Origin: a bacterium
GTDB taxonomy: Bacteria > Verrucomicrobiota > Kiritimatiellia > CAIKKV01 > CAITUY01
Length of the DNA: 64,000 nt
Reading direction: 5' to 3'
NCBI GenBank assembly: GCA_037143175.1
Contig: JBAWZF010000009.1
Span: forward strand, 1,959 to 65,958
The notes under the pieces were generated by a model, which saw only the letters and a program-made list of their open reading frames with translations, was not told the DNA's origin and made no database searches. Positions 1 to 64,000 of the stretch are shown here, in pieces. The translations under genes and the position numbers were made by a program. How positions within the stretch are numbered: position 1 is the first letter of the stretch; each line of letters begins with the position of its first letter.

Positions 1-23
1 TGCCATCCTGATCATCCCAGAGG

Positions 24-1292
24 CTAGGATTTTTTTAATCGTGCGACAAACATTCCGTTGCAGGGTCCGTCCCACGGCATAAACTGGAGTTTTCCGGTGC
101 AGGGGGTCCCGTTCATGGGATTGATAAATGACTCAAGTTTAAAGTCCGGTGCAGTGGCCAGAAATCGCATGACGATGGCATCATTCTCCTGCGGGGTCAG
201 CGTGCAGGTGGCGTAGACGAGCACGCCTCCCGGCTTTAAGCGGGACGAGCACGCGTTTAGCAAACCGGTCTGGATGGCCGTCAGGTCAGCCACCCGTGCT
301 TCGGTGGTTCGCCATCGGGCGTCCGGATTACGATGCCAGGTCCCGATTCCCGAGCAGGGTGCATCCAACAGAATCCCGTCAAAGCCCCCTTGAGGCGGCG
401 ACTCCTTCAGCCCGTCCCATTGCGCCACGGTGACGGTGCGAATGCCCGTCTCGAGAAGTCTTCGCTCCAAGCTTTCCAGAATAGTTCGGCGGATATCCGT
501 CGCCAGAATGGAGACGGAGGCTCCGGCCAATTCGGCTAAATGGAGAGTTTTCCCCCCGGAACCGGCGCAGGCATCCCACCAGCGTTGGTGGGGCTGCGGG
601 TTACAGATCAGGGTGGTGGCCTGTGATGCTAGATCCTGGATATCAATTTGATCCCGGATGGCGCGGGGCAGGGAGCGCAGATTGATGCCCCGGGGAACGG
701 CAATCGCGGAACGAATCACTGGGTGGGGAGTCGGTTCGGCGTTCAGTTCCTTCAGCGCGGTGAGAACGGAGTCACGGGTTTCCGGCTTGGCCCGCAGCCA
801 GGTGGGGAGTGAATTTTGGAAGGCACTGATAATCCGCTGATCCGGTAGATGGAGCAGGGGAATTGCCCAGCCGGGAACCAGTTGGGCGCAATCCAGTGAA
901 TGACCCGTCCGCTTCCCCAGGGACAGGGCTTTTTCGTCGAGCGTCATCGAGCCCATCGGGCTCAAGGCGGGAGTCGTGATGGCGCAGGTGGCGGCCAGCT
1001 TGGCCATGGCCGGATGGAGTTCTGTTGAGTCCAGTAGATGGGCAAAAATTGCCGCAACCCTGATGTCGGGAGCCACGATATCCAGCCAGCCTTTCCACCG
1101 GAAATAGGAGAACGCGGTTCCGGAAAAAAGGCGCCTGTCCCGTGAGCCGAATTCAGTGTGTTCCCGGTAAAAACGTGACAGCAGTGAGTCGAGTGGCTGC
1201 CCCGCCTGTGCGGCCGCCTGGGCTTGCTCAAGCAAGGCGACCAACACTTCGGATTGGCGGTCATAGATGCGTTCGGAGCGTAATGGATTCAT
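24..1292 (-). CDS. NOL1/NOP2/Sun-family RNA (cytosine-C5)-methyltransferase (RsmB/RsmF-like)
   Basis: 422-aa ORF. SAM-binding motif DACAGSGGKT; catalytic motifs LLDAPCSGIGTWHRNPDARW and YATCTL, typical of m5C RNA methyltransferases. Confidence 0.85.
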   Translation of the reverse strand: MNPLRSERIYDRQSEVLVALLEQAQAAAQAGQPLDSLLSRFYREHTEFGSRDRRLFSGTAFSYFRWKGWLDIVAPDIRVAAIFAHLLDSTELHPAMAKLAATCAITTPALSPMGSMTLDEKALSLGKRTGHSLDCAQLVPGWAIPLLHLPDQRIISAFQNSLPTWLRAKPETRDSVLTALKELNAEPTPHPVIRSAIAVPRGINLRSLPRAIRDQIDIQDLASQATTLICNPQPHQRWWDACAGSGGKTLHLAELAGASVSILATDIRRTILESLERRLLETGIRTVTVAQWDGLKESPPQGGFDGILLDAPCSGIGTWHRNPDARWRTTEARVADLTAIQTGLLNACSSRLKPGGVLVYATCTLTPQENDAIVMRFLATAPDFKLESFINPMNGTPCTGKLQFMPWDGPCNGMFVARLKKS

Positions 1293-1308
1293 GATGATGC
1301 TTCAGGGT

Positions 1309-2682
1309 TTAGCGGGACTGACCCAGTCGGGACAAGAAGAGCCCTGTATAGAGGAAGCCCATCCTGAATTGCTCGAGAGAATAAGATTCATTTGGAGCAT
1401 GAATATTGTCTTCTTCACTTCCGAAACCGACGAGGAGGGCCTCTCCACCAGCGATTTGGGGTAAATAAGACAGGATCGGAACGGAGGCCCCTTCCCAGAG
1501 GAATGCGGTGTGGAGTTCGGATAGCTCTCCTAAAACCTGGCGTGCTATTTTAACAGAAGGGGATGTTAGATTCCCTCGAAAGGCCGGGCCCCCGATTCCC
1601 TGTTCGATGATGGATAAGTTCAAACCGGTCGGGAGATGTTTGTGGAGATGTTCCGTAATCAGTTTCAGAATGCGTTCAGACTCCTGACCGGGAACCAGCC
1701 GTGCTGAAAGTTTCGCCATCGCACTTGCAGGAATGATGGTTTTGCTTCCCACTCCGCCATATCCGGCATGAATCCCATTGATATCAATGGCAGGGCGAAA
1801 ACCGGTGCGCTCAACTGGTGTGAAGTCCTGTTCCCCTGCCACGGGCGGAACTCCGGTTACCGATTGGTACCAGACGGGGTCAAGCGGGTTGGCGTTGGCC
1901 AGTTTCCGCTCTTCGTCTGATGGAGGCTGAATCCAGTCATAAAAACCGTTGATGGCCACCCGGCCATCTTCTGAATGGAGCGAGGCGATTAATTTGCACA
2001 GTCCAATAGCGGGATTAGGCACACGCCCTCCATGAACGCCAGAATGCAGGTCATGATCCGGCCCTGAAACAACAAGGGTCATATGTGCGATCCCTCGAAG
2101 CCCCATCGTAATGGTCGGCGCTCCGGAACTTACGGCGCTGGTATCGGCGGCCATGACGATGTCAGCCTTTAACAATGTGCGTTCTTGAGCCAGAACCTTG
2201 AGCACCTGCATATTGCCGGTCTCTTCATCCCCCTCAATCAGGATTTTGACTGTGCATTGGAGTGCGTTCTTTTGAATGAGGGTCTCAATGGCCTTGAGTG
2301 CGGCAAAGAGCTGCCCTTTATTATCCTGGGCTCCACGAGCATACAGGCGCCCCTTGATCAGGGTGGGCTCGAATGGGGGAGTTTTCCATAATGCAACGGG
2401 GTCTTCCGGTTGGACATCATAGTGGCCATAAAAAAGAACGGTGGGGGAACCGGGCTTGCCTGAACGTTCCGCGAATACCAGAGGGTGGGATGCGGTTGGG
2501 ATCAACCTGGTGTTGAACCCCATGCCCTTCAGATGGGCTATGAGCCAGTCGGCGCACTTTACGCAATCAGGCTGGTGCTTTTCGCTGATGCTAACACTTG
2601 GAAAACGCAGAAATTCCTTCCACTCTTGGATAAAGCGTTCTGAATCTGTGGTGAAGAGGGCGTCCAGTTGGATTTTATTCAT
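1309..2682 (-). CDS. M20-family metallopeptidase/dipeptidase (ArgE/DapE/ACY1/CPG2 family)
   Basis: 457-aa ORF. Motifs YGHYDVQPEDP, ARGAQDNKGQ and IEGDEETG are characteristic of M20 peptidases. Confidence 0.85.
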   Translation of the reverse strand: MNKIQLDALFTTDSERFIQEWKEFLRFPSVSISEKHQPDCVKCADWLIAHLKGMGFNTRLIPTASHPLVFAERSGKPGSPTVLFYGHYDVQPEDPVALWKTPPFEPTLIKGRLYARGAQDNKGQLFAALKAIETLIQKNALQCTVKILIEGDEETGNMQVLKVLAQERTLLKADIVMAADTSAVSSGAPTITMGLRGIAHMTLVVSGPDHDLHSGVHGGRVPNPAIGLCKLIASLHSEDGRVAINGFYDWIQPPSDEERKLANANPLDPVWYQSVTGVPPVAGEQDFTPVERTGFRPAIDINGIHAGYGGVGSKTIIPASAMAKLSARLVPGQESERILKLITEHLHKHLPTGLNLSIIEQGIGGPAFRGNLTSPSVKIARQVLGELSELHTAFLWEGASVPILSYLPQIAGGEALLVGFGSEEDNIHAPNESYSLEQFRMGFLYTGLFLSRLGQSR

Positions 2683-2691
2683 GGTGTAATG

Positions 2692-4008
2692 TTATAGCAG
2701 GTTGGCCGCGATGGCAGCCAGGGTGCTGCGCTCGCTTTTGGTAAGGGTCACATGGCCATGAATTGCCTGGGTTTTCATCCGCTCCACGGCGTAGGCCAAG
2801 CCGTTACTACTTGCGTCCAGATAGGGGTTGTCAATCTGGTAGGGGTCGCCGGTCAGGATCATTTTAGTGCCTTCACCAGCACGACTGATGATCGTTTTGA
2901 TCTCATGCGGGGTGAGGTTCTGGGCCTCATCCACAATCACGAACTGGCGGGGAATAGAGCGCCCGCGGATATACGTCAGGGCCTCAAGCTCAATGATTTC
3001 ATCTCGCATCAGCTTGTCAATTCGATCGCGAACGGTGTTCTTGTGTTGCTCATTGGTACCACTTTTGAGCATGAGATAGGTGAGGTTGTCAAAAATAGGC
3101 ATCATCCAGTTGGCAAGTTTCTCCTCCTTATGCCCGGGCAGATATCCGATATCTTTGCCAAAAGGCATAATAGGGCGCGTCACAAGAATCCGGTCATAAC
3201 GTTTCTGGTTCAGTGTTTTTTCGAGGCCAGCTGCGAGAGCCAGGAGCGTTTTTCCGGTTCCAGCTTTGCCCACCAGCGTGACAAGATGAACGGAGTCGTC
3301 CATCAGGAGTTCCAACGCCATGCGCTGTTCGCGGCTACGGGGCTTGATATGGAAGACGCTCTCGATTTTGGAGTTCATCGGAATAATCGTTCCGTTTCCG
3401 CCAGCCCGGCCCAAGGCGGTCAGATGCTCTGTACCTTCGGAAATAAGATTAACGAACTCATTGGGGAGCAGATTGAGATCGGGAATTTCCACGCTATGGT
3501 TGGCATAGAATTCATCAATAACCTGGGCTTTGACGGTCACTTCCCGATAGCCGGCGAAAAGTTCTTCAAAATTAATCTTTTCCTTTTCAAAGTCCATTAC
3601 CTCAATGCCGAGTGCATCCGCCTTGATGCGGGCGTTTATGTCCTTGGATACGAAGTAGACACGTTCGCCCTGCTTGTGTAGCCAGTAGGCGACGCGGATG
3701 ATTTTATTGTCCGGGACTTCATCCTCCAGGCCGGAATCTTTTGCTGGGCTGGGGGAGACCATGATTTTGAGGATACCGCCGTTTTCCATCCGAACACCTT
3801 CCCCCAGGCGGCCTCGTTCGCGGAGTGCATCAAGTCGGCGAATAACGCCGCGCGCATTACGCCCGAGTTCATTGGTTTCCTTTTTGAATTTATCGAGCTC
3901 CTCGATCACCGGCATCGGCAGGATGACGGTGTTATCGGCGAAAGATTCAATACAGGTGTGATTGTGGAGCAAAACGTTGGTATCCAGAACAAATGTTTTA
4001 TCACTCAT
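2692..4008 (-). CDS. PhoH2-type protein: N-terminal PIN domain fused to PhoH-like ATPase
   Basis: PIN-like N-terminus FVLDTNVLL...PVIEELD. Walker A GKAGTGKT and Walker B-like FVIVDEAQN. Start moved to MSDKTF (ATG at 4008) rather than the ORF-track start at 4083. Confidence 0.85.
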   Translation of the reverse strand: MSDKTFVLDTNVLLHNHTCIESFADNTVILPMPVIEELDKFKKETNELGRNARGVIRRLDALRERGRLGEGVRMENGGILKIMVSPSPAKDSGLEDEVPDNKIIRVAYWLHKQGERVYFVSKDINARIKADALGIEVMDFEKEKINFEELFAGYREVTVKAQVIDEFYANHSVEIPDLNLLPNEFVNLISEGTEHLTALGRAGGNGTIIPMNSKIESVFHIKPRSREQRMALELLMDDSVHLVTLVGKAGTGKTLLALAAGLEKTLNQKRYDRILVTRPIMPFGKDIGYLPGHKEEKLANWMMPIFDNLTYLMLKSGTNEQHKNTVRDRIDKLMRDEIIELEALTYIRGRSIPRQFVIVDEAQNLTPHEIKTIISRAGEGTKMILTGDPYQIDNPYLDASSNGLAYAVERMKTQAIHGHVTLTKSERSTLAAIAANLL

Positions 4009-4112
4009 AATTAATGTGCGATCTCCTTTGTAAGCCATGAACCTCTGAAATACTATTGTCATGATGAAGGTAGGACTTGGCAAGCAATTCCTCTTGCGAG
4101 TAGAGTCTGTTT

Positions 4113-4982
4113 ATGCAGAAGAAAATTTTCATCATACTGGTGCAGACTTTGTTTCTTGGGAGTTTATGCGGGGCTGGGGAAAAAGAGCACATGCGAACAA
4201 TTGTGGCAACTTTCTATCCGATTCGCCTGGCCCTTATGAATATCGTTTCCGGGGTAGAGGGGATCCGGGTTATTGCGTTGGCAGATTCAGCGACGGGCTG
4301 TTTGCATGATTATCAGTTGACGACACGTGATATGGCTACACTTTCAACGGCTGAGGTATTGGTTGTGAACGGGGCAGGTTTGGAAGCATTTCTTGAAAAC
4401 TGTGGGAGTAGAAGACCGGGACTGAAGATCATTGACGCAAGCGCGGGAATCAATTTGCTTGTGTCAGGAGGGGGCACAAATGCTCATATATGGGTCAGCC
4501 CGAGCCGGCATATCATGCAAATTCAACGGATTGCTGATGGGCTTGCCGGATGGGATCCCGTGCATGCAGATCTGTATCAGAAAAATGCCTCTGCCTATAT
4601 TGCCCGATTGGAGGCCTTGAAAAGGAAAATGGATTTGAAATTGCAACAGATTCGGAGCCGGGAAATCATCACTTTTCATGAAGCTTTTCCGTATTTTGCA
4701 GATGAATTCAAGCTCAAGGTGGTCGGAGTAATTGAGCGCGAACCAGGTTCTGCCCCTTCCGCTGCTGAGATGGCGTCTCTTATCCAGTTGGTTCGGACGA
4801 CTGGAGTAAAGACTCTTTTTGTTGAACCTCAGTATCCAGCGAAAGTGGCGACAGCGATTTCCCGAGAGACGGGGGCGGGACTCTTCACATTGGATCCTGT
4901 CGTATCAGGTCCGAATTCCACTAATGCTTATATCACCATTATGGAACGGAATCTGGTGGAGCTTGAGCGGGGGCTTCGCTGA
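4113..4982 (+). CDS. Metal (Zn/Mn/Fe) ABC-transporter substrate-binding lipoprotein, ZnuA/TroA/MntC cluster
   Basis: 289-aa ORF. Signal peptide with lipobox-like LGSLC. Family resemblance includes TFYPI..., HDYQLT, NAHIWVSP and FHEAFPYFA. No His-rich loop, and no partner permease or ATPase in the window. Confidence 0.8.
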   Translation: MQKKIFIILVQTLFLGSLCGAGEKEHMRTIVATFYPIRLALMNIVSGVEGIRVIALADSATGCLHDYQLTTRDMATLSTAEVLVVNGAGLEAFLENCGSRRPGLKIIDASAGINLLVSGGGTNAHIWVSPSRHIMQIQRIADGLAGWDPVHADLYQKNASAYIARLEALKRKMDLKLQQIRSREIITFHEAFPYFADEFKLKVVGVIEREPGSAPSAAEMASLIQLVRTTGVKTLFVEPQYPAKVATAISRETGAGLFTLDPVVSGPNSTNAYITIMERNLVELERGLR

Positions 4983-5081
4983 TATTTCTGTATGGAAAGG
5001 ATGAGGTAAAGTGTAGGATTCGCGACGAATTGATGGGATAAATAAGAACCCATGCAGCCACTCAAGAAAGTGTAAGTCGAC

Positions 5082-8000
5082 GTGAATAATTTTTTCGTTG
5101 ATCATCTTGATTTCGTTTATCTCCTTTACGGACTGATATTTTTTCTCCTCGCCTTGACGGTCGGCTCTATGGTGAAAAGACGCGGGAACAGTGCGGATTG
5201 GCGCTATTTGTGTGCTTTTGGCGTTTTGCATGGGCTCAATGAATGGTTGAATATGCTGGTCCCGGCAATGGGGGCGAAGCACTGGTTCAGTATTCTTCAT
5301 GGGCTGATTTTGACCGGATCCTTTTTCTGTCTCTTTGAGTTTGGCCGGCGAAGTGTTGTTTGGAACCGGAAGTGGAAAGCAGGGGTTTGGATTTATTACC
5401 CCGGACTTCTGGTAATCCTGCTGGGTGTGAAAGTGGATCCAAGCGACTTCACCGCGTTAATTCGTGTAAATTTAGGTTTCCCCGCCGGGATTTTGGCTGC
5501 GCTGGCGTTATGGCAGGGTGGAATGATGCCTGGTGATGAACTGCGGCGAAGCCCTAATTTTGTTGGGCCATGGGCTTTATGCCTTTACGCTGTGATTACA
5601 GGATTGATTCTGCCGTCAGCCCACTTCTGGCCGGCAAACCATTTTAATGAACAGTGGTTCCTGGCCAATACCGGCATTCCTGTCCAGGTATTCCGATGTC
5701 TTCTTGCCGGAGCGTTGACGCTGATCCTTTGGTATGACTATGACAACTGGAAAGCCCGTACTTATCCTTCCGAGTTTGCCCGGCGTATCCGGTATGTGCA
5801 TTGGATTGCGTGTATAGCGGTAATGATTGTTGTCTGTGCAGGTTGGTTCTTAGTTGAACGTGCTGAGCAACAGTGTCGCTCGGAGCATGAGCGACGTCTG
5901 ATGAGTATATCGCGAGGCATGGCGGCAGTCATGAATGCACGGGAAGTTATGGAGTTGAAGGGTAATAAAGATGACCTGGAAGCGCCGTCATATCTTGATT
6001 TAAAACGGCAATGTCAGCGGATTTGTGAAGCCGATGCCTTTATTCGTTATGTGTATTTGCTGGCGGTTCGGGAAGGTAAAGTAGTGTTTCTGTTGGATAG
6101 CGAGCCCGGACGATTTAGCACAGAGTCGGATAAGGCCCTTGCCGCCCCGGGTGAGGTGTATGAGAGCCCACCTGCGGAAATTATGGGGGTTTTCCACACT
6201 CGAGTGCCTGTTGTTTCTAAACTTTATTCTGATGCATGGGGCATGTTTGTATCGGGGTATGCCCCGATTCTGGATGCTGCAGGAAACGTGGTCGCGTTAC
6301 TGGGAATCGATGAACCTGGGGAACAATGGCTTTCGGATATCGCTTTTGCGCGCATGTTACGTTTGTTTTTGACTGGTGGTGGCCTTCTCTTGCTGCTGTT
6401 GTTTACAGTTTTATGGCGACGTGAAATTGAGGAATCCCAGATTAAAAATGCGGTTGGACGGCGTATGCAGCAGCATCAATCCGCCTTGCTCAAAATTGCC
6501 AATTCCTCTTTTGTAGCCGATGGTAACATTTACATGATGGCCCGTGCGGTCACCTGCGTGACGGCGGAGGTCATTAATGTCGAGCGAGTGGAATTTTGGT
6601 TGAAGATGAAAAATGACGAGAAATTTCGTTCTGAGGATGTTTATCAAACTGGTACGGCAACTCATACATCAGGGCGGATTTCCTGTGTTGCTGAAGGAGA
6701 CTCTTATCTGAAACTCCTGGAAGAAGGGCGTGCTGTTCTCTCTTCAAATTTTCAGAACGATGATCGATTCGACGTTATCAGAGAGGAGTTGGGGGGAGAT
6801 GCCAGGGCTGTGCTTGTTGCCCCGCTGCGCGTGTCCGGTAAGTTGTCCGGCTGGCTGACAGCCATTCAGACCAGCAAATGTCGGAACTGGCTGACTGACG
6901 AAATGCGTTTTGTCGCCGAGATGGCAGATCAGGTCACGCATACCCTGATAAATAATGAACGCAGGTTGGCGGAGGAGGCGCTACTGAAAGCGCATGGTGA
7001 GCTAGAGATGAGGATTCAGGCACGGACAGAGGCATTATCGCTGAAAAATGAAGAGCTTTCACGGGAGATAAATGAACGGCTTCGGATCGAGGATGAAAAA
7101 CGGAGCCTGCAGGCCAAGATGCAGCAGGCCCAGAAACTCGAAAGTCTCGGGCTCATGGCTGGTGGCATCGCACATGATTTCAATAATATTCTGATGGCGG
7201 TTCTAGGGAATGTTGAACTGGCTCGTTTGGAGACGCCGGCGGGGTCTCCTATTTATGATTATTTGCAGGACATTGATAAGGCCTCGTGTCGTGCCGCTGA
7301 ACTTGCCAGACAGATGCTCATCTATTCTGGCCGTGGTCATGCCAGTATTCAGGGAATAAATTTGAACGATATGGTGAGCGATATGACCAGCATGCTGAAA
7401 GTGTCACTCGGGAAAAAAGTTCAACTTGCATATGAGCTCGAACCAAATCTTCCCCTGGTGGATGGCGATCTGACGCAATTGAGGCAGGTCCTTATGAATC
7501 TTGTGATTAATGCCTCCGAGGCCATCGGGAATGAAAATGGATTAATTAGCCTGAAAACGGGTGTCATTCAATGTGACCATGTCATGTTTTCGTCGATGTG
7601 GTTAAAAGACGATCTGCCGGTAGGAAAGTATGTATTTGTTGACGTCATTGATTCCGGTTGCGGTATGGATGAGCCCACTGCTAAACGTATCTTTGATCCT
7701 TTCTTCACAACTAAATTTACCGGACGAGGATTGGGCTTGGCGGCAGTGCTTGGTATTATCAAGGGCCATCATGGCACAATAGATGTTGTCAGTCAGGTGG
7801 GGAAAGGGACGAGGTTCAGGGTTCTTCTTCCGATGGGTTGTAAGGAATCTGATAAAGTTATTCTGGCCCCTGATGCGGACAAGGCGGCTTGGCAAGGATC
7901 TGGAGTCATTCTCCTGGCAGATGATGAGGAAACGGTCCGGACTTTAGGGCGCAGAATGTTGGAGCGGATTGGATTTACTGTTCTTGAAGCCTCTGATGGT

Positions 8001-8261
8001 AATGAGGCGATAGATGTGTTTAAGAAGGAGCATGCGCGCATTCTTTGTGTATTGCTGGATTTGACTATGCCTAACATGGATGGAAAAGAGGCTTTGGATA
8101 TGCTGCGTGAAATTGACCCTGTGATGAAAATTATTTTATGTAGCGGATATATGGTGGATAATATCGTGGAAAGTTTTCCTGATTGGAACGTTTCCGGGTA
8201 TCTTCAAAAGCCATATAAACTTGATGCACTGGTATCCGTGTTGCAAAATGTTCTTAATTAA
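5082..8261 (+). CDS. Hybrid sensor histidine kinase/response regulator with a large polytopic N-terminal membrane domain
   Basis: 1059-aa ORF (GTG start). Multiple hydrophobic helices in the first ~270 aa. An extracytoplasmic-looking segment precedes a further TM (LRLFLTGGGLLLLLLFTVLW). GAF-like region and coiled coil follow. H-box GGIAHDFNNIL; ATPase boxes NLVINASEAI, DSGCGMD, GRGLGLAAV. C-terminal receiver (LLADDEE...LLDLTMPNMDG...KP). Confidence 0.9.
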   Translation: MNNFFVDHLDFVYLLYGLIFFLLALTVGSMVKRRGNSADWRYLCAFGVLHGLNEWLNMLVPAMGAKHWFSILHGLILTGSFFCLFEFGRRSVVWNRKWKAGVWIYYPGLLVILLGVKVDPSDFTALIRVNLGFPAGILAALALWQGGMMPGDELRRSPNFVGPWALCLYAVITGLILPSAHFWPANHFNEQWFLANTGIPVQVFRCLLAGALTLILWYDYDNWKARTYPSEFARRIRYVHWIACIAVMIVVCAGWFLVERAEQQCRSEHERRLMSISRGMAAVMNAREVMELKGNKDDLEAPSYLDLKRQCQRICEADAFIRYVYLLAVREGKVVFLLDSEPGRFSTESDKALAAPGEVYESPPAEIMGVFHTRVPVVSKLYSDAWGMFVSGYAPILDAAGNVVALLGIDEPGEQWLSDIAFARMLRLFLTGGGLLLLLLFTVLWRREIEESQIKNAVGRRMQQHQSALLKIANSSFVADGNIYMMARAVTCVTAEVINVERVEFWLKMKNDEKFRSEDVYQTGTATHTSGRISCVAEGDSYLKLLEEGRAVLSSNFQNDDRFDVIREELGGDARAVLVAPLRVSGKLSGWLTAIQTSKCRNWLTDEMRFVAEMADQVTHTLINNERRLAEEALLKAHGELEMRIQARTEALSLKNEELSREINERLRIEDEKRSLQAKMQQAQKLESLGLMAGGIAHDFNNILMAVLGNVELARLETPAGSPIYDYLQDIDKASCRAAELARQMLIYSGRGHASIQGINLNDMVSDMTSMLKVSLGKKVQLAYELEPNLPLVDGDLTQLRQVLMNLVINASEAIGNENGLISLKTGVIQCDHVMFSSMWLKDDLPVGKYVFVDVIDSGCGMDEPTAKRIFDPFFTTKFTGRGLGLAAVLGIIKGHHGTIDVVSQVGKGTRFRVLLPMGCKESDKVILAPDADKAAWQGSGVILLADDEETVRTLGRRMLERIGFTVLEASDGNEAIDVFKKEHARILCVLLDLTMPNMDGKEALDMLREIDPVMKIILCSGYMVDNIVESFPDWNVSGYLQKPYKLDALVSVLQNVLN

Positions 8262-8287
8262 TGATTTTTGCGTGGTTTTAACGCCCC

Positions 8288-9283
8288 TTGAGAGGAAGTG
8301 TTGTTGTGGAAGTTCAGGACTGGATCTCGATTGTCAGAGCTATGGATGAGGATAAGGCCATAGATGATGTGACCGCTGTGGCCGTGCTGCAGGCGGACGC
8401 GGATGACCTTCCCCGCCTGATGGATGCGGCAACCCGGGTGCGGGCACGTTATTTCGGGAAGTACGTTAATTTATGTTCGATTCTTAATGCTCGTAGCGGA
8501 GCCTGCAGTGAAAATTGCTCCTATTGTGCGCAATCGTCCCATCATAAAACAAAAGTGGAGATTTACGCGTTGAAAGACGCCGGGAAAATCGGGGCGGCGT
8601 ATCAGTCGGCAGGGCAAACCCCGATACGTCGTTATGGGGTTGTGACCAGTGGTGACGCTCTGAGTGAGGCTGAGTTGGATGAGGTGTGTAGGGCCATACG
8701 GGCGAATTCAGCACACCCCGTCTTATGGTGTGCATCGCTGGGAGGTTTGACACAGCAACAATTAGCACGCCTGAAGGCGGCGGGCATGCGACGGTATCAT
8801 CATAACCTTGAAACCGCTCCCAGTTTTTTCAATACAATCTGTACCACACATACATTTGAAGATCGCTTGAGAACCTTGCGTTTGGCCCGCTCTGTGGGTT
8901 TGGAACTTTGTAGTGGCGGATTGATGGGGATGGGTGAAACGCTTGAGCAGCGCGTCGAGTTTGCGCGTATTCTTGCCAACGAGCAGGTCGATTCTATTCC
9001 ATTGAATTTTTTGGTACCGATTCCCGGTACTCCTCTCGAAAATCAGGAACCCATGTCTCCGCTTGAAATACTCAAAATGGTGATCATGGTACGGCTGATG
9101 GTCCTAAAGGCGGATGTACGGGTTTGTGGCGGACGCGGGCATTTACGTGATCTCCAGAGCCTGCTGTTTTTTGCCGGCGCAACCTCGATCATGGTTGGAC
9201 CATTATTGACGGTGCCAGGCCGTGAGGTGAAGCATGATGTACAGATGATTACTGATCTTGGCCTCGAAATTGAACAAAATTGA
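8288..9283 (+). CDS. bioB: Biotin synthase (radical SAM)
   Basis: Radical-SAM cluster motif CSENCSYCAQ; YHHNLET and GGLMGMGET motifs. The exact start is uncertain (TTG at 8288, or an internal GTG/ATG). Confidence 0.9.
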   Translation: MRGSVVVEVQDWISIVRAMDEDKAIDDVTAVAVLQADADDLPRLMDAATRVRARYFGKYVNLCSILNARSGACSENCSYCAQSSHHKTKVEIYALKDAGKIGAAYQSAGQTPIRRYGVVTSGDALSEAELDEVCRAIRANSAHPVLWCASLGGLTQQQLARLKAAGMRRYHHNLETAPSFFNTICTTHTFEDRLRTLRLARSVGLELCSGGLMGMGETLEQRVEFARILANEQVDSIPLNFLVPIPGTPLENQEPMSPLEILKMVIMVRLMVLKADVRVCGGRGHLRDLQSLLFFAGATSIMVGPLLTVPGREVKHDVQMITDLGLEIEQN

Positions 9284-9336
9284 ATTGTGTGGATTTCAAA
9301 AGATTAAAGTGGTAGGGATAATGGAATCAGGAGGAG

Positions 9337-9777
9337 ATGACCATGGCTAAAGATAAGGAAATCCACGATCCGAACGATATTCGCGATTCTGATATCGTTT
9401 TTGATTGTCCCTTTTGCGGTAAAAGTCTTGCCATTGACTGCCGTGGCGCAGGTTTGACAATTGCCTGTCCTGATTGTAGCAACAAAATCGAAATCCCCAT
9501 TCCTGAAGGCATGGAGGTCTCCGACATCGATAGTTCGGATGCCGACAAGGCTGTTCGCATCATACATATGCGCGAAGTGATCTCCGATTCACAGCAGCGT
9601 ATTATGGAATTGGAAGAGGAAGTGAAAGATGTCACTTTACGCCGGGATGCCTTAGAAGCCAATCGCACTGAGAACGCCTTGCGTTTTGAAGTCATTGAGC
9701 GGGAGGTGGCGAATATTCAGCGTTCCCTTCTGCGCATCAATGAAGTGTTGAACAGTGCTATTGGCACAGGCTCTTAA
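9337..9777 (+). CDS. Hypothetical zinc-ribbon plus coiled-coil protein
   Basis: 146-aa ORF preceded by AGGAGG. Two CxxC pairs (CPFCGK...CPDC), then a heptad-like acidic helix (QQRIMELEEEVKDV...). No family recognised. Confidence 0.6.
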   Translation: MTMAKDKEIHDPNDIRDSDIVFDCPFCGKSLAIDCRGAGLTIACPDCSNKIEIPIPEGMEVSDIDSSDADKAVRIIHMREVISDSQQRIMELEEEVKDVTLRRDALEANRTENALRFEVIEREVANIQRSLLRINEVLNSAIGTGS

Positions 9778-9792
9778 TCTGCGGAGCTGGCC

Positions 9793-10974
9793 TCAGCGCA
9801 AGGCGGCAAGCAGTCTGCACTCCACAGAAGGCCAGGCATAAAAGTTCCGGACATACAGTTGGCCTGCTTTGCCCATGGCATCCCGTAGTGCAGGCTTGGC
9901 CAGGAACAGGGAGAGTGATTCCTCAAATTCCGGATAGTTTCGGAACCAGAAGCCTCCATTTGATTTCCGGCAATGATCCGGCATGACCTCCCCGGCTCCA
10001 TGTACCAAAACAGGGGTACCCGCCAACCAGGATTCTAGAATTACGATGCTGAAACTCTCGTTAACTGAAGGGTGGCAAAAGGCTACGGCCCCCGCCATGG
10101 CATCATGTTTTTCCTGTTCTGAGACGAACCCGAGATCCAGAATATGTGGGACCAGTCTTGTCGGGGGATCGTAGGGGCCGCTGCCCGTCAGAACCAATTT
10201 CAGATCGATGCCGGTTCGCTCACGAAAAACATCCAGATAATCTAAAAGGATGGGCGTTCCCTTCATCAGTTCCCTGCGGCCAGAATAGATAATGTAAGGG
10301 GTATTTAGATGATGGCACTGGCGGAATGCAGCTGGGTTTGATTCAAAGACATCCAAGCCCATGCCGACTACGTGAGCCTTTGAAAGATCCAGACCATACA
10401 ATCGCTGAGCCAGGTTCCGTTCGGGTTCGGCATTGAATATCCAGCCTTTGACGTTCAGGAACATTTCGCGGGTGGTTTTCAAATAGGCAAATGCCTCATC
10501 ATGTAAGCAGGGAAGCAGCAGCGTTTTTTCTGGATGAATCTGGCTGGAAAAATAGACCAGTGCGAAAAGATAAGGCCCCATGACAATGCGGTCGTACTGG
10601 TGGCCTTCTGTTTGCAGGTAGTCGTAAAGCGCCTGGCTGTTAACATTGTTTCTCTGCCAGTTCAATTCCTCATCACGTGTCAATTCAGCGTGGCGGCTGA
10701 TGCGATTCTGCAGCTTGATGAACGTATCCAGATCACGCCCGGAATCCACAGGGAAATAATGAACTGTGATGCCGGCAACTGAAATTCGTCCCGGGGGGAT
10801 TTCGTTTTCCCAGGTAAAATGGTTGCGGGCGCAGGTGGTCAGATAATCCACTTGCCAGCCTTGTGCCACCAGTCGTTCAGCAAGTTTGCGGAGAAGCGTT
10901 TCGGCACCTCCGATAGTTGGTCCCTCGGAGAATCGGGGTGATACAAAGGCTATGCGGGGTGGGGTAGCCATCAA
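9793..10974 (-). CDS. Glycosyltransferase, GT-B fold (family 4-like)
   Basis: 393-aa ORF. N-terminal IGGAETLLRKLAERL; C-terminal sugar-nucleotide binding region CHPSVNESFSIVILESWLAGTPVL. Confidence 0.8.
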   Translation of the reverse strand: MMATPPRIAFVSPRFSEGPTIGGAETLLRKLAERLVAQGWQVDYLTTCARNHFTWENEIPPGRISVAGITVHYFPVDSGRDLDTFIKLQNRISRHAELTRDEELNWQRNNVNSQALYDYLQTEGHQYDRIVMGPYLFALVYFSSQIHPEKTLLLPCLHDEAFAYLKTTREMFLNVKGWIFNAEPERNLAQRLYGLDLSKAHVVGMGLDVFESNPAAFRQCHHLNTPYIIYSGRRELMKGTPILLDYLDVFRERTGIDLKLVLTGSGPYDPPTRLVPHILDLGFVSEQEKHDAMAGAVAFCHPSVNESFSIVILESWLAGTPVLVHGAGEVMPDHCRKSNGGFWFRNYPEFEESLSLFLAKPALRDAMGKAGQLYVRNFYAWPSVECRLLAALR

Positions 10975-11423
10975 CCGGTGGGGAGTTTAGACTCCAGTTT
11001 GAGAATGCGGTCTTCAAGAGCTTTAATCTTGTCGCGGTATTTTCGATCCACTTCCTCGGTGGCGGATAGCAAGAGCCCGTTAACCTGATTTTGCTGAGAC
11101 CAAAGCCGATAGGTGTAGAACTTTAAAAGGTTCCAAATGGTTCTCTTGAGCTTGACCAGAAGAGGCGCCAAAATAGCCCGTCGTTCGCGGATTTCAAAGT
11201 CATTGATATCAATAAAAACGGCTTCGCGCAGGCTTTCCATGTAAAAATCGAAGAAGTTCTCATCCTTCTTCATATTCATCAGGTTGAACCGCTCTGCCCG
11301 GGCCAATTGGGCACCAGCATAAGCGCCGGACTGCATTTTGGCCGCAACGGTTTCGTGGATGTCAGCCATGATTTGCTGCACATCCACTCCCTCGGTGCCA
11401 ATTTCAAACAGTCCGGTACTCAT
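10971..11423 (-). CDS. Hypothetical protein with C-terminal coiled coil
   Basis: 150-aa ORF. ATGA-overlaps the downstream GT4 (10971-10974), and its start lies 16 nt downstream of the stop of the upstream carboxyltransferase gene. No recognisable motif. Confidence 0.55.
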   Translation of the reverse strand: MSTGLFEIGTEGVDVQQIMADIHETVAAKMQSGAYAGAQLARAERFNLMNMKKDENFFDFYMESLREAVFIDINDFEIRERRAILAPLLVKLKRTIWNLLKFYTYRLWSQQNQVNGLLLSATEEVDRKYRDKIKALEDRILKLESKLPTG

Positions 11424-11439
11424 GGAGTTATGAGTGCAA

Positions 11440-13431
11440 TTACAGCTTTTGAACGCTGATCATCGGCTCATCTTTTTTCACGGGTGTGCCATGTGTAACT
11501 AACATGGAGATGACCTTGCATTTATAGGGCGCCTTGATCGGGTTGAAGAGTTTCATGGCTTCGACGATACAAACGGTGGCACCCTCTTCGACCACGTCAC
11601 CTTCTTGCGCAAATTCTGGTTTGCCGGGACCCGGTGAGCGATAAAACGTACCGTTCAGGGGCGCATTGATACTCGGACCTGCTGCAGGGGCGGGTTTGGC
11701 CGCAACTGGCGCAGGAGCCGTAGAGGTGGCGGGCGCGGTGCTCGCTGCCTTCGAGGCGGGAGCCGCGACGGGCGCGGCCGAAGTCGTCGTCGCGGGAGCG
11801 ATCAGAGCCCCTGATGTAACCCCTGCGGCATTGATACTGATGACACTGCCACCATGTTGGATCGTGATCTGCGAGAAGTTAAGTGCGCCGACTTTGTCGA
11901 CTAACAGATTAATCTGCTCGTAGTCCGACGTAGCCAGGAATGGTATTGCCGCGGCCGCAACTGGAGCCGGGGCGGGTTTTTCCGCAGCCACCTGCTTGGC
12001 TAGCTCAACGTCGGCCGGTATGGCCGGACGCTGTTCAGGCGGTAGGGCGCGCCATTTGAAATAATCGAGTGCTACTTCAGGGAAGAGGCAATATGAAATA
12101 ATGTCCTCTTCCTTTTTGATCAACTTGGGATCAACGCCTTCGGTGGCATCGGGAAGCATAGGCTTCAGTAGATCTGCCGGGCGCACCGTGATGGGCTTTT
12201 CATTACCCAGGATTTTTTTCATCACCGCTTTATCCATGGGAGCGGGGGACCGGCCATAGAGGCCCAGTGCGTAATCCTTCACTTCTTGCGCCACAAGCGA
12301 ATAGCGTTCGCCTGACAGAATGTTCATGACAGCCTGAATACCGATAATCTGGCTTGTCGGGGTGACGAGCGGCGGATAACCGAGGTCGGCCCGGACACGT
12401 GGAAGCTCTTCAAACACTTGATCCAGTTTATCCAGAGCACCTTGCTGAGCCAACTGACCACGTAGGTTTGAAATCATTCCCCCGGGAATGTGATGCAAAA
12501 GCACCTCTGGATCAATGATGTTGTCCGATTCATGTGCCTTGAGTTGGCGCAATGGTGCGAGTTCAACAAAGAATTTGCAGACTTGCCGCAACGCGTCCTG
12601 ATCAAGGTTAGCGTGGTAATGTGTTTCGGAGAAAATGGCCAGCATCGTCTCAACTGGGGGCTGGGACGAAAATCCCGCCATCGGCGAAATTGCACAGTCG
12701 ATGGCACCCGCACCAGCTCGAACCGCTTCGACATAGGTGGAAGAAGCCATTCCGCTGGTCGCATGGGAATGAACCTGGATGGGGATCTTGGTCTCGCGAA
12801 CCAAGGCTGATACCAGACGTTCTGCGGCCAGGGGTGTTAAGATGCCCGCCATATCCTTGATGCAAAGTGAATCAATTCCCATCGCAATTTGCTCTTTTGC
12901 CGCCTGGACATAAAGGTCGACGGTATGGACAGGGCTCACGGTGTAGCTGATGGTGCCTTGGGCATGGCCACCATATTTTTTGACGCATTTGATGGCTTGT
13001 TCCAAGTTACGCGAATCATTCAGGGCATCGAAAATACGGAAAATATCCACCCCGTTAGCGACTGCTAATGCCACAAAGCGATCGACGACGTCGTCGGCAT
13101 AGTTTTTGTACCCTAAAATGTTCTGGCCACGCAGAAGCATTTGGAGCGGTGTTTTCTTTGCGTGTGCCTTGATCTGGCGTAGGCGCTCCCAAGGATCTTC
13201 CCGAAGGAACCTCAAACAAACATCAAATGTGGCGCCCCCCCAAACTTCAAGTGAGTAGTAGCCGACATTATCGACGACATCAATAATCTTCATGATGTCG
13301 CTAGTACGCATCCGGGTGGCCCAGAGTGATTGGTGGGCATCACGGAGCGTAGTGTCTGTAATACGCAGGGGAATATGATTTGCGCTGTCGCGAACGATGT
13401 CCTGAGCTGTAAGCGTTTTTTTCTTAGCCAT
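11440..13431 (-). CDS. Pyruvate/oxaloacetate carboxyltransferase (5S/OadA/PycB-type) fused to a full-length AccB-like biotin carboxyl carrier
   Basis: 663-aa ORF. N-terminal TIM-barrel CT motifs LRDAHQS, HSHATSGMA and DCAISPMAGFSSQP. Ala/Pro-rich linkers. C-terminal part resembles complete BCCP (INLLVDKVGALNFSQITIQHGGSVISI...APLNGTFYRSPGPGKPEFAQEGD...CIVEAMKLFNPI). Confidence 0.9.
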   Translation of the reverse strand: MAKKKTLTAQDIVRDSANHIPLRITDTTLRDAHQSLWATRMRTSDIMKIIDVVDNVGYYSLEVWGGATFDVCLRFLREDPWERLRQIKAHAKKTPLQMLLRGQNILGYKNYADDVVDRFVALAVANGVDIFRIFDALNDSRNLEQAIKCVKKYGGHAQGTISYTVSPVHTVDLYVQAAKEQIAMGIDSLCIKDMAGILTPLAAERLVSALVRETKIPIQVHSHATSGMASSTYVEAVRAGAGAIDCAISPMAGFSSQPPVETMLAIFSETHYHANLDQDALRQVCKFFVELAPLRQLKAHESDNIIDPEVLLHHIPGGMISNLRGQLAQQGALDKLDQVFEELPRVRADLGYPPLVTPTSQIIGIQAVMNILSGERYSLVAQEVKDYALGLYGRSPAPMDKAVMKKILGNEKPITVRPADLLKPMLPDATEGVDPKLIKKEEDIISYCLFPEVALDYFKWRALPPEQRPAIPADVELAKQVAAEKPAPAPVAAAAIPFLATSDYEQINLLVDKVGALNFSQITIQHGGSVISINAAGVTSGALIAPATTTSAAPVAAPASKAASTAPATSTAPAPVAAKPAPAAGPSINAPLNGTFYRSPGPGKPEFAQEGDVVEEGATVCIVEAMKLFNPIKAPYKCKVISMLVTHGTPVKKDEPMISVQKL
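11680..11990 (-). other. Ala/Pro/Thr-rich low-complexity linker-coding region inside the carboxyltransferase-BCCP gene
   Basis: Translation is AEKPAPAPVAAAA...APATTTSAAPVAAPASKAASTAPATSTAPAPVAAKPAPAAG. It also produces a spurious Ala-rich antisense ORF (11666-11923). Confidence 0.8.
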
Positions 13432-13448
13432 AATCTATCCTTTCTAAA

Positions 13449-14393
13449 TTATTTAAAGCGGCCCATGGCGGCGAATTTTTCAAATCGACGTATGGTCAGT
13501 TTTTTTGGAGCTATCTTTTCGAGACTGTTTAAATGCTTAATGAGTGTTTTTCGTGTGGCTTTCATCGTTCCTTCATAGTTACGATGAGCGCCGCCAACGG
13601 GTTCAGGGATGATTTCGTCAATGATCTTCAGTTGAAGCAATGACTTTGCGGTAATTTTGAGCGCATTTGCCGCTTCGTTTGCCTTGGAACCATCACGCCA
13701 GAGAATGGAGGCACAGCCTTCTGGTGAAATGACCGAGTATACGGCGTTGGAAAGCATGAGTACAACATCGCCCACTCCAATACCTATAGCTCCTCCGCTA
13801 CCCCCTTCTCCGGTCACCAAAGCGATTACAGGCGTTTTCAGAGCTGACATCTCAAGCAGATTACGGGCGATGGCCTCCGCTTGACCGCGCTCTTCGGCGT
13901 CGCGGCCGGGAAAAGCTCCCGGCGTATCAATAAACGTAACTACCGGGATGTGGAACTTCTCCGCCAACTTCATCAACCGAAGGGCTTTGCGATAACCTTC
14001 TGGACAAGCCTGACCGAAGTTACACTTGATTTTTTCGTCGAGGTCGCGCCCTTTTTGATGACCAATCACCATGACGCGATGGTTCTCAATCATTGCAAAA
14101 CCGCCAATCATCCCGTGGTCATCACCAAAGAGTCGATCACCGTGAAGTTCAATAAATTCTGAGCAAAGTCCTGCGATAAAATCGCGGATCAGGGGGCGAT
14201 CAGGATGCCGCGCGACCTGCACGGTTTGCCAAGGTGTAAGATTGGCATAGGTTTCCTTCAGTTTTTCCGACCGCTCAAGTTCCAGTCGGTTGAGATCCTT
14301 GACAAGTGAACCTGTAGGTTCAGGGTTTTTGGCCTTAAATTCTTCAATTTTAGCCTCGATATCAGCGACGTCTTTTTCAAAATCCAGACTCAT
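13449..14393 (-). CDS. accA: Acetyl-CoA carboxylase carboxyltransferase subunit alpha
   Basis: Motifs HGDRLFGDD, TFIDTPGAFPG and TGEGGSGGAIGIG. Start set at MSLDFEK (GGAG 5 nt upstream) rather than the ORF-track start at 14444. Confidence 0.9.
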   Translation of the reverse strand: MSLDFEKDVADIEAKIEEFKAKNPEPTGSLVKDLNRLELERSEKLKETYANLTPWQTVQVARHPDRPLIRDFIAGLCSEFIELHGDRLFGDDHGMIGGFAMIENHRVMVIGHQKGRDLDEKIKCNFGQACPEGYRKALRLMKLAEKFHIPVVTFIDTPGAFPGRDAEERGQAEAIARNLLEMSALKTPVIALVTGEGGSGGAIGIGVGDVVLMLSNAVYSVISPEGCASILWRDGSKANEAANALKITAKSLLQLKIIDEIIPEPVGGAHRNYEGTMKATRKTLIKHLNSLEKIAPKKLTIRRFEKFAAMGRFK

Positions 14394-14447
14394 CGTTACT
14401 CCGTTTGTTAGGGGTTTCGAATTTACGTTCGATCTGCATGGCATTGC

Positions 14448-15290
14448 TCAGCGGCAGCCGGCGTATTTCAGAATCTTGTAGAGCATCTCTTTCATATCCT
14501 TGCGATGCACAATCATGTCCACGAAGCCGTGCTCTACGAGGTATTCTGCGGTTTGGAAGTCATCTGGAAGCTTCTGCTTGATCGTTTCCTCAATCACGCG
14601 ACGTCCCGCAAATCCGATGAGGGCGCGAGGTTCAGCAATATGAATATCGCCAACCATTGCGTAACTTGCTGATACACCGCCTGTTGTGGGGTCAGTCATG
14701 ATGGAGATATAAGGGAGATTGGCATCCCGAAGCTGTGCCAGTGCGGCACAGGTTTTGGGCATCTGCATCAAGGATACAATCCCTTCGTGCATACGTGCGC
14801 CACCGGAAGCTGACACAATAATATATGGAAGCTTATGCTTCACGGCATACATAGCAGCCAGAAGGATCTTTTCACCCGTCCCGCTGGCTAAACTTCCGCC
14901 CATGAAGCGAAAATCCATGATGGCCAAGGAGACCTTGACACCTTTGATCTTACCCGCACCGGTGACAACGGACTCTTTCATTCCCGTTTTTTCGCAATTC
15001 TCAGCCGCTTTTTCAGCGTATGGCCCCTTCGAGTCAGAGAACTTCAGGGGATCATTCCAACTGATTTTTTCGTTTGATTCGGTAAATGAGCCCTCATCTA
15101 ACAGCAAATTCACACGTTCCTGCCAGGTCAAGCGTTCATGAAAATGGCAACGGTCACAAACTTTAAGATTTCTTTCCCACTCTTCCTTATAAATGTGGGC
15201 TTTACAAGATGGACATTGAATCCAGATTTCCTCTTTTGTGGGGGAATCCGGTTTGGCGGCTGTCTTTTTCGTTTTGGTAAACCAACCCAT
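14448..15290 (-). CDS. accD: Acetyl-CoA carboxylase carboxyltransferase subunit beta
   Basis: N-terminal Zn ribbon CPSCKAHIYKEEWERNLKVCDRCHFH; MGGSLASGTGEK and SGGARMHEG motifs. Confidence 0.9.
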   Translation of the reverse strand: MGWFTKTKKTAAKPDSPTKEEIWIQCPSCKAHIYKEEWERNLKVCDRCHFHERLTWQERVNLLLDEGSFTESNEKISWNDPLKFSDSKGPYAEKAAENCEKTGMKESVVTGAGKIKGVKVSLAIMDFRFMGGSLASGTGEKILLAAMYAVKHKLPYIIVSASGGARMHEGIVSLMQMPKTCAALAQLRDANLPYISIMTDPTTGGVSASYAMVGDIHIAEPRALIGFAGRRVIEETIKQKLPDDFQTAEYLVEHGFVDMIVHRKDMKEMLYKILKYAGCR

Positions 15291-15455
15291 AGGCCGTCAA
15301 GCCTCCTTTTAAGGTGTTTCAGTTCTTTGTAACGGGGTAAACAGATACCATGATAGGGATCACGTTTCAAGGAAAAAGGAGCCCTCGCCAGATATGATTC
15401 CAGGGTCTATCCATATGAAGTTAAAATAAAAGACCTTGATGGAGTGTATGGAGTG

Positions 15456-15701
15456 TCACTTCAGGACGGCATGAAAATCGGACATCCACACCGGAGCAAC
15501 CGATGCCTGCTGAAGTGTAGCCCTGCATTCCTCGATAATGCCATGGTCCCCGCACAAACCGCAGCGGGACTCGGGCGTTGATAATCCCATCACTTGGGCC
15601 ACCCAGTGGGACTGCATGTGGAGACGATGTGCAAGGTGCGCGCGACCTACGCGCTGCTCCATGATCCTGTTTCGGGATTCAGTATCCTTATCTGCATCCA
15701 T
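15456..15701 (-). CDS. Hypothetical small protein (weak call)
   Basis: 81-aa ORF, 78 nt downstream of the 131-aa ORF on the same strand. Contains CGLCGDHGIIEEC. No clear RBS or family. Confidence 0.25.
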   Translation of the reverse strand: MDADKDTESRNRIMEQRVGRAHLAHRLHMQSHWVAQVMGLSTPESRCGLCGDHGIIEECRATLQQASVAPVWMSDFHAVLK

Positions 15702-15778
15702 TTCCTGCCAGCGTTAACATGCCTCAGAAGAGTCTACAAGATGAAAAGATCGTCCTGCGGTGTGGCGATGATGAAAGC

Positions 15779-16174
15779 CTAGCCAGCGTGACAGAGCGGT
15801 GTGCCTTCCCTGCAAAAAGCCTCGGCGGCATTCAGGTCTACAAATACCCGGATTTTGGCATGAGCCACATCCCTGACATGCCGGGCAAGGAGTTCGGCTG
15901 AGAAAAGCGTACCTCGACTGGCGACAATGGCGATGTTGTTTTTGAGAAATGCGACACAAGCCTCCAAAGTGTGCGCGATTTGCATTACTTCTGAGCGATC
16001 CTTTGTCAGATAGACTGCATTTCTTAAATCAATAATTGCGGTTGAGTCGGAGCGACAACAGGGATCTGTAATGACGCGAGTAATAATATCAATACAATCA
16101 GCAGTATCGACCTCACCGCTACCTACAATCTGTATGTGTTCACCCGCCCGTGATATTTTATAAGTGTAAGCCAT
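15779..16174 (-). CDS. Hypothetical protein, possibly STAS/SpoIIAA-like fold
   Basis: 131-aa ORF starting next to an AT-rich divergent intergenic region. The alternating beta/alpha-looking pattern (IQIVGSGEV...AIIDLRNA...IAIVASRG...IRVFVDLNAAEAF) only loosely resembles STAS-type domains. Confidence 0.5.
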   Translation of the reverse strand: MAYTYKISRAGEHIQIVGSGEVDTADCIDIITRVITDPCCRSDSTAIIDLRNAVYLTKDRSEVMQIAHTLEACVAFLKNNIAIVASRGTLFSAELLARHVRDVAHAKIRVFVDLNAAEAFCREGTPLCHAG

Positions 16175-16361
16175 AATCTTTTTTTGTTTAAGTTCTTAAT
16201 TCTTACACTATAAATCTTTTGTATAGTCTTTACTATCGGGGTTACCCTGAAAGTTGAATCAGGGATTTCCTTAGATTACCATGTATTAATCAACCGCTTG
16301 CGGAATCGGTCTTGGATCGGTAAGGTGCGTTTTGTATTACATCTTGGAATTGAGGAATATA
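16175..16361. promoter_or_regulatory. AT-rich divergent intergenic region (putative promoters for the 131-aa ORF and the sugar-metabolism block)
   Basis: 187-nt non-coding gap between divergently oriented genes, noticeably AT-rich (e.g. TTTTTTTGTTTAAGTTCTTAATTCTTACACTATAAATC). No specific box assigned. Confidence 0.35.
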
Positions 16362-17240
16362 ATGCAGAATACGATCGTAAATTCATTATTATCCGTGACG
16401 GTTAAGCGGCATGGTGCTGAGTTGAGCGGATTAAAGGCGGCGGATGGCACAGAATATTTATGGCAGGCGGATCCTGCCGTCTGGGGGCGCCATGCTCCGC
16501 TCCTATTTCCGATTGTGGGAAAGCTTGTCCATGGCCGGTATCTTTATGAGGGTAAGCACTATGAGATGAATTCGCATGGGTTCGCCCGGGATATGGAATT
16601 CGAGTTGCTGCAGGCCACTGAAAATACCCTGACGTATCGGCTTCAGGCCACTCCTGCGACCCGGAAGCAATATCCCTTTGAGTTTGACCTGATCCGTCAT
16701 TATCGCCTCGCCGGTGGCGTTTTGGAGGTGACTACCGAGGTGGCTAACAAGGGGGCCACTGTCATGCCGTTTTCGATTGGTGAACATCCTGGATTCGGGC
16801 TGAATTGGGGGGCGGGCGATCGCGTGGAGGACTACGCATTACAGTTTGAAAAGTCGGAACGGTTGGACGCCCATCTCCTGGACGCGAATGGTTTGCTGTC
16901 TGCTCAGACCGAACGGATTCTGTCCAATAAGACGGTGCTGCCTTTACAGCGCGACCTGTTTGATCGGGATGCACTGATTTTCCTGAAAATCAAATCCCGA
17001 AAGATCAGTCTGTGTTCACGCCGGCATGCGCGCCGGGTGACGGTTGAATTTCCCGGTTATCCTTATCTGGGCATCTGGGCCAAGCCTGGTGCACCGTTTG
17101 TGTGCATTGAACCGTGGTATGGCCATGCCGATCCTGCCGGACATGATGGCGAAATGATGAATAAACCCGGGATTATCAAGGTGGATCCCTCGGCCTCTTT
17201 CTCCTGTACCTGGCGGGTAGGGGTAATGCCTAAAGACTGA
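16362..17240 (+). CDS. Aldose 1-epimerase (galactose mutarotase-like) family protein
   Basis: Motifs GRHAPLLFPIVGKL, HGFAR and IGEHPGF. Start set at MQNTIV (GAGG 7 nt upstream). Confidence 0.8.
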   Translation: MQNTIVNSLLSVTVKRHGAELSGLKAADGTEYLWQADPAVWGRHAPLLFPIVGKLVHGRYLYEGKHYEMNSHGFARDMEFELLQATENTLTYRLQATPATRKQYPFEFDLIRHYRLAGGVLEVTTEVANKGATVMPFSIGEHPGFGLNWGAGDRVEDYALQFEKSERLDAHLLDANGLLSAQTERILSNKTVLPLQRDLFDRDALIFLKIKSRKISLCSRRHARRVTVEFPGYPYLGIWAKPGAPFVCIEPWYGHADPAGHDGEMMNKPGIIKVDPSASFSCTWRVGVMPKD

Positions 17241-17271
17241 TACTTGAAAGGATGCGAAGGGAATTTTAATT

Positions 17272-18402
17272 ATGGAAAATCACAATACCACTCAGATCGA
17301 CTTTAAATCTATTGTGTCTCACTTCCGGGCGTGGGGGGATATGGTTGAGGTGCTACCCCATGGGAATGGCCACATCAATGATACGTTTAAAGTCACCTTC
17401 AGCATGGCGGGTGCCTCCGTGCATTATCTGCTGCAACGGATCAATCATATGATTTTTAAGGATCCTCCTGCGTTGATGGATAATATTCTCCGGGTGACGA
17501 ATCATCTGCGCATGAAGCTGACTCAGAGCGGGTGCCCTGATGTGACGCGTCATTCTCTCTGTGTTGTCATTACCCGCGATGGCAAAACCTGTTTCCGTGA
17601 TTCCGAAGGGAACTGGTGGCGGATGTATTTGTTCGTTGAGGGGGCGCTTACCTATGACAAGGTGGAGAGTGTCCATCAGGCCTATGAAGCGGCTCGTGCC
17701 TACGCACGGTTTCAACTCTATCTGGCCGATCTACCTACTCCCCGGTTGCATGAAACGATACCTGATTTTCATAATACCCCCTCGCGACTCAACGCCCTTC
17801 AGGACGTTATTCAGCGCGATCCCTGCAATCGAGCGGTGGAAGTGAAGGAGCAGATCACGTTCGTGGAAAACCGGGCGGCAAGTTGCGGGCGCTTATTGGA
17901 ACGGTTTGCGAGAGGTGAAATTCCCGAGCGAATAACTCATAATGACACCAAATTTAATAATGTCATGCTGGACGAAAAGACCTGGGAAGGAATTTGTGTG
18001 GTGGATCTGGATACGGTGATGCCGGGGCTTGCGTTGTACGATTTCGGTGATATGGTGCGGAGCGCGACAGCATCTGCAGCCGAGGATGAGAGGGATGTGA
18101 AGAAAATCTGGATGCGCATGGAAATTTTCGAGGCGTTGGCTAACGGCTATTTATCGGAGGCTTCTGCCTTTTTGAATCCTGCCGAGCGTGAGGAATTGGT
18201 GTTCTCTGCACGGTTGATCACGATGGAGATTGGCATGCGGTTCCTTACGGATTATTTGCAGGGCGATACCTATTTCAAGATCAAACGCCCCAGCCACAAT
18301 ATTGACAGGTGTCGGGGGCAGTTCAAAATGGTGGAGAGTATGGAGTCTCAGGCAGAAGCAATGGAACGTATTGTGCAGATTTCATTAAATGGAAAATTGT
18401 AA
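17272..18402 (+). CDS. APH-fold sugar kinase, N-acetylhexosamine 1-kinase (NahK)-like
   Basis: 376-aa ORF. Catalytic loop HNDTKFNNVMLD and metal-binding VVDLDTVMPG, typical of the phosphotransferase enzyme family. NahK-like assignment is from motif memory. Confidence 0.7.
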   Translation: MENHNTTQIDFKSIVSHFRAWGDMVEVLPHGNGHINDTFKVTFSMAGASVHYLLQRINHMIFKDPPALMDNILRVTNHLRMKLTQSGCPDVTRHSLCVVITRDGKTCFRDSEGNWWRMYLFVEGALTYDKVESVHQAYEAARAYARFQLYLADLPTPRLHETIPDFHNTPSRLNALQDVIQRDPCNRAVEVKEQITFVENRAASCGRLLERFARGEIPERITHNDTKFNNVMLDEKTWEGICVVDLDTVMPGLALYDFGDMVRSATASAAEDERDVKKIWMRMEIFEALANGYLSEASAFLNPAEREELVFSARLITMEIGMRFLTDYLQGDTYFKIKRPSHNIDRCRGQFKMVESMESQAEAMERIVQISLNGKL

Positions 18403-18415
18403 GGATCATCATTTT

Positions 18416-19339
18416 ATGGGTATGACATTAATTACAGGGGGCTGCGGGTTCATTGGTTCGCATATTGCTGAAGCGTTGGTTGCGGATGGGGTGAAGATTC
18501 GGGTTTTTGATAATTTTTCCAGTGGGAAGCTTGAAAACCTCAAAGGTTTTGGAAGTGAGATTGAGGTCATCCGGGGTGATGTCTGCGATCCGGCAGAACT
18601 GAGTGCCGCGATGAAGGGCGTTTCGTACGTGTTTCATGAGGCGGCCCTGGTGTCGGTGGCCGTTTCCGTGGAACAGCCCATCGATAATGATTCTATTAAT
18701 ATTCGTGGCACCCTGAACGTGTTGCAGGCCGCCCGTGCAGCAGGGGTAAAACGTGTAGTATTTGCCACTTCGGCGGCCGTCTATGGCAATAATCCCGTTC
18801 TGCCCAAGCGCGAGGATATGCTGCCGGAGCCAGAATCTCCTTATGCTTTGGGCAAACTGACGGGTGAGTATTATCTGAAACTATTTAGCAGCCTTTATGG
18901 AGTGGAAACGGTTGCCCTGCGATATTTCAACGTTTTCGGGCCCCGGCAGGATGGTAAATCCATGTATTCAGGGGTGATCTCGCGTTTCACGGATGACCTC
19001 CGGGCTGGACGAACGCCCACTATTTTCGGGGATGGCGAGCAGACCCGTGACTTTGTGTATGTGAAGGATGTCGTTCAGGCGAATCTTCTGGCCATGCGCT
19101 CCAAGAATGTTGGACGGGGCGAGGTTTTCAATGTGGCAACCGGAAAAACGGTTTCATTGCTTCAGTTGCTGGATACCCTTAAAAAAATCAGTGGTTCGCA
19201 GGTGGTCCCCCAATTCATGGATGCACGCCCCGGTGATATCAAACACTCTTTGGCCGATATTTCCAAGATACGTGCCACTCTGGGGTATGCGCCCAAGTTT
19301 GGTTTGGAAGAGGGTCTGAGGGCTACCTCAAACGTATGA
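18416..19339 (+). CDS. NAD-dependent nucleotide-sugar epimerase/dehydratase (GalE/WbpP-like)
   Basis: Rossmann motif GGCGFIGSH; catalytic YxxxK (SPYALGK); ATSAAVYG. Confidence 0.85.
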   Translation: MGMTLITGGCGFIGSHIAEALVADGVKIRVFDNFSSGKLENLKGFGSEIEVIRGDVCDPAELSAAMKGVSYVFHEAALVSVAVSVEQPIDNDSINIRGTLNVLQAARAAGVKRVVFATSAAVYGNNPVLPKREDMLPEPESPYALGKLTGEYYLKLFSSLYGVETVALRYFNVFGPRQDGKSMYSGVISRFTDDLRAGRTPTIFGDGEQTRDFVYVKDVVQANLLAMRSKNVGRGEVFNVATGKTVSLLQLLDTLKKISGSQVVPQFMDARPGDIKHSLADISKIRATLGYAPKFGLEEGLRATSNV

Positions 19340-19390
19340 GGTGTTGATATAACTTGCGTGACTTGCGTCTGAATATATAGGATTTTGCGC

Positions 19391-20674
19391 ATGAAAACCT
19401 TGGGTTTGGGCTTTTTAGATCGAGAAGTAATGGAAGATGACGTCCGGCGAATTTGTCAGGAGGCCCTTGCATCTTGGAAAGTTCGCGGACGTAAAGTCTT
19501 GGTCGTCATCCCTGATGCTACGCGCTCCTGCCCGCTGGGAATGATGTTCCGGCTGGTTCAGGAAGCGGCCTCGGATGCGGCACAAGTGGACTTCATGGTG
19601 GCTCTGGGTACGCATCCCGCCATGACGATGGACCAGATTTATGCCCGCGTTGAGATTACAGCCGAAGATCACCGCTTGAAATATGCCCGCACGCGTTTTT
19701 TTAATCATGAGTGGAACAATCCCGATGCGTTGTTTGAAGTGGGGCGCCTTTCCCGTGCCGAAGTGCGTGAATTAACGGGGGGGCTTTTTGAGATGGACGT
19801 GGGTGTGTCCGTCAACCGAATGGTTCAGAGTTATGATCTGCTAGTTATTTTGGGGCCTGTTTTTCCCCATGAAGTCGTCGGCTTCTCAGGTGGGAATAAA
19901 TATTTATTTCCCGGCATCGCTGGCGAAGAAATCCTGAACTTCTTCCACTGGCTCGGAGCGGTGATCACTAATCCGATGATCATCGGGAGCAAATGGACGC
20001 CAGTGCGCAAAGTGGTGGATCGCGCGGCATCCCTGCTTAAGGTTGAGCGCAAGGCGTTATGCATGGTCGTAAAGGGTCGCGCCCTGGCGGGTCTTTATGC
20101 CGGCACGCCTGAAGGCGCCTGGGAAAAAGCCGCTGATCTTTCTCGGCAGATTCATATTGAGTTCAAGGAGAAACCTTTTCATACGGTGCTTTCTTGCGCT
20201 CCCAGGATGTATGACGATCTGTGGGTGGGGGCAAAATGCATGTATAAGCTTGAGCCCGTTGTGGCGGATGGCGGTACGTTGATTATTTATGCCCCGCATA
20301 TCACTGAGATTTCTGTCTCTCACGGAAAGTTGATCGAAGAGTTGGGCTATCATACCCGTGATTATTTTCTGAAGCAGTGGGATCGGTTTAAATCCTACCC
20401 TTGGGGCGTTCTGGCGCATTCAACCCATGTCAGGGGTATCGGGTCTTATGAGAATGGCGTCGAGAAGGGGCGCGTCAATGTGGTGCTGGCCACAGGAATA
20501 CCGGAAGCGATTTGCCGGAAAATCAATATGGGATGGATGGATTATCGAAAAATCAATCCGGCTGAGTACGCGGGTCGTGAGGAGGAAGGGATCCTGTATG
20601 TGCCCAAGGCTGGCGAAGTTTTGTATCGACTGAAAAATGCCCCCAGGGAATTGGGTGGGGCGGTTAATAGTTAA
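19391..20674 (+). CDS. LarA-family nickel-pincer-dependent 2-hydroxyacid racemase/epimerase homolog (DUF2088)
   Basis: Motifs VIPDATRSCP, ALGTHPAM and FPHEVVGFSGGNKYLFPG correspond to the DxTR, catalytic His, and His/Lys NPN-tethering regions of LarA. Confidence 0.8.
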   Translation: MKTLGLGFLDREVMEDDVRRICQEALASWKVRGRKVLVVIPDATRSCPLGMMFRLVQEAASDAAQVDFMVALGTHPAMTMDQIYARVEITAEDHRLKYARTRFFNHEWNNPDALFEVGRLSRAEVRELTGGLFEMDVGVSVNRMVQSYDLLVILGPVFPHEVVGFSGGNKYLFPGIAGEEILNFFHWLGAVITNPMIIGSKWTPVRKVVDRAASLLKVERKALCMVVKGRALAGLYAGTPEGAWEKAADLSRQIHIEFKEKPFHTVLSCAPRMYDDLWVGAKCMYKLEPVVADGGTLIIYAPHITEISVSHGKLIEELGYHTRDYFLKQWDRFKSYPWGVLAHSTHVRGIGSYENGVEKGRVNVVLATGIPEAICRKINMGWMDYRKINPAEYAGREEEGILYVPKAGEVLYRLKNAPRELGGAVNS

Positions 20675-20695
20675 AGTTAACAAGGAGACAATTCG

Positions 20696-21550
20696 ATGGT
20701 TCCGTTTAAGGTTGATCTGAGTAAAGAGGTGGTGGTGGTGACGGGGGGCAGCGGCATTCTCTGTAGCTGCATGGCTAAGGCTTTGGCCGAATGCGGAGCC
20801 AAGGTGGTGGTGGCGAGTCGGCGTCAGGAGGCGGTTGACAAAGTCGCTTTTGAGATTCGCGCTACTGGCGGAATCGCCATGGGTATTGCTCTGGATGTCC
20901 TGGACAAGGCCAGTGTTGAGCGTGCCAATATCCTGGTTGAAAAAGAATTCGGGGTCGTTACGCTTTTGATTAACGGGGCAGGTGGAAATAATCCCAAAGG
21001 CAATACCAGTCGGGAATACCTGCTGCCCGAGGATCTCAAGGGCGAGACCATCGGCGTCACGACATTTTTTGACCTTGATCCCAAGGGCATTGAGTTGGTT
21101 TTTAATCTGAATTTTCAAGGAACCTTGATTCCCACGCAGGTTTTTACCCGCGGTATGGCTAAGGCTGGACGCGGCACGGTGATTAATATCACCTCCATGA
21201 GCGCCATGTTGCCCCTGACGAAGGTCATGGCCTATGGGGGTGCTAAAGCGGCGGTGAGTAATTTTACCCAGTGGTTGGCGGTTCACATGTCCAAGGTGGG
21301 CATTCGGGTGAACGCCATTGCGCCCGGCTTTTTCCTGACGGAGCAAAACCGTACGCTGCTTACGCAGCCGGATGGGTCGCTGACGGCGCGGGGCAACACG
21401 ATCGTGGCCCATACGCCCATGAGTAAATTCGGGCGACCCGAAGACCTTACCGGGGTTCTGTTGTGGTTGGCCAGCCAGGAGGCGTCGGGTTTTGTGACGG
21501 GAATCGTGATTCCTGTGGATGGGGGTTTCAGTGCTTTCAGTGGTGTTTAA
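20696..21550 (+). CDS. Short-chain dehydrogenase/reductase, sugar-acid (mannonate/fructuronate-type) oxidoreductase-like
   Basis: TGGSGILCSCMAKALAECGAKV cofactor motif; NGAGGN; catalytic YGGAK; GGFSAF C-terminus. Confidence 0.8.
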   Translation: MVPFKVDLSKEVVVVTGGSGILCSCMAKALAECGAKVVVASRRQEAVDKVAFEIRATGGIAMGIALDVLDKASVERANILVEKEFGVVTLLINGAGGNNPKGNTSREYLLPEDLKGETIGVTTFFDLDPKGIELVFNLNFQGTLIPTQVFTRGMAKAGRGTVINITSMSAMLPLTKVMAYGGAKAAVSNFTQWLAVHMSKVGIRVNAIAPGFFLTEQNRTLLTQPDGSLTARGNTIVAHTPMSKFGRPEDLTGVLLWLASQEASGFVTGIVIPVDGGFSAFSGV

Positions 21551-21573
21551 GGAATTGAATTAAGGAGAAATTT

Positions 21574-23028
21574 ATGACGCAAAAAGCGGACATCGGATTG
21601 ATCGGTTTGGCGGTAATGGGCGAAAATCTTGTGCTCAACATGGAGAGCAAGGGTTTCACAGTGGCGTGTTATAACCGGACCACCAGCAAGGTGGATGAAT
21701 TCCTCGCGGGTCGCGGAAAAGGAAAGAATCTTCTGGGCGCCCACAGTATTCAGGAGTTGGTTGGCCAACTTAAGGCCCCCCGGAAAGTCATGTTGATGGT
21801 CAAGGCCGGTAAACCGGTGGATGATTTCATCGAACAGTTGATTCCTCATTTGCAGGCGGGCGATATCATTATTGATGGTGGGAACAGTCATTTCCCGGAC
21901 ACGACGCGCCGCACTAAATATGTCGAAAGCAAGGGATTGCTCTATATCGGAACCGGAGTGAGCGGCGGCGAAGAAGGAGCCTTGCTTGGCCCGTCGATAA
22001 TGCCCGGTGGTTCCCCTGCGGCCTGGCCCCATGTGAAACCCATTTTTCAGAAGATCTGTGCCATGACGGACAAGGGCGAGCCCTGTTGCGACTGGGTAGG
22101 GCAGGATGGTGCCGGCCATTTTGTGAAGATGGTTCACAATGGTATTGAGTACGGTGACATGCAGATGATTTGTGAGACGTACCACATGATGAAGGACGGG
22201 TTGGGAATGACCAATGCCGAAATGCATCAGGTATTTGCCGAATGGAATCAGGGCGAGTTGGATAGCTATCTGATCGAGATCACTCGGGACATCCTGGGCT
22301 TCAAGAACGAACAGGGGCAGGAAGTGGTGGATCTGATTCTTGATGCCGCAGGCCAGAAGGGAACGGGCAAGTGGACCGTTATTGCCGCTCTGGACACCGG
22401 GATGCCGTTGACCTTGATTTCAGAGGCCGTCTTTGCCCGCTGCATTTCAGCCATTAAGTCGGAGCGTGTGGCGGCCTCCAAGGTGTTGGTAGGTTCCACG
22501 GCGAAGTTTAAGGGGAACCGGCAGTCCATGATCAGGGACCTCCGTAAAGCACTTTATGCCTCGAAGATTGTCTCCTATGCACAAGGGTATCAATTGATGC
22601 GTGCGACGGCGAAAGAGTTCGGGTGGGACTTGAATTACGGTGGCATCGCCCTGATGTGGCGTGGGGGCTGTATTATCCGGTCTGCTTTCCTGGGCAAGAT
22701 CAAGCAGGCATTCACCAGGAACCCGGGGCTTGATAATCTTATGATGGATTCGTTCTTCCAGAAGGCGACAGCGCGGGCCCAGACCTCATGGCGGAAAGTG
22801 CTTTCCATGGCGATCAAGCTTGGCATTCCAATGCCGTCGATGAGTGCGTCCTTGAATTATTATGACGGCTACCGCTGCGAGCGTTTGCCAGCAAACCTGT
22901 TGCAGGCTCAACGCGATTACTTTGGCGCGCATACCTATGAACGCGTGGATAAGCCGCGTGGTGAAGCCTTCCATACGAATTGGACGGGATCCGGCGGTTC
23001 GACCGTGTCTTCGACCTACGTGGTTTAA
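21574..23028 (+). CDS. gnd: 6-phosphogluconate dehydrogenase (decarboxylating)
   Basis: GLIGLAVMGENLVLN, IIDGGNSHF and GHFVKMVHNGIEYGDMQ; 484 aa; RBS AAGGAG. Confidence 0.95.
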   Translation: MTQKADIGLIGLAVMGENLVLNMESKGFTVACYNRTTSKVDEFLAGRGKGKNLLGAHSIQELVGQLKAPRKVMLMVKAGKPVDDFIEQLIPHLQAGDIIIDGGNSHFPDTTRRTKYVESKGLLYIGTGVSGGEEGALLGPSIMPGGSPAAWPHVKPIFQKICAMTDKGEPCCDWVGQDGAGHFVKMVHNGIEYGDMQMICETYHMMKDGLGMTNAEMHQVFAEWNQGELDSYLIEITRDILGFKNEQGQEVVDLILDAAGQKGTGKWTVIAALDTGMPLTLISEAVFARCISAIKSERVAASKVLVGSTAKFKGNRQSMIRDLRKALYASKIVSYAQGYQLMRATAKEFGWDLNYGGIALMWRGGCIIRSAFLGKIKQAFTRNPGLDNLMMDSFFQKATARAQTSWRKVLSMAIKLGIPMPSMSASLNYYDGYRCERLPANLLQAQRDYFGAHTYERVDKPRGEAFHTNWTGSGGSTVSSTYVV

Positions 23029-23029
23029 C

Positions 23030-24070
23030 TTGGAACGGACTACTTACTTTATCAGGCGTTTGTTGCTGGTGATCCCCACGTTTTTGGGGATCACCCTCAT
23101 GTGTTATGGGCTCGTTCAACTGGTGCCCGGTGGACCGGTGGAACAGATCATCATGCAGATGAAAGGCATCAACGCCGGTGAAGGAAAGATGTCGGCCGGG
23201 GCCTCGGGCACGATCACCATGGAACAGCGCAAGGCGCTGGAGAAGCACTTTGGTTTTGATAAGCCATTTCTGACCCAATATTGGAAGTGGCTTGTTCACG
23301 ATCGCCTGGGGATGCGGCAGGACTCCTTCAAGTATCCCAATAAGACCGCCTGGCAACTGATCCGGGAACGGGTTCCTGTGTCACTTGTCTTTGGTCTGAC
23401 GGGTGTGGTTTTGAGCTATCTGATCTGTATTCCCTTAGGGATTACCAAGGCGCTTAAGAATGGGAGCCCCTTCGATATGGCATCCAGTGTGATTGTGCTG
23501 ACGGGATATGCGATTCCCACGGTGGCGTTTGGAATGGTGCTAAAGATGCTGTTGTGTGGAACCGCTGATAATCTCTGGGATCTATTCCCACTGTCAGGCG
23601 TCCATTCCGAATCATATGAATCACTCTCCTGGCTGGGGCAGGTGTGGGATGCCCTCTGGCACATGGTTTTGCCTGTCTTATGCTATGTCATAGGAGGCTT
23701 TGCGGTTCTGACCTTGCTGATGAAAAATTCGCTATTGGATCAGATCGGTAAGGACTATCTGCGAACGGTACTGGCGAAGGGCGGCTCTGCCCGGCGGGCG
23801 GTATGGGGTCATGCCTTACGTAACGCCTTGATCCCGATTGCAACGGGGATTGGAGGGATCCTTGGAGTCATGTTTGCCGGCTCTGTCATTATTGAACAGA
23901 TTTTCGAGATTCCCGGGATGGGGCGACTCAGTTTGGAGGCGATCGTGGGGCGTGATTACCCCGTGTTCATGGGGATTCTTGCCCTGACCTCCATTTTAGG
24001 ACTTCTTGGTAACATTATTTCTGATTTTTGTTATACTTTAATTGATCCACGGATTAATTTTTCAAAATAG
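23030..24070 (+). CDS. ABC transporter permease, oligopeptide/microcin (YejB/DppB-like) family
   Basis: N-terminus YFIRRLLLVIPTFLGITLMCYGLVQLVPGGP. EAA-type loop DYLRTVLAKGGSARRAVWGHALRNALIP. In-frame TTG at 23030, 2 nt after the gnd stop; the ORF-track ATG at 22862 lies inside gnd. Confidence 0.8.
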   Translation: MERTTYFIRRLLLVIPTFLGITLMCYGLVQLVPGGPVEQIIMQMKGINAGEGKMSAGASGTITMEQRKALEKHFGFDKPFLTQYWKWLVHDRLGMRQDSFKYPNKTAWQLIRERVPVSLVFGLTGVVLSYLICIPLGITKALKNGSPFDMASSVIVLTGYAIPTVAFGMVLKMLLCGTADNLWDLFPLSGVHSESYESLSWLGQVWDALWHMVLPVLCYVIGGFAVLTLLMKNSLLDQIGKDYLRTVLAKGGSARRAVWGHALRNALIPIATGIGGILGVMFAGSVIIEQIFEIPGMGRLSLEAIVGRDYPVFMGILALTSILGLLGNIISDFCYTLIDPRINFSK

Positions 24071-24078
24071 GTGATGCG

Positions 24079-24915
24079 ATGACCATTATTGAGCCGCATA
24101 TTCATATGTATTCAAGGACGACAGATGACTATGTCGCTATGTTTCGTGCTGGCATCAGAGCCTGTGTAGAGCCCTCGTTCTGGATGGGGCGCAATCGCCG
24201 ATACGCGGGGACGTTCTTCGATTACTTTGACCTGATACTTGAGTTTGAAACGATTCGAGCCCGACGTTTCGGTATCGATCATTACGCCGCCATCTCACTC
24301 AACCCCAAGGAGGCGGAGGATAGCGTTTTGGCCAAGGAGGTCATTGACGGCATGATCCCGTATCTCAAACATCCCCGCTGTGTGGCCTTGGGGGAAATCG
24401 GCTTCAATGCCATTACGCCAAATGAGGAAATTGCTTTCGTTCGGCAGCTCCATATTGCGAATGAACATAAAATGCCCGTCATTGTCCATTTGCCGCATCT
24501 GGATAAACTGCGGGGAACCACTCGGACGATTGAAATCATCAAGGCAGAAGGGATAAATCCCGACTGGGTGGTGATTGATCACAACACCGAAGACACCATC
24601 CGGTTGTCGCGTGACAGCGGATGTTATTGCGGGATGACGGTCTATCCCATCTCCAAACTCAACCCCGAACGGGTGTCGGCCATCATACGTGAGTATGGTA
24701 GCGAGCGGATGATTGTGAACGGCTCAGCCGATTGGGGCGTGTCTGATCCCTTGAGTCTGGTCAAGGTTGTGGAACGACTCGGGTCGGACGGATTCCCGGA
24801 ATCGGACGTGCGACGTCTGACCTGTGACAATGCGATGGCCTTTTACAGCCAATCCCCGAACTGGCGGCCAGATTTTGCGATTCAACCGCTAGATCCTCGT
24901 GAGTTTCAGAGGTAA
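24079..24915 (+). CDS. TatD-related metal-dependent hydrolase (amidohydrolase superfamily)
   Basis: 278-aa ORF. N-terminal EPHIHMY metal-ligand motif; GEIGFN; VIVHLPH; IDHN. Confidence 0.7.
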   Translation: MTIIEPHIHMYSRTTDDYVAMFRAGIRACVEPSFWMGRNRRYAGTFFDYFDLILEFETIRARRFGIDHYAAISLNPKEAEDSVLAKEVIDGMIPYLKHPRCVALGEIGFNAITPNEEIAFVRQLHIANEHKMPVIVHLPHLDKLRGTTRTIEIIKAEGINPDWVVIDHNTEDTIRLSRDSGCYCGMTVYPISKLNPERVSAIIREYGSERMIVNGSADWGVSDPLSLVKVVERLGSDGFPESDVRRLTCDNAMAFYSQSPNWRPDFAIQPLDPREFQR

Positions 24916-24977
24916 GAAAAAGCTGATGGGTAGGTGATGTTAGCGTCAGAAACATAAAATATCAGGAGGTAAATAAC

Positions 24978-26624
24978 ATGAGCAATCTTCATCCTCTCGC
25001 CGGGAAACCGGCACCTCGCAACATACTTACCAATATTCCGCGGTTGGTTTCCGCGTATTACACAACTCGGCCGGATGCCCGTACTCCCGGGCAGGAGGTC
25101 AGTTTTGGAACGTCCGGGCACCGCGGCAATTCGCTTAAGGCGAGTTTTAACGAAGATCATATTCTGGCCATTGTTCAAGCTGTCTGTGATTACCGTAAGG
25201 CGAATGGTATTACCGGTCCGTTGTTCCTCGGAATGGATACGCATGCCCTCTCTGAGCCCGCCCATATCACCGCTATTGAAGTCCTGGCGGCAAATGGAGT
25301 CACCACCAAGATCCAGCAGGGGTTGAAATACACGCCTACGCCAGTCATCTCCCATGCCATTCTCATGCATAATCGTGCCGGAATTGGCGGTTTGGCTGAT
25401 GGCTTGGTCATTACCCCTTCACACAATCCGCCTGACAATGGCGGTATCAAGTACAATCCGCCTGACGGCGGTCCTGCGGATACCTCCATTACTGGTGTGA
25501 TTGCCAGGAGTGCCAATGTCTATCTGAATAGCGAGTTAACCGGGGTGAAGAGGATGCCCTATGAGAACGCACTGAAAGCGTCAACTACGATCATGCACGA
25601 TTATGTGATGCCATACGTGCGTGATCTGGCAAATGTGGTTAACTTGGAAGCGATTGCAGGAGCAAAACTCAAGCTTGGCGCCGACGGCCTTGGCGGTTCA
25701 GGGGCAGCTTATTGGAGAGTTATTGCCGATACGTATAAATTGAACATTGAGACCTTCAATACTATTCCCGATTTCACCTTCGGTTTTATGTCTGTGGACT
25801 GGGATGGGAAAATCCGGATGGATTGCTCATCGCCCTATGCCATGGCCGGACTGATTGCCATGAAAGACCGCTTCGATATTGCGTTTGCCAATGATCCTGA
25901 TTTTGATCGGCATGGTATCGTCACGCCCTCTGCGGGCTTGCTGAATCCCAATCACTATCTGGCGGTCGCCATTGATTACCTCTATCGGAATCGTCCGGGT
26001 TGGAGAACTGATGCCGTTGTGGGAAAGACCCTGGTGAGCAGTTCGATGATTGACCGTGTTGCCGCAGGGTTGGGGCGAAAGCTTTGCGAGGTGCCGGTCG
26101 GGTTCAAGTGGTTTGTGAAGGGCCTGGTAGACGGATCATTCGGGTTCGGTGGCGAAGAAAGCGCCGGTGCATCATTCCTCCGCCGTGACGGCTCGGTCTG
26201 GACCACTGACAAGGATGGAATCATTCTCGCGTTGCTGGCGGCCGAAATTACAGCGGTCACTGGCCGTGATCCCGGGCTCCATTATGTGGATTTGACAAAG
26301 AAATATGGTGCCCCAGCCTATGAACGTATTGATGCCCCGGCCAATGCAACCGAGAAGGCGGCCTTGCTGAATCTCACGCCAGCGGCGGTCAAGGTAAAGA
26401 CGCTTGCGGGTGAACCGATCAACGGTATCTTTACCACCGCACCCGGCAATGGGGCACCCATTGGAGGGCTCAAAGTCACCACGGCGAGCGGTTGGTTTGC
26501 CTCCCGCCCGTCGGGAACCGAAGATGTGTGCAAGCTCTATGCTGAAAGCTTCAAGGGCGTTGATCATCTCCATCAGATCCAGCAGGAAGCCCGTAAGATC
26601 TGCCAGGATTCATGCCAGGTATGA
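24978..26624 (+). CDS. pgm: Phosphoglucomutase (alpha-D-glucose phosphate-specific)
   Basis: Phosphoserine loop [15 protein letters not shown], metal loop [10 protein letters not shown], sugar loop GGEESAG; RBS AGGAGG. Confidence 0.95.
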
Positions 26625-26845
26625 CTTGGAACAGCCCCCGCAGTTTACGCTCGCAAGCTCGCGAAACTAAGGCACAGTCAGGCATCCATAGCATGGTGCT
26701 CGGTTACCATCGTACTAAATGATCATTTTACCTACCGTGTCACGTGGTCGGAAGAAGATATGGAACGTCTCAAGCAAAGAATCACGTAATAATCCTGAGT
26801 TTGAAGTAGATGGCACGAGGAGCATATTGTCTGATGGTTTGTGCA

Positions 26846-28117
26846 TTACCGGCTGACATCATGACACGTTGATGTGGATGTGGCGGAGTGATCCAGCAGG
26901 AACGCCAGCGCAAACATAATCGTCAACGGTATCCCGAGTCCACGAACGAGCAGCGGGTGCCAGATTCCGCATAAGGCGAACGACAGGATGGAGCCCAGAA
27001 GACCTAGGGCCAGTCCCCGGTCGCGAGGATAGGCGGGGGTGAAGAACTGACGGCTCGCCATGATCCCGAATGTAAGTAACATGCCAAGGAATGCGGCCAA
27101 CCCGGGCAGGCCGGTGGATGAGGCGAACACCAGGTAAAGATTCTCCGAGTCGTGTTCCACAACGCCGGTGGGACGGGGTAGAATGCCAAAATACCCGCCA
27201 ATGTTGTCCTGGTAATTACCAATACCAACTCCGAGCCAGGGATGTTCGGATAGCATTACCATCGCAGCTTGCCATTCACTGTAGCGCAGCGAGACCTCAT
27301 TGTTATCGTTGAATAGGCGGATGGATTGATCCAACACCACATCATTATGGCGTGGAAGGCGTGGAAAAATCAGTATCATGATTACGATGAAGAGGGTTGA
27401 GAAGGTGATGAATGCCGGTTTGCCTCGCATGGCGCACAATACGGCTAGGGTCAGGGTGATCGCTATCAACGCCCCGCCGGATAGGGTGATCAGCAGGGCG
27501 AGAGTGACCATTGTCAGCATCCAGCCCCGTCGCCAGATAGAAGTCTCATAGAGGGCGATGCCGCACATGAACGGAACCACGAGCGCCAGGTATCCGCCGA
27601 ACACATTACGGTTCCCGAAGGAGGCACAGACCTTGAAGTCTGTGATGCCGGGAAGCAGATACTGGACGACTCCCAGAAGGATTACCGCCGAGGCGACTAT
27701 CAGAAAGATATCCGTCACCCGGCGCAGACGCTGGCGATCCGGAATGTTCACAAAGAGCATAAAAGCGGCGACGAAATACTCGATCAGTTGGAGGATGTCC
27801 TTGACGCCTTTCATCGGGTGGATGGCGCGACTGACCGATAACGCGGCGATCAGAATGAACAGGACAACCATTAAGGGTGGACAACGCGATGCAGGAGAGT
27901 TCGCGCTGTTCATGGTTGCGTCAGTCTCCGGTAACCGTCTTTGAATCGCGTTTCCTAATATCCACAAACCGAACACAAGCCACACCAGGGGATCCACTAC
28001 GGAAACGTAAGTGTTCTTTGCAAGTTGGACGCCGTATTGGGTTGGCGACACTACAACGATAGTCAGCATTCCGATCCAGACCAGACGCGGAATAATTTTG
28101 GCTAACAGACTTGTCAC
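26846..28117 (-). CDS. O-antigen ligase/polymerase-like (Wzy_C-type) polytopic membrane protein
   Basis: 423-aa ORF, mostly hydrophobic (10 or more TM helices). Loop RYSEWQAAMVMLSEHPWLGVGIGNYQ resembles the Wzy_C signature. ATGA overlap with the upstream gene. Confidence 0.7.
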   Translation of the reverse strand: MTSLLAKIIPRLVWIGMLTIVVVSPTQYGVQLAKNTYVSVVDPLVWLVFGLWILGNAIQRRLPETDATMNSANSPASRCPPLMVVLFILIAALSVSRAIHPMKGVKDILQLIEYFVAAFMLFVNIPDRQRLRRVTDIFLIVASAVILLGVVQYLLPGITDFKVCASFGNRNVFGGYLALVVPFMCGIALYETSIWRRGWMLTMVTLALLITLSGGALIAITLTLAVLCAMRGKPAFITFSTLFIVIMILIFPRLPRHNDVVLDQSIRLFNDNNEVSLRYSEWQAAMVMLSEHPWLGVGIGNYQDNIGGYFGILPRPTGVVEHDSENLYLVFASSTGLPGLAAFLGMLLTFGIMASRQFFTPAYPRDRGLALGLLGSILSFALCGIWHPLLVRGLGIPLTIMFALAFLLDHSATSTSTCHDVSR

Positions 28118-28665
28118 GGCGTGGCCTCTTCTATGCCTACTGGGACGTACTTTTTGTCAAGCACCAGCAGTACTTGATCAAATTTCACTCCGTCCTGGCG
28201 ATTCCGGATGGTGAGTACGTGCTTTCCCTTGGCCAGGTTCATTTGCTTCAAGCGAGGGGGGGCCTTGACCCAGTGCCAGGTGAGAAAGGTGGCATCCTTG
28301 CCAAAGGTGAACGGAAGCGAGCCGTCGAGAGACAGAGTGAAGGAACTGTTGCATTCGCTAATCCAATAGACGCGACACCACAGGGTGTATTCGCCGGGTT
28401 CAACAATTTCGAACGGGAGTTTGGCCTCGCCCTGATTGACTTTTGGTGGGTTGCCGGCACCCTTTGGAATTTCCAGATATCTGCCTCCTGACGCTCCCGC
28501 CACAACCGACGCCGAGTTGGACGTGGCGTCTACTATGCGCACGGGCTCCACAATTCCTTCGCTTGATTCAGCCTCCCTACAGATGCGGTCACCTGCGGAG
28601 GCTGGGTATTGTGCCAGAAGCAGGGAAAGCATTCCTGAAATCACGAGTATTAAGCGCTGTTTCAT
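28114..28665 (-). CDS. Secreted stand-alone beta-sandwich protein, carbohydrate-binding-module-like
   Basis: 183-aa ORF. Signal peptide MKQRLILVISGMLSLLLAQYPASA. CBM6/35-like pattern EAE...ASGGRYLE...GEYTLWCRVYW...LAKGKHVLTI...VKFDQVLL. Confidence 0.55.
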   Translation of the reverse strand: MKQRLILVISGMLSLLLAQYPASAGDRICREAESSEGIVEPVRIVDATSNSASVVAGASGGRYLEIPKGAGNPPKVNQGEAKLPFEIVEPGEYTLWCRVYWISECNSSFTLSLDGSLPFTFGKDATFLTWHWVKAPPRLKQMNLAKGKHVLTIRNRQDGVKFDQVLLVLDKKYVPVGIEEATP

Positions 28666-28677
28666 AGTGAACTCCTT

Positions 28678-29823
28678 TCAAAGCCTTCCCTCATACACCG
28701 ACGAGAGAAGTTCGATCATATCCTCGAGACGGCACCGGTGCCGGAGGGACTCGCGTGCACGGTTACCCATAGTGGACCGTAACTTCCCGTTTTCAAGCAA
28801 TTTCAGCATGGCGTCAGCCAAGGCGGTGGAATCCTCAGAGAAGACGAGAAACCCGTTGTCACCGTTTTTTATCACATCCGCCATCCCTGCCACACTGGAA
28901 GCAATAACTGGTTTTCCTGCCGCCATGGCTTCCAGCAAAGTGTAAGGCAATCCCTCCCACAGCGACGGCAGAACCACGACGTCGAAGAGAGGTACAAGAT
29001 CGGGGACATCCTCACGTGCGCCGAGGAGGATGAATCGTTCCTGTAGACCAGCCGCCGCGATGTTGCGCTCAATGCGCTCTTTTAGTTCTCCAGCGCCAAC
29101 CAAAATAAAACGCACATCAGGCAGACGGGCCGCTACCTGCTGCGCGGCAGCGACAAAATGAACATGTCCTTTCTGGAGTGTAAATCGGCCAACCATGCCG
29201 GCCACCAGGCATCCGGTGCCGATCCCCAGTTCGCGTTGCCGCCGATCCCGTTCCTCGACGTTGGGTGGCGGCGAAGCATCGATGCCGTTCTCAATAACCA
29301 CCACGTGGGCTGGATTTGTCAATTGTTGGGCGGTAACTCGCTGGCTGGGACAGACGCATATAATACGGTCTGTGAAGTGGGCGGCGAACCGTTCCAGGTG
29401 AAAGTAAACGAACCGGACCGGCCTGGACGACTTCATTTGGAAAGGGAAGGTGTGTGGAGTATGGATAATGCGCGGAACACCTGTCAGTCGGGCGGCGAGA
29501 CGACCGAGGAATCCCGCCTTTGAGCTGTGCGTGTGAACGACATCGAATCGCGTGTGTCGCATCAAACGAATGAGGCGCAGCAGGGCCAGTAGATCGCTGA
29601 AAGGAGTGATTGCGCGTCGCATGGGAATCAGATGAACCGTGATGCCTTTGGACTTCATGATGGCAATATCATTGAAAAAGGCTGGATCGCGCCGTGCTGA
29701 ACAGGCCGCCGTGACTTGAAAGCGGGAGGGATCCAGAGAGGTCACAACGTCCATCAGGTGGCGCCGGGTTCCCCCGGTGGTGGCCTCCAGTATTTCCAGC
29801 ACTTGACACTTGACACCTGACAC
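28678..29823 (-). CDS. Glycosyltransferase family 4
   Basis: N-terminal TTGGTRRHLMDV. C-terminal VVLPSLWEGLPYTLLEAMAAGKPVIAS (E-x7-E region). Confidence 0.85.
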   Translation of the reverse strand: MSGVKCQVLEILEATTGGTRRHLMDVVTSLDPSRFQVTAACSARRDPAFFNDIAIMKSKGITVHLIPMRRAITPFSDLLALLRLIRLMRHTRFDVVHTHSSKAGFLGRLAARLTGVPRIIHTPHTFPFQMKSSRPVRFVYFHLERFAAHFTDRIICVCPSQRVTAQQLTNPAHVVVIENGIDASPPPNVEERDRRQRELGIGTGCLVAGMVGRFTLQKGHVHFVAAAQQVAARLPDVRFILVGAGELKERIERNIAAAGLQERFILLGAREDVPDLVPLFDVVVLPSLWEGLPYTLLEAMAAGKPVIASSVAGMADVIKNGDNGFLVFSEDSTALADAMLKLLENGKLRSTMGNRARESLRHRCRLEDMIELLSSVYEGRL

Positions 29824-29826
29824 GAA

Positions 29827-31398
29827 TCACCTCCGTCTGACGAAGCTCCACATGGCGTGGACTTCAGGCATCCGCAGGGCAATCACTGCTCCCGCAAAAG
29901 CCAGAATCCCAGCCGTTGAGGCGATGCCGATTCTCGCGGCGATAAGTCCGGAGGCCATCCATCTTGTACCGCCTGCGACAGGAGGCAGGCCGTGTAGCAA
30001 TCCGTTATGGACGGCTTGGACAACGATGGCCATGCTGGCGGCGGCCAGCAGCAGTCGCAGTCCGAATACGATGTTCTCACCCAGGCGTAGATCACCAAGC
30101 TTGGGTTTTAGCAGGAGGTAGAGTACCAACACTTTCGCGGTTTTGCTGATCAACGTCGCCAGGGCAATACTGCGATGCTGCATGCTGTCATGCAACGCGA
30201 CGACAATGCCAACATGCAGGATTACGCAGACGACTCCCACGATGGCTGGGGAGAGGGTGTCCTGGGCCGAGAAATAGAACCGCATCAGAATAATTTCAAG
30301 GGCGAGTGAAGTCAGGGCGGCTGCGAAAAACAGCAGTGGCCCTGCGGTGAGCAGAACGGAGTCCATGCCGAACTTGCCGCGTTCGAAAACAAGCTGAACC
30401 ACAGGCACCCGCAGGACCATCAGCGTCACTGAAATAGGAACGAGAATCAGAGCCATGGTGCGCAACGCACCCATCACAGCATCGGTGGTCTTGCGGCGGT
30501 CTCCACCAACGTTGAGGTCGGAGAAGAACGGATAGATCACCACGCCCACAGCGAACGGGATCAGGTTGATGAGAGTATCCGTCAAGCCCTTGGCATAGCC
30601 CAGGCTGGAAGCGAAGCCAGGGCCCATGCCTGAGGCAAAACGGTAATCGATCATGGTGCGGGCCTGTGCAATCAGGATGGATGCCAGTGTGGGCGGTAGC
30701 AGCAAGGCGAACTTTTTAAGCAGAGGATCATGCCAATCCACCGTAAGGCGTAACAGTTTCAGTTTGGATCTCAGGCCGATGAGCAGGATCGCCAGACTGG
30801 CACCCATGCCGGCCACAACGCCCATGGCCAGGCCTTTGATCCCGAAAAATGGGGCCAGCGCTACCATGATGGTAATAACCATGATTTTGTTTCCAGCATC
30901 TGCAAAAGCCGGCAGTGCAAAACGCTTGTCGGCATTGAAAATCAGGGTGGCCAAGGCGAACAAAGCCATGAATAAGGCGGCCGGTAACATGATTCGGACG
31001 AGTGTGATGGCGAGGTTTGCCGTTTCTTCTGATTGGAACGAGGAGAGGCCATGCACCATCCAGGGAGCCAGCACGATTCCCAGAGCCACCGCCGCCGTCA
31101 TTACCACCGCCACGATGGCGACCACTGCGCCCGTAAAACGCCAGGCCGCCGACTCACCTCCGGACTCCTTACGTTCGATGAACAGGGGCAGAAAGGGGGC
31201 GAGTAGCTTGTGCGGGATGATCATGAATGTGAAGACGATACTACTGAAGGCGAACGTATAGGCGTCGGCGGCGGTTCCCGTGCCGAACTGTTGTGCGATT
31301 ACGACTTTCTGGATGAACCCGCTCAGTCTTGCCAAAAGCGCAAAGGCACTGATGATCAGAGTGCCCCGGATAACCTTGCTTCCGAAAGATGCTGTCAT
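29827..31398 (-). CDS. MurJ/MviN-family lipid-linked oligosaccharide flippase
   Basis: 523-aa polytopic ORF. N-terminus ARLSGFIQKVVIAQQFGTGTAADAYTFAF is typical of MurJ/MviN. Confidence 0.85.
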   Translation of the reverse strand: MTASFGSKVIRGTLIISAFALLARLSGFIQKVVIAQQFGTGTAADAYTFAFSSIVFTFMIIPHKLLAPFLPLFIERKESGGESAAWRFTGAVVAIVAVVMTAAVALGIVLAPWMVHGLSSFQSEETANLAITLVRIMLPAALFMALFALATLIFNADKRFALPAFADAGNKIMVITIMVALAPFFGIKGLAMGVVAGMGASLAILLIGLRSKLKLLRLTVDWHDPLLKKFALLLPPTLASILIAQARTMIDYRFASGMGPGFASSLGYAKGLTDTLINLIPFAVGVVIYPFFSDLNVGGDRRKTTDAVMGALRTMALILVPISVTLMVLRVPVVQLVFERGKFGMDSVLLTAGPLLFFAAALTSLALEIILMRFYFSAQDTLSPAIVGVVCVILHVGIVVALHDSMQHRSIALATLISKTAKVLVLYLLLKPKLGDLRLGENIVFGLRLLLAAASMAIVVQAVHNGLLHGLPPVAGGTRWMASGLIAARIGIASTAGILAFAGAVIALRMPEVHAMWSFVRRR

Positions 31399-32648
31399 AT
31401 CGTTTTCCGCATATTATTAAATAGCTCTGCCAATGGAGCTGCATTCCGGGCAATATCAAATCGTTCCCGTATGGTGGTGGTACCGAAAGTTGACAGTATC
31501 CGACACAATGATTCGCTTTTCAACAATTCTTCGATCATTTCCGCCAAGATCCGGGCATCACCTGGTGGGGCCAAAAGGCCGGTACGACCGTGGACGATTA
31601 CTTCCGGTATCCCGGCGACCGGAGTAGTGACCACGGGAATACCCGCTGCCAGAGACTCCAGGATGACATTTGGAAGGCTGTCCCGGTCGCCATCGGGTGC
31701 GATGATGCATGGGAGAGCAAATACATGGGCCTGTTTGAGCAGGGAGACAACTTCCTCTGTCGAACACTCGCCCAGCAGCTGAACCGTTTCAGCGAGTCCC
31801 AACCGGTTAATTGCGGATTCAAGATTACGGCGCTCGGAACCTTCGCCGACGATGAGGCATCGGAAGGCCAGGTGGCGGTCACGCAAGATTCGGCAGGCTT
31901 CGATCAGGATGACGAACCCTTTTTTTGGTTGCAAACGACCGACAGCCAGAATTAGAGGTGGGACAGGGCGTTCTGTTATTTGTCCGCCGTTGACTGGTGT
32001 CGGGGCTTCACTCGAAGAGAACTCGGACGGTGTTAAGCCGTGGTAGATCAGGTGGACCTTCTCTGGCGGCAACGGACCAGCCCGCCGGTTAAGTTCATCT
32101 AAGCCGTAACTGGTACATACGGACACAAATTTAGCCGCCTGCGCCTTCCGTGACAGGGCTGCACGTGACTGAAGATAAATGTCTCTGGCGTGGGCGCTGA
32201 AACTGAAACTTATATTCAGCAGAGTAGCCATCATACGGGCTACATCTGTGGGCATATAGGCGAAATGCGCGTGAATATGTTCCACGCCGAAGTGCCCGGC
32301 CCGGCGAGCAAAGATGGCGGCTACCGGGAGATTCCGAAGGCACTTCAACAGTTCAATCGGGTCATGCAGGGAAGCGGCCAGAGTTTGCAGCAGGGCGCGA
32401 AGTGTGCGGCGCGGATGCCGCAACATGAAATACCACTGAGCAGTGATCACGGCAGGTGATAAGAGCGACGGACGGTAATATACCAGATGCTTTGGGGTTA
32501 GGTTCCCGGCCTGGCGGCAGATGACGGCTGGGCGTCGCAGGGAGAAGATGATAATTTTGAATCCCTTTCTCCGGAGTTCATCAAGCTCTCTCTGGATGAA
32601 GGTCTCTGTCCGGGAAGGGAACGTTCCTAGCACATAAGCGAGTTTCAT
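31395..32648 (-). CDS. Glycosyltransferase family 4
   Basis: Start set at MKLAYVLGTFPS (ATG at 32648, 1 nt after the upstream stop). C-terminal FALPCIIAPDGDRDSLPNVILESLAAGIPVVTT. Confidence 0.8.
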   Translation of the reverse strand: MKLAYVLGTFPSRTETFIQRELDELRRKGFKIIIFSLRRPAVICRQAGNLTPKHLVYYRPSLLSPAVITAQWYFMLRHPRRTLRALLQTLAASLHDPIELLKCLRNLPVAAIFARRAGHFGVEHIHAHFAYMPTDVARMMATLLNISFSFSAHARDIYLQSRAALSRKAQAAKFVSVCTSYGLDELNRRAGPLPPEKVHLIYHGLTPSEFSSSEAPTPVNGGQITERPVPPLILAVGRLQPKKGFVILIEACRILRDRHLAFRCLIVGEGSERRNLESAINRLGLAETVQLLGECSTEEVVSLLKQAHVFALPCIIAPDGDRDSLPNVILESLAAGIPVVTTPVAGIPEVIVHGRTGLLAPPGDARILAEMIEELLKSESLCRILSTFGTTTIRERFDIARNAAPLAELFNNMRKTI

Positions 32649-32649
32649 G

Positions 32650-33807
32650 TCAGGCATGGCTGGCGGCCTCCTCATACACGACTTCTGTGTCCGCCGCAAC
32701 GTTGGCCCATGAGAATTTGCGGACATGGTTCAGGCCCCTCGCGATCAGGTCGGTTCTCACTTTGTCGTCAGTCAGTACCGTTTCCATGGCAGCGGCCAGT
32801 CGGTCGGTTGCGAGCGCGTCCGTGGTGATGGCTGCCGGTCCCGCAATCTCCGGCAGGGCGCCCCTGTCGGAGATAACCACAGGCGTTCCGCATGCCATGG
32901 CCTCAAGGGGGGGCAGGCCGAAGCCCTCATAAAGTGAAGGGAATACGAAAAGAGCGGCCATGTTGTATAGCAGTGGTAATTTATCAAAAGGAATAAAACC
33001 GGTAAAGATAACGTCCTGCTTCATATCCTGCTCACGAATAGCGCGTCTCACGTTGGCCTGATCCCATGATGGGACTCCGGCGATCACAAGTTGATGGGTG
33101 ATGGCCGGGTTCTGTCGCAGTAAGCGATAGGCTTTGATCAGGCGCGTCAGGTTTTTCTTGGGTTCCAGTCCGCCGACAAACAGTATGAAAAGCTCCGGCA
33201 AACGGTATTCCAAGCGCATACGACTGAAGGCATCTTCGCCCAGCAGGATACGGAATTCAGGGCGCACACCGAGCGGTATGACGCGCACTTTGTTCTCGGC
33301 GGCAGGAAAATATCGCAGCAGGTCGGTGCGAGTGGTTTCGGAGGGAACGATTATTCTTGTGGCCTTGCGGACAGAGGGAGGCACCAGCAGGCGGTAGTGA
33401 AGCCGGTTGCTGAGTGTGCAAAGCTCGGGATGGGACAACGCGATCAGATCGTAGAGGGTGATCACCACCGGGATCCGTGACAGAATTGGGGCCACATAGC
33501 CTGGCGCATGGAGTAGATCGAAACACTGGTTTATCAGAAACGATGGGAGAACCAACTGTTCCCACAAGATGCGGATGGGACGAAGGTTGACAGGCCAGCG
33601 GGTAGATAGGGTCGCCGTTGACCGGCGGGCGCTAAGCGGCCCGCCGAAGCCGTGTGGAGTAGCGCCCGGTTTGTCTACCACGGACTGCGTGAAGAGGGTG
33701 TAATCATACTTGCCGAAAGCGGCCAGGGCTTGCACCAGGTTCAGGATGGAGCCTTCCACGCCGGAGTGGCGGTGGCCCAGAAGCATTCCATCTATGGCTA
33801 TGCGCAT
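32650..33807 (-). CDS. Glycosyltransferase family 4
   Basis: MRIAIDG...HSGVEGSILNL N-terminus; FVFPSLYEGFGLPPLEAMACGTPVVIS. Confidence 0.85.
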   Translation of the reverse strand: MRIAIDGMLLGHRHSGVEGSILNLVQALAAFGKYDYTLFTQSVVDKPGATPHGFGGPLSARRSTATLSTRWPVNLRPIRILWEQLVLPSFLINQCFDLLHAPGYVAPILSRIPVVITLYDLIALSHPELCTLSNRLHYRLLVPPSVRKATRIIVPSETTRTDLLRYFPAAENKVRVIPLGVRPEFRILLGEDAFSRMRLEYRLPELFILFVGGLEPKKNLTRLIKAYRLLRQNPAITHQLVIAGVPSWDQANVRRAIREQDMKQDVIFTGFIPFDKLPLLYNMAALFVFPSLYEGFGLPPLEAMACGTPVVISDRGALPEIAGPAAITTDALATDRLAAAMETVLTDDKVRTDLIARGLNHVRKFSWANVAADTEVVYEEAASHA

Positions 33808-35000
33808 GGTGTGCTCCTGTCAGAGAGAAGTTCGTCATAGATCGCCTCTATCTCCATGATTCTTTTCCTGACGTTAAAGTCTTGTTCAACACGTTGCCGC
33901 CCGGCTGCACTGAGTTGTTCTGCCAACAGCGGATTGTGGATCAGGCGAAGTGCCTCCCCAGCCAGATCCTCCGCCCGATCGCTTGCGGCTAGAAGTCCGT
34001 CAATGCCATGACGAATTATTTCGGCAGGGCCACAGGCATTCACCGCCACCACGGGTTTACCCCTGGCCATGGCTTCCAGTATGACCCGACCCAGTGGCTC
34101 TCGCACAGCGGGGTGGATCAGGATATCTATTGACTCCAGCAGCGGGGTCACATCCTGGAGGTGTCCCGTGAAAAGCAGGCGGTTCTTAAGACCCAGTTGC
34201 GCGATTTTGGATTCAAGCGTCGTCCGATAACCGCGATGTTCGTCGAAGAGATCGTCGCCAACGATTACAAACCGGGCGTCGGGCAGGATCGCGGCCAGCC
34301 GGACGGCTGTTTCAATAAAGGCGCCATGGTTTTTCCATGGCACCAACTGGGCTATCATGCCAAATACCGGCCCCTTGTGAAGCAGGCGTTCAGTCTGTGG
34401 TCCCACTGGTTCGTCCGGAAGACTGTTCTGCGATTTGCCGTGGGGTGCATTCAGGGTGGTATCGATGCCGTTATAAATGGTTCGCAGTTTATTTGGCGGG
34501 TGAATGCACGGTGAAACATGACGGTGAACGCAATCAGAAATGGCAATGGTGCGGGACGAGAAGCGGTTCAGCCAGGGTCCCAGTAAGCCTAAAGTCACCA
34601 TGTCACGAGTATGCCAGATGCAGGGAACCCCGGACAGTCGTGCCGCCGGGCCTGCGTAGATCTGTGCGGTATTGCTGTTGGCATGAATGAGGGCAATCCG
34701 TTCCCGGCGAATCAGTCGTGTCAACTGCACGGTAACCTTGAGGATATTCAACAGGCTGACAGCGAGGCACCAGGGATTCGTGGTTTTGCAGATCCTGCGC
34801 AAGGGGAGGGGCAGACATCTCGCACCGCACTGCCGGAGCGATTCGGTTAACTCGCCGCCGGGGGGGAGCGCGACGATCGGATCAAACCTGTTCCTGTCAA
34901 TATGCCGCAACATGTCCAGAAGGCTGCGCTCCGCGCCGCTGATGCGTGAGACATGGTTGACGAAGAGAATACGCGCCGGTTTCACCGGGACACCATCCAC
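33798..35000 (-). CDS. Glycosyltransferase family 4
   Basis: ILFVNHVSRISGAERSLLDML N-terminus; LIHPAVREPLGRVILEAMARGKPVVAV. Confidence 0.85.
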   Translation of the reverse strand: MDGVPVKPARILFVNHVSRISGAERSLLDMLRHIDRNRFDPIVALPPGGELTESLRQCGARCLPLPLRRICKTTNPWCLAVSLLNILKVTVQLTRLIRRERIALIHANSNTAQIYAGPAARLSGVPCIWHTRDMVTLGLLGPWLNRFSSRTIAISDCVHRHVSPCIHPPNKLRTIYNGIDTTLNAPHGKSQNSLPDEPVGPQTERLLHKGPVFGMIAQLVPWKNHGAFIETAVRLAAILPDARFVIVGDDLFDEHRGYRTTLESKIAQLGLKNRLLFTGHLQDVTPLLESIDILIHPAVREPLGRVILEAMARGKPVVAVNACGPAEIIRHGIDGLLAASDRAEDLAGEALRLIHNPLLAEQLSAAGRQRVEQDFNVRKRIMEIEAIYDELLSDRSTPCA

Positions 35001-35803
35001 GTATCGGTCAGGTCAATGACCTTGCGTTCCCAGTCCAGCCCATAGAAACTATGGTTGGCGCCGGTAATCTCATGGACTTCCTGAGGGATGCCGAGTCGTG
35101 AACAAAGCGATGTGTAGCCAGCCTTGGAGGCCGCCGTCTCCGGATCATTTGTGCCGTGGATACAAAGTATGCGGCCCTTGAAGTTGCGCAGTTGGTTTAA
35201 CCAGAGAGTTTCATCATGGATTTCCCTCTGTCCGGCGGCCTCCCTGGCTCCCACCGCTTTTTTTACCATCCTGACATTGATCCGAAACGTCAGGAGTTTG
35301 CGCCACGTTTCCAGCCGTAGCAACTTCCGGCCGTAAGTGCGCAGGGCATCCAGCGATTTGCGGTTCTTGCTGGAGGTGTCGCGCATGGGCCCCATCGGTT
35401 CGGGCGACCAGAGTGCCAGTCCACCAACCCGCGCGTCGGTTGCCGCCGCGCCGATCGCGACTTTGCACCCGGAACAGATGGCCAGCAGAACCACCTGGCG
35501 TTCGGGATACTGTGGCAAGATAAAGTCCAAGGCGGCCGTTGCGTCTGCGATCATCGATCGGATAGAGGCATCAGCAGTAGTGCCGCCGCTATCGCCACGT
35601 CCGCGGAAATCGAAACGCAGGCAGACACAGCCGCGGGCGGTCAACCGTCGAGCCATATGGACGAACATCCGGTGCGGGCCGAGGCGTGAGCCGGCCCACC
35701 CGTGTAGGAACACGACCAGTGGTCCCGCGCGATCCGGCTCCGGCTCATGAACGATGCCATAAAGAGTCTGGTCGTTTACCTTGAAATGGATGGGGTGTTC
35801 CAT
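34982..35803 (-). CDS. Alpha/beta-hydrolase-fold protein with apparent Cys nucleophile (exosortase-A-associated hydrolase-1-like?)
   Basis: 273-aa ORF. LVVFLHGWAGS oxyanion region; nucleophile elbow VVLLAICSGCKVAIGAA (small-x-Cys-x-small); GTNDPE (acid); GANHSFY (His). Confidence 0.75.
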   Translation of the reverse strand: MEHPIHFKVNDQTLYGIVHEPEPDRAGPLVVFLHGWAGSRLGPHRMFVHMARRLTARGCVCLRFDFRGRGDSGGTTADASIRSMIADATAALDFILPQYPERQVVLLAICSGCKVAIGAAATDARVGGLALWSPEPMGPMRDTSSKNRKSLDALRTYGRKLLRLETWRKLLTFRINVRMVKKAVGAREAAGQREIHDETLWLNQLRNFKGRILCIHGTNDPETAASKAGYTSLCSRLGIPQEVHEITGANHSFYGLDWERKVIDLTDTWMVSR

Positions 35804-35811
35804 GGAATGTG

Positions 35812-36639
35812 TCAGGTATTAGAAGTGAGCAAATTAATCCAAGCCTTGGTCTTATCGATTAACGATGGACACTCCACCAGTCCGACCAGATTCCAGAACG
35901 GATCTTCTTCTGCTGAAATAAGGTCAATGTGGGCCCCGCCGTCAAGGCTTGCCTCCTTGAGTGCTGATAATTCCCGTGGCCCCGCACCGCTTGGCGCAAT
36001 ATGAACCAGCAGTACTTTGCGGGGCCTCTGTGCCGCCGCCTTGATCAGATCAATTGTGGTGATGTCATGAAACAGCCGCGAGTTTACGGCATAGCCATCC
36101 AGATCTATCGGCCGGCCATCTTCCAAATCTTTCAGCAAGGTTGCCCGCGTCACGCGGCTCTGCCCGAACGTCACCATTTCCCGAACCAATTTTCGGCGGA
36201 GTTCATAATCAAAATGACGGCGGCCATGGATAATGGGTTCCCAAAGTACGGTAAATTCGAGGGACTCAATCATTTGGGCCGCTTCAAAAGCCAGTGACGC
36301 GCCTAGACGCAAGCCCAGCAATCCGAGCCTGTTCAATCCAATTTGTCCGGTCATAAAACGAGCGGCGTGGGTGATATCTTCACGCCAGTCCGGGCAGGAG
36401 AAATCCTTAAAATCACCAGTACTATCACCGCAGCCGCAATAATCGAAACGCAGGACGGCGCAACCGTTGGCGGCAAAGGCTCGGGCGGCGTCAACCATAA
36501 TCCGGTGGGAACTCTTGCGCTCCTCGAAGAGCGGGTTACACATCACCATTCCGCACCGAATCTCTCCTTCCGGACGGTAGAGCATGCCGGACAAGGTGTC
36601 ACGCCCTCTTGGAATCAGAACGGATTGTTCCATACTCAT
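35812..36639 (-). CDS. Alpha/beta-hydrolase-fold protein with non-canonical elbow (exosortase-A-associated hydrolase-2-like?)
   Basis: 275-aa ORF. Fold-typical VMCNPLFEERKSSHR...LRFDYCGCGDS. The elbow reads LGLLGLRLGASLA, with Arg where the Ser nucleophile normally sits. Confidence 0.7.
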   Translation of the reverse strand: MSMEQSVLIPRGRDTLSGMLYRPEGEIRCGMVMCNPLFEERKSSHRIMVDAARAFAANGCAVLRFDYCGCGDSTGDFKDFSCPDWREDITHAARFMTGQIGLNRLGLLGLRLGASLAFEAAQMIESLEFTVLWEPIIHGRRHFDYELRRKLVREMVTFGQSRVTRATLLKDLEDGRPIDLDGYAVNSRLFHDITTIDLIKAAAQRPRKVLLVHIAPSGAGPRELSALKEASLDGGAHIDLISAEEDPFWNLVGLVECPSLIDKTKAWINLLTSNT

Positions 36640-36896
36640 TCGGCAGTCATTTTGCTGCCTACAAACGCGGCCAGAGCGGCGACAGTTGCGAAATGTTTAA
36701 TGCTGAACTCCTCGTCGGGGATGACGATGCCAAATTCTTCTTCAATGCCTACCACCAATTCGAGCAGGCTCACCGAGTCCACTCCATAGTCGTCCATGAG
36801 CGATTTGTTGTCTTCAATCGCTTCTGGGGCGATTTTGAGAAAAAGCCTTGATGCGATCATGCGTTTCAGCCGGTCTTCAATGTTTTCTTCAGTCAT
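36636..36896 (-). CDS. Acyl carrier protein
   Basis: 86-aa acidic ORF with phosphopantetheine attachment motif DDYGVDSVSLLELV. ATGA overlap with the downstream hydrolase. Confidence 0.85.
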   Translation of the reverse strand: MTEENIEDRLKRMIASRLFLKIAPEAIEDNKSLMDDYGVDSVSLLELVVGIEEEFGIVIPDEEFSIKHFATVAALAAFVGSKMTAE

Positions 36897-36997
36897 AGTA
36901 ATACTCCTAAAGGAAGTCTCGCACGTTGTGGCGGCACTTTCAATACTAACGGTTGATGCGTAAGTATTCAGGTCATCCCGGTGCGCGGTATTGCCTG

Positions 36998-37870
36998 CTA
37001 TTCCGTCACTGGCAGCGTTGTTACCTCCGTCAGCTTTCCGACACGCAGGCGGCGCCAGGGCGTTTCCTCATCGGAAGGACCTTGCTCACTCTCGAACATG
37101 GACTGCCAGCGTTGCTTGAATAGCAGGCCATGGCGGATAATCAAGCCAGTGTTGGGTAGCGTTTGTGTTCCGGCCGTGGTGATACTTTCAAAATGATACA
37201 TCTCCACCGTGGGGTCAAAGACAATGCGATGACCCTGGCTCCGGACGCGGTAACAAAGATCAAAATCCTCGAATTCGACGGGGTTAAAAGTCTCGTCAAA
37301 GCCTCCGGCATTCTCAAACAGTTCGCGTCGGATCATGAAACAGGCGCTGATCAGGCACTGGACATCCTGTTTTTGGCTGAAGCGGGGATCGTCCCGTCGT
37401 TCGCCCCGGCCGCGAAATAAGACCCGGCCAGTGCGTGAGATGCCGACTCCAGCACATTGGATCAGATGCGGGGGCAGGGGGTACACCAATTTTGGGCCTA
37501 CTATGCCGACAGACGGGTCGGCATCAAGTGTCGATCCCAGTGTTGCCAGCCAGCTCCGGCTGCGGAGCGCCACGTCATTATCAATAAACACCAGCCGGGA
37601 TCCGGACGCTATGGCGGCACCCTGGTTTCGGGCTGTGGAACATCCGACATTCCCCTTGTTGCGTATCAGTCGGACGTTAACACCTGCGGTTCTGGCCATA
37701 GCGGTCAACTCGTCGATTACCCAATCAGGCGTATGATCAGTCGAGCCGTTGTCCACGACGATCAATTCCCACTTTGCGCCTATGGACGCCAGTAATGACG
37801 GCAGGCAGAGACGGGTGTAATCTAGCTTGTTGTGAGTCAGTGTGACCACTGAAGTGAGTGTGAGTGGCAT
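36998..37870 (-). CDS. Glycosyltransferase family 2
   Basis: VVTLTHNKLDYTRLCL, VVDNGSTDHT and FIDNDV (DxD) motifs. TAATG overlap with the upstream E1 beta gene. Confidence 0.85.
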   Translation of the reverse strand: MPLTLTSVVTLTHNKLDYTRLCLPSLLASIGAKWELIVVDNGSTDHTPDWVIDELTAMARTAGVNVRLIRNKGNVGCSTARNQGAAIASGSRLVFIDNDVALRSRSWLATLGSTLDADPSVGIVGPKLVYPLPPHLIQCAGVGISRTGRVLFRGRGERRDDPRFSQKQDVQCLISACFMIRRELFENAGGFDETFNPVEFEDFDLCYRVRSQGHRIVFDPTVEMYHFESITTAGTQTLPNTGLIIRHGLLFKQRWQSMFESEQGPSDEETPWRRLRVGKLTEVTTLPVTE

Positions 37871-38853
37871 TACTCCTCCACCAGTTTCCGGGCCGCTTCA
37901 AATATCCGGCTTCGATCCGGTATGGCGGCTCGCTCGAGCGCCGGACTGGCGGATAACGGGATATCAGGTGTAGCCAGTCGGAGGAGCGGGGCATCGAGAT
38001 AGTCATAGACAGTCTCGGAGATGCGGGCGCTGATTTCGGCTCCGAATCCGCCGGTTCGACAGGACTCCTGAACAATCAGGGCGCGATGCGTCTTTTTAAC
38101 TGAGGCGATGATCGTATCCATGTCCAGCGGGATTAATGACCGAAGATCGATAACCTCGGCACTGATTCCCTGTGTGTTTAAATCCTCCTCCGCCGCACGC
38201 CCGGCTTCTGCGCTCATCCATGACCAGGCGATCAAGGTGATATCCGTTCCTGCCCTGGCTATTCTTGCCTTGCCCAGTGGGATTACGGTATCAGGTGCTT
38301 CGGATACTTCCCCGCGACAGCCGTAAAGCAATTTATGCTCCATGAAAACAACCGGATTATCATCCCGGATCGCGGCCTTCAGCAGCCCTTTGGCATCGGC
38401 TGGCGTTGACGGCGCCACCACCTTCAGGCCGGGAACATGCGTGAACCAGGCTTCCAGACTTTGCGAGTGGGTGGGACCATAGCAGCGTCCGCCGCCGCCC
38501 ACGGTACGTAGCACCATAGGACACCTGGCCTGTTTTCCTAGAACATAGTGCAACTTGGCCGCCTGGTTCACCATTTGATCCACCGCCAGGGTGATGAAAT
38601 CCATGAACATGATTTCCACCACCGGGCGGGAACCCGCCAGCGCCGCACCTATGGAGGCGCCCACGAATCCCTGCTCGGAAATCGGGGTATCACGAACGCG
38701 CTCGGCGCCGAACTTGTCAAGGAGCCCGCGTGTGACCCCGAAGGCCCCGCCATAGATACCGATGTCCTCGCCCAGGAGAAAAACATCCGGGTTGATTATC
38801 ATTTCCTCTTGCAGGGCTTCCCGCAGGGCTTCGGTATAGCTGATTGTTCTCAA
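37870..38853 (-). CDS. 2-oxoacid/acetoin dehydrogenase E1 component, beta subunit
   Basis: 327-aa ORF. LLGEDIGIYGGAFGVTRGLLDKFG..RVRDTPISEQGFVGASIGAA, typical of transketolase-like E1 beta. Confidence 0.9.
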   Translation of the reverse strand: MRTISYTEALREALQEEMIINPDVFLLGEDIGIYGGAFGVTRGLLDKFGAERVRDTPISEQGFVGASIGAALAGSRPVVEIMFMDFITLAVDQMVNQAAKLHYVLGKQARCPMVLRTVGGGGRCYGPTHSQSLEAWFTHVPGLKVVAPSTPADAKGLLKAAIRDDNPVVFMEHKLLYGCRGEVSEAPDTVIPLGKARIARAGTDITLIAWSWMSAEAGRAAEEDLNTQGISAEVIDLRSLIPLDMDTIIASVKKTHRALIVQESCRTGGFGAEISARISETVYDYLDAPLLRLATPDIPLSASPALERAAIPDRSRIFEAARKLVEE

Positions 38854-39803
38854 GCGAACACTCCTTCTTCAAGCGTGGCTGGATCGGGATCAGGGCTCTG
38901 CTTGGCGAACCGTACCGCTTCAGTCACAATGGCACGCGCTTCGCGACGGAGGTGCCGGTCGTTTTCCTGGTTTAGTGCGCCGCGCTTGATCAGTACAGCC
39001 CGGAAACGCCGGATGGGGGCGCGAGTCATCCATAACGCTTCCTCTTCCCGTGAGCGATAGATGCGCTGATCGCCGCGTGAGTGGCCGGAGTGGCGATAGG
39101 TCTTGCATTCCACCAGCGTAGGACCCTCTCCGTTACGAGCGCGGATACAGGCGGCCTGCATGACCTCGCGGACTGCCAGGAGGTCGTTGCCATCCACCAC
39201 GACGCCTGGAAAGCCATAAGAGGCGGCGCGATCGGCTATGTAGGGTATGGGGATCGCCTTGTCCACATGGGTTGACATAGCGTACAGGTTGTTCTCGCAG
39301 ACATACACGACGGGCAGTTTCCAGAGGCCGGCCAGATTCAGGGATTCGTGGAAAGTTCCCTGATTGGATGCGCCGTCGCCAAAAAAACACACCGCGATCT
39401 TTCCCGTATCCTTCATTTTTGCCGACAGTGCGGCGCCGGTGGCGATGGGAATACTGCCGCCGGTAATGCCATTGCCTCCGAGAAATCCCATCCTGTAGTC
39501 GGCCATAAACTGGCTGCCTCCGCGGCCCCGTGAATAGCCTGTTGCCTTGCCGAAAATCTCGGCCATGATCCGGCGTGGGTCTCCGCCACGGGCGATGAAA
39601 TGGCCATGCCCCCTGTGGGTACTGGTAATGTAATCCCCTTTTTTCAGCACACTGCAGACGCCCACCGCCACCGCTTCCTGGCCGGTGGCCGGATGTGTCG
39701 TGCCGCGAATGACGCCATCTGAGAAGAGTCTTTCCACCTTCTCTTCGAAGAGGCGCATGACCAACATGGTGCGATACCAATTGAGCATTTGTTGAGTTGT
39801 CAT
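38850..39803 (-). CDS. 2-oxoacid/acetoin dehydrogenase E1 component, alpha subunit (AcoA-like, ThDP-dependent)
   Basis: ThDP motif GDGASNQGTFHESLNLAGLWKLPVVYVCENN. AcoA-like THRGHGHFIARGGD and GRGGSQFMAD. Start set at MTTQQML (ATG at 39803), 10 nt after the upstream stop. Confidence 0.9.
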   Translation of the reverse strand: MTTQQMLNWYRTMLVMRLFEEKVERLFSDGVIRGTTHPATGQEAVAVGVCSVLKKGDYITSTHRGHGHFIARGGDPRRIMAEIFGKATGYSRGRGGSQFMADYRMGFLGGNGITGGSIPIATGAALSAKMKDTGKIAVCFFGDGASNQGTFHESLNLAGLWKLPVVYVCENNLYAMSTHVDKAIPIPYIADRAASYGFPGVVVDGNDLLAVREVMQAACIRARNGEGPTLVECKTYRHSGHSRGDQRIYRSREEEALWMTRAPIRRFRAVLIKRGALNQENDRHLRREARAIVTEAVRFAKQSPDPDPATLEEGVFA

Positions 39804-39813
39804 AGAAATGATT

Positions 39814-40848
39814 TCAGGTTCCGGAGTCCATGCCACGCACAGCCAGACACACCACGTTACCGCCCGGATCAATGGAGTTGACCAGTGTGACACCGTGGTT
39901 TTTTGCATTCAATGCGGCGATCACGCGTAACGCCGCGTCGGCGCCCGACGTCTCGCCCAGTATGGCCTTGAGGAGGTTCACGGGCATTCGTTCCGGTCTG
40001 TCGCCTTGGAATTCCCTGATGGCAGCCATTTCCACCGGATCAAGATCACCGCCCGGGGTTGCTGCTGAAAGGCCTGTTACCTCGTCTTCCCTTTGGGCGA
40101 GACTGCGGCAGGCAAGATGCATGGCCTTACGGATGTCTCCTCCCGTCATACCGCCGCCCAGAATCTCTCCCTGAACAACGGCACCGCGTTGCCGGGCGTG
40201 GTCGGCATTCTCCAGCACGACTATTCCGGCGCCTTCGCCCGGCATGAATCCTTGTTGGTCATCATTCAATTCAGTTCCCCGCAGGAGCATCGGGCTCAGG
40301 GCTTCGAACCCGCCGGCGAAGACCAGCGGGCACCGGCCCGTCCGGACCATGTCATAAGCCTGCAAAAGTGCGCCGGATGAAGACGTGGCCCCGGATGATA
40401 AATTGAGATGATAGCCATTCAGGCCATACTCGATTGCCAGCAGGCTGATGGTGGTGTTGGCGTAGGCATGGGGGAAGAGTATCGGTTTGACAAAGCGGGG
40501 GCCTTTCTCGAGGTAATCGGTGAAGAAGAGCTGGGTGCTTGCGAGACAGCCGGTTGCGGAACCCAGAATCAAGCCCATGGAGGAGCGATCCATATTCTTA
40601 AGGTCAAGATTGGCATCTTCAATCGCCAGGCTCATGCCCGCAAAGGCGAGTTGTGAAGCGCGGTCCAGATAGGCTTTTTCAGTTTCCAGGTAGTCCACCA
40701 CGTTGAAATCGCTGATCTCGGCGGCAAATTGTCCGATGCCGCTCCGGTAGCGGCGTACGCCCTCCATGAACGCTTCTCGTCCGATGCCGATGGAACTGAC
40801 TGGTCCCACCCCTGTAATGAACACGCCTTTATCTTCCCTGGTTTTCAT
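39814..40848 (-). CDS. Ketosynthase-fold protein lacking the Cys-His-His triad (KS-beta/chain-length-factor-like partner)
   Basis: 344-aa thiolase-fold ORF (VFITGVGPVSSIG N-terminus). Active-site positions read GATSSSG (Cys to Thr), AATPGGD (His to Thr) and KAILGETSG (His to Glu). ATGA overlap with the upstream KS. Confidence 0.8.
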   Translation of the reverse strand: MKTREDKGVFITGVGPVSSIGIGREAFMEGVRRYRSGIGQFAAEISDFNVVDYLETEKAYLDRASQLAFAGMSLAIEDANLDLKNMDRSSMGLILGSATGCLASTQLFFTDYLEKGPRFVKPILFPHAYANTTISLLAIEYGLNGYHLNLSSGATSSSGALLQAYDMVRTGRCPLVFAGGFEALSPMLLRGTELNDDQQGFMPGEGAGIVVLENADHARQRGAVVQGEILGGGMTGGDIRKAMHLACRSLAQREDEVTGLSAATPGGDLDPVEMAAIREFQGDRPERMPVNLLKAILGETSGADAALRVIAALNAKNHGVTLVNSIDPGGNVVCLAVRGMDSGT

Positions 40849-42035
40849 TCTGCCCTCCGGAAAATCACGGCCGCATTACAGCCGCCGATGCCCGCCGAGT
40901 TTGACAGGACAGCCCGGAGGTCCATGCTCTTTTTGACATTGGCGACACAGGGCAGATCGCATTCAGGATCCGGATCGCGGTAGTTTGTGGTCGGCGGGAT
41001 CACCCGGTTCCTGATCGACAGGATCGAGGCGATGGCCTCGATACTGCCGGCTGCGCCCAGCATGTGGCCGGATGACGACTTGATTGAGGTAATGGGCATC
41101 GCATAGGCGTGCGTACCGAATACTTTTTTGATGGCCTGTGTCTCGGTGACATCATTGGGTTTGGTTCCGGTGCCATGGGCGTTGATGTGGTCAATTTCCT
41201 CCGGTTTCATTCGTGCGTCGTGGAGTGCCATCTGCATGACGGCGGCTGAACCCGCTCCCTCTTTGGCCGGAGCGGTCATGTGAAAGGCGTTGTTATTGGC
41301 CCCGTATCCCGCGATCTCGGCATAGATCGTGGCCCCGCGTTTGCGGGCGGATTCCGCGTCTTCAAGCAGCAGGGCTCCTGCGCCTTCACTGAACAGCGTA
41401 CCGGAGCGGTTCTTATCAAACGGGCGAAGCGCGTCTTTGGTCATGGTTCGCAGGGCACTCAACCCGCTCCAGGCGAATCGGGACAGGGCGTCGTACCCGC
41501 CTGTCAGCACGGCTTTGGCATGTCCATGCCGGATGAGGTCCATCCCGTAACCGATCGCCGCCGTGCCTGAGGCACACGATAGAGACAACACGAAGCGGGG
41601 GCCGCCGAGATGCCATTGTTTGGCGACATGGTCAGCGCAGGACTGGAACAAAGATTCTGAATAGTCTGACGGTTGTGCCGTGTCCTTGCCTGACAGGTCG
41701 GTAATGACATTTTCGCCGGAGATGATGCCGCCGAAATTAGTGGCAAGCACCACTCCGGTTTCGGCCGGGTCAGGGACGCCATCCCGAAGCGCCTCTGCCG
41801 CCGCCGCCAACATGAACTGCGTGGCAAGGTCGGTATTTGCGCCTGTTGCGGCGCAGTCCTGTGGCAGGTGAAAATCGCGAATTTCTCCGCCCCGTGTATA
41901 GGCGAAATCCTTGAGGTCGAACCGGGTCAGGTCCCCGATGGCCGATTCACCGTTGCATAAGGCCTCCCACAGGCGCGGCACTCCGATTCCATACGGTGAT
42001 ACAGCACCCATCCCTGTGACGACGATTGTTTTCAA
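40845..42035 (-). CDS. Beta-ketoacyl-ACP synthase (FabF/KS-alpha-like), catalytically complete
   Basis: Active-site SLSCASGTAAIG (Cys), INAHGTGTKPND (His), KSSSGHMLGAAG (His). Likely TTG start giving MKTIVVTGMG, overlapping the FabG stop (TTGA); the ORF-track GTG start is at 42059. Confidence 0.9.
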   Translation of the reverse strand: MKTIVVTGMGAVSPYGIGVPRLWEALCNGESAIGDLTRFDLKDFAYTRGGEIRDFHLPQDCAATGANTDLATQFMLAAAAEALRDGVPDPAETGVVLATNFGGIISGENVITDLSGKDTAQPSDYSESLFQSCADHVAKQWHLGGPRFVLSLSCASGTAAIGYGMDLIRHGHAKAVLTGGYDALSRFAWSGLSALRTMTKDALRPFDKNRSGTLFSEGAGALLLEDAESARKRGATIYAEIAGYGANNNAFHMTAPAKEGAGSAAVMQMALHDARMKPEEIDHINAHGTGTKPNDVTETQAIKKVFGTHAYAMPITSIKSSSGHMLGAAGSIEAIASILSIRNRVIPPTTNYRDPDPECDLPCVANVKKSMDLRAVLSNSAGIGGCNAAVIFRRAE

Positions 42036-42775
42036 ATGTGCAGCCCTCCATCCACACACAGAACTTGGCCGGTGATGTAGTGCGCTTCGTCTGAGGCGAG
42101 GAAGGCGACGACACGGGCGACTTCATCGGGTTGACCGAAGCGACCCTGGGGAATGCGCTCCAGTTGCTTCGTTCGGCGTGTTGCCGACATGCCGGCAATC
42201 AGGTCTGTTTCGATAATACCGGGGGACACGGCGTTAACCGTGATGCCAGAGGGAGCGAATTCCCGCGCCACGGATTTTGTCAACCCGATCAGGCCGGCCT
42301 TGGCTGATGCATAATTGGCGCGCATCATGTCGCCCATCAGTCCGGCGTCAGAGGAGATGTTGATGATGCGTCCGGACTTCTGCCGGATCATCTCGCGGCC
42401 CACCGCCTTGATGCAGTGATAGGCCCCTTTCAAATCAACGTCCAGCACGTCGTTCCACTCCTCGTCCTTCATGAAGGTGACGTAGTTATCGCGGATAATT
42501 CCCGCGTTATTTACCAGGATATCCACCCGTCCCAGTGCTTGCTTTGTCTGTTCAATCATAGCTTTGACCTGATCCAGATGACGCACATCAGCCTTGAAGG
42601 GAAGGGCCTGTTGGCCAAAACCGCGGATAAGGACGGCGACTTCCTCGGCGGCCGCCGCCTGATTAACGTAGTTCACCACCACATGGACGCCTTCGGTTCC
42701 CAGTGCCAATGCCACGGCCCGGCCAATACCACGCGCACCACCGGTTACAATGGCCACTTTACCTTTTAGTTTCAT
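42032..42775 (-). CDS. 3-oxoacyl-ACP reductase (FabG-like SDR)
   Basis: VTGGARGIGRAVALAL, NNAGI and catalytic YASAKAG (YxxxK); 247 aa. Confidence 0.9.
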   Translation of the reverse strand: MKLKGKVAIVTGGARGIGRAVALALGTEGVHVVVNYVNQAAAAEEVAVLIRGFGQQALPFKADVRHLDQVKAMIEQTKQALGRVDILVNNAGIIRDNYVTFMKDEEWNDVLDVDLKGAYHCIKAVGREMIRQKSGRIINISSDAGLMGDMMRANYASAKAGLIGLTKSVAREFAPSGITVNAVSPGIIETDLIAGMSATRRTKQLERIPQGRFGQPDEVARVVAFLASDEAHYITGQVLCVDGGLHI

Positions 42776-42788
42776 GAGATGTTTTGGG

Positions 42789-43274
42789 TTACTTCTTCTC
42801 CATCAGGTATTTGTTCAGCACGTTTTCAGTGATTACCTCCACCTTGTACTTAGCCTGCACCAGTGCGAGATCCGTTCCGTGTTCACGGGCGAGTCGGCGT
42901 GCGGCGGGAGTGGCCCGGAGTGCGCCGGTCACGGCTCCGGCTTGTTTGCCTTTTTCCAAGGAAACGTTTTGAACCTTCCGTGTTAGCGTCTCCATCAGAC
43001 GGCGGTTAGAGGCGCTCACATCAGGCAAACTGTCGATCGTGTCTCCGATAAGGGCGACAACGTATCCTGCCGGGAGACTACTCTTCACTTCGGCCAGTGT
43101 TGCAAGCAACACTCCCGAGCGTGGTGCTTCCAACTCGAATGCCACCTTACTAGTGGACAGTTCGATCAGCGGATCTCCCTTATTGACGTACTCTCCCTTT
43201 TTTTTCAGCCAGGCGGTGATTGCCTGTTCTTCGTCGTTTTCGGTCAGTTTTGGGATTTTGACTTTTGTAACCAT
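42789..43274 (-). CDS. Free-standing lipoyl(biotinyl)-domain plus peripheral-subunit-binding-domain protein (E2 without catalytic domain)
   Basis: 161-aa ORF. Lipoyl-domain pattern KIPKLTENDEEQAITAWLKKKGEYVNKGDPLIELSTSKVAFELEAPRSGVL, with SKV in place of DKA. PSBD pattern LRATPAARRLAREHGTDLALV...ITENVLNKYL. The ORF then stops 13 nt before fabG-like. Confidence 0.8.
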   Translation of the reverse strand: MVTKVKIPKLTENDEEQAITAWLKKKGEYVNKGDPLIELSTSKVAFELEAPRSGVLLATLAEVKSSLPAGYVVALIGDTIDSLPDVSASNRRLMETLTRKVQNVSLEKGKQAGAVTGALRATPAARRLAREHGTDLALVQAKYKVEVITENVLNKYLMEKK

Positions 43275-46200
43275 TATTTATTTTCCTGTTCTCGGCCGAA
43301 AATCACTACATGCAGCGGCATGGATAGATTGCCAGCTTTATCCCGTACGCGCAATGTCAGCCATCCGGTTTCTTTAACCGATGCGGGCAAGGAGTAGGGC
43401 GTCAGACTCATGCCGTTTGTCTGTAGTGTGTTTTCCCATTGGATTCCGGCGATACCACTCTCATCATAGGCGTCCATTTCTATCAGGTCAGTGGGACTCC
43501 ATGGGGCAAAGACAAATACGCTTTGCAGTTGCTGCCGGAAGCGTTTGTCATTGCCGTCAGAGATGAAGGTCAGGTTTTTTACTACAAACTGGTTCGTAGA
43601 TCCTGCCGGCAACTGGTTTTTGAGAAGTTTGCCCGCATCAATGATGAATGATTGCCAGGCATTTGAGGCCCAAGTCAAGGGTCGGGGAGGGGCCTGGAGA
43701 ATGGCGTCCGCTGGAATTTCAGACAGACTAAATTTAAACGTATTGGTCGTTTCAGTCTCCAGAATGATAGCGACGCGGGGATTTTCGTTAGAGATCAATA
43801 CGGGGTGTCGCAGTTGAAACGCGAGAAAGGGGTAACGCTGAACGTTCCATTTTGGGGAAAACACATGCGTCATGGCTCCGGTTGAAGTTCCGGATACCAG
43901 CGAAAGATAGGGAGCTTCGCCCAGTTGGCATTCCAAGGTTGTAGTCCCGCCGGCTAGTGAGGTAAAGGGAGGATTAGTTTCTGCCATTCTTGCGCTGACC
44001 GTTGTCCAGAATATGTTCGAGGGATAAGAGGCAGACAGCACTGTTGGGGGCGTATGATCGGCAGCGTAATTGATCCGGCGAGGGAATTCCAGGTCGGGCA
44101 AGACGTTCCCCGCACCATCCTTGATTTCCGACAGGATGATTTTAAAGGCTTGGCCGGAGTCCGCCTGATTCAATTGTTGGCGGAAAATAAGTGACCAGTT
44201 CAACGCGAGGATGTCGTAATTAGTTGAATGGCTTAGGGTTGAGCCCAGCGTGTGAGTGATGGGGACGATGGTATCGTTCCATTTGAGTTTAAGCGCTTCC
44301 ATATCCAGAGGGGCCTCGCCATCCGTCTTGAATTTTACGCACAGAGAGGAACCGTTGCCCATGGCGTTGGTGGCTGGTTCAAAGGTACCGGTAGCGGATG
44401 GAGGCGTTCGGTCTATCAAGAATGGGATCGATGTGACCGGCGAAACGGCGTCCCTGTAATTCGCGGCTTTGAGGAAAATGTGCGCCAAGCCATTTCTCAG
44501 GGATTTGATGTCAGGCATAGTCTGTTGATTGTTAGGGATGTCGCGCCAAATGAGATCCGCGCATTGGGCGGAATTCAGGGACGGGTAGTCCTCCGGGCCG
44601 TTTCGGAGTGCCATTTGAACCTTTGTGACACCCTCAAAATCAAAGTAGTGCGGGGTGAAGGCCAGTTGTTCGTCCTTTGCCACGGAGGGTCCCGCCATCA
44701 GGTCGTCCAAGCTGAGTTCCGTGTATAGGCCGGTTTGGTCAACACTGTTGACCGAGCCGAACCGGAGTCCGCTCGCGTTGAATACCCCCGGTTGGCAGGG
44801 CTTCTCGATCAATGCATCGGTGACTAGTCCCCACCAGGTGTGCCACTGGTTGTCCAAGATCAGGTTGCCGGCACCACGAACCCCGCGCGCCGGTCCGTCC
44901 GGTTCGCTCAGGCGGACGGGGCCAACCGACCCACAGTCGAGCGACACTCGGGCCATGGATGTTCCGCGATACCGGAACTGCACCACTGGATACCGGGCGA
45001 ACGGCAGGGGAGCCTCGAAATAGCTACTCAGGCGTTGCGCAGTGCCCTGATTATATGTGGTTAGGAAACTTTGTTGGACGGGGTCGCAATCGGATATCAG
45101 GGTGCGTTGAGAGGGTTGTCTACCGCAGACTTTACGCGATTCGAATGATTCAATCAGCGGGCTGATGCCATCCAATTTCAGGAGCATTGGGGGTGTGCGC
45201 TGCGTGGCGTCAGCCCATTTCAAGGCGAATACACAGGTGTTGGTACCATGGACAACTTTGACTATGAGATTCGAGACGGGTCCGGTGGCGGCGTCGCTCA
45301 CACGTGGCACAGAGGCCTCCAGAGTATTGGGTGGCAGAAATCGTGTGTAAGCACTGGTTGATGCAATGGTGACGGTTGCGCCGGCAAGGGCACGGTCGGG
45401 TGAACCGGATGTTGACCGGAATTCGATGGTGTCTGGTTGCTGTTTGCTCCATGCACATGAGAGAGGCTGTGTCGTTGCGGCATGGTGCGGGATGGAGGCG
45501 AAGTTTTTGATCGCGTAGCCTTCGCCAGGCCCGTTGCCTGTCAGCCCTTGTACGATGTAACCGGCTTGTAGGTTGCCCAATCCTTCAATCTTGACGAGGA
45601 CGTTGGAGTCGTTGATAGATGCGGCCCAGTCTGCAACAGGGATCCAAGCCGTTGCGGTCGTCCAGTTTCCGTTGGTGTGCCATGCAGTAATTCCATTGAT
45701 GGGGGCGCTTCCTGGCACAGCCGTTTGTCCTGTTAGTTGATACTTGCCCTTTGAAAAACTTTCACCCGATAATTGGTGGAAATAGAATCGTTCCGGTGTA
45801 TAGGTTCCCTGGGTGTTGCGGCGGCCGATGGAATAATACAGATTGAACTGACCCCGATCGGTTCGTTTGACGTCGAAACGCCAGCCTGCAAGACTGGAAT
45901 AGGGGACTGGGGGGAGTGTGCAGCGGGTCAAAAGGGAACCGCTGCCAAGAATGCTTGTTACCGCGAAATAGGGACTGGAGTTGGTTGGAGTCATCCAGTC
46001 GAGGCGAGCCTGTGAGACCGGGTCATCAACTTCCCACGAGTCCCGATCCATGGGGCCCGTTGTGCGGTCACTGTTTGAGGCGAGCGGTGTTGAGGGATGG
46101 TTGGTGGTCGCCGGGGTGGGGCCGGCAGGGGTGAGAATACTGCGTAGGGCTACCGGCTTGAAGGTGACGGGTCGCGGGGTGACTGATTCCGCGGCGATCT

Positions 46201-49003
46201 TGACTCGTGCCACCATGATGGAATTCATGAACGTCCAGACGCCCATGGAGCCTTCGCTGAGTGGCTCAGGATCGGTGGCGCTGAAGATCAGTTCGTTGTC
46301 GAAATAAAACTCAAGTTTCTTGCCGGTGCGACGGAACTTAATATAGTACCAGGCCCCATGAACATCGCGATTAGTACCTATCAGCGGGAGATGCACCTTG
46401 CGTTTGCCACCCTCCCTGACACGCGGGGCACAGTAAGCGTCGGACTGGGTCAACATTTCACCGTTACGATAAAGCTTGGTGTAGAGACGTGACAGGTCAT
46501 AATCCCAGCCGGAACAGGTAACGGTGTACCCTTGGCTCGGGGTTGTATCGCGATTCATGACCGTCAGGTTAAAATCCCCGGGGGTGCTCTCGTAGGCGTG
46601 GCGGGTGCCAGCGTACATTTCCACGCAGAAGTCACCACGGAACCGGTATTTGCTCCAGATTGCTGCCAGGGTATTGGAGGATTCTCCGTTCATGTGCGAC
46701 CAGCGCGGATCGCAGTTGAACCGGTTGATGATCTCCCAGCGGCCGCCGTTGCGAGTCCATTCGTGGAGTGACTCCTTAAAGAGGAAATCCTTTACGTTGT
46801 ACCGTTCCACCAGACTGGAGGCCAACTTTGCCGTGGAAAAGCCTTTGATCATAATGTGGCGCCCTTGTAATGGCGCGGGCAAGGAGTGTTCAAAGAGCAA
46901 CTCTTTTCCACTCGTCAGCCAGATCCATAGTCCCTCTGCGTGAATGGTGTAGCCAACGACATTATTGGTCGCCAAACCAACGAAGCCTGTGATGCGATTG
47001 GTGGGGATGGCGGCGACAGGGGCTATCGATGTCGTCAGTTCTGAGCCTTGTTTTATCGAAAGGATCTGATTCGTGACGGTAACCACCCATTCGCCGGTCG
47101 TGGCACCGTCCGCCACGCCTAAATGAACCGTGGAATTGTCGACCAGCGGCATATGCACTGACACGCGTCCGAAGACGTCGCCTTTATACCAGACGGTGCC
47201 ATTGGTCACATCGTTCCACTGGCCTTCGGGGGATGACCAGTGGCGCATGAAATTATCAGTAACGAAGATGGTGTTCTTTTCAAACTGATCCGTGTAAAGA
47301 TCGGACCGCTCGAAATTATACTCAGGATGGGCAATTTGCACTTTGTTGTCCGGCCCGACATAGAGCCCTGAGGCTCCTCCGACGGGTGTTGGAGTGTGAT
47401 GCACAAGAACCAGTTCCTTGTTCCGATAACACCGAAGTTCGTTTCCTGATGTGGCATCACACATGAGGTTGATGGTTTCAGGCGTATCCGCCGTCAAGGG
47501 GAACCGTGGCAGACTCAACTCCTTTAGAGTGGTGGCGTTGGTGGGGCTGACGGTTTCGAGTCGAAACGTCTCGACGGCGGCGGTGCGGCGGCAGGTAAAG
47601 CGCAGGTAAGGGTGATTACTGCTGACATAACCGGCAATGAGGCCGATGTTACAGGAAGCATCGAGAGATGTGAACTCTGTGGAGAAAACATGCGCTCCAT
47701 GAGAAGTGGCCCCGACAATCAACCATTGCGGAGCACTGGACCGGGGAGGTGAGAGAAAAGGGGTCGCCCGAGGCGCAAAGAGGCTGAAGAATCCGCGGCG
47801 GGGAAAGAATTGCCCGTTTTCGGCCACCGTGTGGCGATGGATGTCATTCAACCCGAGAAAGTCCAGATCGTGATTCGAGTGAGCGGTAACGTCGTCGAAA
47901 AGCAGCGGGACGTCCGAATCGGCGAACAGCCCGAAGCGCCCGCCCACCGGCAGTTCTGCGGGAATGTCTATGATCTTGGTTTTGTCGACAAAGCACTGTA
48001 TCCGATTCTGGAAGGTGCGAACCTTAAGCCTGACCCATTGCCCGTTCATGATTTCGGTGGTGGCAGCCGCCAGTTCGGTGCGTGAGGTGGCGTTGGAAAA
48101 ATCAGTGTTCCAGAGGCTCAAACGGACGGTATCGGAATCATCGCCTGGTTGAACGGTGAAGGCATGGTATCCCCCCGAGTCGGTGCAGTCGAACACCAGC
48201 CCTCCCTCGCCATAACCGATTTGCAAGGCTCCTTCAATTGTATAGGAGTCGTAGAAGTCATAGCCGGTTATCAGAACGGCATTGGTGCCGGAGCCCTGCA
48301 ACGAGTAGAAGTTGGGGCTCATGGAGGCGGTGGGCTTGCGTTTGGCTTTTTCGTTGGTTTTTTCGTTGGCTCTGGCATTAGACCTATCCTTGATTCTGCG
48401 AGGTTGGCCTGGAGTAAAGTCGTCCACCACGGAATGCAGGTCCCATATGCCAGATTGCACTTCCCATGCGGCCAGTTCATTTTCGTCGCCTTCGGACACT
48501 AGAAAATCATCGTGGAAAACGAAGTCGTCTGTCTTTTGGAAGCGGGGTTCCATCTTTAGTGTGGTGGGCAGAGTATCGGACGATTGGTAAACGATGGCGG
48601 GAGGGTGGAATGGTGCGGGCAACACGATGATCGGTCGGTCCCCGATGTAGATGCTCCAGGTTTCCTGCCTGAACTTGATTGTCACTTGGATGGACTCCCT
48701 GTTGCCGGTGGGAAATGTATCCAAATTGAACTGCGATACATCAATGGGAACCTGGGGATAACAATCTTTGGGTTCAAACTGAATAAAAGGCTTTTTGGGG
48801 TTCAGATTCAGGATTACAGAGTTAATGGAATTCGTGGGGGTCAGTCGGAGACGCAGTCCGTTGTCAGCATTCCAGCGGGCGGTTAGTGTCAGATTGCCAG
48901 AGGGATACATGACGCGGGCGCGTTCGTTCCATTCTTGTCGTTCTGCAGAACAGGACAGTAGATAAGCAAACAAAAACAGTGATATTAGTGCGAGTCTCTT
49001 CAT
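43274..49003 (-). CDS. Giant secreted (possibly lipoprotein) multi-domain protein with LamG/DUF1080-like jelly-rolls and Ig-like modules
   Basis: 1909-aa uninterrupted ORF. Signal peptide MKRLALISLFLFAYLLSCSA. Jelly-roll-like segments at about aa 165-375 and 735-937 (W..G.W...; NGQWVRLKVRTFQNRIQCFVD; GAWYYIKFRRTGKKLEFYFDNELIF). Ig-like segments begin D-x-TPP and end D-x-AGN. Its stop overlaps the next start (TAATG). Confidence 0.85.
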   Translation of the reverse strand: MKRLALISLFLFAYLLSCSAERQEWNERARVMYPSGNLTLTARWNADNGLRLRLTPTNSINSVILNLNPKKPFIQFEPKDCYPQVPIDVSQFNLDTFPTGNRESIQVTIKFRQETWSIYIGDRPIIVLPAPFHPPAIVYQSSDTLPTTLKMEPRFQKTDDFVFHDDFLVSEGDENELAAWEVQSGIWDLHSVVDDFTPGQPRRIKDRSNARANEKTNEKAKRKPTASMSPNFYSLQGSGTNAVLITGYDFYDSYTIEGALQIGYGEGGLVFDCTDSGGYHAFTVQPGDDSDTVRLSLWNTDFSNATSRTELAAATTEIMNGQWVRLKVRTFQNRIQCFVDKTKIIDIPAELPVGGRFGLFADSDVPLLFDDVTAHSNHDLDFLGLNDIHRHTVAENGQFFPRRGFFSLFAPRATPFLSPPRSSAPQWLIVGATSHGAHVFSTEFTSLDASCNIGLIAGYVSSNHPYLRFTCRRTAAVETFRLETVSPTNATTLKELSLPRFPLTADTPETINLMCDATSGNELRCYRNKELVLVHHTPTPVGGASGLYVGPDNKVQIAHPEYNFERSDLYTDQFEKNTIFVTDNFMRHWSSPEGQWNDVTNGTVWYKGDVFGRVSVHMPLVDNSTVHLGVADGATTGEWVVTVTNQILSIKQGSELTTSIAPVAAIPTNRITGFVGLATNNVVGYTIHAEGLWIWLTSGKELLFEHSLPAPLQGRHIMIKGFSTAKLASSLVERYNVKDFLFKESLHEWTRNGGRWEIINRFNCDPRWSHMNGESSNTLAAIWSKYRFRGDFCVEMYAGTRHAYESTPGDFNLTVMNRDTTPSQGYTVTCSGWDYDLSRLYTKLYRNGEMLTQSDAYCAPRVREGGKRKVHLPLIGTNRDVHGAWYYIKFRRTGKKLEFYFDNELIFSATDPEPLSEGSMGVWTFMNSIMVARVKIAAESVTPRPVTFKPVALRSILTPAGPTPATTNHPSTPLASNSDRTTGPMDRDSWEVDDPVSQARLDWMTPTNSSPYFAVTSILGSGSLLTRCTLPPVPYSSLAGWRFDVKRTDRGQFNLYYSIGRRNTQGTYTPERFYFHQLSGESFSKGKYQLTGQTAVPGSAPINGITAWHTNGNWTTATAWIPVADWAASINDSNVLVKIEGLGNLQAGYIVQGLTGNGPGEGYAIKNFASIPHHAATTQPLSCAWSKQQPDTIEFRSTSGSPDRALAGATVTIASTSAYTRFLPPNTLEASVPRVSDAATGPVSNLIVKVVHGTNTCVFALKWADATQRTPPMLLKLDGISPLIESFESRKVCGRQPSQRTLISDCDPVQQSFLTTYNQGTAQRLSSYFEAPLPFARYPVVQFRYRGTSMARVSLDCGSVGPVRLSEPDGPARGVRGAGNLILDNQWHTWWGLVTDALIEKPCQPGVFNASGLRFGSVNSVDQTGLYTELSLDDLMAGPSVAKDEQLAFTPHYFDFEGVTKVQMALRNGPEDYPSLNSAQCADLIWRDIPNNQQTMPDIKSLRNGLAHIFLKAANYRDAVSPVTSIPFLIDRTPPSATGTFEPATNAMGNGSSLCVKFKTDGEAPLDMEALKLKWNDTIVPITHTLGSTLSHSTNYDILALNWSLIFRQQLNQADSGQAFKIILSEIKDGAGNVLPDLEFPRRINYAADHTPPTVLSASYPSNIFWTTVSARMAETNPPFTSLAGGTTTLECQLGEAPYLSLVSGTSTGAMTHVFSPKWNVQRYPFLAFQLRHPVLISNENPRVAIILETETTNTFKFSLSEIPADAILQAPPRPLTWASNAWQSFIIDAGKLLKNQLPAGSTNQFVVKNLTFISDGNDKRFRQQLQSVFVFAPWSPTDLIEMDAYDESGIAGIQWENTLQTNGMSLTPYSLPASVKETGWLTLRVRDKAGNLSMPLHVVIFGREQENK

Positions 49004-49195
49004 GAACTGAATTGATCACCCAAGTAAGGTTTATTAATTTAAACTAATCATATAACGGGGTCAAGGATGCGTGTCACCCAAAACTACGGGAGATTTCATA
49101 AAAGCCAATCCCAAACACCAGAAAGATCATGTTTAGCTTGTAGTCACATAACTAGGAGCGTATCTTTATAGTAGATACACGAGGAGATGAATAGC
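49004..49195. promoter_or_regulatory. Non-coding region upstream of the giant gene (putative operon promoter)
   Basis: 192-nt AT-rich gap (TTATTAATTTAAACTAATCATATAAC...). It is the only sizeable non-coding sequence upstream of the 18-gene minus-strand operon. No boxes assigned. Confidence 0.3.
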
Positions 49196-49340
49196 ATGAT
49201 CACAAAAGTCCAATTGCCCGAAACGTGGCGATATCGTCTGGCTTTCGTTCACTCCGCAGGCTGGTCATGAGCAGGCGGGCCACCGTCCCGCATTGGTGCT
49301 TTCCCCAGAGTCCTATAATCGCAAGGTTGGCCTTGCCTTG
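49196..49340 (+). pseudogene. MazF/PemK-family toxin remnant (frameshifted and 3'-truncated)
   Basis: ATG at 49196 gives MITKVQLPETW. After a +1 shift, the frame starting at 49227 reads GDIVWLSFTPQAGHEQAGHRPALVLSPESYNRKVGLAL. This matches the conserved MazF N-terminal core (GD.....F.P..G.EQ.G.RPA.VLSP..YN...G). Similarity ends at about 49340, with no PITS-type continuation. Confidence 0.55.
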
Positions 49341-49499
49341 CGGCGGAGGCCCCCTCCAACATTACCGTATACTGAAAGTGGAAGAACATTTATGAGTCCG
49401 GTCATGGAACCAAAAGATCAATCTCTAACCCGCAAACCTGACCACATTCCCTCGGCTTCCGCTGTCTCTGCGCCCGGAGGGGCAGGGAAGGGGGGAGCC

Positions 49500-50465
49500 A
49501 TGATGACAGACGACCCCTGTGTGTCGCAGTATGCCGCGCATTTGGAACATGAACGGAATGCCTCACGCCATACCATTGTTAATTATATCATGGATATCGC
49601 CCAGTTTGTCCAGTTCGCCTGGACGGGTGATGCACTACCCCCCTATGCCTGGGGGACCGTGGATCGGTTTAAAGCGCGTGCCTTTCTGGTCGATTTTCAG
49701 AAGCGGGGGAGTGAAGCCACCACCACGTCCCGAAAATTATCCAGTTTGCGAGCGTTCTATAAATTTATGGAGCGCGAGTCGATGGTGGCGTTGAATCCGT
49801 TCGCCGGGTTGAAGGCCCCTAAGCGTGCCAAAAAGCTTCCGAATTTCCTGTCACGTGATGAGATCAACCGACTGCTGGAAATGCCCATGAAGTTGTGGGG
49901 GGATGTCAAAAAGCCCACGCAGGTCCGGGAGCGAAAGCTTGTGGAATATTGCGCCTTGCGCGATCAGGCTCTTCTCGAAGTCCTGTATAGCACCGGCGGG
50001 CGTATTACTGAAATTGTGAGTCTGCTGGAGCCGCAGGTGGACTCGTTGAGCGGGGTCGTGCAGGTGCGGGGAAAAGGCAAAAAGGAACGACTGTGCGCCC
50101 TGGGGCGGCCGGCGGCCAAGGCTCTGCGTGTTTCGCTGGCGCTTCGCAATGAACTTTGGCCGGAGATCGAACGGCGGCGCCCGAACGACCGTCCGCTCTT
50201 TCTGAATGTGCATGGGGGCAAGCTGACAAGCCGGTCTGTTGAGCGGTTGTTGAAGAAATACCTGCTTGGCGCCAACCTGAATCCCGATATTTCACCCCAT
50301 TCGTTACGCCATTCCTTTGCAACCCACATGTTGGATGCTGGAGCCGATTTGCGCAGTGTGCAGGAACTCCTGGGCCATGCTAGCCTTTCGACCACCCAGA
50401 TCTATACGCATGTAACGGTGGAAAAATTGAAGAAAGTATACGATGATGCGCATCCACGAGCGTAG
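49500..50465 (+). CDS. Tyrosine recombinase, XerC/XerD family
   Basis: N-terminal SAM-like domain ([19 protein letters not shown]). Catalytic region GGRITEI..., [28 protein letters not shown]. Start uncertain (ATG at 49500 with a G-rich RBS, or at 49392). The ORF-track N-terminus (49293-) is the MazF remnant read through. Confidence 0.85.
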
Positions 50466-50473
50466 ATGACAGG

Positions 50474-50561
50474 GGGCAGTAAGCAGTGGGCAGTAAGCAG
50501 TGGGCAGTAAGCAGTGGGCAGTAAGCAGTGGGCAGTGAGCAGTGGGAAGAGGAGTAAGCAG
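50474..50561. repeat. Heptanucleotide tandem array (GGGCAGT/AAGCAGT alternating, i.e. 14-nt unit x5, then degenerate copies)
   Basis: Ten consecutive xxGCAGT heptads at 50474-50543, followed by degenerate GGGAAGA GGAGTAA GCAG. Lies between the xer stop (50465) and the waaA start (50579). Confidence 0.9.
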
Positions 50562-50578
50562 GGTTTTGGTGAAATATT

Positions 50579-51892
50579 ATGATTTGGCTGATTTACAATT
50601 TATTGTTTCCAGTTTTGTTTCTGGCGATGTTGCCCTATTTTCTGTTCAGGATGTGTCGTCGGGGTGGTTACGCTAAAGGATTCATGCAACGGTTGGGGAT
50701 CTATGACGTCGGGCTGAAGGCTCGCATCCGTGAACGACCCCGAGTCTGGGTGCACGCTGTGAGTGTGGGGGAAACCTATGTGGCGCTCCGGTTTATGGAG
50801 GAATGGCGGCAGGTTCAACCTGACATTGCGTTTGTAATGACCGTCAATACTTCCACGGCGCACACCCTGGCGTCAAAGGCTTTAAACAAAGTGGATGTCC
50901 TGGTGTATTTTCCGGTTGATTTTCACTGGGTCATTCGGCGTGTGCTATGCCTGCTTAACCCGAAAATGCTGGTACTGACGGAATGTGAGTTCTGGCCGAA
51001 CCTGATCCGGATGAGTAAGGCACGGGGCATTCCTGTGTTATTGATCAATGGTCGCATGTCCGACAGGTCCTTTAAAGGTTATCACCGACTCCGCTGGCTC
51101 TTTACCCCCTTACTGAGAATGGTGGATCATCTTTGTGTTCAAGGTCCGCAAGACCGGGACCGATACCTGGCGCTTGGAGCCGCCCCGGAACATGTGCAGG
51201 AGACGGGTAGTGCCAAGTATGATGTGGCACTCAAGGAGCCCGGAGACCTGGCGACGGCTTCAGCGATTCTCGCCTCCGGACGAATGGGCCCGGGTGATTT
51301 GATTTTACTGGGCGGCTCCACCTGGCCGGGTGAAGAGGATGTCCTGTTGGAATATTTCGTGCAGGCGAAATCGTTACATGCCGGCTTGAAACTGGTATTG
51401 GTTCCGCGCCATGCCGAGCGACGTGAAGAGGTGGTGGCGATGATCGCACAGCGGGGTCTCAAGTTCGTCCAGCGGAGTAAGGCCGACGCGGCCATTGACG
51501 GTGAGTCACCTGAGGTGTTACTGGTCGATACCACGGGTGAATTGAAGCATTTGTATACGGCGGCGACGGTGATTTTTATCGGGAAGAGCTTGACCCAGCA
51601 TGGGGGCCAGAACATCATTGAACCTGCGGTGTGCGGAAGACCCGTGGTGGTCGGACCGAATATGGAAAACTTTGCGGACATTGTCCGTGAGTTTAAGGCG
51701 GCGGATGCCTTGATTCAGGTTGGGTCCGAGGCAGAGTTGCGAGAGATACTGGATCAGCTGCTTGCCGATGAAACGATGCGAAAGACTTATGGAGATCGTG
51801 CGTCCGCGTGGGTTGAGCAAAAGCGGGGCAGTATTAAAACAACTGTGGCGCGGGCTCAGGGGCTATTGTTAAATACAAAAAAACATGGATGA
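50579..51892 (+). CDS. waaA: 3-deoxy-D-manno-octulosonic acid (Kdo) transferase
   Basis: 437-aa ORF. N-terminal membrane anchor; WVHAVSVGE motif; GGSTWPGEE; GGQNIIEPA. Confidence 0.85.
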
Positions 51893-51916
51893 GTAACAAG
51901 TAAGGATATTCTATAA

Positions 51917-53017
51917 ATGAGTTCAAAATATATTGTCGGTTTTGGAGAAGTGATGCTCAGGCTTTGCCCCCGGGAATTCATGCGTTTGAAACAGGTATTG
52001 CCTGGAGCGCTGGAGGCCACATTCGGAGGGGGCGAGGCGAATGTCTGTGCCTCTCTTGCGATTTTTGGTGAAAAGTCCAGATATGCGACTGCCCTGCCGG
52101 ACAACCCGGTTTCGGAATCGTTTGCCGCGCAGATGAAATCGCTCGGTGTCGGCGTGGATAAAATTTACTACAAGAAGTCAGGAAGAATGGGTATCTATTT
52201 TGTGGAGACCGGTGCCAACCAAAGAGCCTCAAATGTGGTGTATGACCGCGAGGGTTCCGTCATTTCGCAGACCGGCCCTGAGGAATATGATTACGAGGGA
52301 ATTCTTAGAGATGCCAAATGGCTTCATTTGAGCGGAATTACGCCCGCCTTGAGTGAAAAAGCGTATCTTGCCACGCTTGAATTTGCGGCTCAGGCGGTGA
52401 AACGTGGAGTCCCGGTTTCGGTGGATATTAATTTCCGGAAAAAATTATGGAATTGGGGTAAAGGGTCTACGTCCAAGGAATTGGCGGGAAAATGCATGAG
52501 CGAAATAACAGCTCTTGCCACCCTGATCATTGGTAACGAGGAAGATGCGGCCGATGTTTTCGGGATCCACTCAAGTAAAAGTAGTGCCGAAAAAGGCGTG
52601 ATTGATTACTCGGACTACAAGGAGGTGGCCATCAAACTCGCGTCAAAATTTCCCAAGGCGAAATATATTGCCATTACGCTGCGTGAAAGCCTGTCTGCAA
52701 CTCATAATAAATGGGGGGCGATGCTATTCGATGCGGATTCCGGCAAAGCCAGCTATGGACCGCTTAACGAGAACGGTGACTATTCGCCCTATGATATTGC
52801 CAACATTGTGGACAGGGTCGGGGGCGGGGATTCTTTTGCCGCCGGTCTGATTTATGGGCTCAATAATCCTGACCTGTGCGTCCCGGAGAAAGCCCTGGCG
52901 TTTGCGGCTGCCGCAAGCTGTCTCAAGCATTCGATTAAGGGCGATTTCAATTATGTGACGAAAGAAGAGGTTCTTGCACTCATGAAGGGCAATGCCTCCG
53001 GCCGTGTCAATAGGTAA
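51917..53017 (+). CDS. PfkB-family sugar kinase (2-dehydro-3-deoxygluconokinase-like)
   Basis: FGGGEANV N-terminal motif; C-terminal DRVGGGDSFAAGLIYG ATP/anion-hole motif. Confidence 0.8.
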   Translation: MSSKYIVGFGEVMLRLCPREFMRLKQVLPGALEATFGGGEANVCASLAIFGEKSRYATALPDNPVSESFAAQMKSLGVGVDKIYYKKSGRMGIYFVETGANQRASNVVYDREGSVISQTGPEEYDYEGILRDAKWLHLSGITPALSEKAYLATLEFAAQAVKRGVPVSVDINFRKKLWNWGKGSTSKELAGKCMSEITALATLIIGNEEDAADVFGIHSSKSSAEKGVIDYSDYKEVAIKLASKFPKAKYIAITLRESLSATHNKWGAMLFDADSGKASYGPLNENGDYSPYDIANIVDRVGGGDSFAAGLIYGLNNPDLCVPEKALAFAAAASCLKHSIKGDFNYVTKEEVLALMKGNASGRVNR

Positions 53018-53085
53018 CGAACACTATGAACAATAAAGAGCTCAGCCTGGTCTCAATTCCAGGATGTATGACTCCTAAGTGATTC

Positions 53086-54630
53086 ATGAGTTTGAAGCAC
53101 GCGATATCCAATGGAGTTGGCGGCGCCAGTCATGAACCCTTGTATTGTGTCGATTTGCCGACGCAACCCCGGCCCTCTGATGGTCCGATATTAGTGACTG
53201 GCGGAACAGGGTACATTGGAGGCAGATTGATCCATGAGCTCCTTGCCCGCGGGTATACTGTACGCGTCATGGTCAGAAAGGCGTCGCCGGAACATGCCGA
53301 GCGCTGGCCCGAGGCGGAGATTGTGGTGGCTGACGCCTCGGATGTAGCCTCGTTGACCTCGGCCCTGAAGGGGATTCATTCGGCCTACTACTTGATTCAT
53401 TCCCTGTTACTGGGCCCCAAAGAATTTGAAGCCTCTGATCACGCCAATGCATTAAACTTCAGGATTGCAGCCACTGCGAACGGGGTTTCGCGCATTATCT
53501 ATCTGGGAGGACTGGGGGATGTGCGTACGGTTCTCTCGCCTCACCTGCGGAGCCGGATGCATGTGGCGATGGAATTGGGTAATGGCACCGTCCCGACGAC
53601 CGTTCTGCGGGCCGCTGTCATTATCGGGTCCGGAAGCGCCTCCTACGAAATCATTCAACATCTTGTCCGGCGACTGGCTGTGATCGCCATCCCCTGGTGG
53701 GGGCGTACCAAATGCCAGCCGATCAGCATTCGGGATGTCATCAGGTATCTCGTGGGCGTGCTGGAGCGTCCCGAAACTGCCGGACAGTCCTATGACATTG
53801 GAGGACCCGACATTCTATCCTACGAGGAAATGTTACGGGTCGTTGCGGAGGTGCTGGGAAAAAAGCGCCTTTTCATCCCAATTTTCCTGTCAGATGTCAG
53901 GTTATACGCGTATATGTGCGGCTTATTGACTCCTGTGCCCGCTCCGATCACGCGCAGTTTGATGGAGGGGCTGAGAAATGATGTGGTGTGTCTTGACTCG
54001 CGAATTACCACGCTGATCCCATTTCGTCAGATCCCCTACAGGGATGCCGTACGGGAAGCCCTGGTTCATGAAGCCCAGGACTCAGTACATACCCGGTGGT
54101 CAGATTCGTATCCCCCCCATCATGAGTATAGTGTCAAGCTGCATGAACTGACTCATCCTCCCCGATTTACCGCTTCGGCCTCGGTGGTGTCGGCGAGAAG
54201 TAGTCATGATCTGTTCCGATCCGTTTGTCTGATCGGAGGCAAAGAAGGTTGGTCACATGGAAACTGGATGTGGCGGCTCAGGGGTATGCTGGACAAGCTC
54301 CTTATGGGGGTGGGCACGACACGTGGACGGCGAAGTTTATCCACCTTGCGTGTGAATGATGTGGTCGATTTCTGGAGGGTGGAGTCTTTGCATAAGAACC
54401 GGATGGTATTGCTCCGGGCCGAGATGAAACTACCCGGATTCGCCTGGCTCAAGTTCAGTATTGAGCCTGAAGCCAACGGCAACCGGCTTTCGGTGGTTGC
54501 TTATTATGATACGGACACCTGGTACGGGAAGCTCTACTGGTATATTTTCCTGCCCTTCCACGGTTACCTCTTTGACCGGCTTGTCTGCAAAATTTCAGAA
54601 AGAACCCTTGATTCAGAGAAGGCAAAATAG
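53086..54630 (+). CDS. NAD(P)H-binding (NmrA/SDR-like) protein with C-terminal DUF2867-like domain
   Basis: ILVTGGTGYIGGRLIHELL Rossmann motif. C-terminal LRAEMKLPGFAWLKFSIEP...GKLYWYIFLPFHGYLF pattern is typical of DUF2867. Confidence 0.8.
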   Translation: MSLKHAISNGVGGASHEPLYCVDLPTQPRPSDGPILVTGGTGYIGGRLIHELLARGYTVRVMVRKASPEHAERWPEAEIVVADASDVASLTSALKGIHSAYYLIHSLLLGPKEFEASDHANALNFRIAATANGVSRIIYLGGLGDVRTVLSPHLRSRMHVAMELGNGTVPTTVLRAAVIIGSGSASYEIIQHLVRRLAVIAIPWWGRTKCQPISIRDVIRYLVGVLERPETAGQSYDIGGPDILSYEEMLRVVAEVLGKKRLFIPIFLSDVRLYAYMCGLLTPVPAPITRSLMEGLRNDVVCLDSRITTLIPFRQIPYRDAVREALVHEAQDSVHTRWSDSYPPHHEYSVKLHELTHPPRFTASASVVSARSSHDLFRSVCLIGGKEGWSHGNWMWRLRGMLDKLLMGVGTTRGRRSLSTLRVNDVVDFWRVESLHKNRMVLLRAEMKLPGFAWLKFSIEPEANGNRLSVVAYYDTDTWYGKLYWYIFLPFHGYLFDRLVCKISERTLDSEKAK

Positions 54631-54758
54631 AGGGTAGGCTATTAGACTGATAGAATTAGTAATAATTCCCTTTTTTTGTTGATCTGGTGCCATTGGAGTG
54701 ATATCAATTCCGGCTTTTATGGCTGGTTGGGTGGGTGGGGGACGGAGCAATTTTGTTT

Positions 54759-55163
54759 ATGACCAATACCGTTGTTTGGAGCTTAATTTATTTACTGGCC
54801 TTCCTTTTGGCTGGACTGGTTATCGGTCTTGGCGCCATGGTGATGGCTTGGTTGCTTGCACCGAAGCGTACCCGGACGGTCTATCAGAAAACCCTGCGGA
54901 GCATTGAGTGCGGGGTGGCGCCCATCGGGCATGCCTGGATCCGGTACGGGGTCGTTTATTATCTTTATGCACTGATATTTGTGGCGTTCTCCGTTGACGT
55001 CCTTTTCCTGTTTCCTGTAGCCCTTGTCTACAACGAAACCCCCGGTTGGTTGGATTTTGGAGAAGTTCTGCTTTTTGTCGGGATCCTGGCGTTGGTGATT
55101 GTTTATGCTTGGAAGAAAGGCGTTTTTTCATGGAAAAGCAAGTTGAAGTCCCCCCAGGCTTAA
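54759..55163 (+). CDS. nuoA: NADH:quinone oxidoreductase (complex I-like) subunit A
   Basis: 3-TM protein. ECG motif region [14 protein letters not shown] and [13 protein letters not shown]. Start is ATG at 54759 or GTG at 54735. Confidence 0.85.
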
Positions 55164-55630
55164 TCCACTTCGCAATGCTTGATGATGTGTTGAATATGGC
55201 TCGCGCCAATTCACTGTGGCCGATGACTTTCGGGTTGGCCTGCTGTGCCATTGAGATGATGGCGACAGGTGCTTCTCGATTTGATATGGCCCGGTTTGGC
55301 TGTGAAGTCTTCCGGCCTTCTCCGCGCCAGAGCGATCTGATGATCGTGAGCGGAACCATCAGTCGCAAAATGGCGCCTGCGGTGGTGACGCTTTATGATC
55401 AGATGCCTGAGCCCAAGTGGGTGCTGGCTATGGGAAATTGTGCCATCTCCGGCGGCCCTTTTAAGTTCCCCGGCCAATATGGCATTGTCGAGGGTGTGGA
55501 TAAGCTCATTCCTGTGGATGTTTATGTGCCGGGTTGTCCTCCGCGGCCTGAGGCCTTGATCGAAGGGATCCTCACGCTTGAGGAGAAGCTTCGTGGCAAA
55601 CGTTGTTTCCCGACCGTGGAGGCCCGATAA
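55130..55630 (+). CDS. nuoB: Complex I-like subunit B (N2 Fe-S subunit)
   Basis: [25 protein letters not shown] and VPGCPPRPE. Start is ATG at 55130 (overlaps nuoA) or 55175. Confidence 0.9.
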
Positions 55631-55635
55631 ACCCC

Positions 55636-56124
55636 ATGAAGATACTCCCCCTGAAATCAAAGTTTGAAGCGATTGCCGTGCGCGGAACCCCCGCGCCCGT
55701 CGTTGGCGCCGAGGCCGGTGCTCCGGTGCCACTGGTGAACGAAACCCCGCATGCGACCAAGGGGATTGATCTGGATGTGACGGTATCAGCAGAGCGTGTG
55801 GTGGAGGCTGTCAAAATCCTGGATGAGGCAAACTGGATGCTTGAGGCGATCACCGGGGTTGATTGGCTGGCTGAACGTCAATTTGAAGTGGTCTATGATT
55901 TCACCCATGTCGACTCAGGTGAACGAGTGACCGTCCGGGTCCGGATTTCCCGTGACAAGCCGGAACTGCCGACCATTTCCCACATTTATGGCGGGGCCAA
56001 CTGGCATGAGCGAGAAACCCATGATTTCTTTGGGATTATCTTTTTAGGGCATCCGCAACTGATTCCGTTACTATTGCCGGAAGATGCCCGCTTTCACCCG
56101 CTGCGAAAGGATTTTACAGCGTGA
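55636..56124 (+). CDS. nuoC: Complex I-like subunit C
   Basis: ANWHERETHDFFGIIFLGHP signature. Start is ATG at 55636, just after the nuoB stop. Confidence 0.85.
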   Translation: MKILPLKSKFEAIAVRGTPAPVVGAEAGAPVPLVNETPHATKGIDLDVTVSAERVVEAVKILDEANWMLEAITGVDWLAERQFEVVYDFTHVDSGERVTVRVRISRDKPELPTISHIYGGANWHERETHDFFGIIFLGHPQLIPLLLPEDARFHPLRKDFTA

Positions 56125-57239
56125 GTATTGACGCACAAAGTGTTCTGAACGAAACGTTTGTACTCAATTTGGGGCCCCAGCATCCAGCCACTCATGGTGT
56201 GTTGCGCATCAAGCTTACCATGGATGGTGAGTACATTGTAGATGCGGAGCCGGTGATTGGTTACGGGCACCGCATGCATGAGAAGATGGGGGAAAACCGC
56301 TCCTATGCGAAGTTTCTGCCCAATACCGGTCGCATTGATTATGTGGCGGCCCTTTTCAATGGCCATGGTTATGTGGGCGCGGTGGAGCGGTTGGCAGGGA
56401 TTACGGTGCCGGAACGTGCTGAATATATCCGTGTGATCACCTCGGAGCTGAATCGTGTCGCCAGCCATTTGTTGTGGCTGGGTGCCTTTCTGGTCGATCT
56501 AGGCGGGTTCACGCCGCTCCTGTATTGTTTTGATGACCGCGAACAGATTCTTGACCTGCTTGAATCCGTTACCGGCGCGCGCTTGACCTTCTGCTATTAC
56601 CGGTTCGGTGGCGTCTGTAATGATATTGACGATGACTTTGTTGCAGGGACAAGGTCGTTTATCACCCGTCTGCGCTCCCGGATGCCGATGTATGATGCCT
56701 TTGTTACCAAGAACATTATCTTCCGTAAACGGGTGGAGGGGATTGGCCTCATATCGGCCGAGACCTGCCGCAAGTATGGTGCCACGGGGCCCGTGATTCG
56801 CGGGTCCGGGGTTTCCTATGATGTGCGCAAAGTGGAACCATACTCGGTCTATTTAAAATTCAATTTCGATATTCCGTCTTTCACTGAGTGCGATTGCATG
56901 GCCCGTTATAAGGTGCGTATTGAGGAGATGGTTCAGAGTATGCGGATTATTGAACAGGCACTCGATTCGCTGCCAGCCGGGCCCATCATGGCGGAGAAGG
57001 TGCCGCGAACCCTTAAGCTGGCCAAGGGCGACTGTTATTACAACGTTGAGTCGGCACGGGGCAGTTTCGGGGTACGGGTGGTGAGCGATGGTTCGGAAAA
57101 TGCCTATCGTCTCAAACTGCGTTCACCTTGTTTCTCGAACATGAGCCTGTTCCGCGAATGTTCAGCAGGGATGTTGCTGCCGGATGCGTTGGCGCTTCTG
57201 GGAAGTTTTGATCTGGTGATTCCGGATATAGACCGTTAA
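56121..57239 (+). CDS. nuoD: Complex I-like subunit D
   Basis: LNLGPQHPATHGVLR signature; 372 aa; ATGA-type overlap with nuoC. Confidence 0.9.
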   Translation: MSIDAQSVLNETFVLNLGPQHPATHGVLRIKLTMDGEYIVDAEPVIGYGHRMHEKMGENRSYAKFLPNTGRIDYVAALFNGHGYVGAVERLAGITVPERAEYIRVITSELNRVASHLLWLGAFLVDLGGFTPLLYCFDDREQILDLLESVTGARLTFCYYRFGGVCNDIDDDFVAGTRSFITRLRSRMPMYDAFVTKNIIFRKRVEGIGLISAETCRKYGATGPVIRGSGVSYDVRKVEPYSVYLKFNFDIPSFTECDCMARYKVRIEEMVQSMRIIEQALDSLPAGPIMAEKVPRTLKLAKGDCYYNVESARGSFGVRVVSDGSENAYRLKLRSPCFSNMSLFRECSAGMLLPDALALLGSFDLVIPDIDR

Positions 57240-57258
57240 GGATGGGAGTGGGTTAGAA

Positions 57259-58260
57259 ATGTCGAGTGACATGATCATGGAATTGGTGCGGCTGATCCTC
57301 TATTTGGTCGGCTTTCTTGCCTTTGCGCTGCTTAATGCGGCGTACCTGACCCTTGTGGAGCGGAAAGTTCCCTCTTGGTTCCAGCTTCGGCCGGGCCCCA
57401 TTGAAGTGGGGCCGTGGGGGCTGTTGCAACCGGTGGCGGACGGAATCAAGCTTTTGGGTAAGCAGATCCTGACCCCGCAGGGAGCCGATCTGATTATGTT
57501 CAAGCTGGCACCGGTGATGGTGGTGGTGCCGGGGGTTCTGTGTCTGGTGACGATACCGTTCAGTGAGATGATTGTGCCCCGGAATTTCAATCTGGGACTT
57601 CTGATGATCTTCGCGTTCGGTGCGTTCGGGGTGTTTGCGATTCTGCTGGGCGGCTGGGCTTCGAATAACAAGTATTCGAGCATTGCGGCCGCGCGGGTGG
57701 TGGCGCAAAACATTGCCTACGAAATCCCCATGTTATTAGTCGTGATTTCGCTGGTGTTCGTCACGCGCACATTCAACTTGCACACGATTGTTGAACAGCA
57801 GATGGGGGGATTTTGGCACTGGAATGTGTTAAATCTGAAGGCTAGCATCATGATGCCGATCGCCTTCCTGATCTATTTTATCTGTATGCTGGCGGAGACA
57901 AATCGAGCGCCCTTCGACATGGTGGAGGCCGAAAGTGAACTCGTGGCTGGTGCCTTTACGGAATATTCGGGGATGGGGTTCGGTCTGTTTTTCGTTGCCG
58001 AGTATTTGAATATCATGGTCGGGTGCTGCGTTGGCACGATACTCTTTCTTGGCGGCTGGGATTGCCCCTTTGGCCTGCTTCCTGGGCTCCATTGGTTCCT
58101 GATCAAAATGTACGTCCTTTGCTTTGCCGTGATCTGGGTGCGCTGGTCGTTTCCCCGCACGCAGTTTTACGGGCTTCTGAACTTGTCGTGGAAAATTCTT
58201 ATTCCGTTTGCGCTGGTTAACCTGTTGCTGACGGCCTTTATGCTAAAACTATTCCACTAG
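57259..58260 (+). CDS. nuoH: Complex I-like subunit H
   Basis: LVERKV...QLRPGP and GGWASNNKYSSIAAAR signatures; AETNRAPFD. Confidence 0.9.
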   Translation: MSSDMIMELVRLILYLVGFLAFALLNAAYLTLVERKVPSWFQLRPGPIEVGPWGLLQPVADGIKLLGKQILTPQGADLIMFKLAPVMVVVPGVLCLVTIPFSEMIVPRNFNLGLLMIFAFGAFGVFAILLGGWASNNKYSSIAAARVVAQNIAYEIPMLLVVISLVFVTRTFNLHTIVEQQMGGFWHWNVLNLKASIMMPIAFLIYFICMLAETNRAPFDMVEAESELVAGAFTEYSGMGFGLFFVAEYLNIMVGCCVGTILFLGGWDCPFGLLPGLHWFLIKMYVLCFAVIWVRWSFPRTQFYGLLNLSWKILIPFALVNLLLTAFMLKLFH

Positions 58261-58270
58261 GCTTAACCTG

Positions 58271-58711
58271 ATGATTACCTATTTCAAAGAAATTTTTTAC
58301 GGGCTTTATACCCTGTGCGTGGGGATGAAGATTACTTTCCTTCACTGGTTCCGCCCGAACGTGACGGTGCACTATCCCCGGCAAAGTCTTAAAATGACTC
58401 CGCGCTATCGCGGTCACATTGATCTGACCTGTGATGAGGCAACCGGCAAGCCCAAGTGCGTGGTCTGTATGGCGTGTCAGCGGGCCTGCCCCTCAGGCTG
58501 CATCAAACTGGATGGGGCCAAGGCCGAAGGGGCGCCCCGCAAGTCGCTGACCTCCTATACGCTTGATTTCACGGCCTGCAGTCTGTGCGGACTCTGCGTG
58601 GAAAGTTGTAGCTTTGATGCGATTCACTTTTCAAAGGAATACAATCTGGCCTCCCGGAAGAAGGAAGATTACAAGATGGATCTGCTAAAACGCGTGCTGG
58701 AGAAAAAATGA
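58271..58711 (+). CDS. nuoI: Complex I-like subunit I (2x[4Fe-4S] ferredoxin)
   Basis: CVVCMACQRACP and CSLCGLCVESC cluster motifs. Confidence 0.9.
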   Translation: MITYFKEIFYGLYTLCVGMKITFLHWFRPNVTVHYPRQSLKMTPRYRGHIDLTCDEATGKPKCVVCMACQRACPSGCIKLDGAKAEGAPRKSLTSYTLDFTACSLCGLCVESCSFDAIHFSKEYNLASRKKEDYKMDLLKRVLEKK

Positions 58712-59250
58712 CGATTGACTTGACCCCTGCAACGCTCAACACACTGGCCTCATCCCTGCTTTTCATCGGGGTGGTGGCTGTGACTTTGACTGGTGCGGTT
58801 ATCGCGGCGGCCTCACGGCGGCTGGTATATTGTGTGAGTGGGCTGGTTCTTTCGTTTATGGGGCTGGCGGGACTGTATGTCTTCCTGAATAGTCCGTTTC
58901 TGGCACTGATGCAGGTATTGATTTACATCGGAGCCATTTGCGTCACGATCATGTTCGCGCTGATGCTGGCTGATCCCAAAGATGAGCCGTCCATGCTGCC
59001 GCGAAATGTTGCGATCGGGCTGTCCAGTTTTCTGGTCGCGGGCATGCTGGCGGTGGGCCTGATCATGGTGATTGCCAGAACACACTGGATGCCGAAGGCC
59101 GTCCAGATTAATTCCGGTACAGTCGAGGATCTTGGGCGAGTGCTGTTGACTCGCTTTGGGTTCGCGTTTGAACTGATCTCGGTGGTGTTGCTGCTGGCCA
59201 TTCTGGGGGCACTGGTCGTTGCGCGGTCGGGACGGAGGACTCAATCATGA
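58708..59250 (+). CDS. nuoJ: Complex I-like subunit J
   Basis: 180-aa, 5-TM protein in the conserved position between nuoI and nuoK. ATGA overlap with nuoI. Contains VLIYIGAICVTIMFALML. Confidence 0.8.
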   Translation: MTIDLTPATLNTLASSLLFIGVVAVTLTGAVIAAASRRLVYCVSGLVLSFMGLAGLYVFLNSPFLALMQVLIYIGAICVTIMFALMLADPKDEPSMLPRNVAIGLSSFLVAGMLAVGLIMVIARTHWMPKAVQINSGTVEDLGRVLLTRFGFAFELISVVLLLAILGALVVARSGRRTQS

Positions 59251-59585
59251 CTCTCATCAATTTGATAATTCAGGCGCCTGGAAGTCTGGCAGCGTATCTG
59301 ACCGTGGGTGTGTTGATGTTTGCCATCGGTTTCTTTGGTTTTATCCGACATCGCACACTGGTGGGAATGTTGATCTCCGGTGAGTTGATTCTGGCGGGCG
59401 CCTCGCTTAATTTTATGGCTTTTGCCCACTTCCGCGCGGCTGATCCGGTGATCGGCCAAGCTTTTACGTTGTTTATCATGGGGATTGCGGCAGCCGAGGC
59501 GGCTATTGTGCTGAGCATTATGATTGCCGTGTATCGTAATTATCACTCCATTGATGTCTCTGATCTGAAGGAGATGGAAGGATGA
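59247..59585 (+). CDS. nuoK: Complex I-like subunit K
   Basis: 112-aa, 3-TM protein with SGELILAGASLNF and AAAEAAIVLSI, typical of NuoK/MrpC. Confidence 0.85.
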   Translation: MTLINLIIQAPGSLAAYLTVGVLMFAIGFFGFIRHRTLVGMLISGELILAGASLNFMAFAHFRAADPVIGQAFTLFIMGIAAAEAAIVLSIMIAVYRNYHSIDVSDLKEMEG

Positions 59586-61066
59586 CGATGGCCGCTCCCA
59601 TGGAAACCCCGCGTTTGCTTTTGGCAATTCTTGCGCCCCTGATCGGATCCGCGGCGGTGATGCTTACCGGCAAGCGCCCGAATGTGCGCGAGACCTGCTC
59701 GTTTATCACGGCGACCATTTTGTTCGGTACGGTGGTCTCCCTGCTGCCTGCCGTGCTGGCTGGTGAAAAGTTGGTCTATCATCTTTTCAGTATTCTACCC
59801 GGTGTTAGCGTGACGTTGCGGGCGGATGCCTTTTCCATGGTCTTCGCGCTCGTTGCTTCTTCCCTATGGATGGTGACGGTCATTTATTCGATGGGCTACA
59901 TGCGGGGCTCGCATGAGCATGCCCAGACCCGCTTCAATGCCTGCTTTGCGCTGGCTCTTTTTGGCGCCATCGGCTGTGCCTTCTCGGATAACCTTTTTAC
60001 GCTCTACCTGTTCTACGAAATTGTCAGCATCAGCACTTATCCGCTGGTGGCTCATCATCAGGACCAGGAAGGGTATGAGGGCGCTCGCAAGTATCTGACC
60101 TATCTGACGGCCACCGCCAAGGGGTTGGTGCTGCCGGCCATGATCATGACCTATGTCCTCTGCGGAACACTTGATTTTTCACTCAACATCAGAGATGGCA
60201 TTTTTCCGTCGGATGCCAGCCGCGTGATGGTGACGATTACCTACATCTGCCTGATTCTGGGCTTTGCCAAGAACGGCATCATGCCCTTCCATAGCTGGTT
60301 GCCCGGCGCGATGGTGGCCCCCACGCCCGTGAGCGCGTTGTTGCATGCCGTTGCCGTTGTTAAAGTCGGTGTGTTCTCCACGACGCGCGTGATGTTGTTC
60401 CTGTTCGGCGTGGTCAAGATGGATGACTTCAATCTGGGGATTCCCACGGCTTATTTTGTGTCATTTACGATTCTGGCGGCATCGTTGATCGCCTTGAGTA
60501 AGAACAACCTGAAGGCGCGGTTGGCCTATTCCACGGTGAGCCAGTTATCCTATGTAATTTTGGGTGTGGCTTTGCTGACACCGGTGGGGATTGAAGGCGG
60601 TATTGTTCATATCGTCAATCATGCCTTCGCCAAGATCACCCTGTTCTTCTGTGCTGGCGCCATTTATGTGGCATCGCATAAAAAAGATATTTCCGACATG
60701 AAAGGCCTGGGGCGCGTGATGCCGTTTACCTTTGCGGCATTCGGTATAGCGGCATTGAGCATGATTGGCGTGCCGCCAGTGGGGGGATTCATCAGCAAGT
60801 GGTTCCTTTTGGTGGGTGCCATGGATGCCGCACAAATCGGGATCGTGGTGGTGTTGTTGCTTAGTACGATCCTGAATATCGGATATTTTGCGCCAGTTGT
60901 GTATTCTGCATTTTTCGGTAAGCCCGCCGATCCCCATGCGTATGACGGGGTGAGGGAAGCCCCGCTAACCATGGTGGTGCCGTTGCTGATTACTGCGTCA
61001 CTCTCAGTGGCGGTAGGTATTTATCCCGACTTTTTCCTCAATCTCATAAAGGGAGTGTTCGTATGA
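59582..61066 (+). CDS. Antiporter-like (MrpD/NuoM/NuoN-family) proton-conducting membrane subunit, in a non-canonical position
   Basis: 494-aa polytopic ORF. FYEIVSISTYPLV, WLPGAMVAPTPVSALLHA and VNHAFAKITLFFCAG are typical of Proton_antipo_M. No long C-terminal lateral helix. ATGA overlap with nuoK. Confidence 0.85.
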   Translation: MTMAAPMETPRLLLAILAPLIGSAAVMLTGKRPNVRETCSFITATILFGTVVSLLPAVLAGEKLVYHLFSILPGVSVTLRADAFSMVFALVASSLWMVTVIYSMGYMRGSHEHAQTRFNACFALALFGAIGCAFSDNLFTLYLFYEIVSISTYPLVAHHQDQEGYEGARKYLTYLTATAKGLVLPAMIMTYVLCGTLDFSLNIRDGIFPSDASRVMVTITYICLILGFAKNGIMPFHSWLPGAMVAPTPVSALLHAVAVVKVGVFSTTRVMLFLFGVVKMDDFNLGIPTAYFVSFTILAASLIALSKNNLKARLAYSTVSQLSYVILGVALLTPVGIEGGIVHIVNHAFAKITLFFCAGAIYVASHKKDISDMKGLGRVMPFTFAAFGIAALSMIGVPPVGGFISKWFLLVGAMDAAQIGIVVVLLLSTILNIGYFAPVVYSAFFGKPADPHAYDGVREAPLTMVVPLLITASLSVAVGIYPDFFLNLIKGVFV

Positions 61067-61320
61067 AGATTGTCGCCTTGATCGATTTTCTGCGCAACCA
61101 CCTGAAGGTCGTTATTGTGGTGAGCTGCGTGGTACTGGCCTTGCTCGTGGTGGGTGATTGGCTGTTGGTGGATAAGGAGCATGCCCACACGAAAGCCGAG
61201 CATATTCCTGGCTTCTGGGCGGCATTCGGCTTTGTTGCCTGCGTTCTTATTATTTTTGTATCCAAGTGGTTCGGACACCAGGGTATTATGAAACGGGAAG
61301 ATTATTATGGCGATGAATGA
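61063..61320 (+). CDS. Small 2-TM membrane protein of unknown function
   Basis: 85-aa ORF. Overlaps both neighbours (ATGA at 61063-61066; 8-14 nt overlap at 61307-61320). Hydrophobic segments VVIVVSCVVLALLVVGDWLLV and FWAAFGFVACVLIIFVSKWF. Confidence 0.55.
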   Translation: MKIVALIDFLRNHLKVVIVVSCVVLALLVVGDWLLVDKEHAHTKAEHIPGFWAAFGFVACVLIIFVSKWFGHQGIMKREDYYGDE

Positions 61321-63112
61321 GTTCTGGCTACATCCGGCGCTGATCCTGATTGTGGGCGCCATCGTGATGCCATTGTTGCGCGGACGGGCACGGTCCATCT
61401 GGTTGCTGCTTGTACCGGCACTTGTATTTGCCCAGGTTATCAATATGGGAGCGGATCAAGGGCTTCATGGCACCGTCAAATTCCTCGATCTTACATTGAC
61501 GTTCGGTCGTGTTGACAAGTTGGCGCAGGTATTCGGCTACATCATGTCTCTGATGTGCCTGCTGGGCAGTTTGTATGCCCTGCATGTCAAAGAGTCCGCG
61601 CAGCATTCTGCCGCCTGGGTTTATGTCGCCGGTTCGCTGGGCGTCATTTACGCCGGCGATTTCATGACGCTGTTCCTGTTCTGGGAATTGATGGCGTTCT
61701 CCTCGGTGTTCCTGATCTGGTTGCGTCGGCGCCCGCAATCACTGGGTGCGGGCTTCCGGTATTTATTGGTGCATGTGGCTGGTGGCCTGGCCTTGCTGGC
61801 AGGCATCCTGCTTCGTTACCACGCCACGGGCGGGGATCTCACGTTTACCCAGTTGGATGTGCTTAATCCCGATCTTTCCACCTATCTGATCATGATCGGG
61901 TTCATCCTGAATGCCGCAGTGCCGCCTCTGCATGCGTGGTTGCCGGATGCCTATGGTGAAGCGACTGTCACAGGTTCCGTGTTCATGTGCGCGTTCACGA
62001 CTAAGACGGCTGTCTATGCGCTCTGCCGTGGTTTTGCTGGAATGGAGATTCTGGTGGTATTGGGTGTCTGTATGGCTCTGTACGGTGTGGTTTATGCCGT
62101 TCTTGAAAACGATGCCCGTCGCTTGCTGGCTTATCACATTATTAGCCAGGTCGGTTATATGGTTGCCGGCGTGGGGATTGGAACCCAGATGGCGATCAAT
62201 GGTGCCTGCGCACATGCCTTTGCCCACATTCTCTATAAGGGACTCCTGTTTATGGGAACGGGCTCAGTTTTGCATATGACCGGCAAGAGTAAGTTTTCCG
62301 AGTTGGGCGGGCTCTATAAGAAAATGCCCTGGGCGTTTGTCTTTACCTTGATTGGGGGACTGTCAATTTCGGCCTTCCCGCTCTTCAGCGGATTTGTCAG
62401 TAAGTCGATGATTGTGGCGGCTGGGTTTGAAGAACACAAGATGACGGCGGCATTCCTCCTGATGTTGGCATCGGCAGGAACGTTTCTTCATACCGGGTTG
62501 AAAGTTCCGTACTTTATCTGGTTCGGTAAGAATAACTGCAGTAAGGAGACCTGGGAAATCGCGAAGGATCCACCTTGGAACATGTGCGCGGCCATGGCGT
62601 TGATGTCATTCATGTGCATTTTCATCGGGTGTTATACGCCGTACCTTTACGACAAGCTTCCGTTTGAAGTGGATTATCATCCGTATACCGCCTACCACGT
62701 ATCTGAAACACTTCAGATCCTGTTATTCACAGCCCTCGGCTTTTTCCTCTTCATCAAGAAGCTGAAACCAGAGGCGACGATCAGTCTGGATATGGACTGG
62801 TTTTATCGGATGGGTGGACGCGGGGTGGCTTGGGTGTCCCGTGTACCGGCCCAGGCGGTGGATGAGTGGGTGAGCGAGTTCTACCGGTTCTGTGGACTGG
62901 CCTGGACGATGTCGTTGGCCCGGGTATCCTCGTGGTTTGATGGGCGTGTGATTGATGGTGTGGTGGATGGGGTAGCGCTCTCAGTGCGTTATCTGGGGGA
63001 TCGTGTTCGCCACATGCAGACAAGAAATCTTCAGTTCAATATCTTCAGCGCGGTCGTGGTGGTCGTGGTGATGTTGTTGACCTATGCGTTGACAGCGATG
63101 ACGTTGAGGTAA
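61307..63112 (+). CDS. Antiporter-like subunit with NuoL-type C-terminal extension
   Basis: 601-aa ORF. WLPDAYGEATVTGSVFM and AHAFAHILYKGLLFMG core motifs. C-terminal amphipathic stretch WFDGRVIDGVVDGVALSVRYLGDR followed by a final TM (IFSAVVVVVVMLLTYAL). Confidence 0.85.
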   Translation: MAMNEFWLHPALILIVGAIVMPLLRGRARSIWLLLVPALVFAQVINMGADQGLHGTVKFLDLTLTFGRVDKLAQVFGYIMSLMCLLGSLYALHVKESAQHSAAWVYVAGSLGVIYAGDFMTLFLFWELMAFSSVFLIWLRRRPQSLGAGFRYLLVHVAGGLALLAGILLRYHATGGDLTFTQLDVLNPDLSTYLIMIGFILNAAVPPLHAWLPDAYGEATVTGSVFMCAFTTKTAVYALCRGFAGMEILVVLGVCMALYGVVYAVLENDARRLLAYHIISQVGYMVAGVGIGTQMAINGACAHAFAHILYKGLLFMGTGSVLHMTGKSKFSELGGLYKKMPWAFVFTLIGGLSISAFPLFSGFVSKSMIVAAGFEEHKMTAAFLLMLASAGTFLHTGLKVPYFIWFGKNNCSKETWEIAKDPPWNMCAAMALMSFMCIFIGCYTPYLYDKLPFEVDYHPYTAYHVSETLQILLFTALGFFLFIKKLKPEATISLDMDWFYRMGGRGVAWVSRVPAQAVDEWVSEFYRFCGLAWTMSLARVSSWFDGRVIDGVVDGVALSVRYLGDRVRHMQTRNLQFNIFSAVVVVVVMLLTYALTAMTLR

Positions 63113-63115
63113 GCT

Positions 63116-64000
63116 ATGGGTTTTTATACAAATGGCCAGTGGCCGATTTTAAGTTTGCTGACATTTCTGCCTCTGGCAGGAGTGCTATTGTTACCGTTTC
63201 TCAAGGGGGACAGTCCCGCCAAAGTCTGGGCGTTGGGGGTGACGTTGGTGACGGCGGTGTTATCACTGCCGCTTTATGCCGCTTTTGACATTACGACGGC
63301 GTCATACCAATTCTGCGAAAAAGTCGCGTGGATTCCTTCGTTGAACATTCATTATGCGCTGGGCATTGATGGGATCAGCCTTTTGCTGGTTTTGTTGACC
63401 ACCCTGCTGATGCCGTTATGCATTCTGTGTTCATGGCGCGCCATCGGAACCCGTGTCAAGGAGTTCATGGCCTGTATTCTGATCATGGAGACGGCCATGT
63501 TGGGTGTCTTTATGGCACTGGATTTTGTACTGTTCTACATCTTCTGGGAGGCGATGTTGATTCCGATGTTCCTGTTGATCGGAATCTGGGGCGGGCCGCG
63601 GAAGATCTATGCATCGGTCAAGTTCTTCTTGTACACTTTGGCTGGTTCGGTGTTGATGCCGGTGGCCGTAATCGCGTTGTACCTGCATAGTCAGCCGCAT
63701 ACGTTCTCAATTCCCGAGCTGATGAATCAGCCTTATTCCTTTACGCTGCAATGCTGGGTGTTTCTGGCATTTTTTGTAGCCTTTGCCGTGAAGGTCCCGA
63801 TGTTTCCGTTCCATACGTGGTTGCCTGCGGCGCATGTGGAGGCGCCGACTGCCGGAAGCGTGCTGCTGGCCAGTGTGCTGCTGAAGATGGGCGCCTATGG
63901 TTTCCTGCGATTCTGTCTGCCCATGACGCCGCTCGGCGTTCAGGCGTTTGCCCCCTATGTGCTGGCGCTTTCTGCGGCTGGCATCATTTACGGCGGATTC
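63116..64000 (+). CDS. nuoM: Complex I-like subunit M (5' part; runs off the window)
   Basis: ATG at 63116 opens a frame with no stop to 64000. Translation: MGFYTNGQWPILSLLTFLPL...GIDGISLLLVLLTTLLMP...FYIFWEAMLIPMFLLIGIWGG...FHTWLPAAHVEAPTAGSVLLA, classical NuoM. Absent from the ORF track because it is open-ended. Confidence 0.85.
   Translation, partial: MGFYTNGQWPILSLLTFLPLAGVLLLPFLKGDSPAKVWALGVTLVTAVLSLPLYAAFDITTASYQFCEKVAWIPSLNIHYALGIDGISLLLVLLTTLLMPLCILCSWRAIGTRVKEFMACILIMETAMLGVFMALDFVLFYIFWEAMLIPMFLLIGIWGGPRKIYASVKFFLYTLAGSVLMPVAVIALYLHSQPHTFSIPELMNQPYSFTLQCWVFLAFFVAFAVKVPMFPFHTWLPAAHVEAPTAGSVLLASVLLKMGAYGFLRFCLPMTPLGVQAFAPYVLALSAAGIIYGGF

Follow-up and report, generated by a model that had tools for sequence, protein, structure and literature searches.

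A predicted three-gene oxaloacetate:acetyl-CoA transcarboxylase in Kiritimatiellia genomes without a detected biotin carboxylase

Domain composition, operon structure and the distribution of genes among relatives suggest that three adjacent genes of a lake bacterium from the PVC group encode a split biotin-dependent oxaloacetate:acetyl-CoA transcarboxylase, a prediction to which we assign a probability of about 70%. The genes are accD, accA and a gene for a 5S-type carboxyltransferase fused to an AccB-type biotin carboxyl carrier, and they lie in a window of 64,000 nucleotides, the whole stretch of DNA that was analysed (Table 1). Because no biotin carboxylase was found in the source genome and AccD and AccA are linked to the 5S-AccB fusion, the bacterium is predicted, as the most likely reading, to make malonyl-CoA from oxaloacetate without ATP. 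In the proposed route, GTP-PEPCK would convert PEP and CO2 to oxaloacetate, and the 5S domain of the fusion would transfer the oxaloacetate carboxyl group to the biotin of its own C-terminal carrier, releasing pyruvate. The carrier would then swing on its Pro/Ala linker towards AccD/AccA, which would hand the carboxyl group to acetyl-CoA and so yield malonyl-CoA for FabD and FASII. Neither ATP nor a biotin carboxylase would be required and, because PEPCK would keep the PEP phosphoryl bond as GTP, malonyl-CoA would be obtained at no net ATP cost. We infer that the fused carrier serves both half-reactions and thereby couples them, that flux runs from oxaloacetate to malonyl-CoA and that the fusion forms a physical complex with AccD/AccA.

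The open reading frames and translations agree with the original prediction of three consecutive minus-strand genes, and all of the fusion motifs that it quoted were recovered, namely LRDAHQS (residues 29-35), HSHATSGMA (221-229), INLLVDKVGALNFSQITIQHGGSVISI (507-533) and APLNGTFYRSPGPGKPEFAQEGD...CIVEAMKLFNPI. With respect to the spacers, the 17 nt given for accA and the fusion gene stand, whereas the 3 nt given for accD and accA apply only if the first ATG in the accA frame is taken as its start. The probable start at 14393, which is preceded by GGAG 7 nt upstream and is in keeping with the length of accA homologues (311-315 aa), makes this spacer 54 nt. Both carboxyltransferase subunits of a heteromeric ACC can be assigned at equivalog level: AccD, which contains Zn_ribbon_ACC and Carboxyl_trans domains, scores 365.5 bits against TIGR00515 (cut-off 317), and AccA exceeds the cut-offs of NF004344 (463 bits) and TIGR00513 (418.6 bits). 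M1, W3 and the four cysteines of AccD are invariant in 25 homologues. As accD and accA are the only Carboxyl_trans genes of the source genome, AccD/AccA is its sole acyl-CoA carboxyltransferase.

Table 1. Positions in the window of the three genes and of the parts of the fusion protein.
Feature	Position	Strand	Description
accD	14448-15290	-	280 aa; acetyl-CoA carboxyltransferase beta subunit, N-terminal Zn ribbon
accA	13449-14444	-	Alpha subunit of acetyl-CoA carboxyltransferase; 331 aa as ORF, 314 aa from the probable start (ATG 14393)
Fusion gene	11440-13431	-	663 aa; 5S-type oxaloacetate/pyruvate carboxyltransferase followed by a whole biotin carboxyl carrier of AccB type
5S carboxyltransferase domain	12034-13368	-	Residues 22-466; TIM barrel + PYC_OADA; PF00682 (HMGL-like), PF02436
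AccB N-terminal-like module	11806-11931	-	Residues 501-542; one helix then three strands
Flexible linker, rich in Pro/Ala/Thr/Ser	11677-11805	-	Residues 543-585; seen in sequence
Biotinyl domain with AccB-type thumb	11443-11676	-	Residues 586-663; PF00364

The 5S domain of the fusion retains RDAHQS (D31), KDMAG (K192) and HSH (H221, H223), all invariant in 24 homologues. Its bit scores against Vibrio cholerae OadA (2NX9; 460), PycB (5KS8; 456) and the transcarboxylase 5S subunit (1RQB; 423) are such that sequence alone does not separate it from any of the three. The carrier belongs to the ACC type: an AccB-type carrier with an N-terminal module and a thumb is the kind that partners AccA/AccD. 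The tail of the fusion covers positions 3-155 of the 156 in the full-length BCCP model TIGR00531 (101-106 bits, under the cut-off of 115) and aligns end to end, with an ungapped thumb, with E. coli AccB (PDB 4HR7_B; E 8e-21), which upholds the view that the C-terminal part is a whole AccB, N-terminal module and thumb included. Moreover, the biotinyl domain aligns without gaps through the thumb of E. coli BCCP (1BDO/1A6X), whereas 1.3S and OadA-type carriers match the tail at only about 2e-4 (1DCZ, E 2e-4). Residues D503, Y504, L510 and T523 of the N-terminal module are invariant among homologues. In an AF2 model this module (pLDDT 58-71) comprises a helix at 501-517 and strands at 521-542, the linker is devoid of secondary structure (pLDDT 31-37) and the biotinyl domain is modelled at pLDDT 84-94. 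The predicted biotin-attachment lysine, K627 in the EAMKL motif of PF00364 (codon 11551-11553), is accompanied by means of biotinylation, a BirA-like gene and BioB being present in the source genome. One operon supplies the oxaloacetate/pyruvate (5S) and acyl-CoA (AccD/AccA) carboxyltransferase components of a transcarboxylase.

The source genome is a metagenome-assembled genome (MAG) of 107 contigs, 95% complete. The original prediction noted that accC is missing from the window and called for a genome-wide search for separate accB and accC genes; neither was found, the sole AccB-like sequence of the genome being the tail of the fusion, so that the only BCCP of AccB type there, complete with N-terminal module and thumb, is the fused one. 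No Biotin_carb_C domain was found across this genome, in which the accC search gave CarB as its top match (57 bits) and also PurD (51 bits), these being the only ATP-grasp matches. Accordingly, the genome offers neither an AccC for a heteromeric ACC nor a PycA partner for a PycB. For an assembly of this kind, the absence of one gene is never absolute, and the argument from absence leans on the agreement of many genomes. We sampled 41 genomes of the source's order (13 genera, 7 families), all of them MAGs, and found no accC in 40 of them; in a sample of the phylum, 195 of 251 genomes have a biotin carboxylase. The fused tail is present in 39 of the 41 genomes of the order, with accA directly upstream of the fusion whenever one contig holds both. 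Furthermore, the accD-accA-fusion operon is intact in all 20 relatives that were fetched, where the fusion (644-700 aa) immediately follows accA. The linkage of the fusion to accAD is therefore conserved, being kept across the 13 genera and occurring in other phyla as well. All of the computational checks that the original prediction proposed come out in its favour.

Beyond the order, the families of the same class without a detected biotin carboxylase (f9, f11, f18, f20 and f25 in our numbering) encode the fusion with a thumb-type carrier, and 15 of the 16 families of the class with a biotin carboxylase show no match to the tail, the exception being f26. Biotin carboxylase was found in none of the 14 genomes of f11 and none of the 11 of f20, many of which are more than 90% complete; in these two families accDA is kept at another genomic site, not beside the fusion, and the fusion is devoid of the AccB N-terminal module. 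Nor was a biotin carboxylase found in the operon-bearing MAGs of Victivallales and Fibrobacteres or in two unclassified MAGs with the operon. The fusion and a biotin carboxylase do occur together in two genomes of the same class (G029 and G179) and in one Bacteroidales MAG; in G029 the biotin carboxylase is an orphan with no adjoining accB. Given this co-occurrence, the same hardware could also be a shared carrier for ATP-dependent carboxylation, that is, a PycB-like fusion charged by a missed or unrecognised biotin carboxylase and serving the carboxylation of both pyruvate and acetyl-CoA. Such a system is consistent with the match of the fusion to NF006761, a domain-level model named 'pyruvate carboxylase subunit B' (763 bits), with a sister clade of biotin-carboxylase-linked PycB proteins that have a thumb-type carrier, and with the E. 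coli enzyme, in which the AccB N-terminal module is part of the BC-BCCP assembly (PMC11160672). Nevertheless, we consider it unlikely: neither Biotin_carb_C nor any match of accC grade was seen in the source genome, in 40 of the 41 genomes of the order or in f11 and f20, and the loss of one and the same gene by assembly across so many MAGs is implausible. The PycB equivalog models NF010644 and NF010645 score the fusion under their cut-offs.

The family of the fusion is currently labelled PycB or OadA in databases, and the original prediction held that a canonical accB-accC pair together with oadB/oadG (or pycA) elsewhere would make the protein simply one of these. No such accB-accC pair was found; an OadB is encoded on another contig of the source genome, but next to its own OadA, which is only 27% identical to the fusion and has its own thumb-less carrier. 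We reject the identification of the fusion as simply OadA because OadB has this divergent OadA as its neighbor; moreover, the fusion scores 682 bits against TIGR01108 (oadA), under the cut-off of 756.5, and OadB, as noted, lies elsewhere than with the fusion. In a tree of 5S domains, the thumb-type fusions, both accDA-linked and unlinked, form a single clade (SH-aLRT 98 and 100), within which linkage to biotin carboxylase, OadB or 12S genes does not occur.

A decarboxylase role could take several forms: the fusion might be a second alpha subunit for OadB, AccD/AccA, the carrier and OadB might make up a Malonomonas-like sodium-pumping malonyl-CoA decarboxylase, or a reversed pump might carboxylate biotin. 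The presence of OadB and the sizeable oadA score fit this role, as do the use of AccA/AccD-like subunits by biotin-dependent malonate decarboxylase and the reversibility of the Oad pump in vitro. It is nonetheless improbable, given that this score stays below the cut-off, that OadB is already served, that the linkage of the fusion is to accDA, and that FASII would be left without a source of malonyl-CoA. Indeed, the source genome contains a plsX-fabH-fabD-fabG-acpP-fabF cluster, which indicates a need for malonyl-CoA, and no other route to this metabolite was found in it, there being no biotin carboxylase and no further carboxyltransferase.

Transcarboxylation between oxaloacetate and acetyl-CoA is near equilibrium, and the system could accordingly run in reverse, with malonyl-CoA and pyruvate giving oxaloacetate for anaplerosis, or be a decaying relic in a scavenger of fatty acids. 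Either seems highly improbable. The FASII cluster is complete and no alternative source of malonyl-CoA was detected, while oxaloacetate can already be supplied by the GTP-PEPCK of the source genome, in which neither PEP carboxylase nor ATP-PEPCK was found. Members of the genus share 85-96% identity in the operon proteins, whose catalytic residues are intact, and the three genes are represented in RNA libraries: lake metatranscriptome contigs, 100% identical to the locus, cover all three and bridge both junctions, the flanks being silent.

We regard it as reasonably likely that the whole order, further families of Kiritimatiellia, and the Victivallales and Fibrobacteres MAGs are without biotin carboxylase and rely for the initiation of all their fatty-acid synthesis on a transcarboxylase that consumes no ATP. 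It would be built of AccD/AccA, AccB and 5S parts, the AccB N-terminal module having taken on the new task of binding these parts into one complex, and would be the first instance among bacteria of a replacement for the ATP-dependent step that commits carbon to lipid synthesis. Textbooks present the carboxylation of acetyl-CoA by means of an ATP-dependent biotin carboxylase as the step that commits all bacteria to making fatty acids, and this step is an antibiotic target. If the prediction is true, entire anaerobic lineages bypass it by means of PEPCK and transcarboxylation, and the metabolism reconstructed for Kiritimatiellota, Lentisphaerota and related MAGs, in which the protein is now named PycB or OadA, would have to be revised. 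Furthermore, the operon would offer metabolic engineering a natural three-gene module for ATP-free malonyl-CoA and would be a plausible relative, among bacteria, of the protist enzyme discussed below.

Among known systems, E. coli ACC resembles the proposed transcarboxylase in its AccA/AccD, matched here at equivalog level, and in its carrier with N-terminal module, linker, thumb and EAMK motif; here, however, AccC was not found and AccB is the tail of a 5S carboxyltransferase instead of a free protein. PycB and OadA share the order of carboxyltransferase and biotinyl domain and the high 5S scores given above (456-460 bits), but the fusion has no PycA partner, coexists with an OadB that is served by another OadA, carries an AccB-type carrier and belongs to a separate clade tied to accDA. 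The Propionibacterium 12S/5S/1.3S enzyme (EC 2.1.3.1) is likewise ATP-independent and joins 5S to an acyl-CoA carboxyltransferase via a swinging carrier. It differs in having a 12S PccB-type hexamer and a free, thumb-less 1.3S carrier, neither of which is encoded in the operon, where AccD/AccA and a whole thumbed AccB fused to 5S take their places, and in using propionyl-CoA as acceptor where acetyl-CoA is predicted here. The view that a transcarboxylase of this kind had not been characterised holds for bacteria, in that our literature search found no bacterial report of an oxaloacetate:acetyl-CoA transcarboxylase and a review from 2026 on alternative routes to malonyl-CoA mentions no three-gene ATP-free module (PMC12799670), but the idea itself has a protist precedent, a characterised single-chain oxaloacetate:acetyl-CoA transcarboxylase in Entamoeba and Giardia (PMC8136499). 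This ACCT/PycB protein is known from Entamoeba histolytica, Giardia, Mastigamoeba, retortamonads and Monocercomonoides, anaerobes without conventional ACC (PMC8136499, PMC7985675, PMC12308965). Compared by description, the protist protein and the operon combine acyl-CoA and pyruvate-type carboxyltransferases with a biotin carrier and no biotin carboxylase, and the same reaction, oxaloacetate + acetyl-CoA to pyruvate + malonyl-CoA, is predicted; the protist parts, however, form one polypeptide, whereas here they are divided among three genes, with the carrier fused to 5S only.

The first two genes of the accD-accA-fusion operon encode proteins that score above the equivalog cut-offs in profile searches, namely AccD (280 aa, with a Zn ribbon; 365 bits against TIGR00515) and AccA (463 bits against NF004344). 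The third encodes a 663-aa fusion protein, named PycB or OadA in databases, in which residues 22-285 form an HMGL-like TIM barrel and residues 310-466 a PYC_OADA domain, both of the 5S type and both ahead of a biotin carrier tail. All sequence motifs cited in the original prediction were found in these proteins, and its view of the C-terminal part as a whole AccB, complete with the N-terminal segment and the AccB-specific "thumb" of the biotinyl domain, holds: the tail covers positions 3-155 of 156 in the full-length AccB model TIGR00531 (101-106 bits, cut-off 115) and its alignment with E. coli AccB (4HR7_B; E 8e-21) runs from end to end, covering the N-terminal module and leaving the thumb ungapped, whereas the thumb-less 1.3S carrier is matched at just 2e-4. 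An AF2 model of the whole fusion, of moderate confidence (mean pLDDT 62.7), places a helix and three strands in residues 501-542 and a confidently modelled biotinyl domain in residues 586-663, with a disordered linker (543-585) between them. The modelled residues 501-542 fit the alpha/beta/beta motif that the N-terminal 30 residues of E. coli AccB are described as forming (PMC11160672). The accD-accA spacer, previously put at 3 nt, is probably about 54 nt, given a probable accA start at ATG 14393, with GGAG 7 nt 5' of it and homologues of 311-315 aa. A promoter and terminator scan gave no signal above chance.

Coordinates of the operon, its neighbors and related features (window positions unless a genome (G), contig (C) or fetched locus (L) is named; G000 is the MAG that contains the window)
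Feature	Location	Strand	Remark
accD-accA-fusion, three genes	11440-15290	-	
150-aa protein and GT4 glycosyltransferase	9793-11423	-	directly 3' of fusion gene
146-aa zinc-ribbon protein	9337-9777	+	conserved in L019
BioB	8288-9283		in window
Lipoyl-type domain	43047-43265	-	in 162-aa ORF
OadA half	G000 C95:3-1463	-	L010
OadA half	G000 C18:1-1792	+	L008; OadA end followed by OadB
Two CarB-like ORFs	G000:C1:14645-25809		L001-L005
Biotin carboxylase	G029:C28:36804-38129		L127:3302-4726
Single-frame AccD-AccA	G123:C2:69177-70427		
Single-frame AccD-AccA	G235:C1:4087487-4088734		
Single-frame AccD-AccA	L106		
Single-frame AccD-AccA	L109		

The original prediction called for a genome-wide check for separate accB and accC, and searches of the MAG (3.3 Mb, 107 contigs, 95% complete) yielded no biotin carboxylase: the strongest accC match, at 57 bits, is to CarB and a further one, at 51 bits, to PurD, and no Biotin_carb_C domain was found. 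This genome has two CarB-like ORFs (carbamoyl-phosphate synthase large subunit; 1104 and 1092 aa) within a few kb of each other on one contig, and two such frames are also seen in most relatives. The AccB model matches the fusion tail and one short carrier on another contig, nothing else, and accD and accA alone carry a Carboxyl_trans domain; the lipoyl-type domain in the window, which is the fifth Biotin_lipoyl match of the genome, does not serve this system as a biotin carrier. The FASII cluster plsX-fabH-fabD-fabG-acpP-fabF is kept, and family searches detected GTP-PEPCK and found neither PEP carboxylase nor ATP-PEPCK.

FASII requires malonyl-CoA, and to our knowledge carboxy-biotin is the only carboxyl source for AccD/AccA; the sole chemistry that we know of for a 5S-type domain is the reversible conversion of oxaloacetate and biotin to pyruvate and carboxybiotin. 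The need for malonyl-CoA, the fusion of the only ACC-type carrier to a 5S domain and the lack of a detected biotin carboxylase together point to transcarboxylation, in which PEPCK would convert PEP, CO2 and GDP to oxaloacetate and GTP, and the operon products would convert oxaloacetate and acetyl-CoA to pyruvate and malonyl-CoA, the latter thus being made at no net ATP cost. We consider this the simplest working scheme for malonyl-CoA, with a probability of about 0.7. That the carrier couples the two half-reactions, that flux runs towards malonyl-CoA and that the proteins form a complex are all inferred; structure prediction of AccD, AccA and the AccB-like tail together gave an ipSAE of 0.01, which speaks neither for nor against such a complex. 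Operation of the reversible chemistry in the other direction, or a relic function, appears extremely unlikely.

The genome encodes a second, divergent 5S-type protein (27% identity to the fusion, with FRDGFQS where the fusion has LRDAHQS) that is cut off at the end of contig C95; the first feature on contig C18 is a thumb-less biotinyl domain, and OadB (562 bits) comes next. These pieces are a canonical OadA-OadB pump broken across two contig ends. The original prediction had taken an oadB elsewhere as a sign that the fusion is simply OadA; oadB is indeed present, but with its own alpha subunit, so that the fusion is not its OadA, and a decarboxylase or pump role for the fusion is highly unlikely. 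A BirA-like gene adjoins the pump OadA and is divergently transcribed. The OadB ORF is extended at its N-terminus by roughly 125 aa; this extension contains a hydrophobic helix and may represent an OadG-like segment joined to OadB.

A search at the level of the order (41 genomes, 13 genera, 7 families) showed conservation of the fusion and of its linkage to accAD: the fused AccB-like tail is present in 39 of the 41 genomes (open frame of 650-736 aa if complete, shorter if cut by a contig end), accA immediately precedes the fusion gene, in the same orientation, in every case where the two share a contig, and the operon is intact in all 20 fetched relatives. AccC was not found in 40 of these 41 genomes. 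Only G029 departs from this: its biotin carboxylase gene is an orphan, with no accB beside it, between purB and a HAD-Sua5 fusion/purE, and lies 32 kb from the operon on the same contig; its presence may reflect either the ancestral state or re-acquisition.

Across a phylum-wide sample, biotin carboxylase was detected in 195 of 251 genomes. The same-class families that lack it (f9, f11 with 0/14, f18, f20 with 0/11, and f25) all possess a 5S protein with a thumb-type carrier; among the 16 same-class families that have it, 15 gave no match to the tail and only f26 did. The fusion is downstream of accDA in f9, f18, f25 and f26; in f11 and f20, accDA is at another locus, sometimes as one AccD-AccA polypeptide. 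The same operon occurs in public genomes, namely PVC-group, Victivallales, Kiritimatiellae, Fibrobacteres and Bacteroidales MAGs; biotin carboxylase was not found in four of five tested, the Bacteroidales MAG having one. The rival explanation of an undetected biotin carboxylase that charges a shared carrier draws on genomes with both the fusion and this enzyme, in which the same hardware can act in this way; we consider it unlikely. Such shared use is the main caveat on extending the transcarboxylation scheme beyond carboxylase-less lineages. In another class of the phylum, the genomes of family f35/genus g60 (G055-G168; L110-L121) are 2-3 Mb in size, many of them closed, and biotin carboxylase was not found in 20 of 21 sampled f35 genomes. 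Neither accA nor accD was found in the five genomes checked, where the sole carboxyltransferase is one 12S-type gene and the 5S protein, of roughly 505 aa, has no carrier tail; one possibility is that a 12S/5S transcarboxylase also accepting acetyl-CoA supplies malonyl-CoA there.

In a tree of 109 5S domains, a single clade (SH-aLRT 98; inner node 100) holds all thumb-type fusions, accDA-linked and unlinked, and all 31 biotin-carboxylase-linked (PycB), 6 OadB-linked and 11 12S-linked proteins fall outside it. The sister group consists of biotin-carboxylase-linked PycB, most members of which have a thumb-type carrier; this suggests that the fusion derives from a pyruvate carboxylase beta subunit with an already ACC-like carrier, the carboxylase having been lost later.

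The window DNA comes from lake water, and metatranscriptome contigs of a single freshwater sample (runs X6 and X7) match it at 100% identity over 11.3-15.2 kb, spanning the junction of accD with accA and that of accA with the fusion gene, although contigs cannot prove one transcript. Cover is zero at 10068-10601 and 16209-17000 in all four runs, with a trace at 10602-10868 in X6 only; these silent flanks argue against DNA carry-over as the source. A second metatranscriptome study yielded contigs of a strain 95-99% identical. As for the downstream genes, the 150-aa protein has no family match, and its gene and that for GT4 are found at the same place in the two nearest relatives only (L017, L019); RNA contigs reach the fusion/150-aa-gene junction and leave GT4 uncovered. 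Given this narrow retention and the uncovered GT4, the two are probably not parts of the system. In the second study, the 146-aa zinc-ribbon gene has the top RNA-contig depth of the examined stretch (about 10x, run X14).

With respect to known systems, the classical transcarboxylase is the Propionibacterium 12S/5S/1.3S enzyme, and the operon falls outside it, since both carboxyltransferase and carrier differ; it likewise falls outside ACC, AccC being absent. The fusion itself belongs neither to OadA, with a score below the cut-off and no OadB partner, nor to PycB, with no PycA. We found no report in the literature of a bacterial AccD/AccA plus 5S::AccB system, and a review from 2026 on alternative routes to malonyl-CoA leaves transcarboxylation out (PMC12799670). 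In Entamoeba, Giardia, Mastigamoeba and other anaerobic protists, a single chain combines acetyl-CoA carboxyltransferase, pyruvate carboxyltransferase and biotin carrier (PMC8136499, PMC7985675, PMC12308965). Searches for longer homologues of the fusion and AccA, together with a representative search, returned no single-chain AccDA-5S-BCCP protein, which is weak evidence on any link with the protist enzyme; the longer AccA homologues are AccD-AccA and unrelated fusions only. AccD and AccA share one open frame of 574-589 aa in several same-class families, and a single stop codon interrupts this frame in two genomes. The shared frame goes part of the way to the one-chain arrangement of the protists. 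The operon would fit the functional class of biotin-dependent transcarboxylases, in a new subunit arrangement.

Follow-up and report, generated by a model that had tools for sequence, protein, structure and literature searches.

Gene content and layout of the locus

The locus lies within a 64,000-nucleotide stretch of DNA (hereafter the window) from a freshwater Kiritimatiellia bacterium, and the whole analysis was carried out in silico. ORF calling places 18 ORFs between positions 26846 and 49003, all on the minus strand and exactly where an initial annotation of this DNA had put them (Table 1). With the starts implied by that annotation (TTG at 42035 for the ketosynthase, ATG at 39803 for E1 alpha and ATG at 32657 for GT4 c), the distances between neighboring genes, taken in order of transcription, are -1, 13, -4, -4, 10, -4, -1, 101, -4, 8, -19, -10, -8, -4, 3, 12, and -4 nt. 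Recomputing the junctions thus bears out the earlier count of 16 out of 17 at 13 nt or less, with a single real gap, which separates the acyl-supply half from the ACP-glycan half; at the equivalent junction of a related locus (L008), foreign genes have been inserted. The overlap sequences listed previously were also recovered, except for two that had been read as ATGA: the overlap at 38850-53 is TTGA and the one at 28114-17 is GTGA. A promoter-like site precedes the first gene, but the count of such sites across the region is not above chance, so that only its position is suggestive.

Table 1. Features of the 18-gene cluster in order of transcription, with the flanking promoter-like site and the intergenic gap.
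Feature	Coordinates	Strand	Remarks
Promoter-like site TTGACC-17-TAAATT	49036..49064	-	~33 nt upstream of first gene
Giant secreted protein, 1909 aa	43274..49003	-	first gene; signal sequence with lipobox
Stand-alone lipoyl + PSBD carrier, 161 aa	42789..43274	-	Biotin_lipoyl 46.5 bits; E3_binding 29.2 bits
FabG-type 3-oxoacyl-ACP reductase (KR)	42032..42775	-	TIGR01830 294 bits (slightly below cut-off 297.75); NF009466 266.6 bits (above cut-off 222)
FabF-like ketosynthase (KS), TTG start	40845..42035	-	fabF 377 bits; AmcF 241 bits
Dead KS partner, CLF-like, not KSQ	39814..40848	-	ketoacyl-synt N 65.8 bits; KS-partner score 141 bits
PDH-type E1 alpha, ThDP-binding	38850..39803	-	E1_dh 298.5 bits; TIGR03182 370 bits
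PDH-type E1 beta, TTG start	37870..38853	-	NF006667 394.8 bits (cut-off 321); Transket_pyr and Transketolase_C
GT2 glycosyltransferase	36998..37870	-	Glycos_transf_2 79.5 bits
Intergenic gap, 101 nt	36897..36997	.	sole real gap; boundary of acyl-supply half and ACP-glycan half
Acyl carrier protein (ACP)	36636..36896	-	PP-binding 50.7 bits; overlaps hyd2 start by 4 nt
hyd2, alpha/beta-hydrolase fold, Arg at nucleophile position	35812..36639	-	TIGR03101-like; 135.4 bits, E = 2e-39 (below cut-off 202.75)
hyd1, alpha/beta-hydrolase, Cys-His-Asp triad, 273 aa	34982..35803	-	TIGR03100-like; 101.6 bits, E = 4e-29 (below cut-off 168.45)
GT4 a	33798..35000	-	Glycos_transf_1 118.5 bits; TIGR03088 (XrtA-system GT) best NCBIfam match, 123 bits
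GT4 b	32650..33807	-	Glycos_transf_1 120 bits
GT4 c, EpsE/WcaL-like	31395..32657	-	Glycos_transf_1 126 bits; EpsE 194 bits; WcaL 112 bits
MurJ-family (MOP) flippase	29827..31398	-	Pfam MurJ 230 bits; TIGR01695 248 bits (cut-off 235.55)
GT4 d	28678..29823	-	Glycos_transf_1 139 bits; TIGR03088 170 bits
Small secreted protein, 183 aa	28114..28665	-	signal peptide; no family match
Wzy_C/O-antigen-ligase-family membrane protein	26846..28117	-	Wzy_C 56.5 bits (cut-off 31.7)

HMM scans of the operon proteins against Pfam and NCBIfam agree with the domain calls made initially for every protein but one, the 183-aa secreted protein that had been called CBM-like. Extending the Pfam scans to the remaining large ORFs of the window likewise revealed, as had been reported, no dehydratase, enoyl reductase, FabD, E2 catalytic domain, E3, AMP-ligase, priming transferase or Wza/Wzc. 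Neither the operon nor the window encodes a malonyl transacylase or a cyclase, and the 64-kb window yielded no lipoate ligase, phosphopantetheinyl transferase, AMP-binding domain or PLP-decarboxylase domain, and no family match to an exosortase among its ORFs of at least 150 aa. With E3, lipoate ligase, phosphopantetheinyl transferase, FabD and a priming glycosyltransferase all missing from the window, several needed functions would have to be borrowed from the rest of the genome. The initial annotation knew of no characterised system with this gene combination, and our literature search found no description of the cluster.

A lipoyl carrier and a pyruvate dehydrogenase-type E1 with no E2 core

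The product of the second gene terminates after its PSBD and carries no E2 catalytic domain, and no match to the 2-oxoacid_dh domain was found anywhere in the window. Its top PDB match is the lipoyl and PSBD region of a pyruvate dehydrogenase (PDH) E2. The lipoyl lysine (T[SDE]K) is invariant in 24 of 24 loci, and both the T[SDE]K context of this lysine and the motif RATPAARRLA are near-invariant. For E1 alpha, the human PDH E1 alpha is the closest PDB entry (216 bits), ranking above the BCKDH matches, and the GDG...NN ThDP motif and the loop histidine are invariant in all 30 loci compared. The E1 module had been described as acetoin-type, a label that finds no specific support here, as pyruvate dehydrogenase types are the best matches for E1 alpha, E1 beta and the lipoyl-PSBD protein alike.

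The resemblance to pyruvate and acetoin dehydrogenases thus extends to a PDH-type E1 alpha/beta pair with an intact ThDP motif and to a lipoyl-PSBD protein most similar to PDH E2 and protein X. In contrast to those complexes, there is no E2 core of either kind (neither 2-oxoacid_dh nor an AcoC-type lipoyl-fused hydrolase) and no E3 in the window, and the genes are co-conserved within a KS/glycan operon. Because the E2 core is missing, this E1 cannot serve as a PDH.

An active ketosynthase with a catalytically dead partner

The KS retains its Cys, His, His and Lys in 29 of 29 loci and the KR its Ser-Tyr-Lys triad in 26 of 26, while the DSV serine of the ACP is invariant in 15 loci. Judged by the invariance of their catalytic residues, KS, KR, E1 alpha and the lipoyl carrier look active. 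The KS partner, by comparison of active sites across loci, is triad-less as first described: the position of the catalytic Cys is occupied by Thr, Val, Leu, Ile, Asn or Ala, never by Cys or Gln, and both His residues are absent. Its signature KGPRFVKPxLFPH was found in 60 loci, every one of them in PVC MAGs. Classical CLFs have Gln at the active-site position, for decarboxylative priming. A partner with neither Cys nor Gln there implies that a separate source of primer is needed.

An active KS next to a partner lacking the catalytic Cys, a dedicated ACP and a FabG-like KR together recall type II PKS-like systems, and the best NCBIfam match of the ACP is the cispentacin ACP AmcB (72.4 bits, below the cut-off of 80). 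In cispentacin biosynthesis, the KS/partner pair AmcF-AmcG carries out one C2 elongation (PMC10698177). Unlike that pair, however, the KS here is nearer FabF than AmcF by bit score, and its partner is a member of a PVC-specific family derived from FabF. The primer for AmcF-AmcG comes from an adenylating enzyme, whereas here we propose that it comes from E1 and the lipoyl carrier. The operon further differs from AmcF-AmcG and from highly reducing type II PKSs in having no dehydratase, cyclase or thioesterase, and its product is presumably attached to a glycan.

The hyd1/hyd2 pair

The two alpha/beta-hydrolase-fold proteins differ at their active sites. In hyd2 the elbow G-[LV]-R-x-G is invariant, PDB alignment puts its Arg on the catalytic Ser, and the triad position reads PFW, without a His. 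The hyd1 elbow A/G-x-C-S-G aligns with the esterase motif G-x-S-x-G such that its Cys falls on the esterase Ser, and across the loci this Cys is conserved along with the His (ANHSF) and the Asp (NDP). Both the hyd2 Arg and the hyd1 Cys are family-wide features, the Cys elbow being present in ~130 of the best 150 family representatives, and about one third of these 150 are hyd2-hyd1 fusions. An ACP-hyd2-hyd1 arrangement is also present in loci without lipoyl or E1 alpha genes. The initial annotation had given the two hydrolases separate steps, one moving the acyl group from lipoyl to ACP and the other from ACP to sugar. Such a division fits poorly with an Arg and no His in hyd2, with the frequent fusions, and with loci that have ACP-hyd2-hyd1 but no lipoyl or E1 alpha genes; for the same reasons hyd2 and hyd1 look like a single unit acting on the ACP side, which makes it more probable that the lipoyl carrier primes the KS directly.

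In a Cupriavidus EPS locus (L075), hyd2 and hyd1 are fused and retain this Arg and Cys. The neighboring genes encode Wzc, a WcaJ-type priming transferase and a GT2, and ~6 kb away lie genes for an ACP-like protein and an amino acid:[ACP] ligase, an arrangement that places the delivery unit near another carrier-loading enzyme. In short-form loci (L019, L027, L028 and L074), on the other hand, no hyd1 lies beside hyd2, and so hyd2 may have a separate function.

The Cys-His-Asp triad of hyd1 is also that of PHA synthase, which raises the idea of an ACP-based analogue of polyhydroxybutyrate synthesis, with KS, KR and hyd1/hyd2 standing in for PhaA, PhaB and PhaC/PhaE and an oligo(3-hydroxyalkanoate) being placed on the glycan. 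The triad is family-wide with a lipase-box-like G-x-C-x-G elbow, hyd1 has an obligatory and often fused partner without a Ser/His triad, the KR scores well on acetoacetyl-CoA reductase models (TIGR01829, 244 bits), and the 3-hydroxy state would be the end point because dehydratase and enoyl reductase are absent. Nevertheless, hyd1 is merely 273 aa long, no PhaC family appears among its Pfam or NCBIfam matches, and its nearest structures are small esterases, with resemblance to small S33 and feruloyl-type enzymes. A Cys nucleophile equally suits simple transthioesterification or acyl transfer, and we regard a polyester-forming system as very unlikely.

The link that had been drawn to the hydrolase/ACP cassette of exosortase-A systems is real at the family level, with TIGR03101 and TIGR03100 as the best matches of hyd2 and hyd1 and with hyd2 relatives named "exosortase A-associated hydrolase 2" at JGI. 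As in XrtA/PEP-CTERM EPS loci, the ACP gene adjoins the two hydrolase genes, there is a Wzy_C-type protein, and the best match of GT4 a and GT4 d is TIGR03088. Unlike those loci, this window lacks an exosortase, a PEP-CTERM protein, an AMP-ligase and a PLP decarboxylase, all of these family scores stay below the curated cut-offs, and acyl supply falls to E1, lipoyl carrier, KS and KR in place of an acyl-CoA ligase. The chemistry of the XrtA cassette is itself not known, the sole mention that we found only guessing at the role of the hydrolases (PMC3584217).

Glycan assembly genes

A MOP-family flippase and a Wzy_C membrane protein give the glycan half of the operon features of a Wzx/Wzy system. 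The flippase recurs at the equivalent position in L006, L008, L071, L072 and L073, and the Wzy_C protein is also terminal in L071 and L072. Since the MurJ protein scores above the equivalog cut-off for lipid II flippases, it could be a housekeeping enzyme. The 183-aa secreted protein, to which no Pfam or NCBIfam family could be assigned and whose single PDB match is non-significant (E = 0.13), is unconfirmed as CBM-like; a homologue with 32% identity adjoins Wzy_C in L072. In Kiritimatiellia, WS1, Armatimonadota and one unplaced MAG alike, the ACP gene is always immediately preceded by the GT2 gene. No initiating phosphoglycosyl transferase, chain-length regulator or outer-membrane exporter was found in the window or in the PVC, WS1 and Armatimonadota loci examined, whereas the Cupriavidus locus does encode these functions beside its fused hyd2-hyd1.

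With no priming phosphoglycosyl transferase in the operon or in any of these related loci, the product might instead be a glycolipid. KS, its partner and KR, aided by FabZ and FabI of the housekeeping pathway, would produce a 3-hydroxyacyl-ACP of medium or long chain length, hyd2/hyd1 would release or condense it, the glycosyltransferases would glycosylate it, and the MurJ-like protein would flip it. The constant adjacency of GT2 and ACP genes fits such a product, as do the short-form loci, which stop after GT2, ACP, hyd2 and one GT4, and alpha/beta-hydrolase-fold enzymes acting on 3-hydroxyacyl-ACP are established in RhlA and PhaG. However, the long form, with five glycosyltransferases, a MOP flippase and Wzy_C, has the standard set for a lipid-linked oligosaccharide, and the Cupriavidus hyd2-hyd1 fusion is encoded in an EPS locus of the classical undecaprenyl-phosphate type. 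Priming transferases, moreover, are often encoded outside glycan clusters, as is WecA in E. coli. A glycolipid is in our judgement unlikely, and we favor a surface glycoconjugate built on a lipid carrier.

A giant lectin-like protein

The N-terminus of the giant protein, MKRLALISLFLFAYLLSC, comprises a signal sequence and a lipobox, and the protein is probably a lipoprotein. No internal TM segment was found in it, and Pfam returned no family above threshold. In AF2 models, residues 20-945 (pLDDT 83.5) match neurexin LNS, laminin LG, galectin and CBM66 domains, and residues 980-1909 (pLDDT 86) match GhpA, a xanthanase CBM, SiiE and Sap S-layer domains; the protein is thus predicted to be an array of lectin-like and Ig/CBM-like beta-sandwich domains. 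Its family comprises about 50 clusters, every one 1850-2060 aa in length, and the gene lies directly upstream of the lipoyl gene in 23 of the 25 loci where a lipoyl gene was found.

The operon opens with the gene for this protein and closes with the Wzy_C gene, the two co-occur in long-form loci, and the Wzy_C family includes PglL and PilO. As such, the Wzy_C enzyme could be a PglL-like O-oligosaccharyltransferase with the giant protein as its main substrate, yielding an acylated glycoprotein coat. The Ser/Thr-rich composition (17%) and the adhesin-like and S-layer-like beta-sandwich domains of the giant protein would suit that role. Against this, L072 has Wzy_C and the small periplasmic protein but no giant protein within 10 kb on either side, and the lectin-like N-terminal half suits glycan binding at least as well as a role as substrate. 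No sequence feature here separates a ligase from a polymerase or an oligosaccharyltransferase. We consider protein glycosylation distinctly unlikely, and in the preferred reading, a surface glycoconjugate with an acyl substituent, the giant protein would bind, organise or carry the product on the cell surface.

Conservation and modularity across genomes

The genes for the giant protein, lipoyl carrier, KR, KS, KS partner, E1 alpha, E1 beta, GT2, ACP, hyd2, hyd1, GT4s and MurJ follow one another in this order in L006, L007, L011, L014, L029, L031 and others. MAGs with the conserved order, more than 20 at the species level, come from Kiritimatiellia, Lentisphaerae and Victivallales, and more than 20 PVC loci at the species level retain the complete block from the lipoyl to the E1 beta gene, with identity down to ~35%. 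The initial annotation held that a lack of synteny in related genomes would point to a chance juxtaposition of separate operons rather than to one unit; the synteny instead recurs in more than 20 species-level genomes. Every protein does resemble a housekeeping family, and the MurJ score exceeds an equivalog cut-off, as might be expected if housekeeping PDH and fatty-acid genes had come to lie beside an ordinary polysaccharide operon. We give almost no credence to this scenario, which is already contradicted by a gene order held across orders and phyla at 35-60% identity, by a KS partner and a giant protein that form cluster-specific families, and by an E1 that, with no E2 core, is unable to work as a PDH.

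The two halves of the operon also occur apart. L072 has GT2, ACP, hyd2, hyd1, three GT4, MurJ, a further GT4 and Wzy_C but no KS, KR or lipoyl genes, and the WS1 (L071) and Armatimonadota (L073) loci have this glycan set with only E1 beta from the acyl-supply block. Because the half from GT2 to Wzy_C is found without KS or lipoyl genes, we view the E1/lipoyl/KS/KR block as an exchangeable module for acyl supply. Of the two halves, that for the glycan is the older and the more widespread.

The retention of E1 beta without E1 alpha in the WS1 and Armatimonadota loci is unexplained by our best model. There, E1 beta adjoins GT2 with no KS, KR or detectable lipoyl gene, and PDH-like E1 pairs do occur in deoxysugar pathways. 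An alternative is therefore that E1 is a ThDP carboligase adding a C2 branch to a keto-sugar, as proposed for AviB1/AviB2-type pairs, and that the KS/KR/ACP acyl group is unrelated to it. Such a carboligase would not need a lipoyl acceptor, yet E1 alpha/beta is contiguous with the lipoyl-PSBD carrier in more than 20 loci, with the lysine and the E1/E3-binding motif near-invariant, and the WS1 cluster contains a lipoate-protein ligase gene (146.8 bits). A carboligase thus appears highly improbable, and we retain an E1 that charges the lipoyl carrier.

Proposed pathway

Our preferred explanation, to which we assign a probability of about 0.5, is that the operon assembles a surface glycoconjugate bearing a short (3R)-hydroxyacyl group, which would be synthesised in situ on the operon's own ACP. 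From the gene content, conservation, modularity and active-site states observed above, we infer the individual chemical steps, the identity and length of the acyl group, its acceptor and the role of the giant protein. Acyl supply would be the task of the lipoyl carrier, KR, KS, KS partner, E1 alpha and E1 beta. The PDH-type E1 would decarboxylate a small 2-oxo acid, most likely pyruvate, and reductively acylate the lipoyl-lysine of the stand-alone carrier, docked on E1 (and E3) through its PSBD. Because there is no E2 catalytic domain, we propose that the S-acyl-dihydrolipoyl arm acts as the starter-unit carrier, priming the active-site Cys of the FabF-type KS, which would be held in a heterodimer with its dead partner; the latter, having no Gln, cannot self-prime. 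After one condensation with malonyl-ACP, or a few, FabG-type reduction would yield a 3-hydroxyacyl-ACP. We know of no precedent for the direct priming of a KS by an acyl-lipoyl protein. It is plausible that the chain is elongated only once, to a 3-hydroxybutyryl-type group. KS/CLF pairs, however, usually govern several rounds of elongation, and with housekeeping FabZ and FabI the acyl chain could be much longer.

Delivery would involve the ACP with hyd2 and hyd1, the pair working as one enzyme in which the hyd1 Cys takes up the ACP-bound acyl group and transfers it onto a hydroxyl or amine of a sugar, and hyd2, with Arg at the nucleophile position, serves as a non-catalytic docking subunit. 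The glycan itself would be built on a lipid carrier in the cytoplasm by GT2 and the four GT4 enzymes and flipped by the MurJ-type protein; at the outer face, polymerisation or ligation would follow, with the small periplasmic protein and the Wzy_C protein taking part.

Two sets of known systems resemble parts of this scheme. In the E1/lipoyl/ACP relays QncN/L/M and SclQ1-4, a ThDP-dependent E1 charges a lipoyl group and the C2 unit is passed onto a dedicated ACP (PMC6335953). The same three components are present here, but the lipoyl domain of QncN/L/M is fused to an acyltransferase domain in an NRPS context, whereas the lipoyl-PSBD protein here stands alone with no E2 catalytic domain, neighboring a KS pair and a KR in a glycan operon. 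In Dlt D-alanylation and in the rfbKLMNO tetronate system of Vibrio cholerae O1, a carrier protein encoded in the glycopolymer locus carries a substituent that is later put on the polymer, and this operon likewise encodes a small carrier protein within a glycopolymer locus. Those carriers, by contrast, are loaded by adenylating ligases, transfer is by MBOAT/DltD or other folds, and in neither system is the substituent known to be built by a KS or by E1 and a lipoyl carrier. Sister PVC loci encode a fused KS-KS partner adjoining MBOAT and SGNH genes, a setting also compatible with glycan O-acylation.

Gene content and organization of the operon

The ORF listing of the window confirmed the run of 18 consecutive minus-strand genes described in the initial annotation, and their assignments are collected in the table together with the other features discussed here. 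Recomputed with the gene starts implied by that annotation, the distances at the junctions are, in gene order, -1, 13, -4, -4, 10, -4, -1, 101, -4, 8, -19, -10, -8, -4, 3, 12 and -4 nt, so that 16 of the 17 are 13 nt or less and a single real gap is left, both as first described. Most of the overlap strings quoted at the time were likewise correct, but those at 38850-53 and 28114-17 are TTGA and GTGA, respectively, and had both been given as ATGA. Some 33 nt ahead of the first operon gene there is a promoter-like TTGACC-17-TAAATT. Scans found no excess of promoter-like or terminator-like sites over chance anywhere in the region, and they neither favor nor oppose a single transcript. Rfam and tRNA scans of the window returned no matches.

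Features of the operon, its surroundings and related loci (L numbers denote loci from other genomes)
Feature	Location	Length	Assignment or remark
Operon	window 26846-49003 (-)		18 genes
Gene 1		1909 aa	giant secreted protein (giant); no family above threshold
Gene 2		161 aa	lipoyl domain + peripheral-subunit-binding domain (PSBD), no further domain (carrier)
Gene 3			FabG-type ketoreductase (KR)
Gene 4			FabF-like ketosynthase (KS)
Gene 5		344 aa	KS-fold partner (KSp)
Gene 6			PDH-type E1 alpha
Gene 7			PDH-type E1 beta, above NF006667 cut-off
Gene 8			GT2
Real intergenic gap	window 36897-36997	101 nt	GT2-ACP junction
Gene 9			ACP; best NCBIfam match cispentacin ACP AmcB, slightly below cut-off
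Gene 10			hyd2; best family 'exosortase A system-associated' hydrolase 2, below cut-off
Gene 11			hyd1; best family 'exosortase A system-associated' hydrolase 1, below cut-off
Genes 12-14			three GT4
Gene 15			MurJ-family flippase, above TIGR01695 cut-off
Gene 16			fourth GT4
Gene 17		183 aa	secreted protein, no family
Gene 18			Wzy_C (O-antigen-ligase family) membrane protein
Tyrosine recombinase	window 49293-50465 (+)		Phage_integrase, 136.5 bits; between operon and waaA
Further GT4 and neighbors	window 9793-15290 (-)
E1 beta, no adjoining E1 alpha	L071 (WS1) 7825-8802
E1 beta, no adjoining E1 alpha	L073 (Armatimonadota) 7041-8018
Lipoate-protein ligase/octanoyltransferase	L071 18083-18772		PF21948, 146.8 bits
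Short-form end	L027 16568-20074
Short-form end	L074 12137-15610
KS-partner fusion and neighbors	L046 6748-10993	756 aa (fusion)
Restriction/defense genes	L008 1-8622		Eco57I-type, AIPR, SNF2/PLD
C39 peptidase and Type_ISP_C genes	L008 14043-15076		opposite strand
Unrelated KS cassette	L070 7822-14125
hyd2-hyd1 fusion	L075 (NZ_CP043441.1) 13818-15707
ACP/ligase cassette	L075 21334-24737

Two labels of the initial annotation were not borne out. The E1 alpha is nearest to human PDH E1 alpha, with a score well above that of branched-chain enzymes, and the carrier most resembles protein X and the lipoyl and PSBD segment of PDH E2; as a result, "PDH-type" is a better label than the "acetoin-type" first proposed. 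The 183-aa secreted protein had been called CBM-like, but no family or CBM could be assigned to it in Pfam, NCBIfam or the PDB. The absences listed at the time, in contrast, stand: among the large ORFs of the window we found no dehydratase, enoyl reductase, FabD, E2 catalytic domain, E3, AMP-ligase, priming transferase or Wza/Wzc, nor any exosortase. The window also contains no lipoate ligase or PPTase, and these two gaps, with those of E3, FabD and a priming transferase, are a weak point of the pathway proposed below.

The operon is flanked by ordinary chromosome, with the tyrosine recombinase, waaA, a PfkB kinase and nuo genes on one side and phosphoglucomutase and sugar-metabolism genes on the other. 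GC content is 0.55-0.59 in the operon and 0.48-0.54 in the flanks (profile 26-48 kb), and the region may be a genomic island; the upstream neighbors in two related loci (L006 and L007) are other genes than in the window. Elsewhere in the window, a further GT4 and a family-less 150-aa protein are found, both adjoining an oxaloacetate-decarboxylase/pyruvate-carboxylase-like biotinyl subunit and acetyl-CoA carboxylase carboxyltransferase alpha and beta genes. The latter two could supply malonyl-CoA but are probably housekeeping genes.

Conservation of the operon and its active sites

The window comes from a metagenomic contig, and a locus identical to its own is present in several lake metagenomes; matching MAGs include JBAXDB01 (ELA208), JBAXMJ01 (ELA450) and JBIKMI01 (Lake Mendota). 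When the KSp alignment was scanned against one genome per GTDB species, 60 loci were retrieved, all of them from MAGs of the PVC group (Kiritimatiellia, Lentisphaerae/Victivallales and MAGs labelled 'Verrucomicrobiota'). Their gene content was assessed by tblastn of the 18 proteins against all loci, plus gene calls on four further contigs. The block lipoyl-KR-KS-KSp-E1 alpha-E1 beta is unbroken in more than 20 species-level loci, of the 25 loci with an identified lipoyl gene, 23 have the giant gene ahead of it, and GT2, ACP, hyd2 (with hyd1 in part of the loci), GT4s and MurJ come next wherever the contig runs on, with identities as low as about 35% for KSp and 36% for the giant protein. Loss of this order in related genomes had been named as grounds for abandoning the operon; because the synteny is instead conserved across PVC loci, we reject a chance juxtaposition of separate gene sets as extremely improbable. 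A housekeeping PDH was likewise rejected, given the missing E2 core and the cluster-specific nature of the genes.

The residues expected of active enzymes are kept throughout. KS retains Cys/His/His/Lys in all 29 loci, KR retains Ser/Tyr/Lys in all 26, and E1 alpha retains the GDG...NN motif and the loop His in all 30. Among 24 loci, the lipoyl Lys (T[SDE]K) never varies and the PSBD motif RATPAARRLA hardly does; the ACP serine (DSV) is invariant in 15. KSp, at the position of the Cys, has Thr, Val, Leu, Ile, Asn or Ala, never Cys or Gln, and both His are missing. From these residues KSp is predicted to be catalytically dead and, unlike a classical chain-length factor, unable to make its own primer through malonyl-ACP decarboxylation. 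A KSQ-type self-priming partner was rejected because KSp has no Gln.

Predicted structure of the giant protein

The giant protein starts with a signal sequence and lipobox (LLSC) and is otherwise free of hydrophobic segments. Its family comprises about 50 members, each 1850-2060 aa long and each annotated as hypothetical, and sequence searches against Pfam, NCBIfam and the PDB gave no usable match. Structure models alone proved informative. In the AlphaFold model of residues 20-945 (pLDDT 83.5), concanavalin-like jelly rolls follow one another and match neurexin LNS, laminin LG, galectins and CBM66; the model of residues 980-1909 (pLDDT 86) shows consecutive Ig-like and CBM-like sandwiches, with matches to GhpA (the grappling-hook protein), SiiE, the Sap S-layer and a xanthanase CBM region. 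Neither model shows an evident catalytic fold, and we read the protein as a putative surface lectin or adhesin-like scaffold that would bind or carry the glycan.

An arginine- and cysteine-bearing pair of hydrolase-fold proteins

In the PDB alignment, the Cys of hyd1 (A-I-C-S-G) and the Arg of hyd2 (G-L-R-L-G) each align exactly with the catalytic Ser of related esterases. Across loci, hyd1 keeps the Cys, a His (ANHSF) and an Asp (NDP), and in hyd2 the nucleophile position is invariably Arg, with PFW in place of the expected His. An exhaustive HMMER search for the hyd1 family, run on clusters at the 50% identity level, returned 149 clusters at E <=1e-30. Among the 150 best representatives, about 130 contain G-x-C-S-G, and roughly one third are 530-670 aa long with two hyd1-matching stretches, the best one in the C-terminal half. 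We read these as putative hyd2-hyd1 fusions; where the pattern search finds an elbow in their N-terminal half, it is G-x-R-x-G. One PVC locus (L006) encodes such a fused protein.

The Arg/Cys elbow features also occur outside PVC, in WS1, Armatimonadota, one unplaced MAG and a Cupriavidus EPS locus. In the latter, where ORF frames were picked by GC3 owing to the high GC content, the fused protein has the elbows G-I-R-L-G and G-I-C-S-G and adjoins Wzc, a WcaJ-type priming transferase, GT2 and ManC; about 6 kb away lie an ACP-like gene, an acyl-CoA-dehydrogenase-like gene and an amino acid:[ACP] ligase (NF005479, 508 bits). This is a classical Wzc/WcaJ locus on the chromid of Cupriavidus campinensis. 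A tblastn search of a plasmid collection with hyd1 gave no match. On sequence grounds, we regard hyd2 and hyd1 as one unusual unit. The initial annotation had given the two hydrolases separate transfer steps, a split that we reject because hyd2 lacks both the nucleophile and the His and because the pair is often fused.

Proposed pathway and comparison with known systems

We give a probability of about 0.3 to the most far-reaching reading, in which E1 and the free lipoyl-PSBD protein prime KS directly, independently of CoA and with no E2 catalytic domain, and in which hyd2/hyd1 represents a new acyl-ACP:glycan acyltransferase class; the surface glycan of PVC bacteria would thereby receive a 3-hydroxyacyl or oligo-3-hydroxyacyl group and be organized by the giant lectin array. 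In our preferred model, we infer the chemistry of all steps. E1 would decarboxylate a small 2-oxo acid, with pyruvate favored because of the PDH-type similarity, and acylate the lipoyl arm of the PSBD-docked carrier; that E1 instead has a role in sugar branching is very improbable. The acyl-lipoyl arm would then prime the KS Cys directly, for which we know of no precedent. We favor this over a hydrolase-mediated transfer from lipoyl to ACP because there is no E2 catalytic domain and because ACP-hyd2-hyd1 exists without lipoyl genes. KS/KSp would condense the primer with malonyl-ACP that a borrowed FabD had charged, and KR would reduce the product to (3R)-hydroxyacyl-ACP; an acetyl primer and one round would yield 3-hydroxybutyryl, and a longer chain would be possible with FabZ and FabI. 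Single steps have documented precedents: AmcF-AmcG is a KS/partner pair performing a single elongation (PMC10698177), and E1/lipoyl/ACP relays of the Qnc/Scl type exist (PMC6335953). A PHB-like oligo-hydroxyalkanoate as the product seems improbable.

In the next step of the preferred model, the hyd1 Cys would take the acyl group and hand it on to the lipid-linked glycan as this is being built, at one of its sugars, with hyd2 as a docking subunit. O-glycosylation of the giant protein, which we consider unlikely, concerns only the acceptor and is compatible with this model. The MurJ-type flippase, which could also be a housekeeping flippase, would export the glycan unit, and the Wzy_C protein would polymerize it or ligate it to lipid A-core, protein or more polymer. 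That the product is a glycolipid and not an acylated polysaccharide appears unlikely.

Of the named systems, the XrtA/PEP-CTERM EPS locus, with its uncharacterized hydrolase/ACP cassette, comes closest, but the operon has no exosortase, AMP-ligase or decarboxylase, and the family cut-offs are not reached. The operon differs from a 2-oxo acid dehydrogenase complex in lacking an E2 core, from a classical type II PKS in lacking a KSQ partner, dehydratase and cyclase, and from a complete Wzx/Wzy locus in lacking a priming transferase and exporter. It resembles the carrier-protein-dependent decoration of glycopolymers, but both its supply module and its candidate transferase are new. The literature search found no publication describing the gene combination, in keeping with the initial annotation, and nothing functional on the TIGR03100/TIGR03101 cassette; a paper on Pontiella EPS does not mention the operon's genes.

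To our knowledge, the hydrolase-1/hydrolase-2/ACP cassette has been annotated for years in exosortase-type and other polysaccharide loci without any chemistry. If true, the model would provide its first testable function, a new route of KS priming from an acyl-lipoyl protein rather than acyl-CoA or acyl-ACP, a new interface between lipoyl and phosphopantetheinyl carrier systems, and a new Cys-dependent acyltransferase family of the alpha/beta-hydrolase fold whose partner has no Ser/His triad. The operon would represent a lineage-wide envelope or matrix trait of Kiritimatiellia and Lentisphaerae, which are abundant in lakes, sediments and guts, have very few cultured members and, as far as we know, have an essentially uncharted surface chemistry.

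Modularity and related cassettes

E1, lipoyl, KS and KR genes are all absent from the locus of the unplaced MAG (L072), which has GT2, ACP, hyd2, hyd1, three GT4s, MurJ, a fourth GT4, Wzy_C and a 183-aa protein homologue. Loci of WS1 and Armatimonadota have the same glycan series, with only E1 beta and large secreted proteins ahead of it, and the WS1 cluster also includes a lipoate-protein ligase/octanoyltransferase gene. These comparisons indicate that the glycan/ACP/hydrolase core is old and widespread and that the E1/lipoyl/KS/KR block is exchangeable, one among several means of charging the carrier. One glycan core with differing carrier-loading modules per phylum amounts to a natural experiment for assigning functions to the parts. 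E1 beta without E1 alpha in two phyla is a weak point of the proposed mechanism, as is the missing hyd1 in short-form Kiritimatiellia loci (L027 and L074), which stop after GT2, ACP, hyd2 and one GT4 and have no hyd1 adjoining hyd2. Beyond the end of the short form lie an NMT1-like binding protein and a sigma-54 activator with a low-molecular-weight phosphotyrosine phosphatase domain and PAS domains, which may be a cluster regulator.

A second PVC set of about 30 loci (L035-L068) also has a KS-KSp pair. In one of them, L046, the KS and dead partner are fused and adjoin an SGNH/GxDLY esterase, a methyltransferase, an MBOAT and GT2, and both E1 and lipoyl genes are absent; this neighborhood also fits glycan O-acylation. 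In another related locus, L008, restriction/defense genes stand where giant, lipoyl and KR genes are expected, and peptidase and Type_ISP_C genes lie between GT2 and ACP, the junction corresponding to the gap in the window. A distant KS match led to an unrelated cassette (L070) of a PilZ-methyltransferase, KR, two KS, ACP and an amine-oxidase-like flavoprotein.

Follow-up and report, generated by a model that had tools for sequence, protein, structure and literature searches.

A predicted lipoyl carrier without an E2 catalytic core is conserved in ketosynthase/ACP/sugar-polymer gene clusters of several bacterial phyla

The window (the whole stretch of DNA analysed, 64 kb in length) harbors an operon whose genes are listed in Table 1 and through which start and stop codons repeatedly overlap: the stop codon of the giant secreted protein gene shares 1 nt with the carrier ATG (TAATG), the KS-beta and KS genes overlap by 4 nt, and the GT2 gene overlaps that of E1 beta by 1 nt. 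The carrier gene ends in TAA and is followed, after a spacer of 13 nt, by the KR ATG at 42775. This gap had been pointed out in an earlier interpretation made from the letters alone (the sequence-only reading), as had the interposition of the KR, KS and KS-beta genes between carrier and E1, and both observations hold. The order in the PVC group is giant secreted protein, carrier, FabG-like KR, KS, inactive KS-beta, E1 alpha, E1 beta, GT2, ACP, two alpha/beta-fold proteins, GT4s, MurJ and Wzy, and this synteny is maintained across PVC MAGs at 39-85% carrier identity.

Table 1. Features of the cassette, with positions in the window
Feature	Position	Strand	Characteristics
Wzy_C polymerase/ligase	26846-28117	minus	PF04932
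Small secreted protein, 183 aa	28114-28665	minus	matches 186-aa protein of locus L088
Fourth GT4	28678-29823	minus	PF00534
MurJ-family flippase	29827-31398	minus	PF03023 (E 5e-68); TIGR01695, 248 bits vs cut-off 235.55
Three GT4 glycosyltransferases	33798-35000, 32650-33807, 31395-32726	minus	PF00534 + PF13439
hyd1, alpha/beta hydrolase with Cys-Asp-His triad	34982-35803	minus	TIGR03100 (E 4.4e-29), below cut-off
hyd2, alpha/beta-fold protein without canonical nucleophile	35812-36639	minus	TIGR03101 (E 2.4e-39), below cut-off
Acyl carrier protein (ACP)	36636-36896	minus	PF00550 (E 2.2e-13)
GT2 glycosyltransferase	36998-37870	minus	PF00535 (E 3.7e-22)
E1 beta	37870-38853	minus	PF02779 + PF02780, full length
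E1 alpha (ThDP-binding), cassette-specific clade	38850-39803	minus	PF00676 (E 5.4e-89)
KS-beta, ketosynthase partner, catalytically dead by sequence	39814-40848	minus	weak PF00109/PF02801 matches
FabF-type ketosynthase (KS)	40845-42059	minus	PF00109 + PF02801; intact Cys-His-His triad
FabG-like 3-oxoacyl-ACP reductase (KR)	42032-42775	minus	PF13561 (E 1.3e-68)
Lipoyl + PSBD carrier	42789-43274	minus	161 aa, no acyltransferase core; lipoyl lysine K43
Giant secreted protein, possibly lipoprotein	43274-49003	minus	1909 aa; N-terminus MKRLALISLFLFAYLLSC

In the carrier, the Pfam scan placed PF00364 (E 3.3e-12) on residues 4-76 and PF02817 (E 1.1e-6) on residues 120-140, with no match to PF00198, which is the outcome that the sequence-only reading had predicted for a lipoyl + PSBD protein devoid of the E2 core. 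In the AlphaFold2 model (pLDDT 80.9), residues 1-77 form a beta-barrel and residues 87-104 a helix; a disordered linker (103-117) then leads to a PSBD of three helices (123-160), and Foldseek superimposed the barrel on solved lipoyl domains at ~1.1-1.4 A rmsd. Of the 36 PSBD positions, Pfam matches just the first 21, and most members of the carrier family lack the canonical GTG..GR loop, suggesting that the partner of the carrier may be neither E1 nor E3. The lipoyl lysine lies in the sequence LSTSKVAFE. The STSKV motif that had been described as unusual is indeed present, but among 25 carrier sequences (36-84% identity) it is confined to a close clade, while the family consensus is the ordinary TDKA. 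Likewise, the carrier is not strictly the only gene in the window with a PF00364 domain, as a second one is located at 11440-13431; that domain, however, is of the biotinyl type (EAMKL).

The same two-domain architecture was observed in 105 homologue clusters of 155-189 aa. With a profile search at E <= 1e-30, 425 representatives were recovered; the top 150 were mostly 155-200 aa in length. K43, T41 and the helix motif RATPAARR-A (RATPAARRLA) are invariant in the 25 sequences, and an E2 catalytic domain was found within 10 kb in none of 40 carrier loci. Judged from this conservation, the missing core is a design feature rather than a frameshift or an accident, in agreement with the earlier proposal.

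The two E1 genes largely conform to their earlier description: the E1 beta is full length, the GDG...ENN (ThDP) motif of E1 alpha is intact, and the coordinates and features of E1 alpha and the carrier were as given, with the exception of the E1 alpha start. This start is probably Met36 (39803) and not 39908 as in the mechanical ORF, since orthologous proteins measure 315-330 aa and the longer ORF would run 95 nt into KS-beta. The GHS histidine of E1 alpha is conserved, and E1 beta retains the histidine equivalent to G. stearothermophilus H128-beta in an alignment to 3DUF_B; the roles of the alpha and beta E1 histidines in reductive acylation have been documented (PMC2663715). E1 beta scored 394.8 bits against NF006667 (cut-off 321), whereas E1 alpha reached 370 bits against TIGR03182, under the cut-off of 393.85, and its nearest solved structure is human PDH E1 alpha. 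The THRGHGH and GRGGSQFMAD motifs, previously taken as AcoA-like, are both present. THRGHGH, however, is common to all E1 alpha of the subfamily, even where a full E2 follows downstream, and GRGGSQFMAD is a cassette-specific version of the canonical G[KR]GGSMHIAD. In a neighbour-joining tree, all 30 cassette E1 alpha fell inside one clade of 38 with its own GRGGSQ signature, which points to a dedicated paralogue, distinct from the housekeeping PDH. Because of this separate clade, the label "AcoA/AcoB-type" cannot be asserted.

The KR scored 266.6 bits against NF009466 (cut-off 222). In the KS, the Cys of LSLSCASG and the His residues of NAHGTGT and SGHMLGAAG are conserved in six orthologues. 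In KS-beta, A/G/V/S/P occupies the position of the active-site Cys, T/N that of the first His and E that of the second, and no CLF-type Gln was found in the orthologue alignment. Pfam and NCBIfam scans of the cluster found no KSIII, acyltransferase, dehydratase or enoyl reductase, and no E3, lipoate ligase or PPTase was detected in the 64-kb window, in which the small ORFs were scanned in part. The ACP retains the phosphopantetheine serine in a DSV motif, and its best NCBIfam match is an AmcB-type ACP (72 bits, under the cut-off of 80).

C110, D220 and H251 of hyd1 are invariant in 17 sequences and occupy the canonical triad positions in the AlphaFold2 model, which Foldseek matched to capped esterases and lipases. 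In hyd2, an Arg is found at the nucleophile position; among nine orthologues, G-x-R-x-G is invariant and there is no conserved His. Thus, hyd2 is likely a non-catalytic partner of hyd1, for which we propose a role as acyl-ACP off-loading transferase. A hyd2 without a nucleophile paired with a Cys-Asp-His hyd1 fits off-loading from ACP.

The N-terminus of the giant protein, MKRLALISLFLFAYLLSC, is a signal peptide with a possible lipobox, and its sole Pfam match is a weak one to DUF6250. Its gene lies directly upstream of the carrier in all PVC-type cassettes (synteny in L001-L012 and L083-L087), and the GT2 gene is always between E1 beta and ACP (L002, L008, L083-L085, L087, L088 and L127). The best NCBIfam match of the first GT4 is the XrtA-system GT TIGR03088, below cut-off. 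The MurJ, GT4, small secreted protein and Wzy_C gene order is repeated in L088, an Armatimonadota genome that also carries LipB within the cluster (170 bits vs cut-off 155).

Across the 40 loci, KR adjoins the carrier in approximately 30 and a PPTase in 16, and the carrier keeps KR, KS/KS-beta and PPTase neighbours even without E1 nearby. In Abditibacteriota and Planctomycetota, PPTase, KR and KS are beside the carrier, and no E1 was found near it in this neighbourhood survey. In addition, the carrier is fused to a PPTase in protein P0340 and to a FabG-like KR in P0338 and P0361. By gene content, the core-less carrier is therefore conserved within a ketosynthase/ACP/sugar-polymer gene cluster in several bacterial phyla. 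The earlier suggestion of an ACP-based pathway, and not CoA, as the destination of the acyl group gains support from the PVC synteny, the PPTase/KR/KS adjacency, the fusions P0340 and P0338 and the LipB gene, which support placing the carrier in an ACP/ketosynthase pathway and not in a CoA-forming complex.

Our favoured explanation, to which we assign a probability of about one half, is that the carrier is a dedicated, scaffold-free lipoyl shuttle from a specialised E1 alpha-2/beta-2 to a type II ketosynthase/ACP pathway in a glycoconjugate cluster. As suggested by the PSBD fold and known alpha-2/beta-2 complexes, the carrier would dock on E1 beta, or alternately on a housekeeping E3. Judging by its conserved ThDP motif and its two catalytic histidines, E1 would decarboxylate a 2-oxoacid, with pyruvate as the default guess, and reductively acylate the lipoyl group on K43. 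The S-acyl-dihydrolipoyl arm could then acylate KS, within the KS/KS-beta heterodimer, directly on its active-site Cys, with no E2 catalytic domain and with an acceptor other than CoA; we infer this direct priming because no KSIII or acyltransferase was found in the cluster and KS-beta, besides being dead, has no Gln that would allow self-priming. By homology, KS would condense the acyl group with malonyl-ACP, and KR would yield a 3-hydroxyacyl-ACP. From ACP, the acyl group may be transferred to a glycan by hyd1, with hyd2 as its partner. The GT2 and GT4 enzymes would assemble this glycan, MurJ and Wzy would export it, and it may be associated with the giant secreted protein. The dihydrolipoyl arm would be re-oxidised by an E3 encoded elsewhere.

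It is conceivable, although unlikely, that hyd1 and hyd2 replace the E2 core; the hyd1 Cys would take the acyl group off the dihydrolipoyl arm and deliver it to the ACP thiol, and KS would be fed by acyl-ACP. The invariant hyd1 triad would suit thioester exchange, the hyd2-hyd1 fusion in L084 implies that the two work together, and the AcoC model NF011457 (372 positions) matches the carrier, albeit over positions 2-116 only. The remaining part of AcoC, an alpha/beta hydrolase, would offer a precedent. However, neither hyd1 nor hyd2 matches NF011457 at E <= 1e-3, and hyd2 has the Arg and the missing His described above. The pair also does not follow the carrier: L089 contains the ACP-hyd2-hyd1 unit without carrier, E1, KS or KR, Abditibacteriota-type loci, L081 and L082 do not have the unit beside the carrier, and L083 and L085 each retain just one of the two. 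Together with the exosortase-A resemblance considered below, these observations count against the AcoC analogy of the sequence-only reading, and direct KS priming by the acyl-lipoyl arm is favoured over it. A very improbable alternative is that KS, KR and ACP form a private octanoyl-ACP route that lipoylates the carrier via LipB and LipA while the carrier serves E1 in normal catabolism. Mitochondrial FAS II, whose main purpose is to supply octanoyl-ACP for lipoylation, and the LipB of L088 speak for it; nevertheless, bacteria already make octanoyl-ACP, the dehydratase and enoyl reductase were not found in the cluster, and the always co-linear GTs, flippase, Wzy and giant protein would be left unexplained.

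Two further possibilities retain a more conventional or a separate role for E1. The carrier could be an accessory of an ordinary dehydrogenase, in which a full-length E2 core elsewhere discharges the acyl group to CoA and acyl-CoA enters the pathway conventionally. Split architectures have been described for actinobacterial complexes, where lipoyl and catalytic domains can be on separate, shared proteins (PMC8740704), and the E1 of L095, which falls in the cassette clade, is followed by a complete E2. We consider this quite unlikely, as no E2 catalytic domain lay within 10 kb of the carrier in the 40 loci, the cluster has no KSIII or acyltransferase to accept an acyl-CoA starter, and the KR and PPTase fusions and constant KS adjacency point to an ACP system. 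Alternatively, the E1 pair might be a ThDP-dependent C-C bond former that extends a keto-sugar by a two-carbon branch, in line with proposals for PDH-like E1 pairs in deoxysugar pathways, with the carrier in an unrelated role such as redox or docking. The motif near the active site is altered in the cassette E1 alpha, E1 beta overlaps GT2, and in Armatimonadia E1 beta, unaccompanied by an adjacent E1 alpha, travels with GT2-ACP-hyd, carrier, KS and KR not being nearby; PDH-like genes are also documented in sugar-decorated natural-product clusters (PMC4425429). Yet E1 keeps both histidines for the reductive acylation of lipoamide, every PVC cassette, as well as L097 and L045, has carrier and E1 in a co-linear arrangement, and the conserved lipoyl lysine and PSBD would hardly make sense unless E1 or E3 were a partner, which renders this reading decidedly improbable.

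Our literature search found neither a published description of such a carrier system nor a precedent for a lipoyl arm acylating a ketosynthase cysteine directly. Taken together, the conserved core-less carrier suggests a previously undescribed route by which a 2-oxoacid-derived acyl group may reach a surface glycoconjugate. Consistent with a place of the hydrolases on the ACP side, hyd1 and hyd2 appear homologous, by TIGR matches below cut-off, to the ACP-linked "hydrolase 1/2" pair of exosortase-A systems (TIGR03098-03101), in which the ACP is loaded by an acyl-CoA-ligase-type enzyme.

The carrier gene belongs to one tightly packed minus-strand operon (26846-49003), in which several start and stop codons overlap and in which the KR, KS and KS-beta genes lie between the carrier and the E1 genes, as a sequence-only reading of this DNA had reported. 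The 1909-aa secreted protein, for which no confident domain match was obtained (DUF6250 matched weakly), is translationally coupled to the carrier, its stop codon overlapping the carrier ATG as TAATG. Because genes for acyl-chain chemistry occur together with glycosyltransferase, flippase and Wzy_C genes, the cluster joins acyl chemistry to the assembly and export of a lipid-linked glycan. No E3, LipB, PPTase or S9-type esterase was found elsewhere in the window by tblastn and Pfam searches; the S9/PHB-depolymerase-like esterase is missing because the integrase directly upstream of the cluster occupies the position held by the esterase in most related cassettes. The flanking WaaA and nuo genes indicate a diderm, respiring host, the closest relatives of which are unclassified or Victivallales MAGs. 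In addition, the carboxylase-type genes at 11440-15290, outside the operon, could supply malonyl units.

Genes of the operon, in order of transcription, and features outside it
Feature	Position	Strand	Remarks
Secreted protein, 1909 aa	43274-49003	-	possible lipobox (LLSC)
Carrier, 161 aa	42789-43274	-	after the 1909-aa protein gene
FabG-like ketoreductase (KR)		-	directly after the carrier
FabF-type ketosynthase (KS), then degenerate KS-beta		-	after KR
E1 alpha	38850-39803	-	after KS-beta
E1 beta		-	after E1 alpha
GT2 glycosyltransferase, then ACP		-	after E1 beta
hyd2	35812-36639	-	alpha/beta fold, after ACP
hyd1	34982-35803	-	alpha/beta fold, after hyd2
Three GT4 glycosyltransferases, then MurJ-family flippase		-	after hyd1
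Fourth GT4, small secreted protein, Wzy_C protein		-	after the MurJ flippase, end of operon
Oxaloacetate-decarboxylase-alpha/pyruvate-carboxylase-B-like protein with biotinyl domain (EAMKL), accA and accD	11440-15290	-
Tyrosine recombinase (phage integrase family)	49293-50465		directly upstream of the cluster
Kdo transferase (WaaA)	50579-51892		flanks the cluster
Complex I (nuo) genes	56121-63112		flank the cluster

The Pfam scan of the carrier returned PF00364 at residues 4-76 (E 3.3e-12) and PF02817 at residues 120-140 (E 1.1e-6), the latter over the cut-off with only model positions 2-22 of 36 covered. There was no match to PF00198 (the C-terminal catalytic/core domain) or to PF01597 before the ORF ends at residue 161, and the scores against the E2 equivalog models all fell far under cut-off, which bears out the earlier description of a lipoyl domain and a PSBD with no acyltransferase. 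The canonical GTG..GR loop of the PSBD is missing in most family members, and the carrier PSBD is atypical in its second half. An AlphaFold2 model built from 25 homologues (pLDDT 80.9) comprises four parts: a lipoyl beta-barrel, which superposes on solved lipoyl domains, a family-specific helix (87-104), a disordered linker and a three-helix PSBD with predicted helices at 123-132, 136-143 and 150-160. The helix follows P84, includes N90 and separates the linker from the lipoyl domain. Residues 84-104 form a conserved, family-specific segment (LPDV.A.N) in which P84 and N90 are invariant; from the model, this segment could be a partner-binding element.

K43, T41 and the RATPAARR-A motif are invariant in the carrier family, down to 36% identity. 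On the basis of the TDK/TSK motif, the invariant lysine and the presence of LipB inside a homologous cluster, K43 is the predicted lipoylation site. The STSK motif noted in the sequence-only reading is indeed that of the window carrier; it did not hold as a family trait, as the consensus at the lipoyl lysine is TDKA and STSK is a clade-specific variant. The same reading took the carrier for the sole lipoyl-domain gene, which needs a similar adjustment: a second PF00364 domain is encoded in the window, and this one, the only other, is biotinyl (EAMKL). Given the contrast between this genuine biotinyl motif and the family TDKA, the reading of the carrier domain as biotinyl and not lipoyl was rejected.

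A word-indexed search recovered 105 clusters of homologues with both carrier domains, all 155-189 aa long, and an exhaustive profile search gave 425 representatives at E <= 1e-30, with short proteins dominating the top of the list. More than 100 of these homologues lack PF00198, and at 40 short-carrier loci no E2 catalytic domain was present within 10 kb. In the window, the ORF closes with a clean TAA, followed by a 13-nt spacer and the KR gene. The clean stop, the spacer and the more than 100 equally long homologues rule out a frameshifted or truncated E2, and the proposal that the core is absent by design thus stands. The family is widespread and unannotated: NCBIfam holds no model for the carrier, source annotations label its homologues as 'biotin/lipoyl-containing protein' or E2, and our literature searches turned up no account of a free lipoyl-PSBD protein that acts together with a KS/ACP system.

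Both E1 subunits are full length (PF00676 for E1 alpha, the start of which is probably Met36 at 39803; PF02779 and PF02780 for E1 beta), and alignment to human E1 alpha confirmed an intact ThDP motif (GDGA.NQG...CENN). The THSQS motif of E1 beta aligns with LHSDS of 3DUF_B, its histidine being the equivalent of Gst H128-beta, and YRHSGHS of E1 alpha aligns with YRYHGHS of the human protein, its histidine being the equivalent of Gst H271-alpha. The two Gst residues function in substrate binding and reductive acylation, the beta histidine contacting pyruvate and the alpha histidine facing the dithiolane ring (PMC2663715). As both are conserved, reductive acylation of a lipoyl arm by the cassette E1 is plausible. 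Among solved structures, E1 alpha is closest to human PDH E1 alpha, and E1 beta to the archaeal, Thermus and Geobacillus E1 beta proteins. E1 alpha scored 370.4 bits against the pyruvate dehydrogenase E1 alpha equivalog TIGR03182, under the cut-off of 393.85, and E1 beta passed the subfamily model NF006667 (394.8 against a cut-off of 321).

The relatives of E1 beta at 51-66% identity split into two sets, one of the cassette type (E1a-E1b-GT2-ACP-hyd2-hyd1) and the other in canonical E1a-E1b-E2(-E3) operons. In turn, 30 of 30 cassette E1 alpha sequences fell inside one clade of 38 in a neighbour-joining analysis (a quick distance tree from tblastn segments). One member of this clade, from locus L095, retains a full E2, an arrangement that may represent the ancestral state. 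Where canonical relatives have G[KR]GGSMHIAD, the cassette E1 alpha sequences read GRGGSQ[FLMH]M, and in PVC members the His is lost as well. These results do not favor the earlier assignment of an AcoA/AcoB-type E1. THRGHGH, which had been cited as AcoA-like, occurs throughout the E1 alpha subfamily, and GRGGSQFMAD is the cassette-specific version of the canonical GGSMHIAD. The cassette clade is separate from the Aco-type E1a-E1b-E2-E3 operons of Neobacillus and Paenibacillus, and neither hyd1 nor hyd2 matched the AcoC model NF011457; the assignment is thus not demonstrable.

Alignment of six orthologue pairs showed that KS retains its Cys-His-His triad and that none of the three catalytic residues survives in KS-beta. 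The active-site Gln of a CLF, which enables self-priming by decarboxylating malonyl-ACP, is also absent in KS-beta, where the position is A, G, V, S or P in the six orthologues. The phosphopantetheine serine of the ACP is conserved. Pfam and NCBIfam scans found no KSIII, acyltransferase or adenylating enzyme in the cluster, so the starter must come from elsewhere, and an acyl-lipoyl arm would be the obvious source.

In the AlphaFold2 model of hyd1, an invariant Gx-C-SG elbow, Asp220 and His251 occupy canonical triad positions, and its structural neighbours by Foldseek are capped esterases and lipases. This Cys-Asp-His triad, together with a weak PHB-depolymerase match of the upstream esterase in other loci, had raised the idea of a PHA-synthase-like hyd1; Foldseek led to generic feruloyl esterases and lipases, not to PhaC, and the idea remains remote speculation. 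In hyd2, the nucleophile position is always Arg (G-L-R-L-G) and no His is conserved, and in locus L084 the two proteins are fused into one of 571 aa. Full-length matches were obtained for hyd1 to TIGR03100 (E 4e-29, 101.6 bits, cut-off 168.45) and for hyd2 to TIGR03101 (E 2e-39, 135.4 bits, cut-off 202.75), and no exosortase domain was detected among the scanned window ORFs. On these scores, the two appear to be homologous to exosortase-A hydrolases 1 and 2 and are not members by curated criteria; by analogy, the division into a dead partner and a Cys-Asp-His enzyme may also hold in those families. The sequence-only reading had named these hydrolases as candidates for the E2 substitute, a role that is unlikely. 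The ACP-hyd2-hyd1-GT4-MurJ block occurs without carrier, E1, KS or KR at L089:5107-9837, hyd2 has no nucleophile and the homologues are ACP-linked, all of which fits an off-loading pair downstream of the ACP. Upstream of the L089 block, in place of E1, carrier, KS and KR, stand an Eis-like GNAT and a glycyl radical enzyme of the PFL2/3 family, and these may form an alternative acyl-supply module. The latter was dropped as an E1 stand-in (a pyruvate-to-acyl loader), being closer to dehydratases, with canonical PFL at merely 135 bits.

MAGs from Victivallales, Kiritimatiellia, Lentisphaerae and Verrucomicrobia share the cassette in full and in the same gene order, usually with an S9-type esterase ahead of it. 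In Abditibacteriota and related loci, including one complete genome and the cultured A. utsteinense, the order is large unknown protein, carrier, PPTase, KR, S9 esterase, KS and KS-beta, with no E1 within 10 kb of the carrier. The protein upstream of the Abditibacteriota carrier (about 1055 aa) has just faint similarity to the 1909-aa protein. Many Planctomycetota retain just the carrier-PPTase pair; save for the PPTase, the neighbours there are unrelated housekeeping genes, and these loci were set aside as further context. Another locus (L082) has carrier-KS-KS-beta-GT2...ACP without E1 or KR, and the profile search revealed fusions of the lipoyl-PSBD carrier to a phosphopantetheinyl transferase (P0340) and to a FabG-like KR (P0338 and P0361). 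An Armatimonadota cluster (L088) that shares its back half with that of the window encodes a LipB octanoyltransferase, scoring over cut-off, between the last GT4 and Wzy_C (L088:11942-12631). In Armatimonadia (L127:8864-10963 and L088:135-2138), a lone E1 beta gene precedes GT2-ACP-hyd2-hyd1 with no adjoining E1 alpha, the gene upstream being a GFO/IDH/MocA oxidoreductase or SGL-like. Taken together, synteny, adjacency and fusions across phyla suggest that the carrier is most tightly coupled to the ACP/KS/KR machinery and that E1 was added in some lineages.

From the observed domain architectures, conserved residues, synteny, fusions and E1 clade, a scheme can be proposed in which every chemical step, as well as the acceptor, substrate and product, is inferred. 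E1 would acylate the PSBD-docked lipoyl carrier, and the acyl-dihydrolipoyl arm might then, tentatively, prime the KS cysteine directly; ketosynthases are known to accept simple thioesters such as SNAC esters. KS would condense the acyl group with malonyl-ACP, KR would reduce the product to 3-hydroxyacyl-ACP, hyd1/hyd2 would move the 3-hydroxyacyl group to the nascent glycan, and a housekeeping E3 would recycle the arm. We regard the scheme as a whole as evenly poised. Its central reading, to which we give a probability of roughly 0.35, is that a lipoyl-lysine arm, on a core-less protein tethered by its PSBD and charged by a dedicated E1, serves as the starter carrier of a type II KS, and that a hybrid 2-oxoacid-dehydrogenase/PKS-FAS line, widespread in PVC, Armatimonadota, Abditibacteriota and Planctomycetota, adds 3-hydroxyacyl (or longer) groups to a surface glycan, which would be associated with the conserved giant secreted protein.

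In textbook 2-oxoacid dehydrogenases, the E2 core is indispensable on two counts, as it forms the scaffold and transfers the acyl group to CoA. In this conserved multi-phylum family, only the swinging arm and docking domain were kept in evolution, and they became tied to ketosynthase/ACP chemistry. If true, the proposed reading would provide a new route of KS priming, from a 2-oxoacid without CoA or ATP, an added role for lipoate and a first lead on the function of a large surface-glycoconjugate cluster in little-studied phyla; through homology, it would also help to explain the ACP and hydrolase 1/2 genes in the EPS loci of exosortase-A systems. E1 alpha-beta, the 161-aa carrier, KS/KS-beta, KR and ACP make up a small, soluble system that can be tested directly in vitro.

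[quoted passage not shown] There, as proposed here, an E1-like ThDP enzyme loads a lipoyl arm with an acyl unit, and this unit ends on a dedicated ACP and not on CoA; however, the catalytic domain is here absent family-wide, and a PSBD, a PDH-type alpha/beta E1 and a KS/KS-beta/KR set are present. With the canonical alpha-2/beta-2 complexes (G. stearothermophilus PDH, Bacillus acoABCL), the cassette has in common the lipoyl domain, the PSBD, both catalytic histidines and E1 subunits 45-60% identical to those of canonical operons, but there is no E2 core, and thus no scaffold or CoA acyltransferase, no E3 in the operon, and the E1 forms a separate clade with GRGGSQ.

AcoC of proteobacterial acetoin cleavage (NF011457) is likewise an E2 substitute with an N-terminal lipoyl domain and no PF00198 core, and the carrier matches this model over positions 2-116 of 372. 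AcoC is a lipoyl domain fused to an alpha/beta hydrolase and is not known to have a PSBD, whereas the carrier is free-standing with a PSBD. The exosortase-A (XrtA/PEP-CTERM) EPS loci resemble the cluster in their ACP, hydrolases 1/2 and XrtA-type GT4s, but differ in that the hydrolases scored under the trusted cut-offs and the window showed no exosortase. XrtA loci load the ACP through an acyl-CoA-ligase-type enzyme, in place of which the window has E1, carrier, KS and KR. In cispentacin biosynthesis, the heterodimer AmcF-AmcG, a KS with an inactive partner, performs a single elongation on the dedicated ACP AmcB (PMC10698177). The window KS and ACP match AmcF and AmcB, under cut-off. Loading of the ACP in the cispentacin pathway falls to an adenylate-forming enzyme, and no lipoyl carrier or E1 is known to take part. 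As in the H protein and E3BP, a lipoyl arm on a non-acyltransferase would shuttle between separate enzymes, and E3BP, to which the carrier has a match (1ZY8_K), likewise pairs a lipoyl domain with a PSBD; E3BP keeps an inactive core domain and is built into the E2 scaffold, whereas the carrier has no core domain at all. AcoC, E3BP, the H protein and the dismantled actinobacterial complexes have a single aspect each in common with this system, which is set apart from all of them by its joining of a free-standing lipoyl-PSBD carrier to a KS/ACP pathway.
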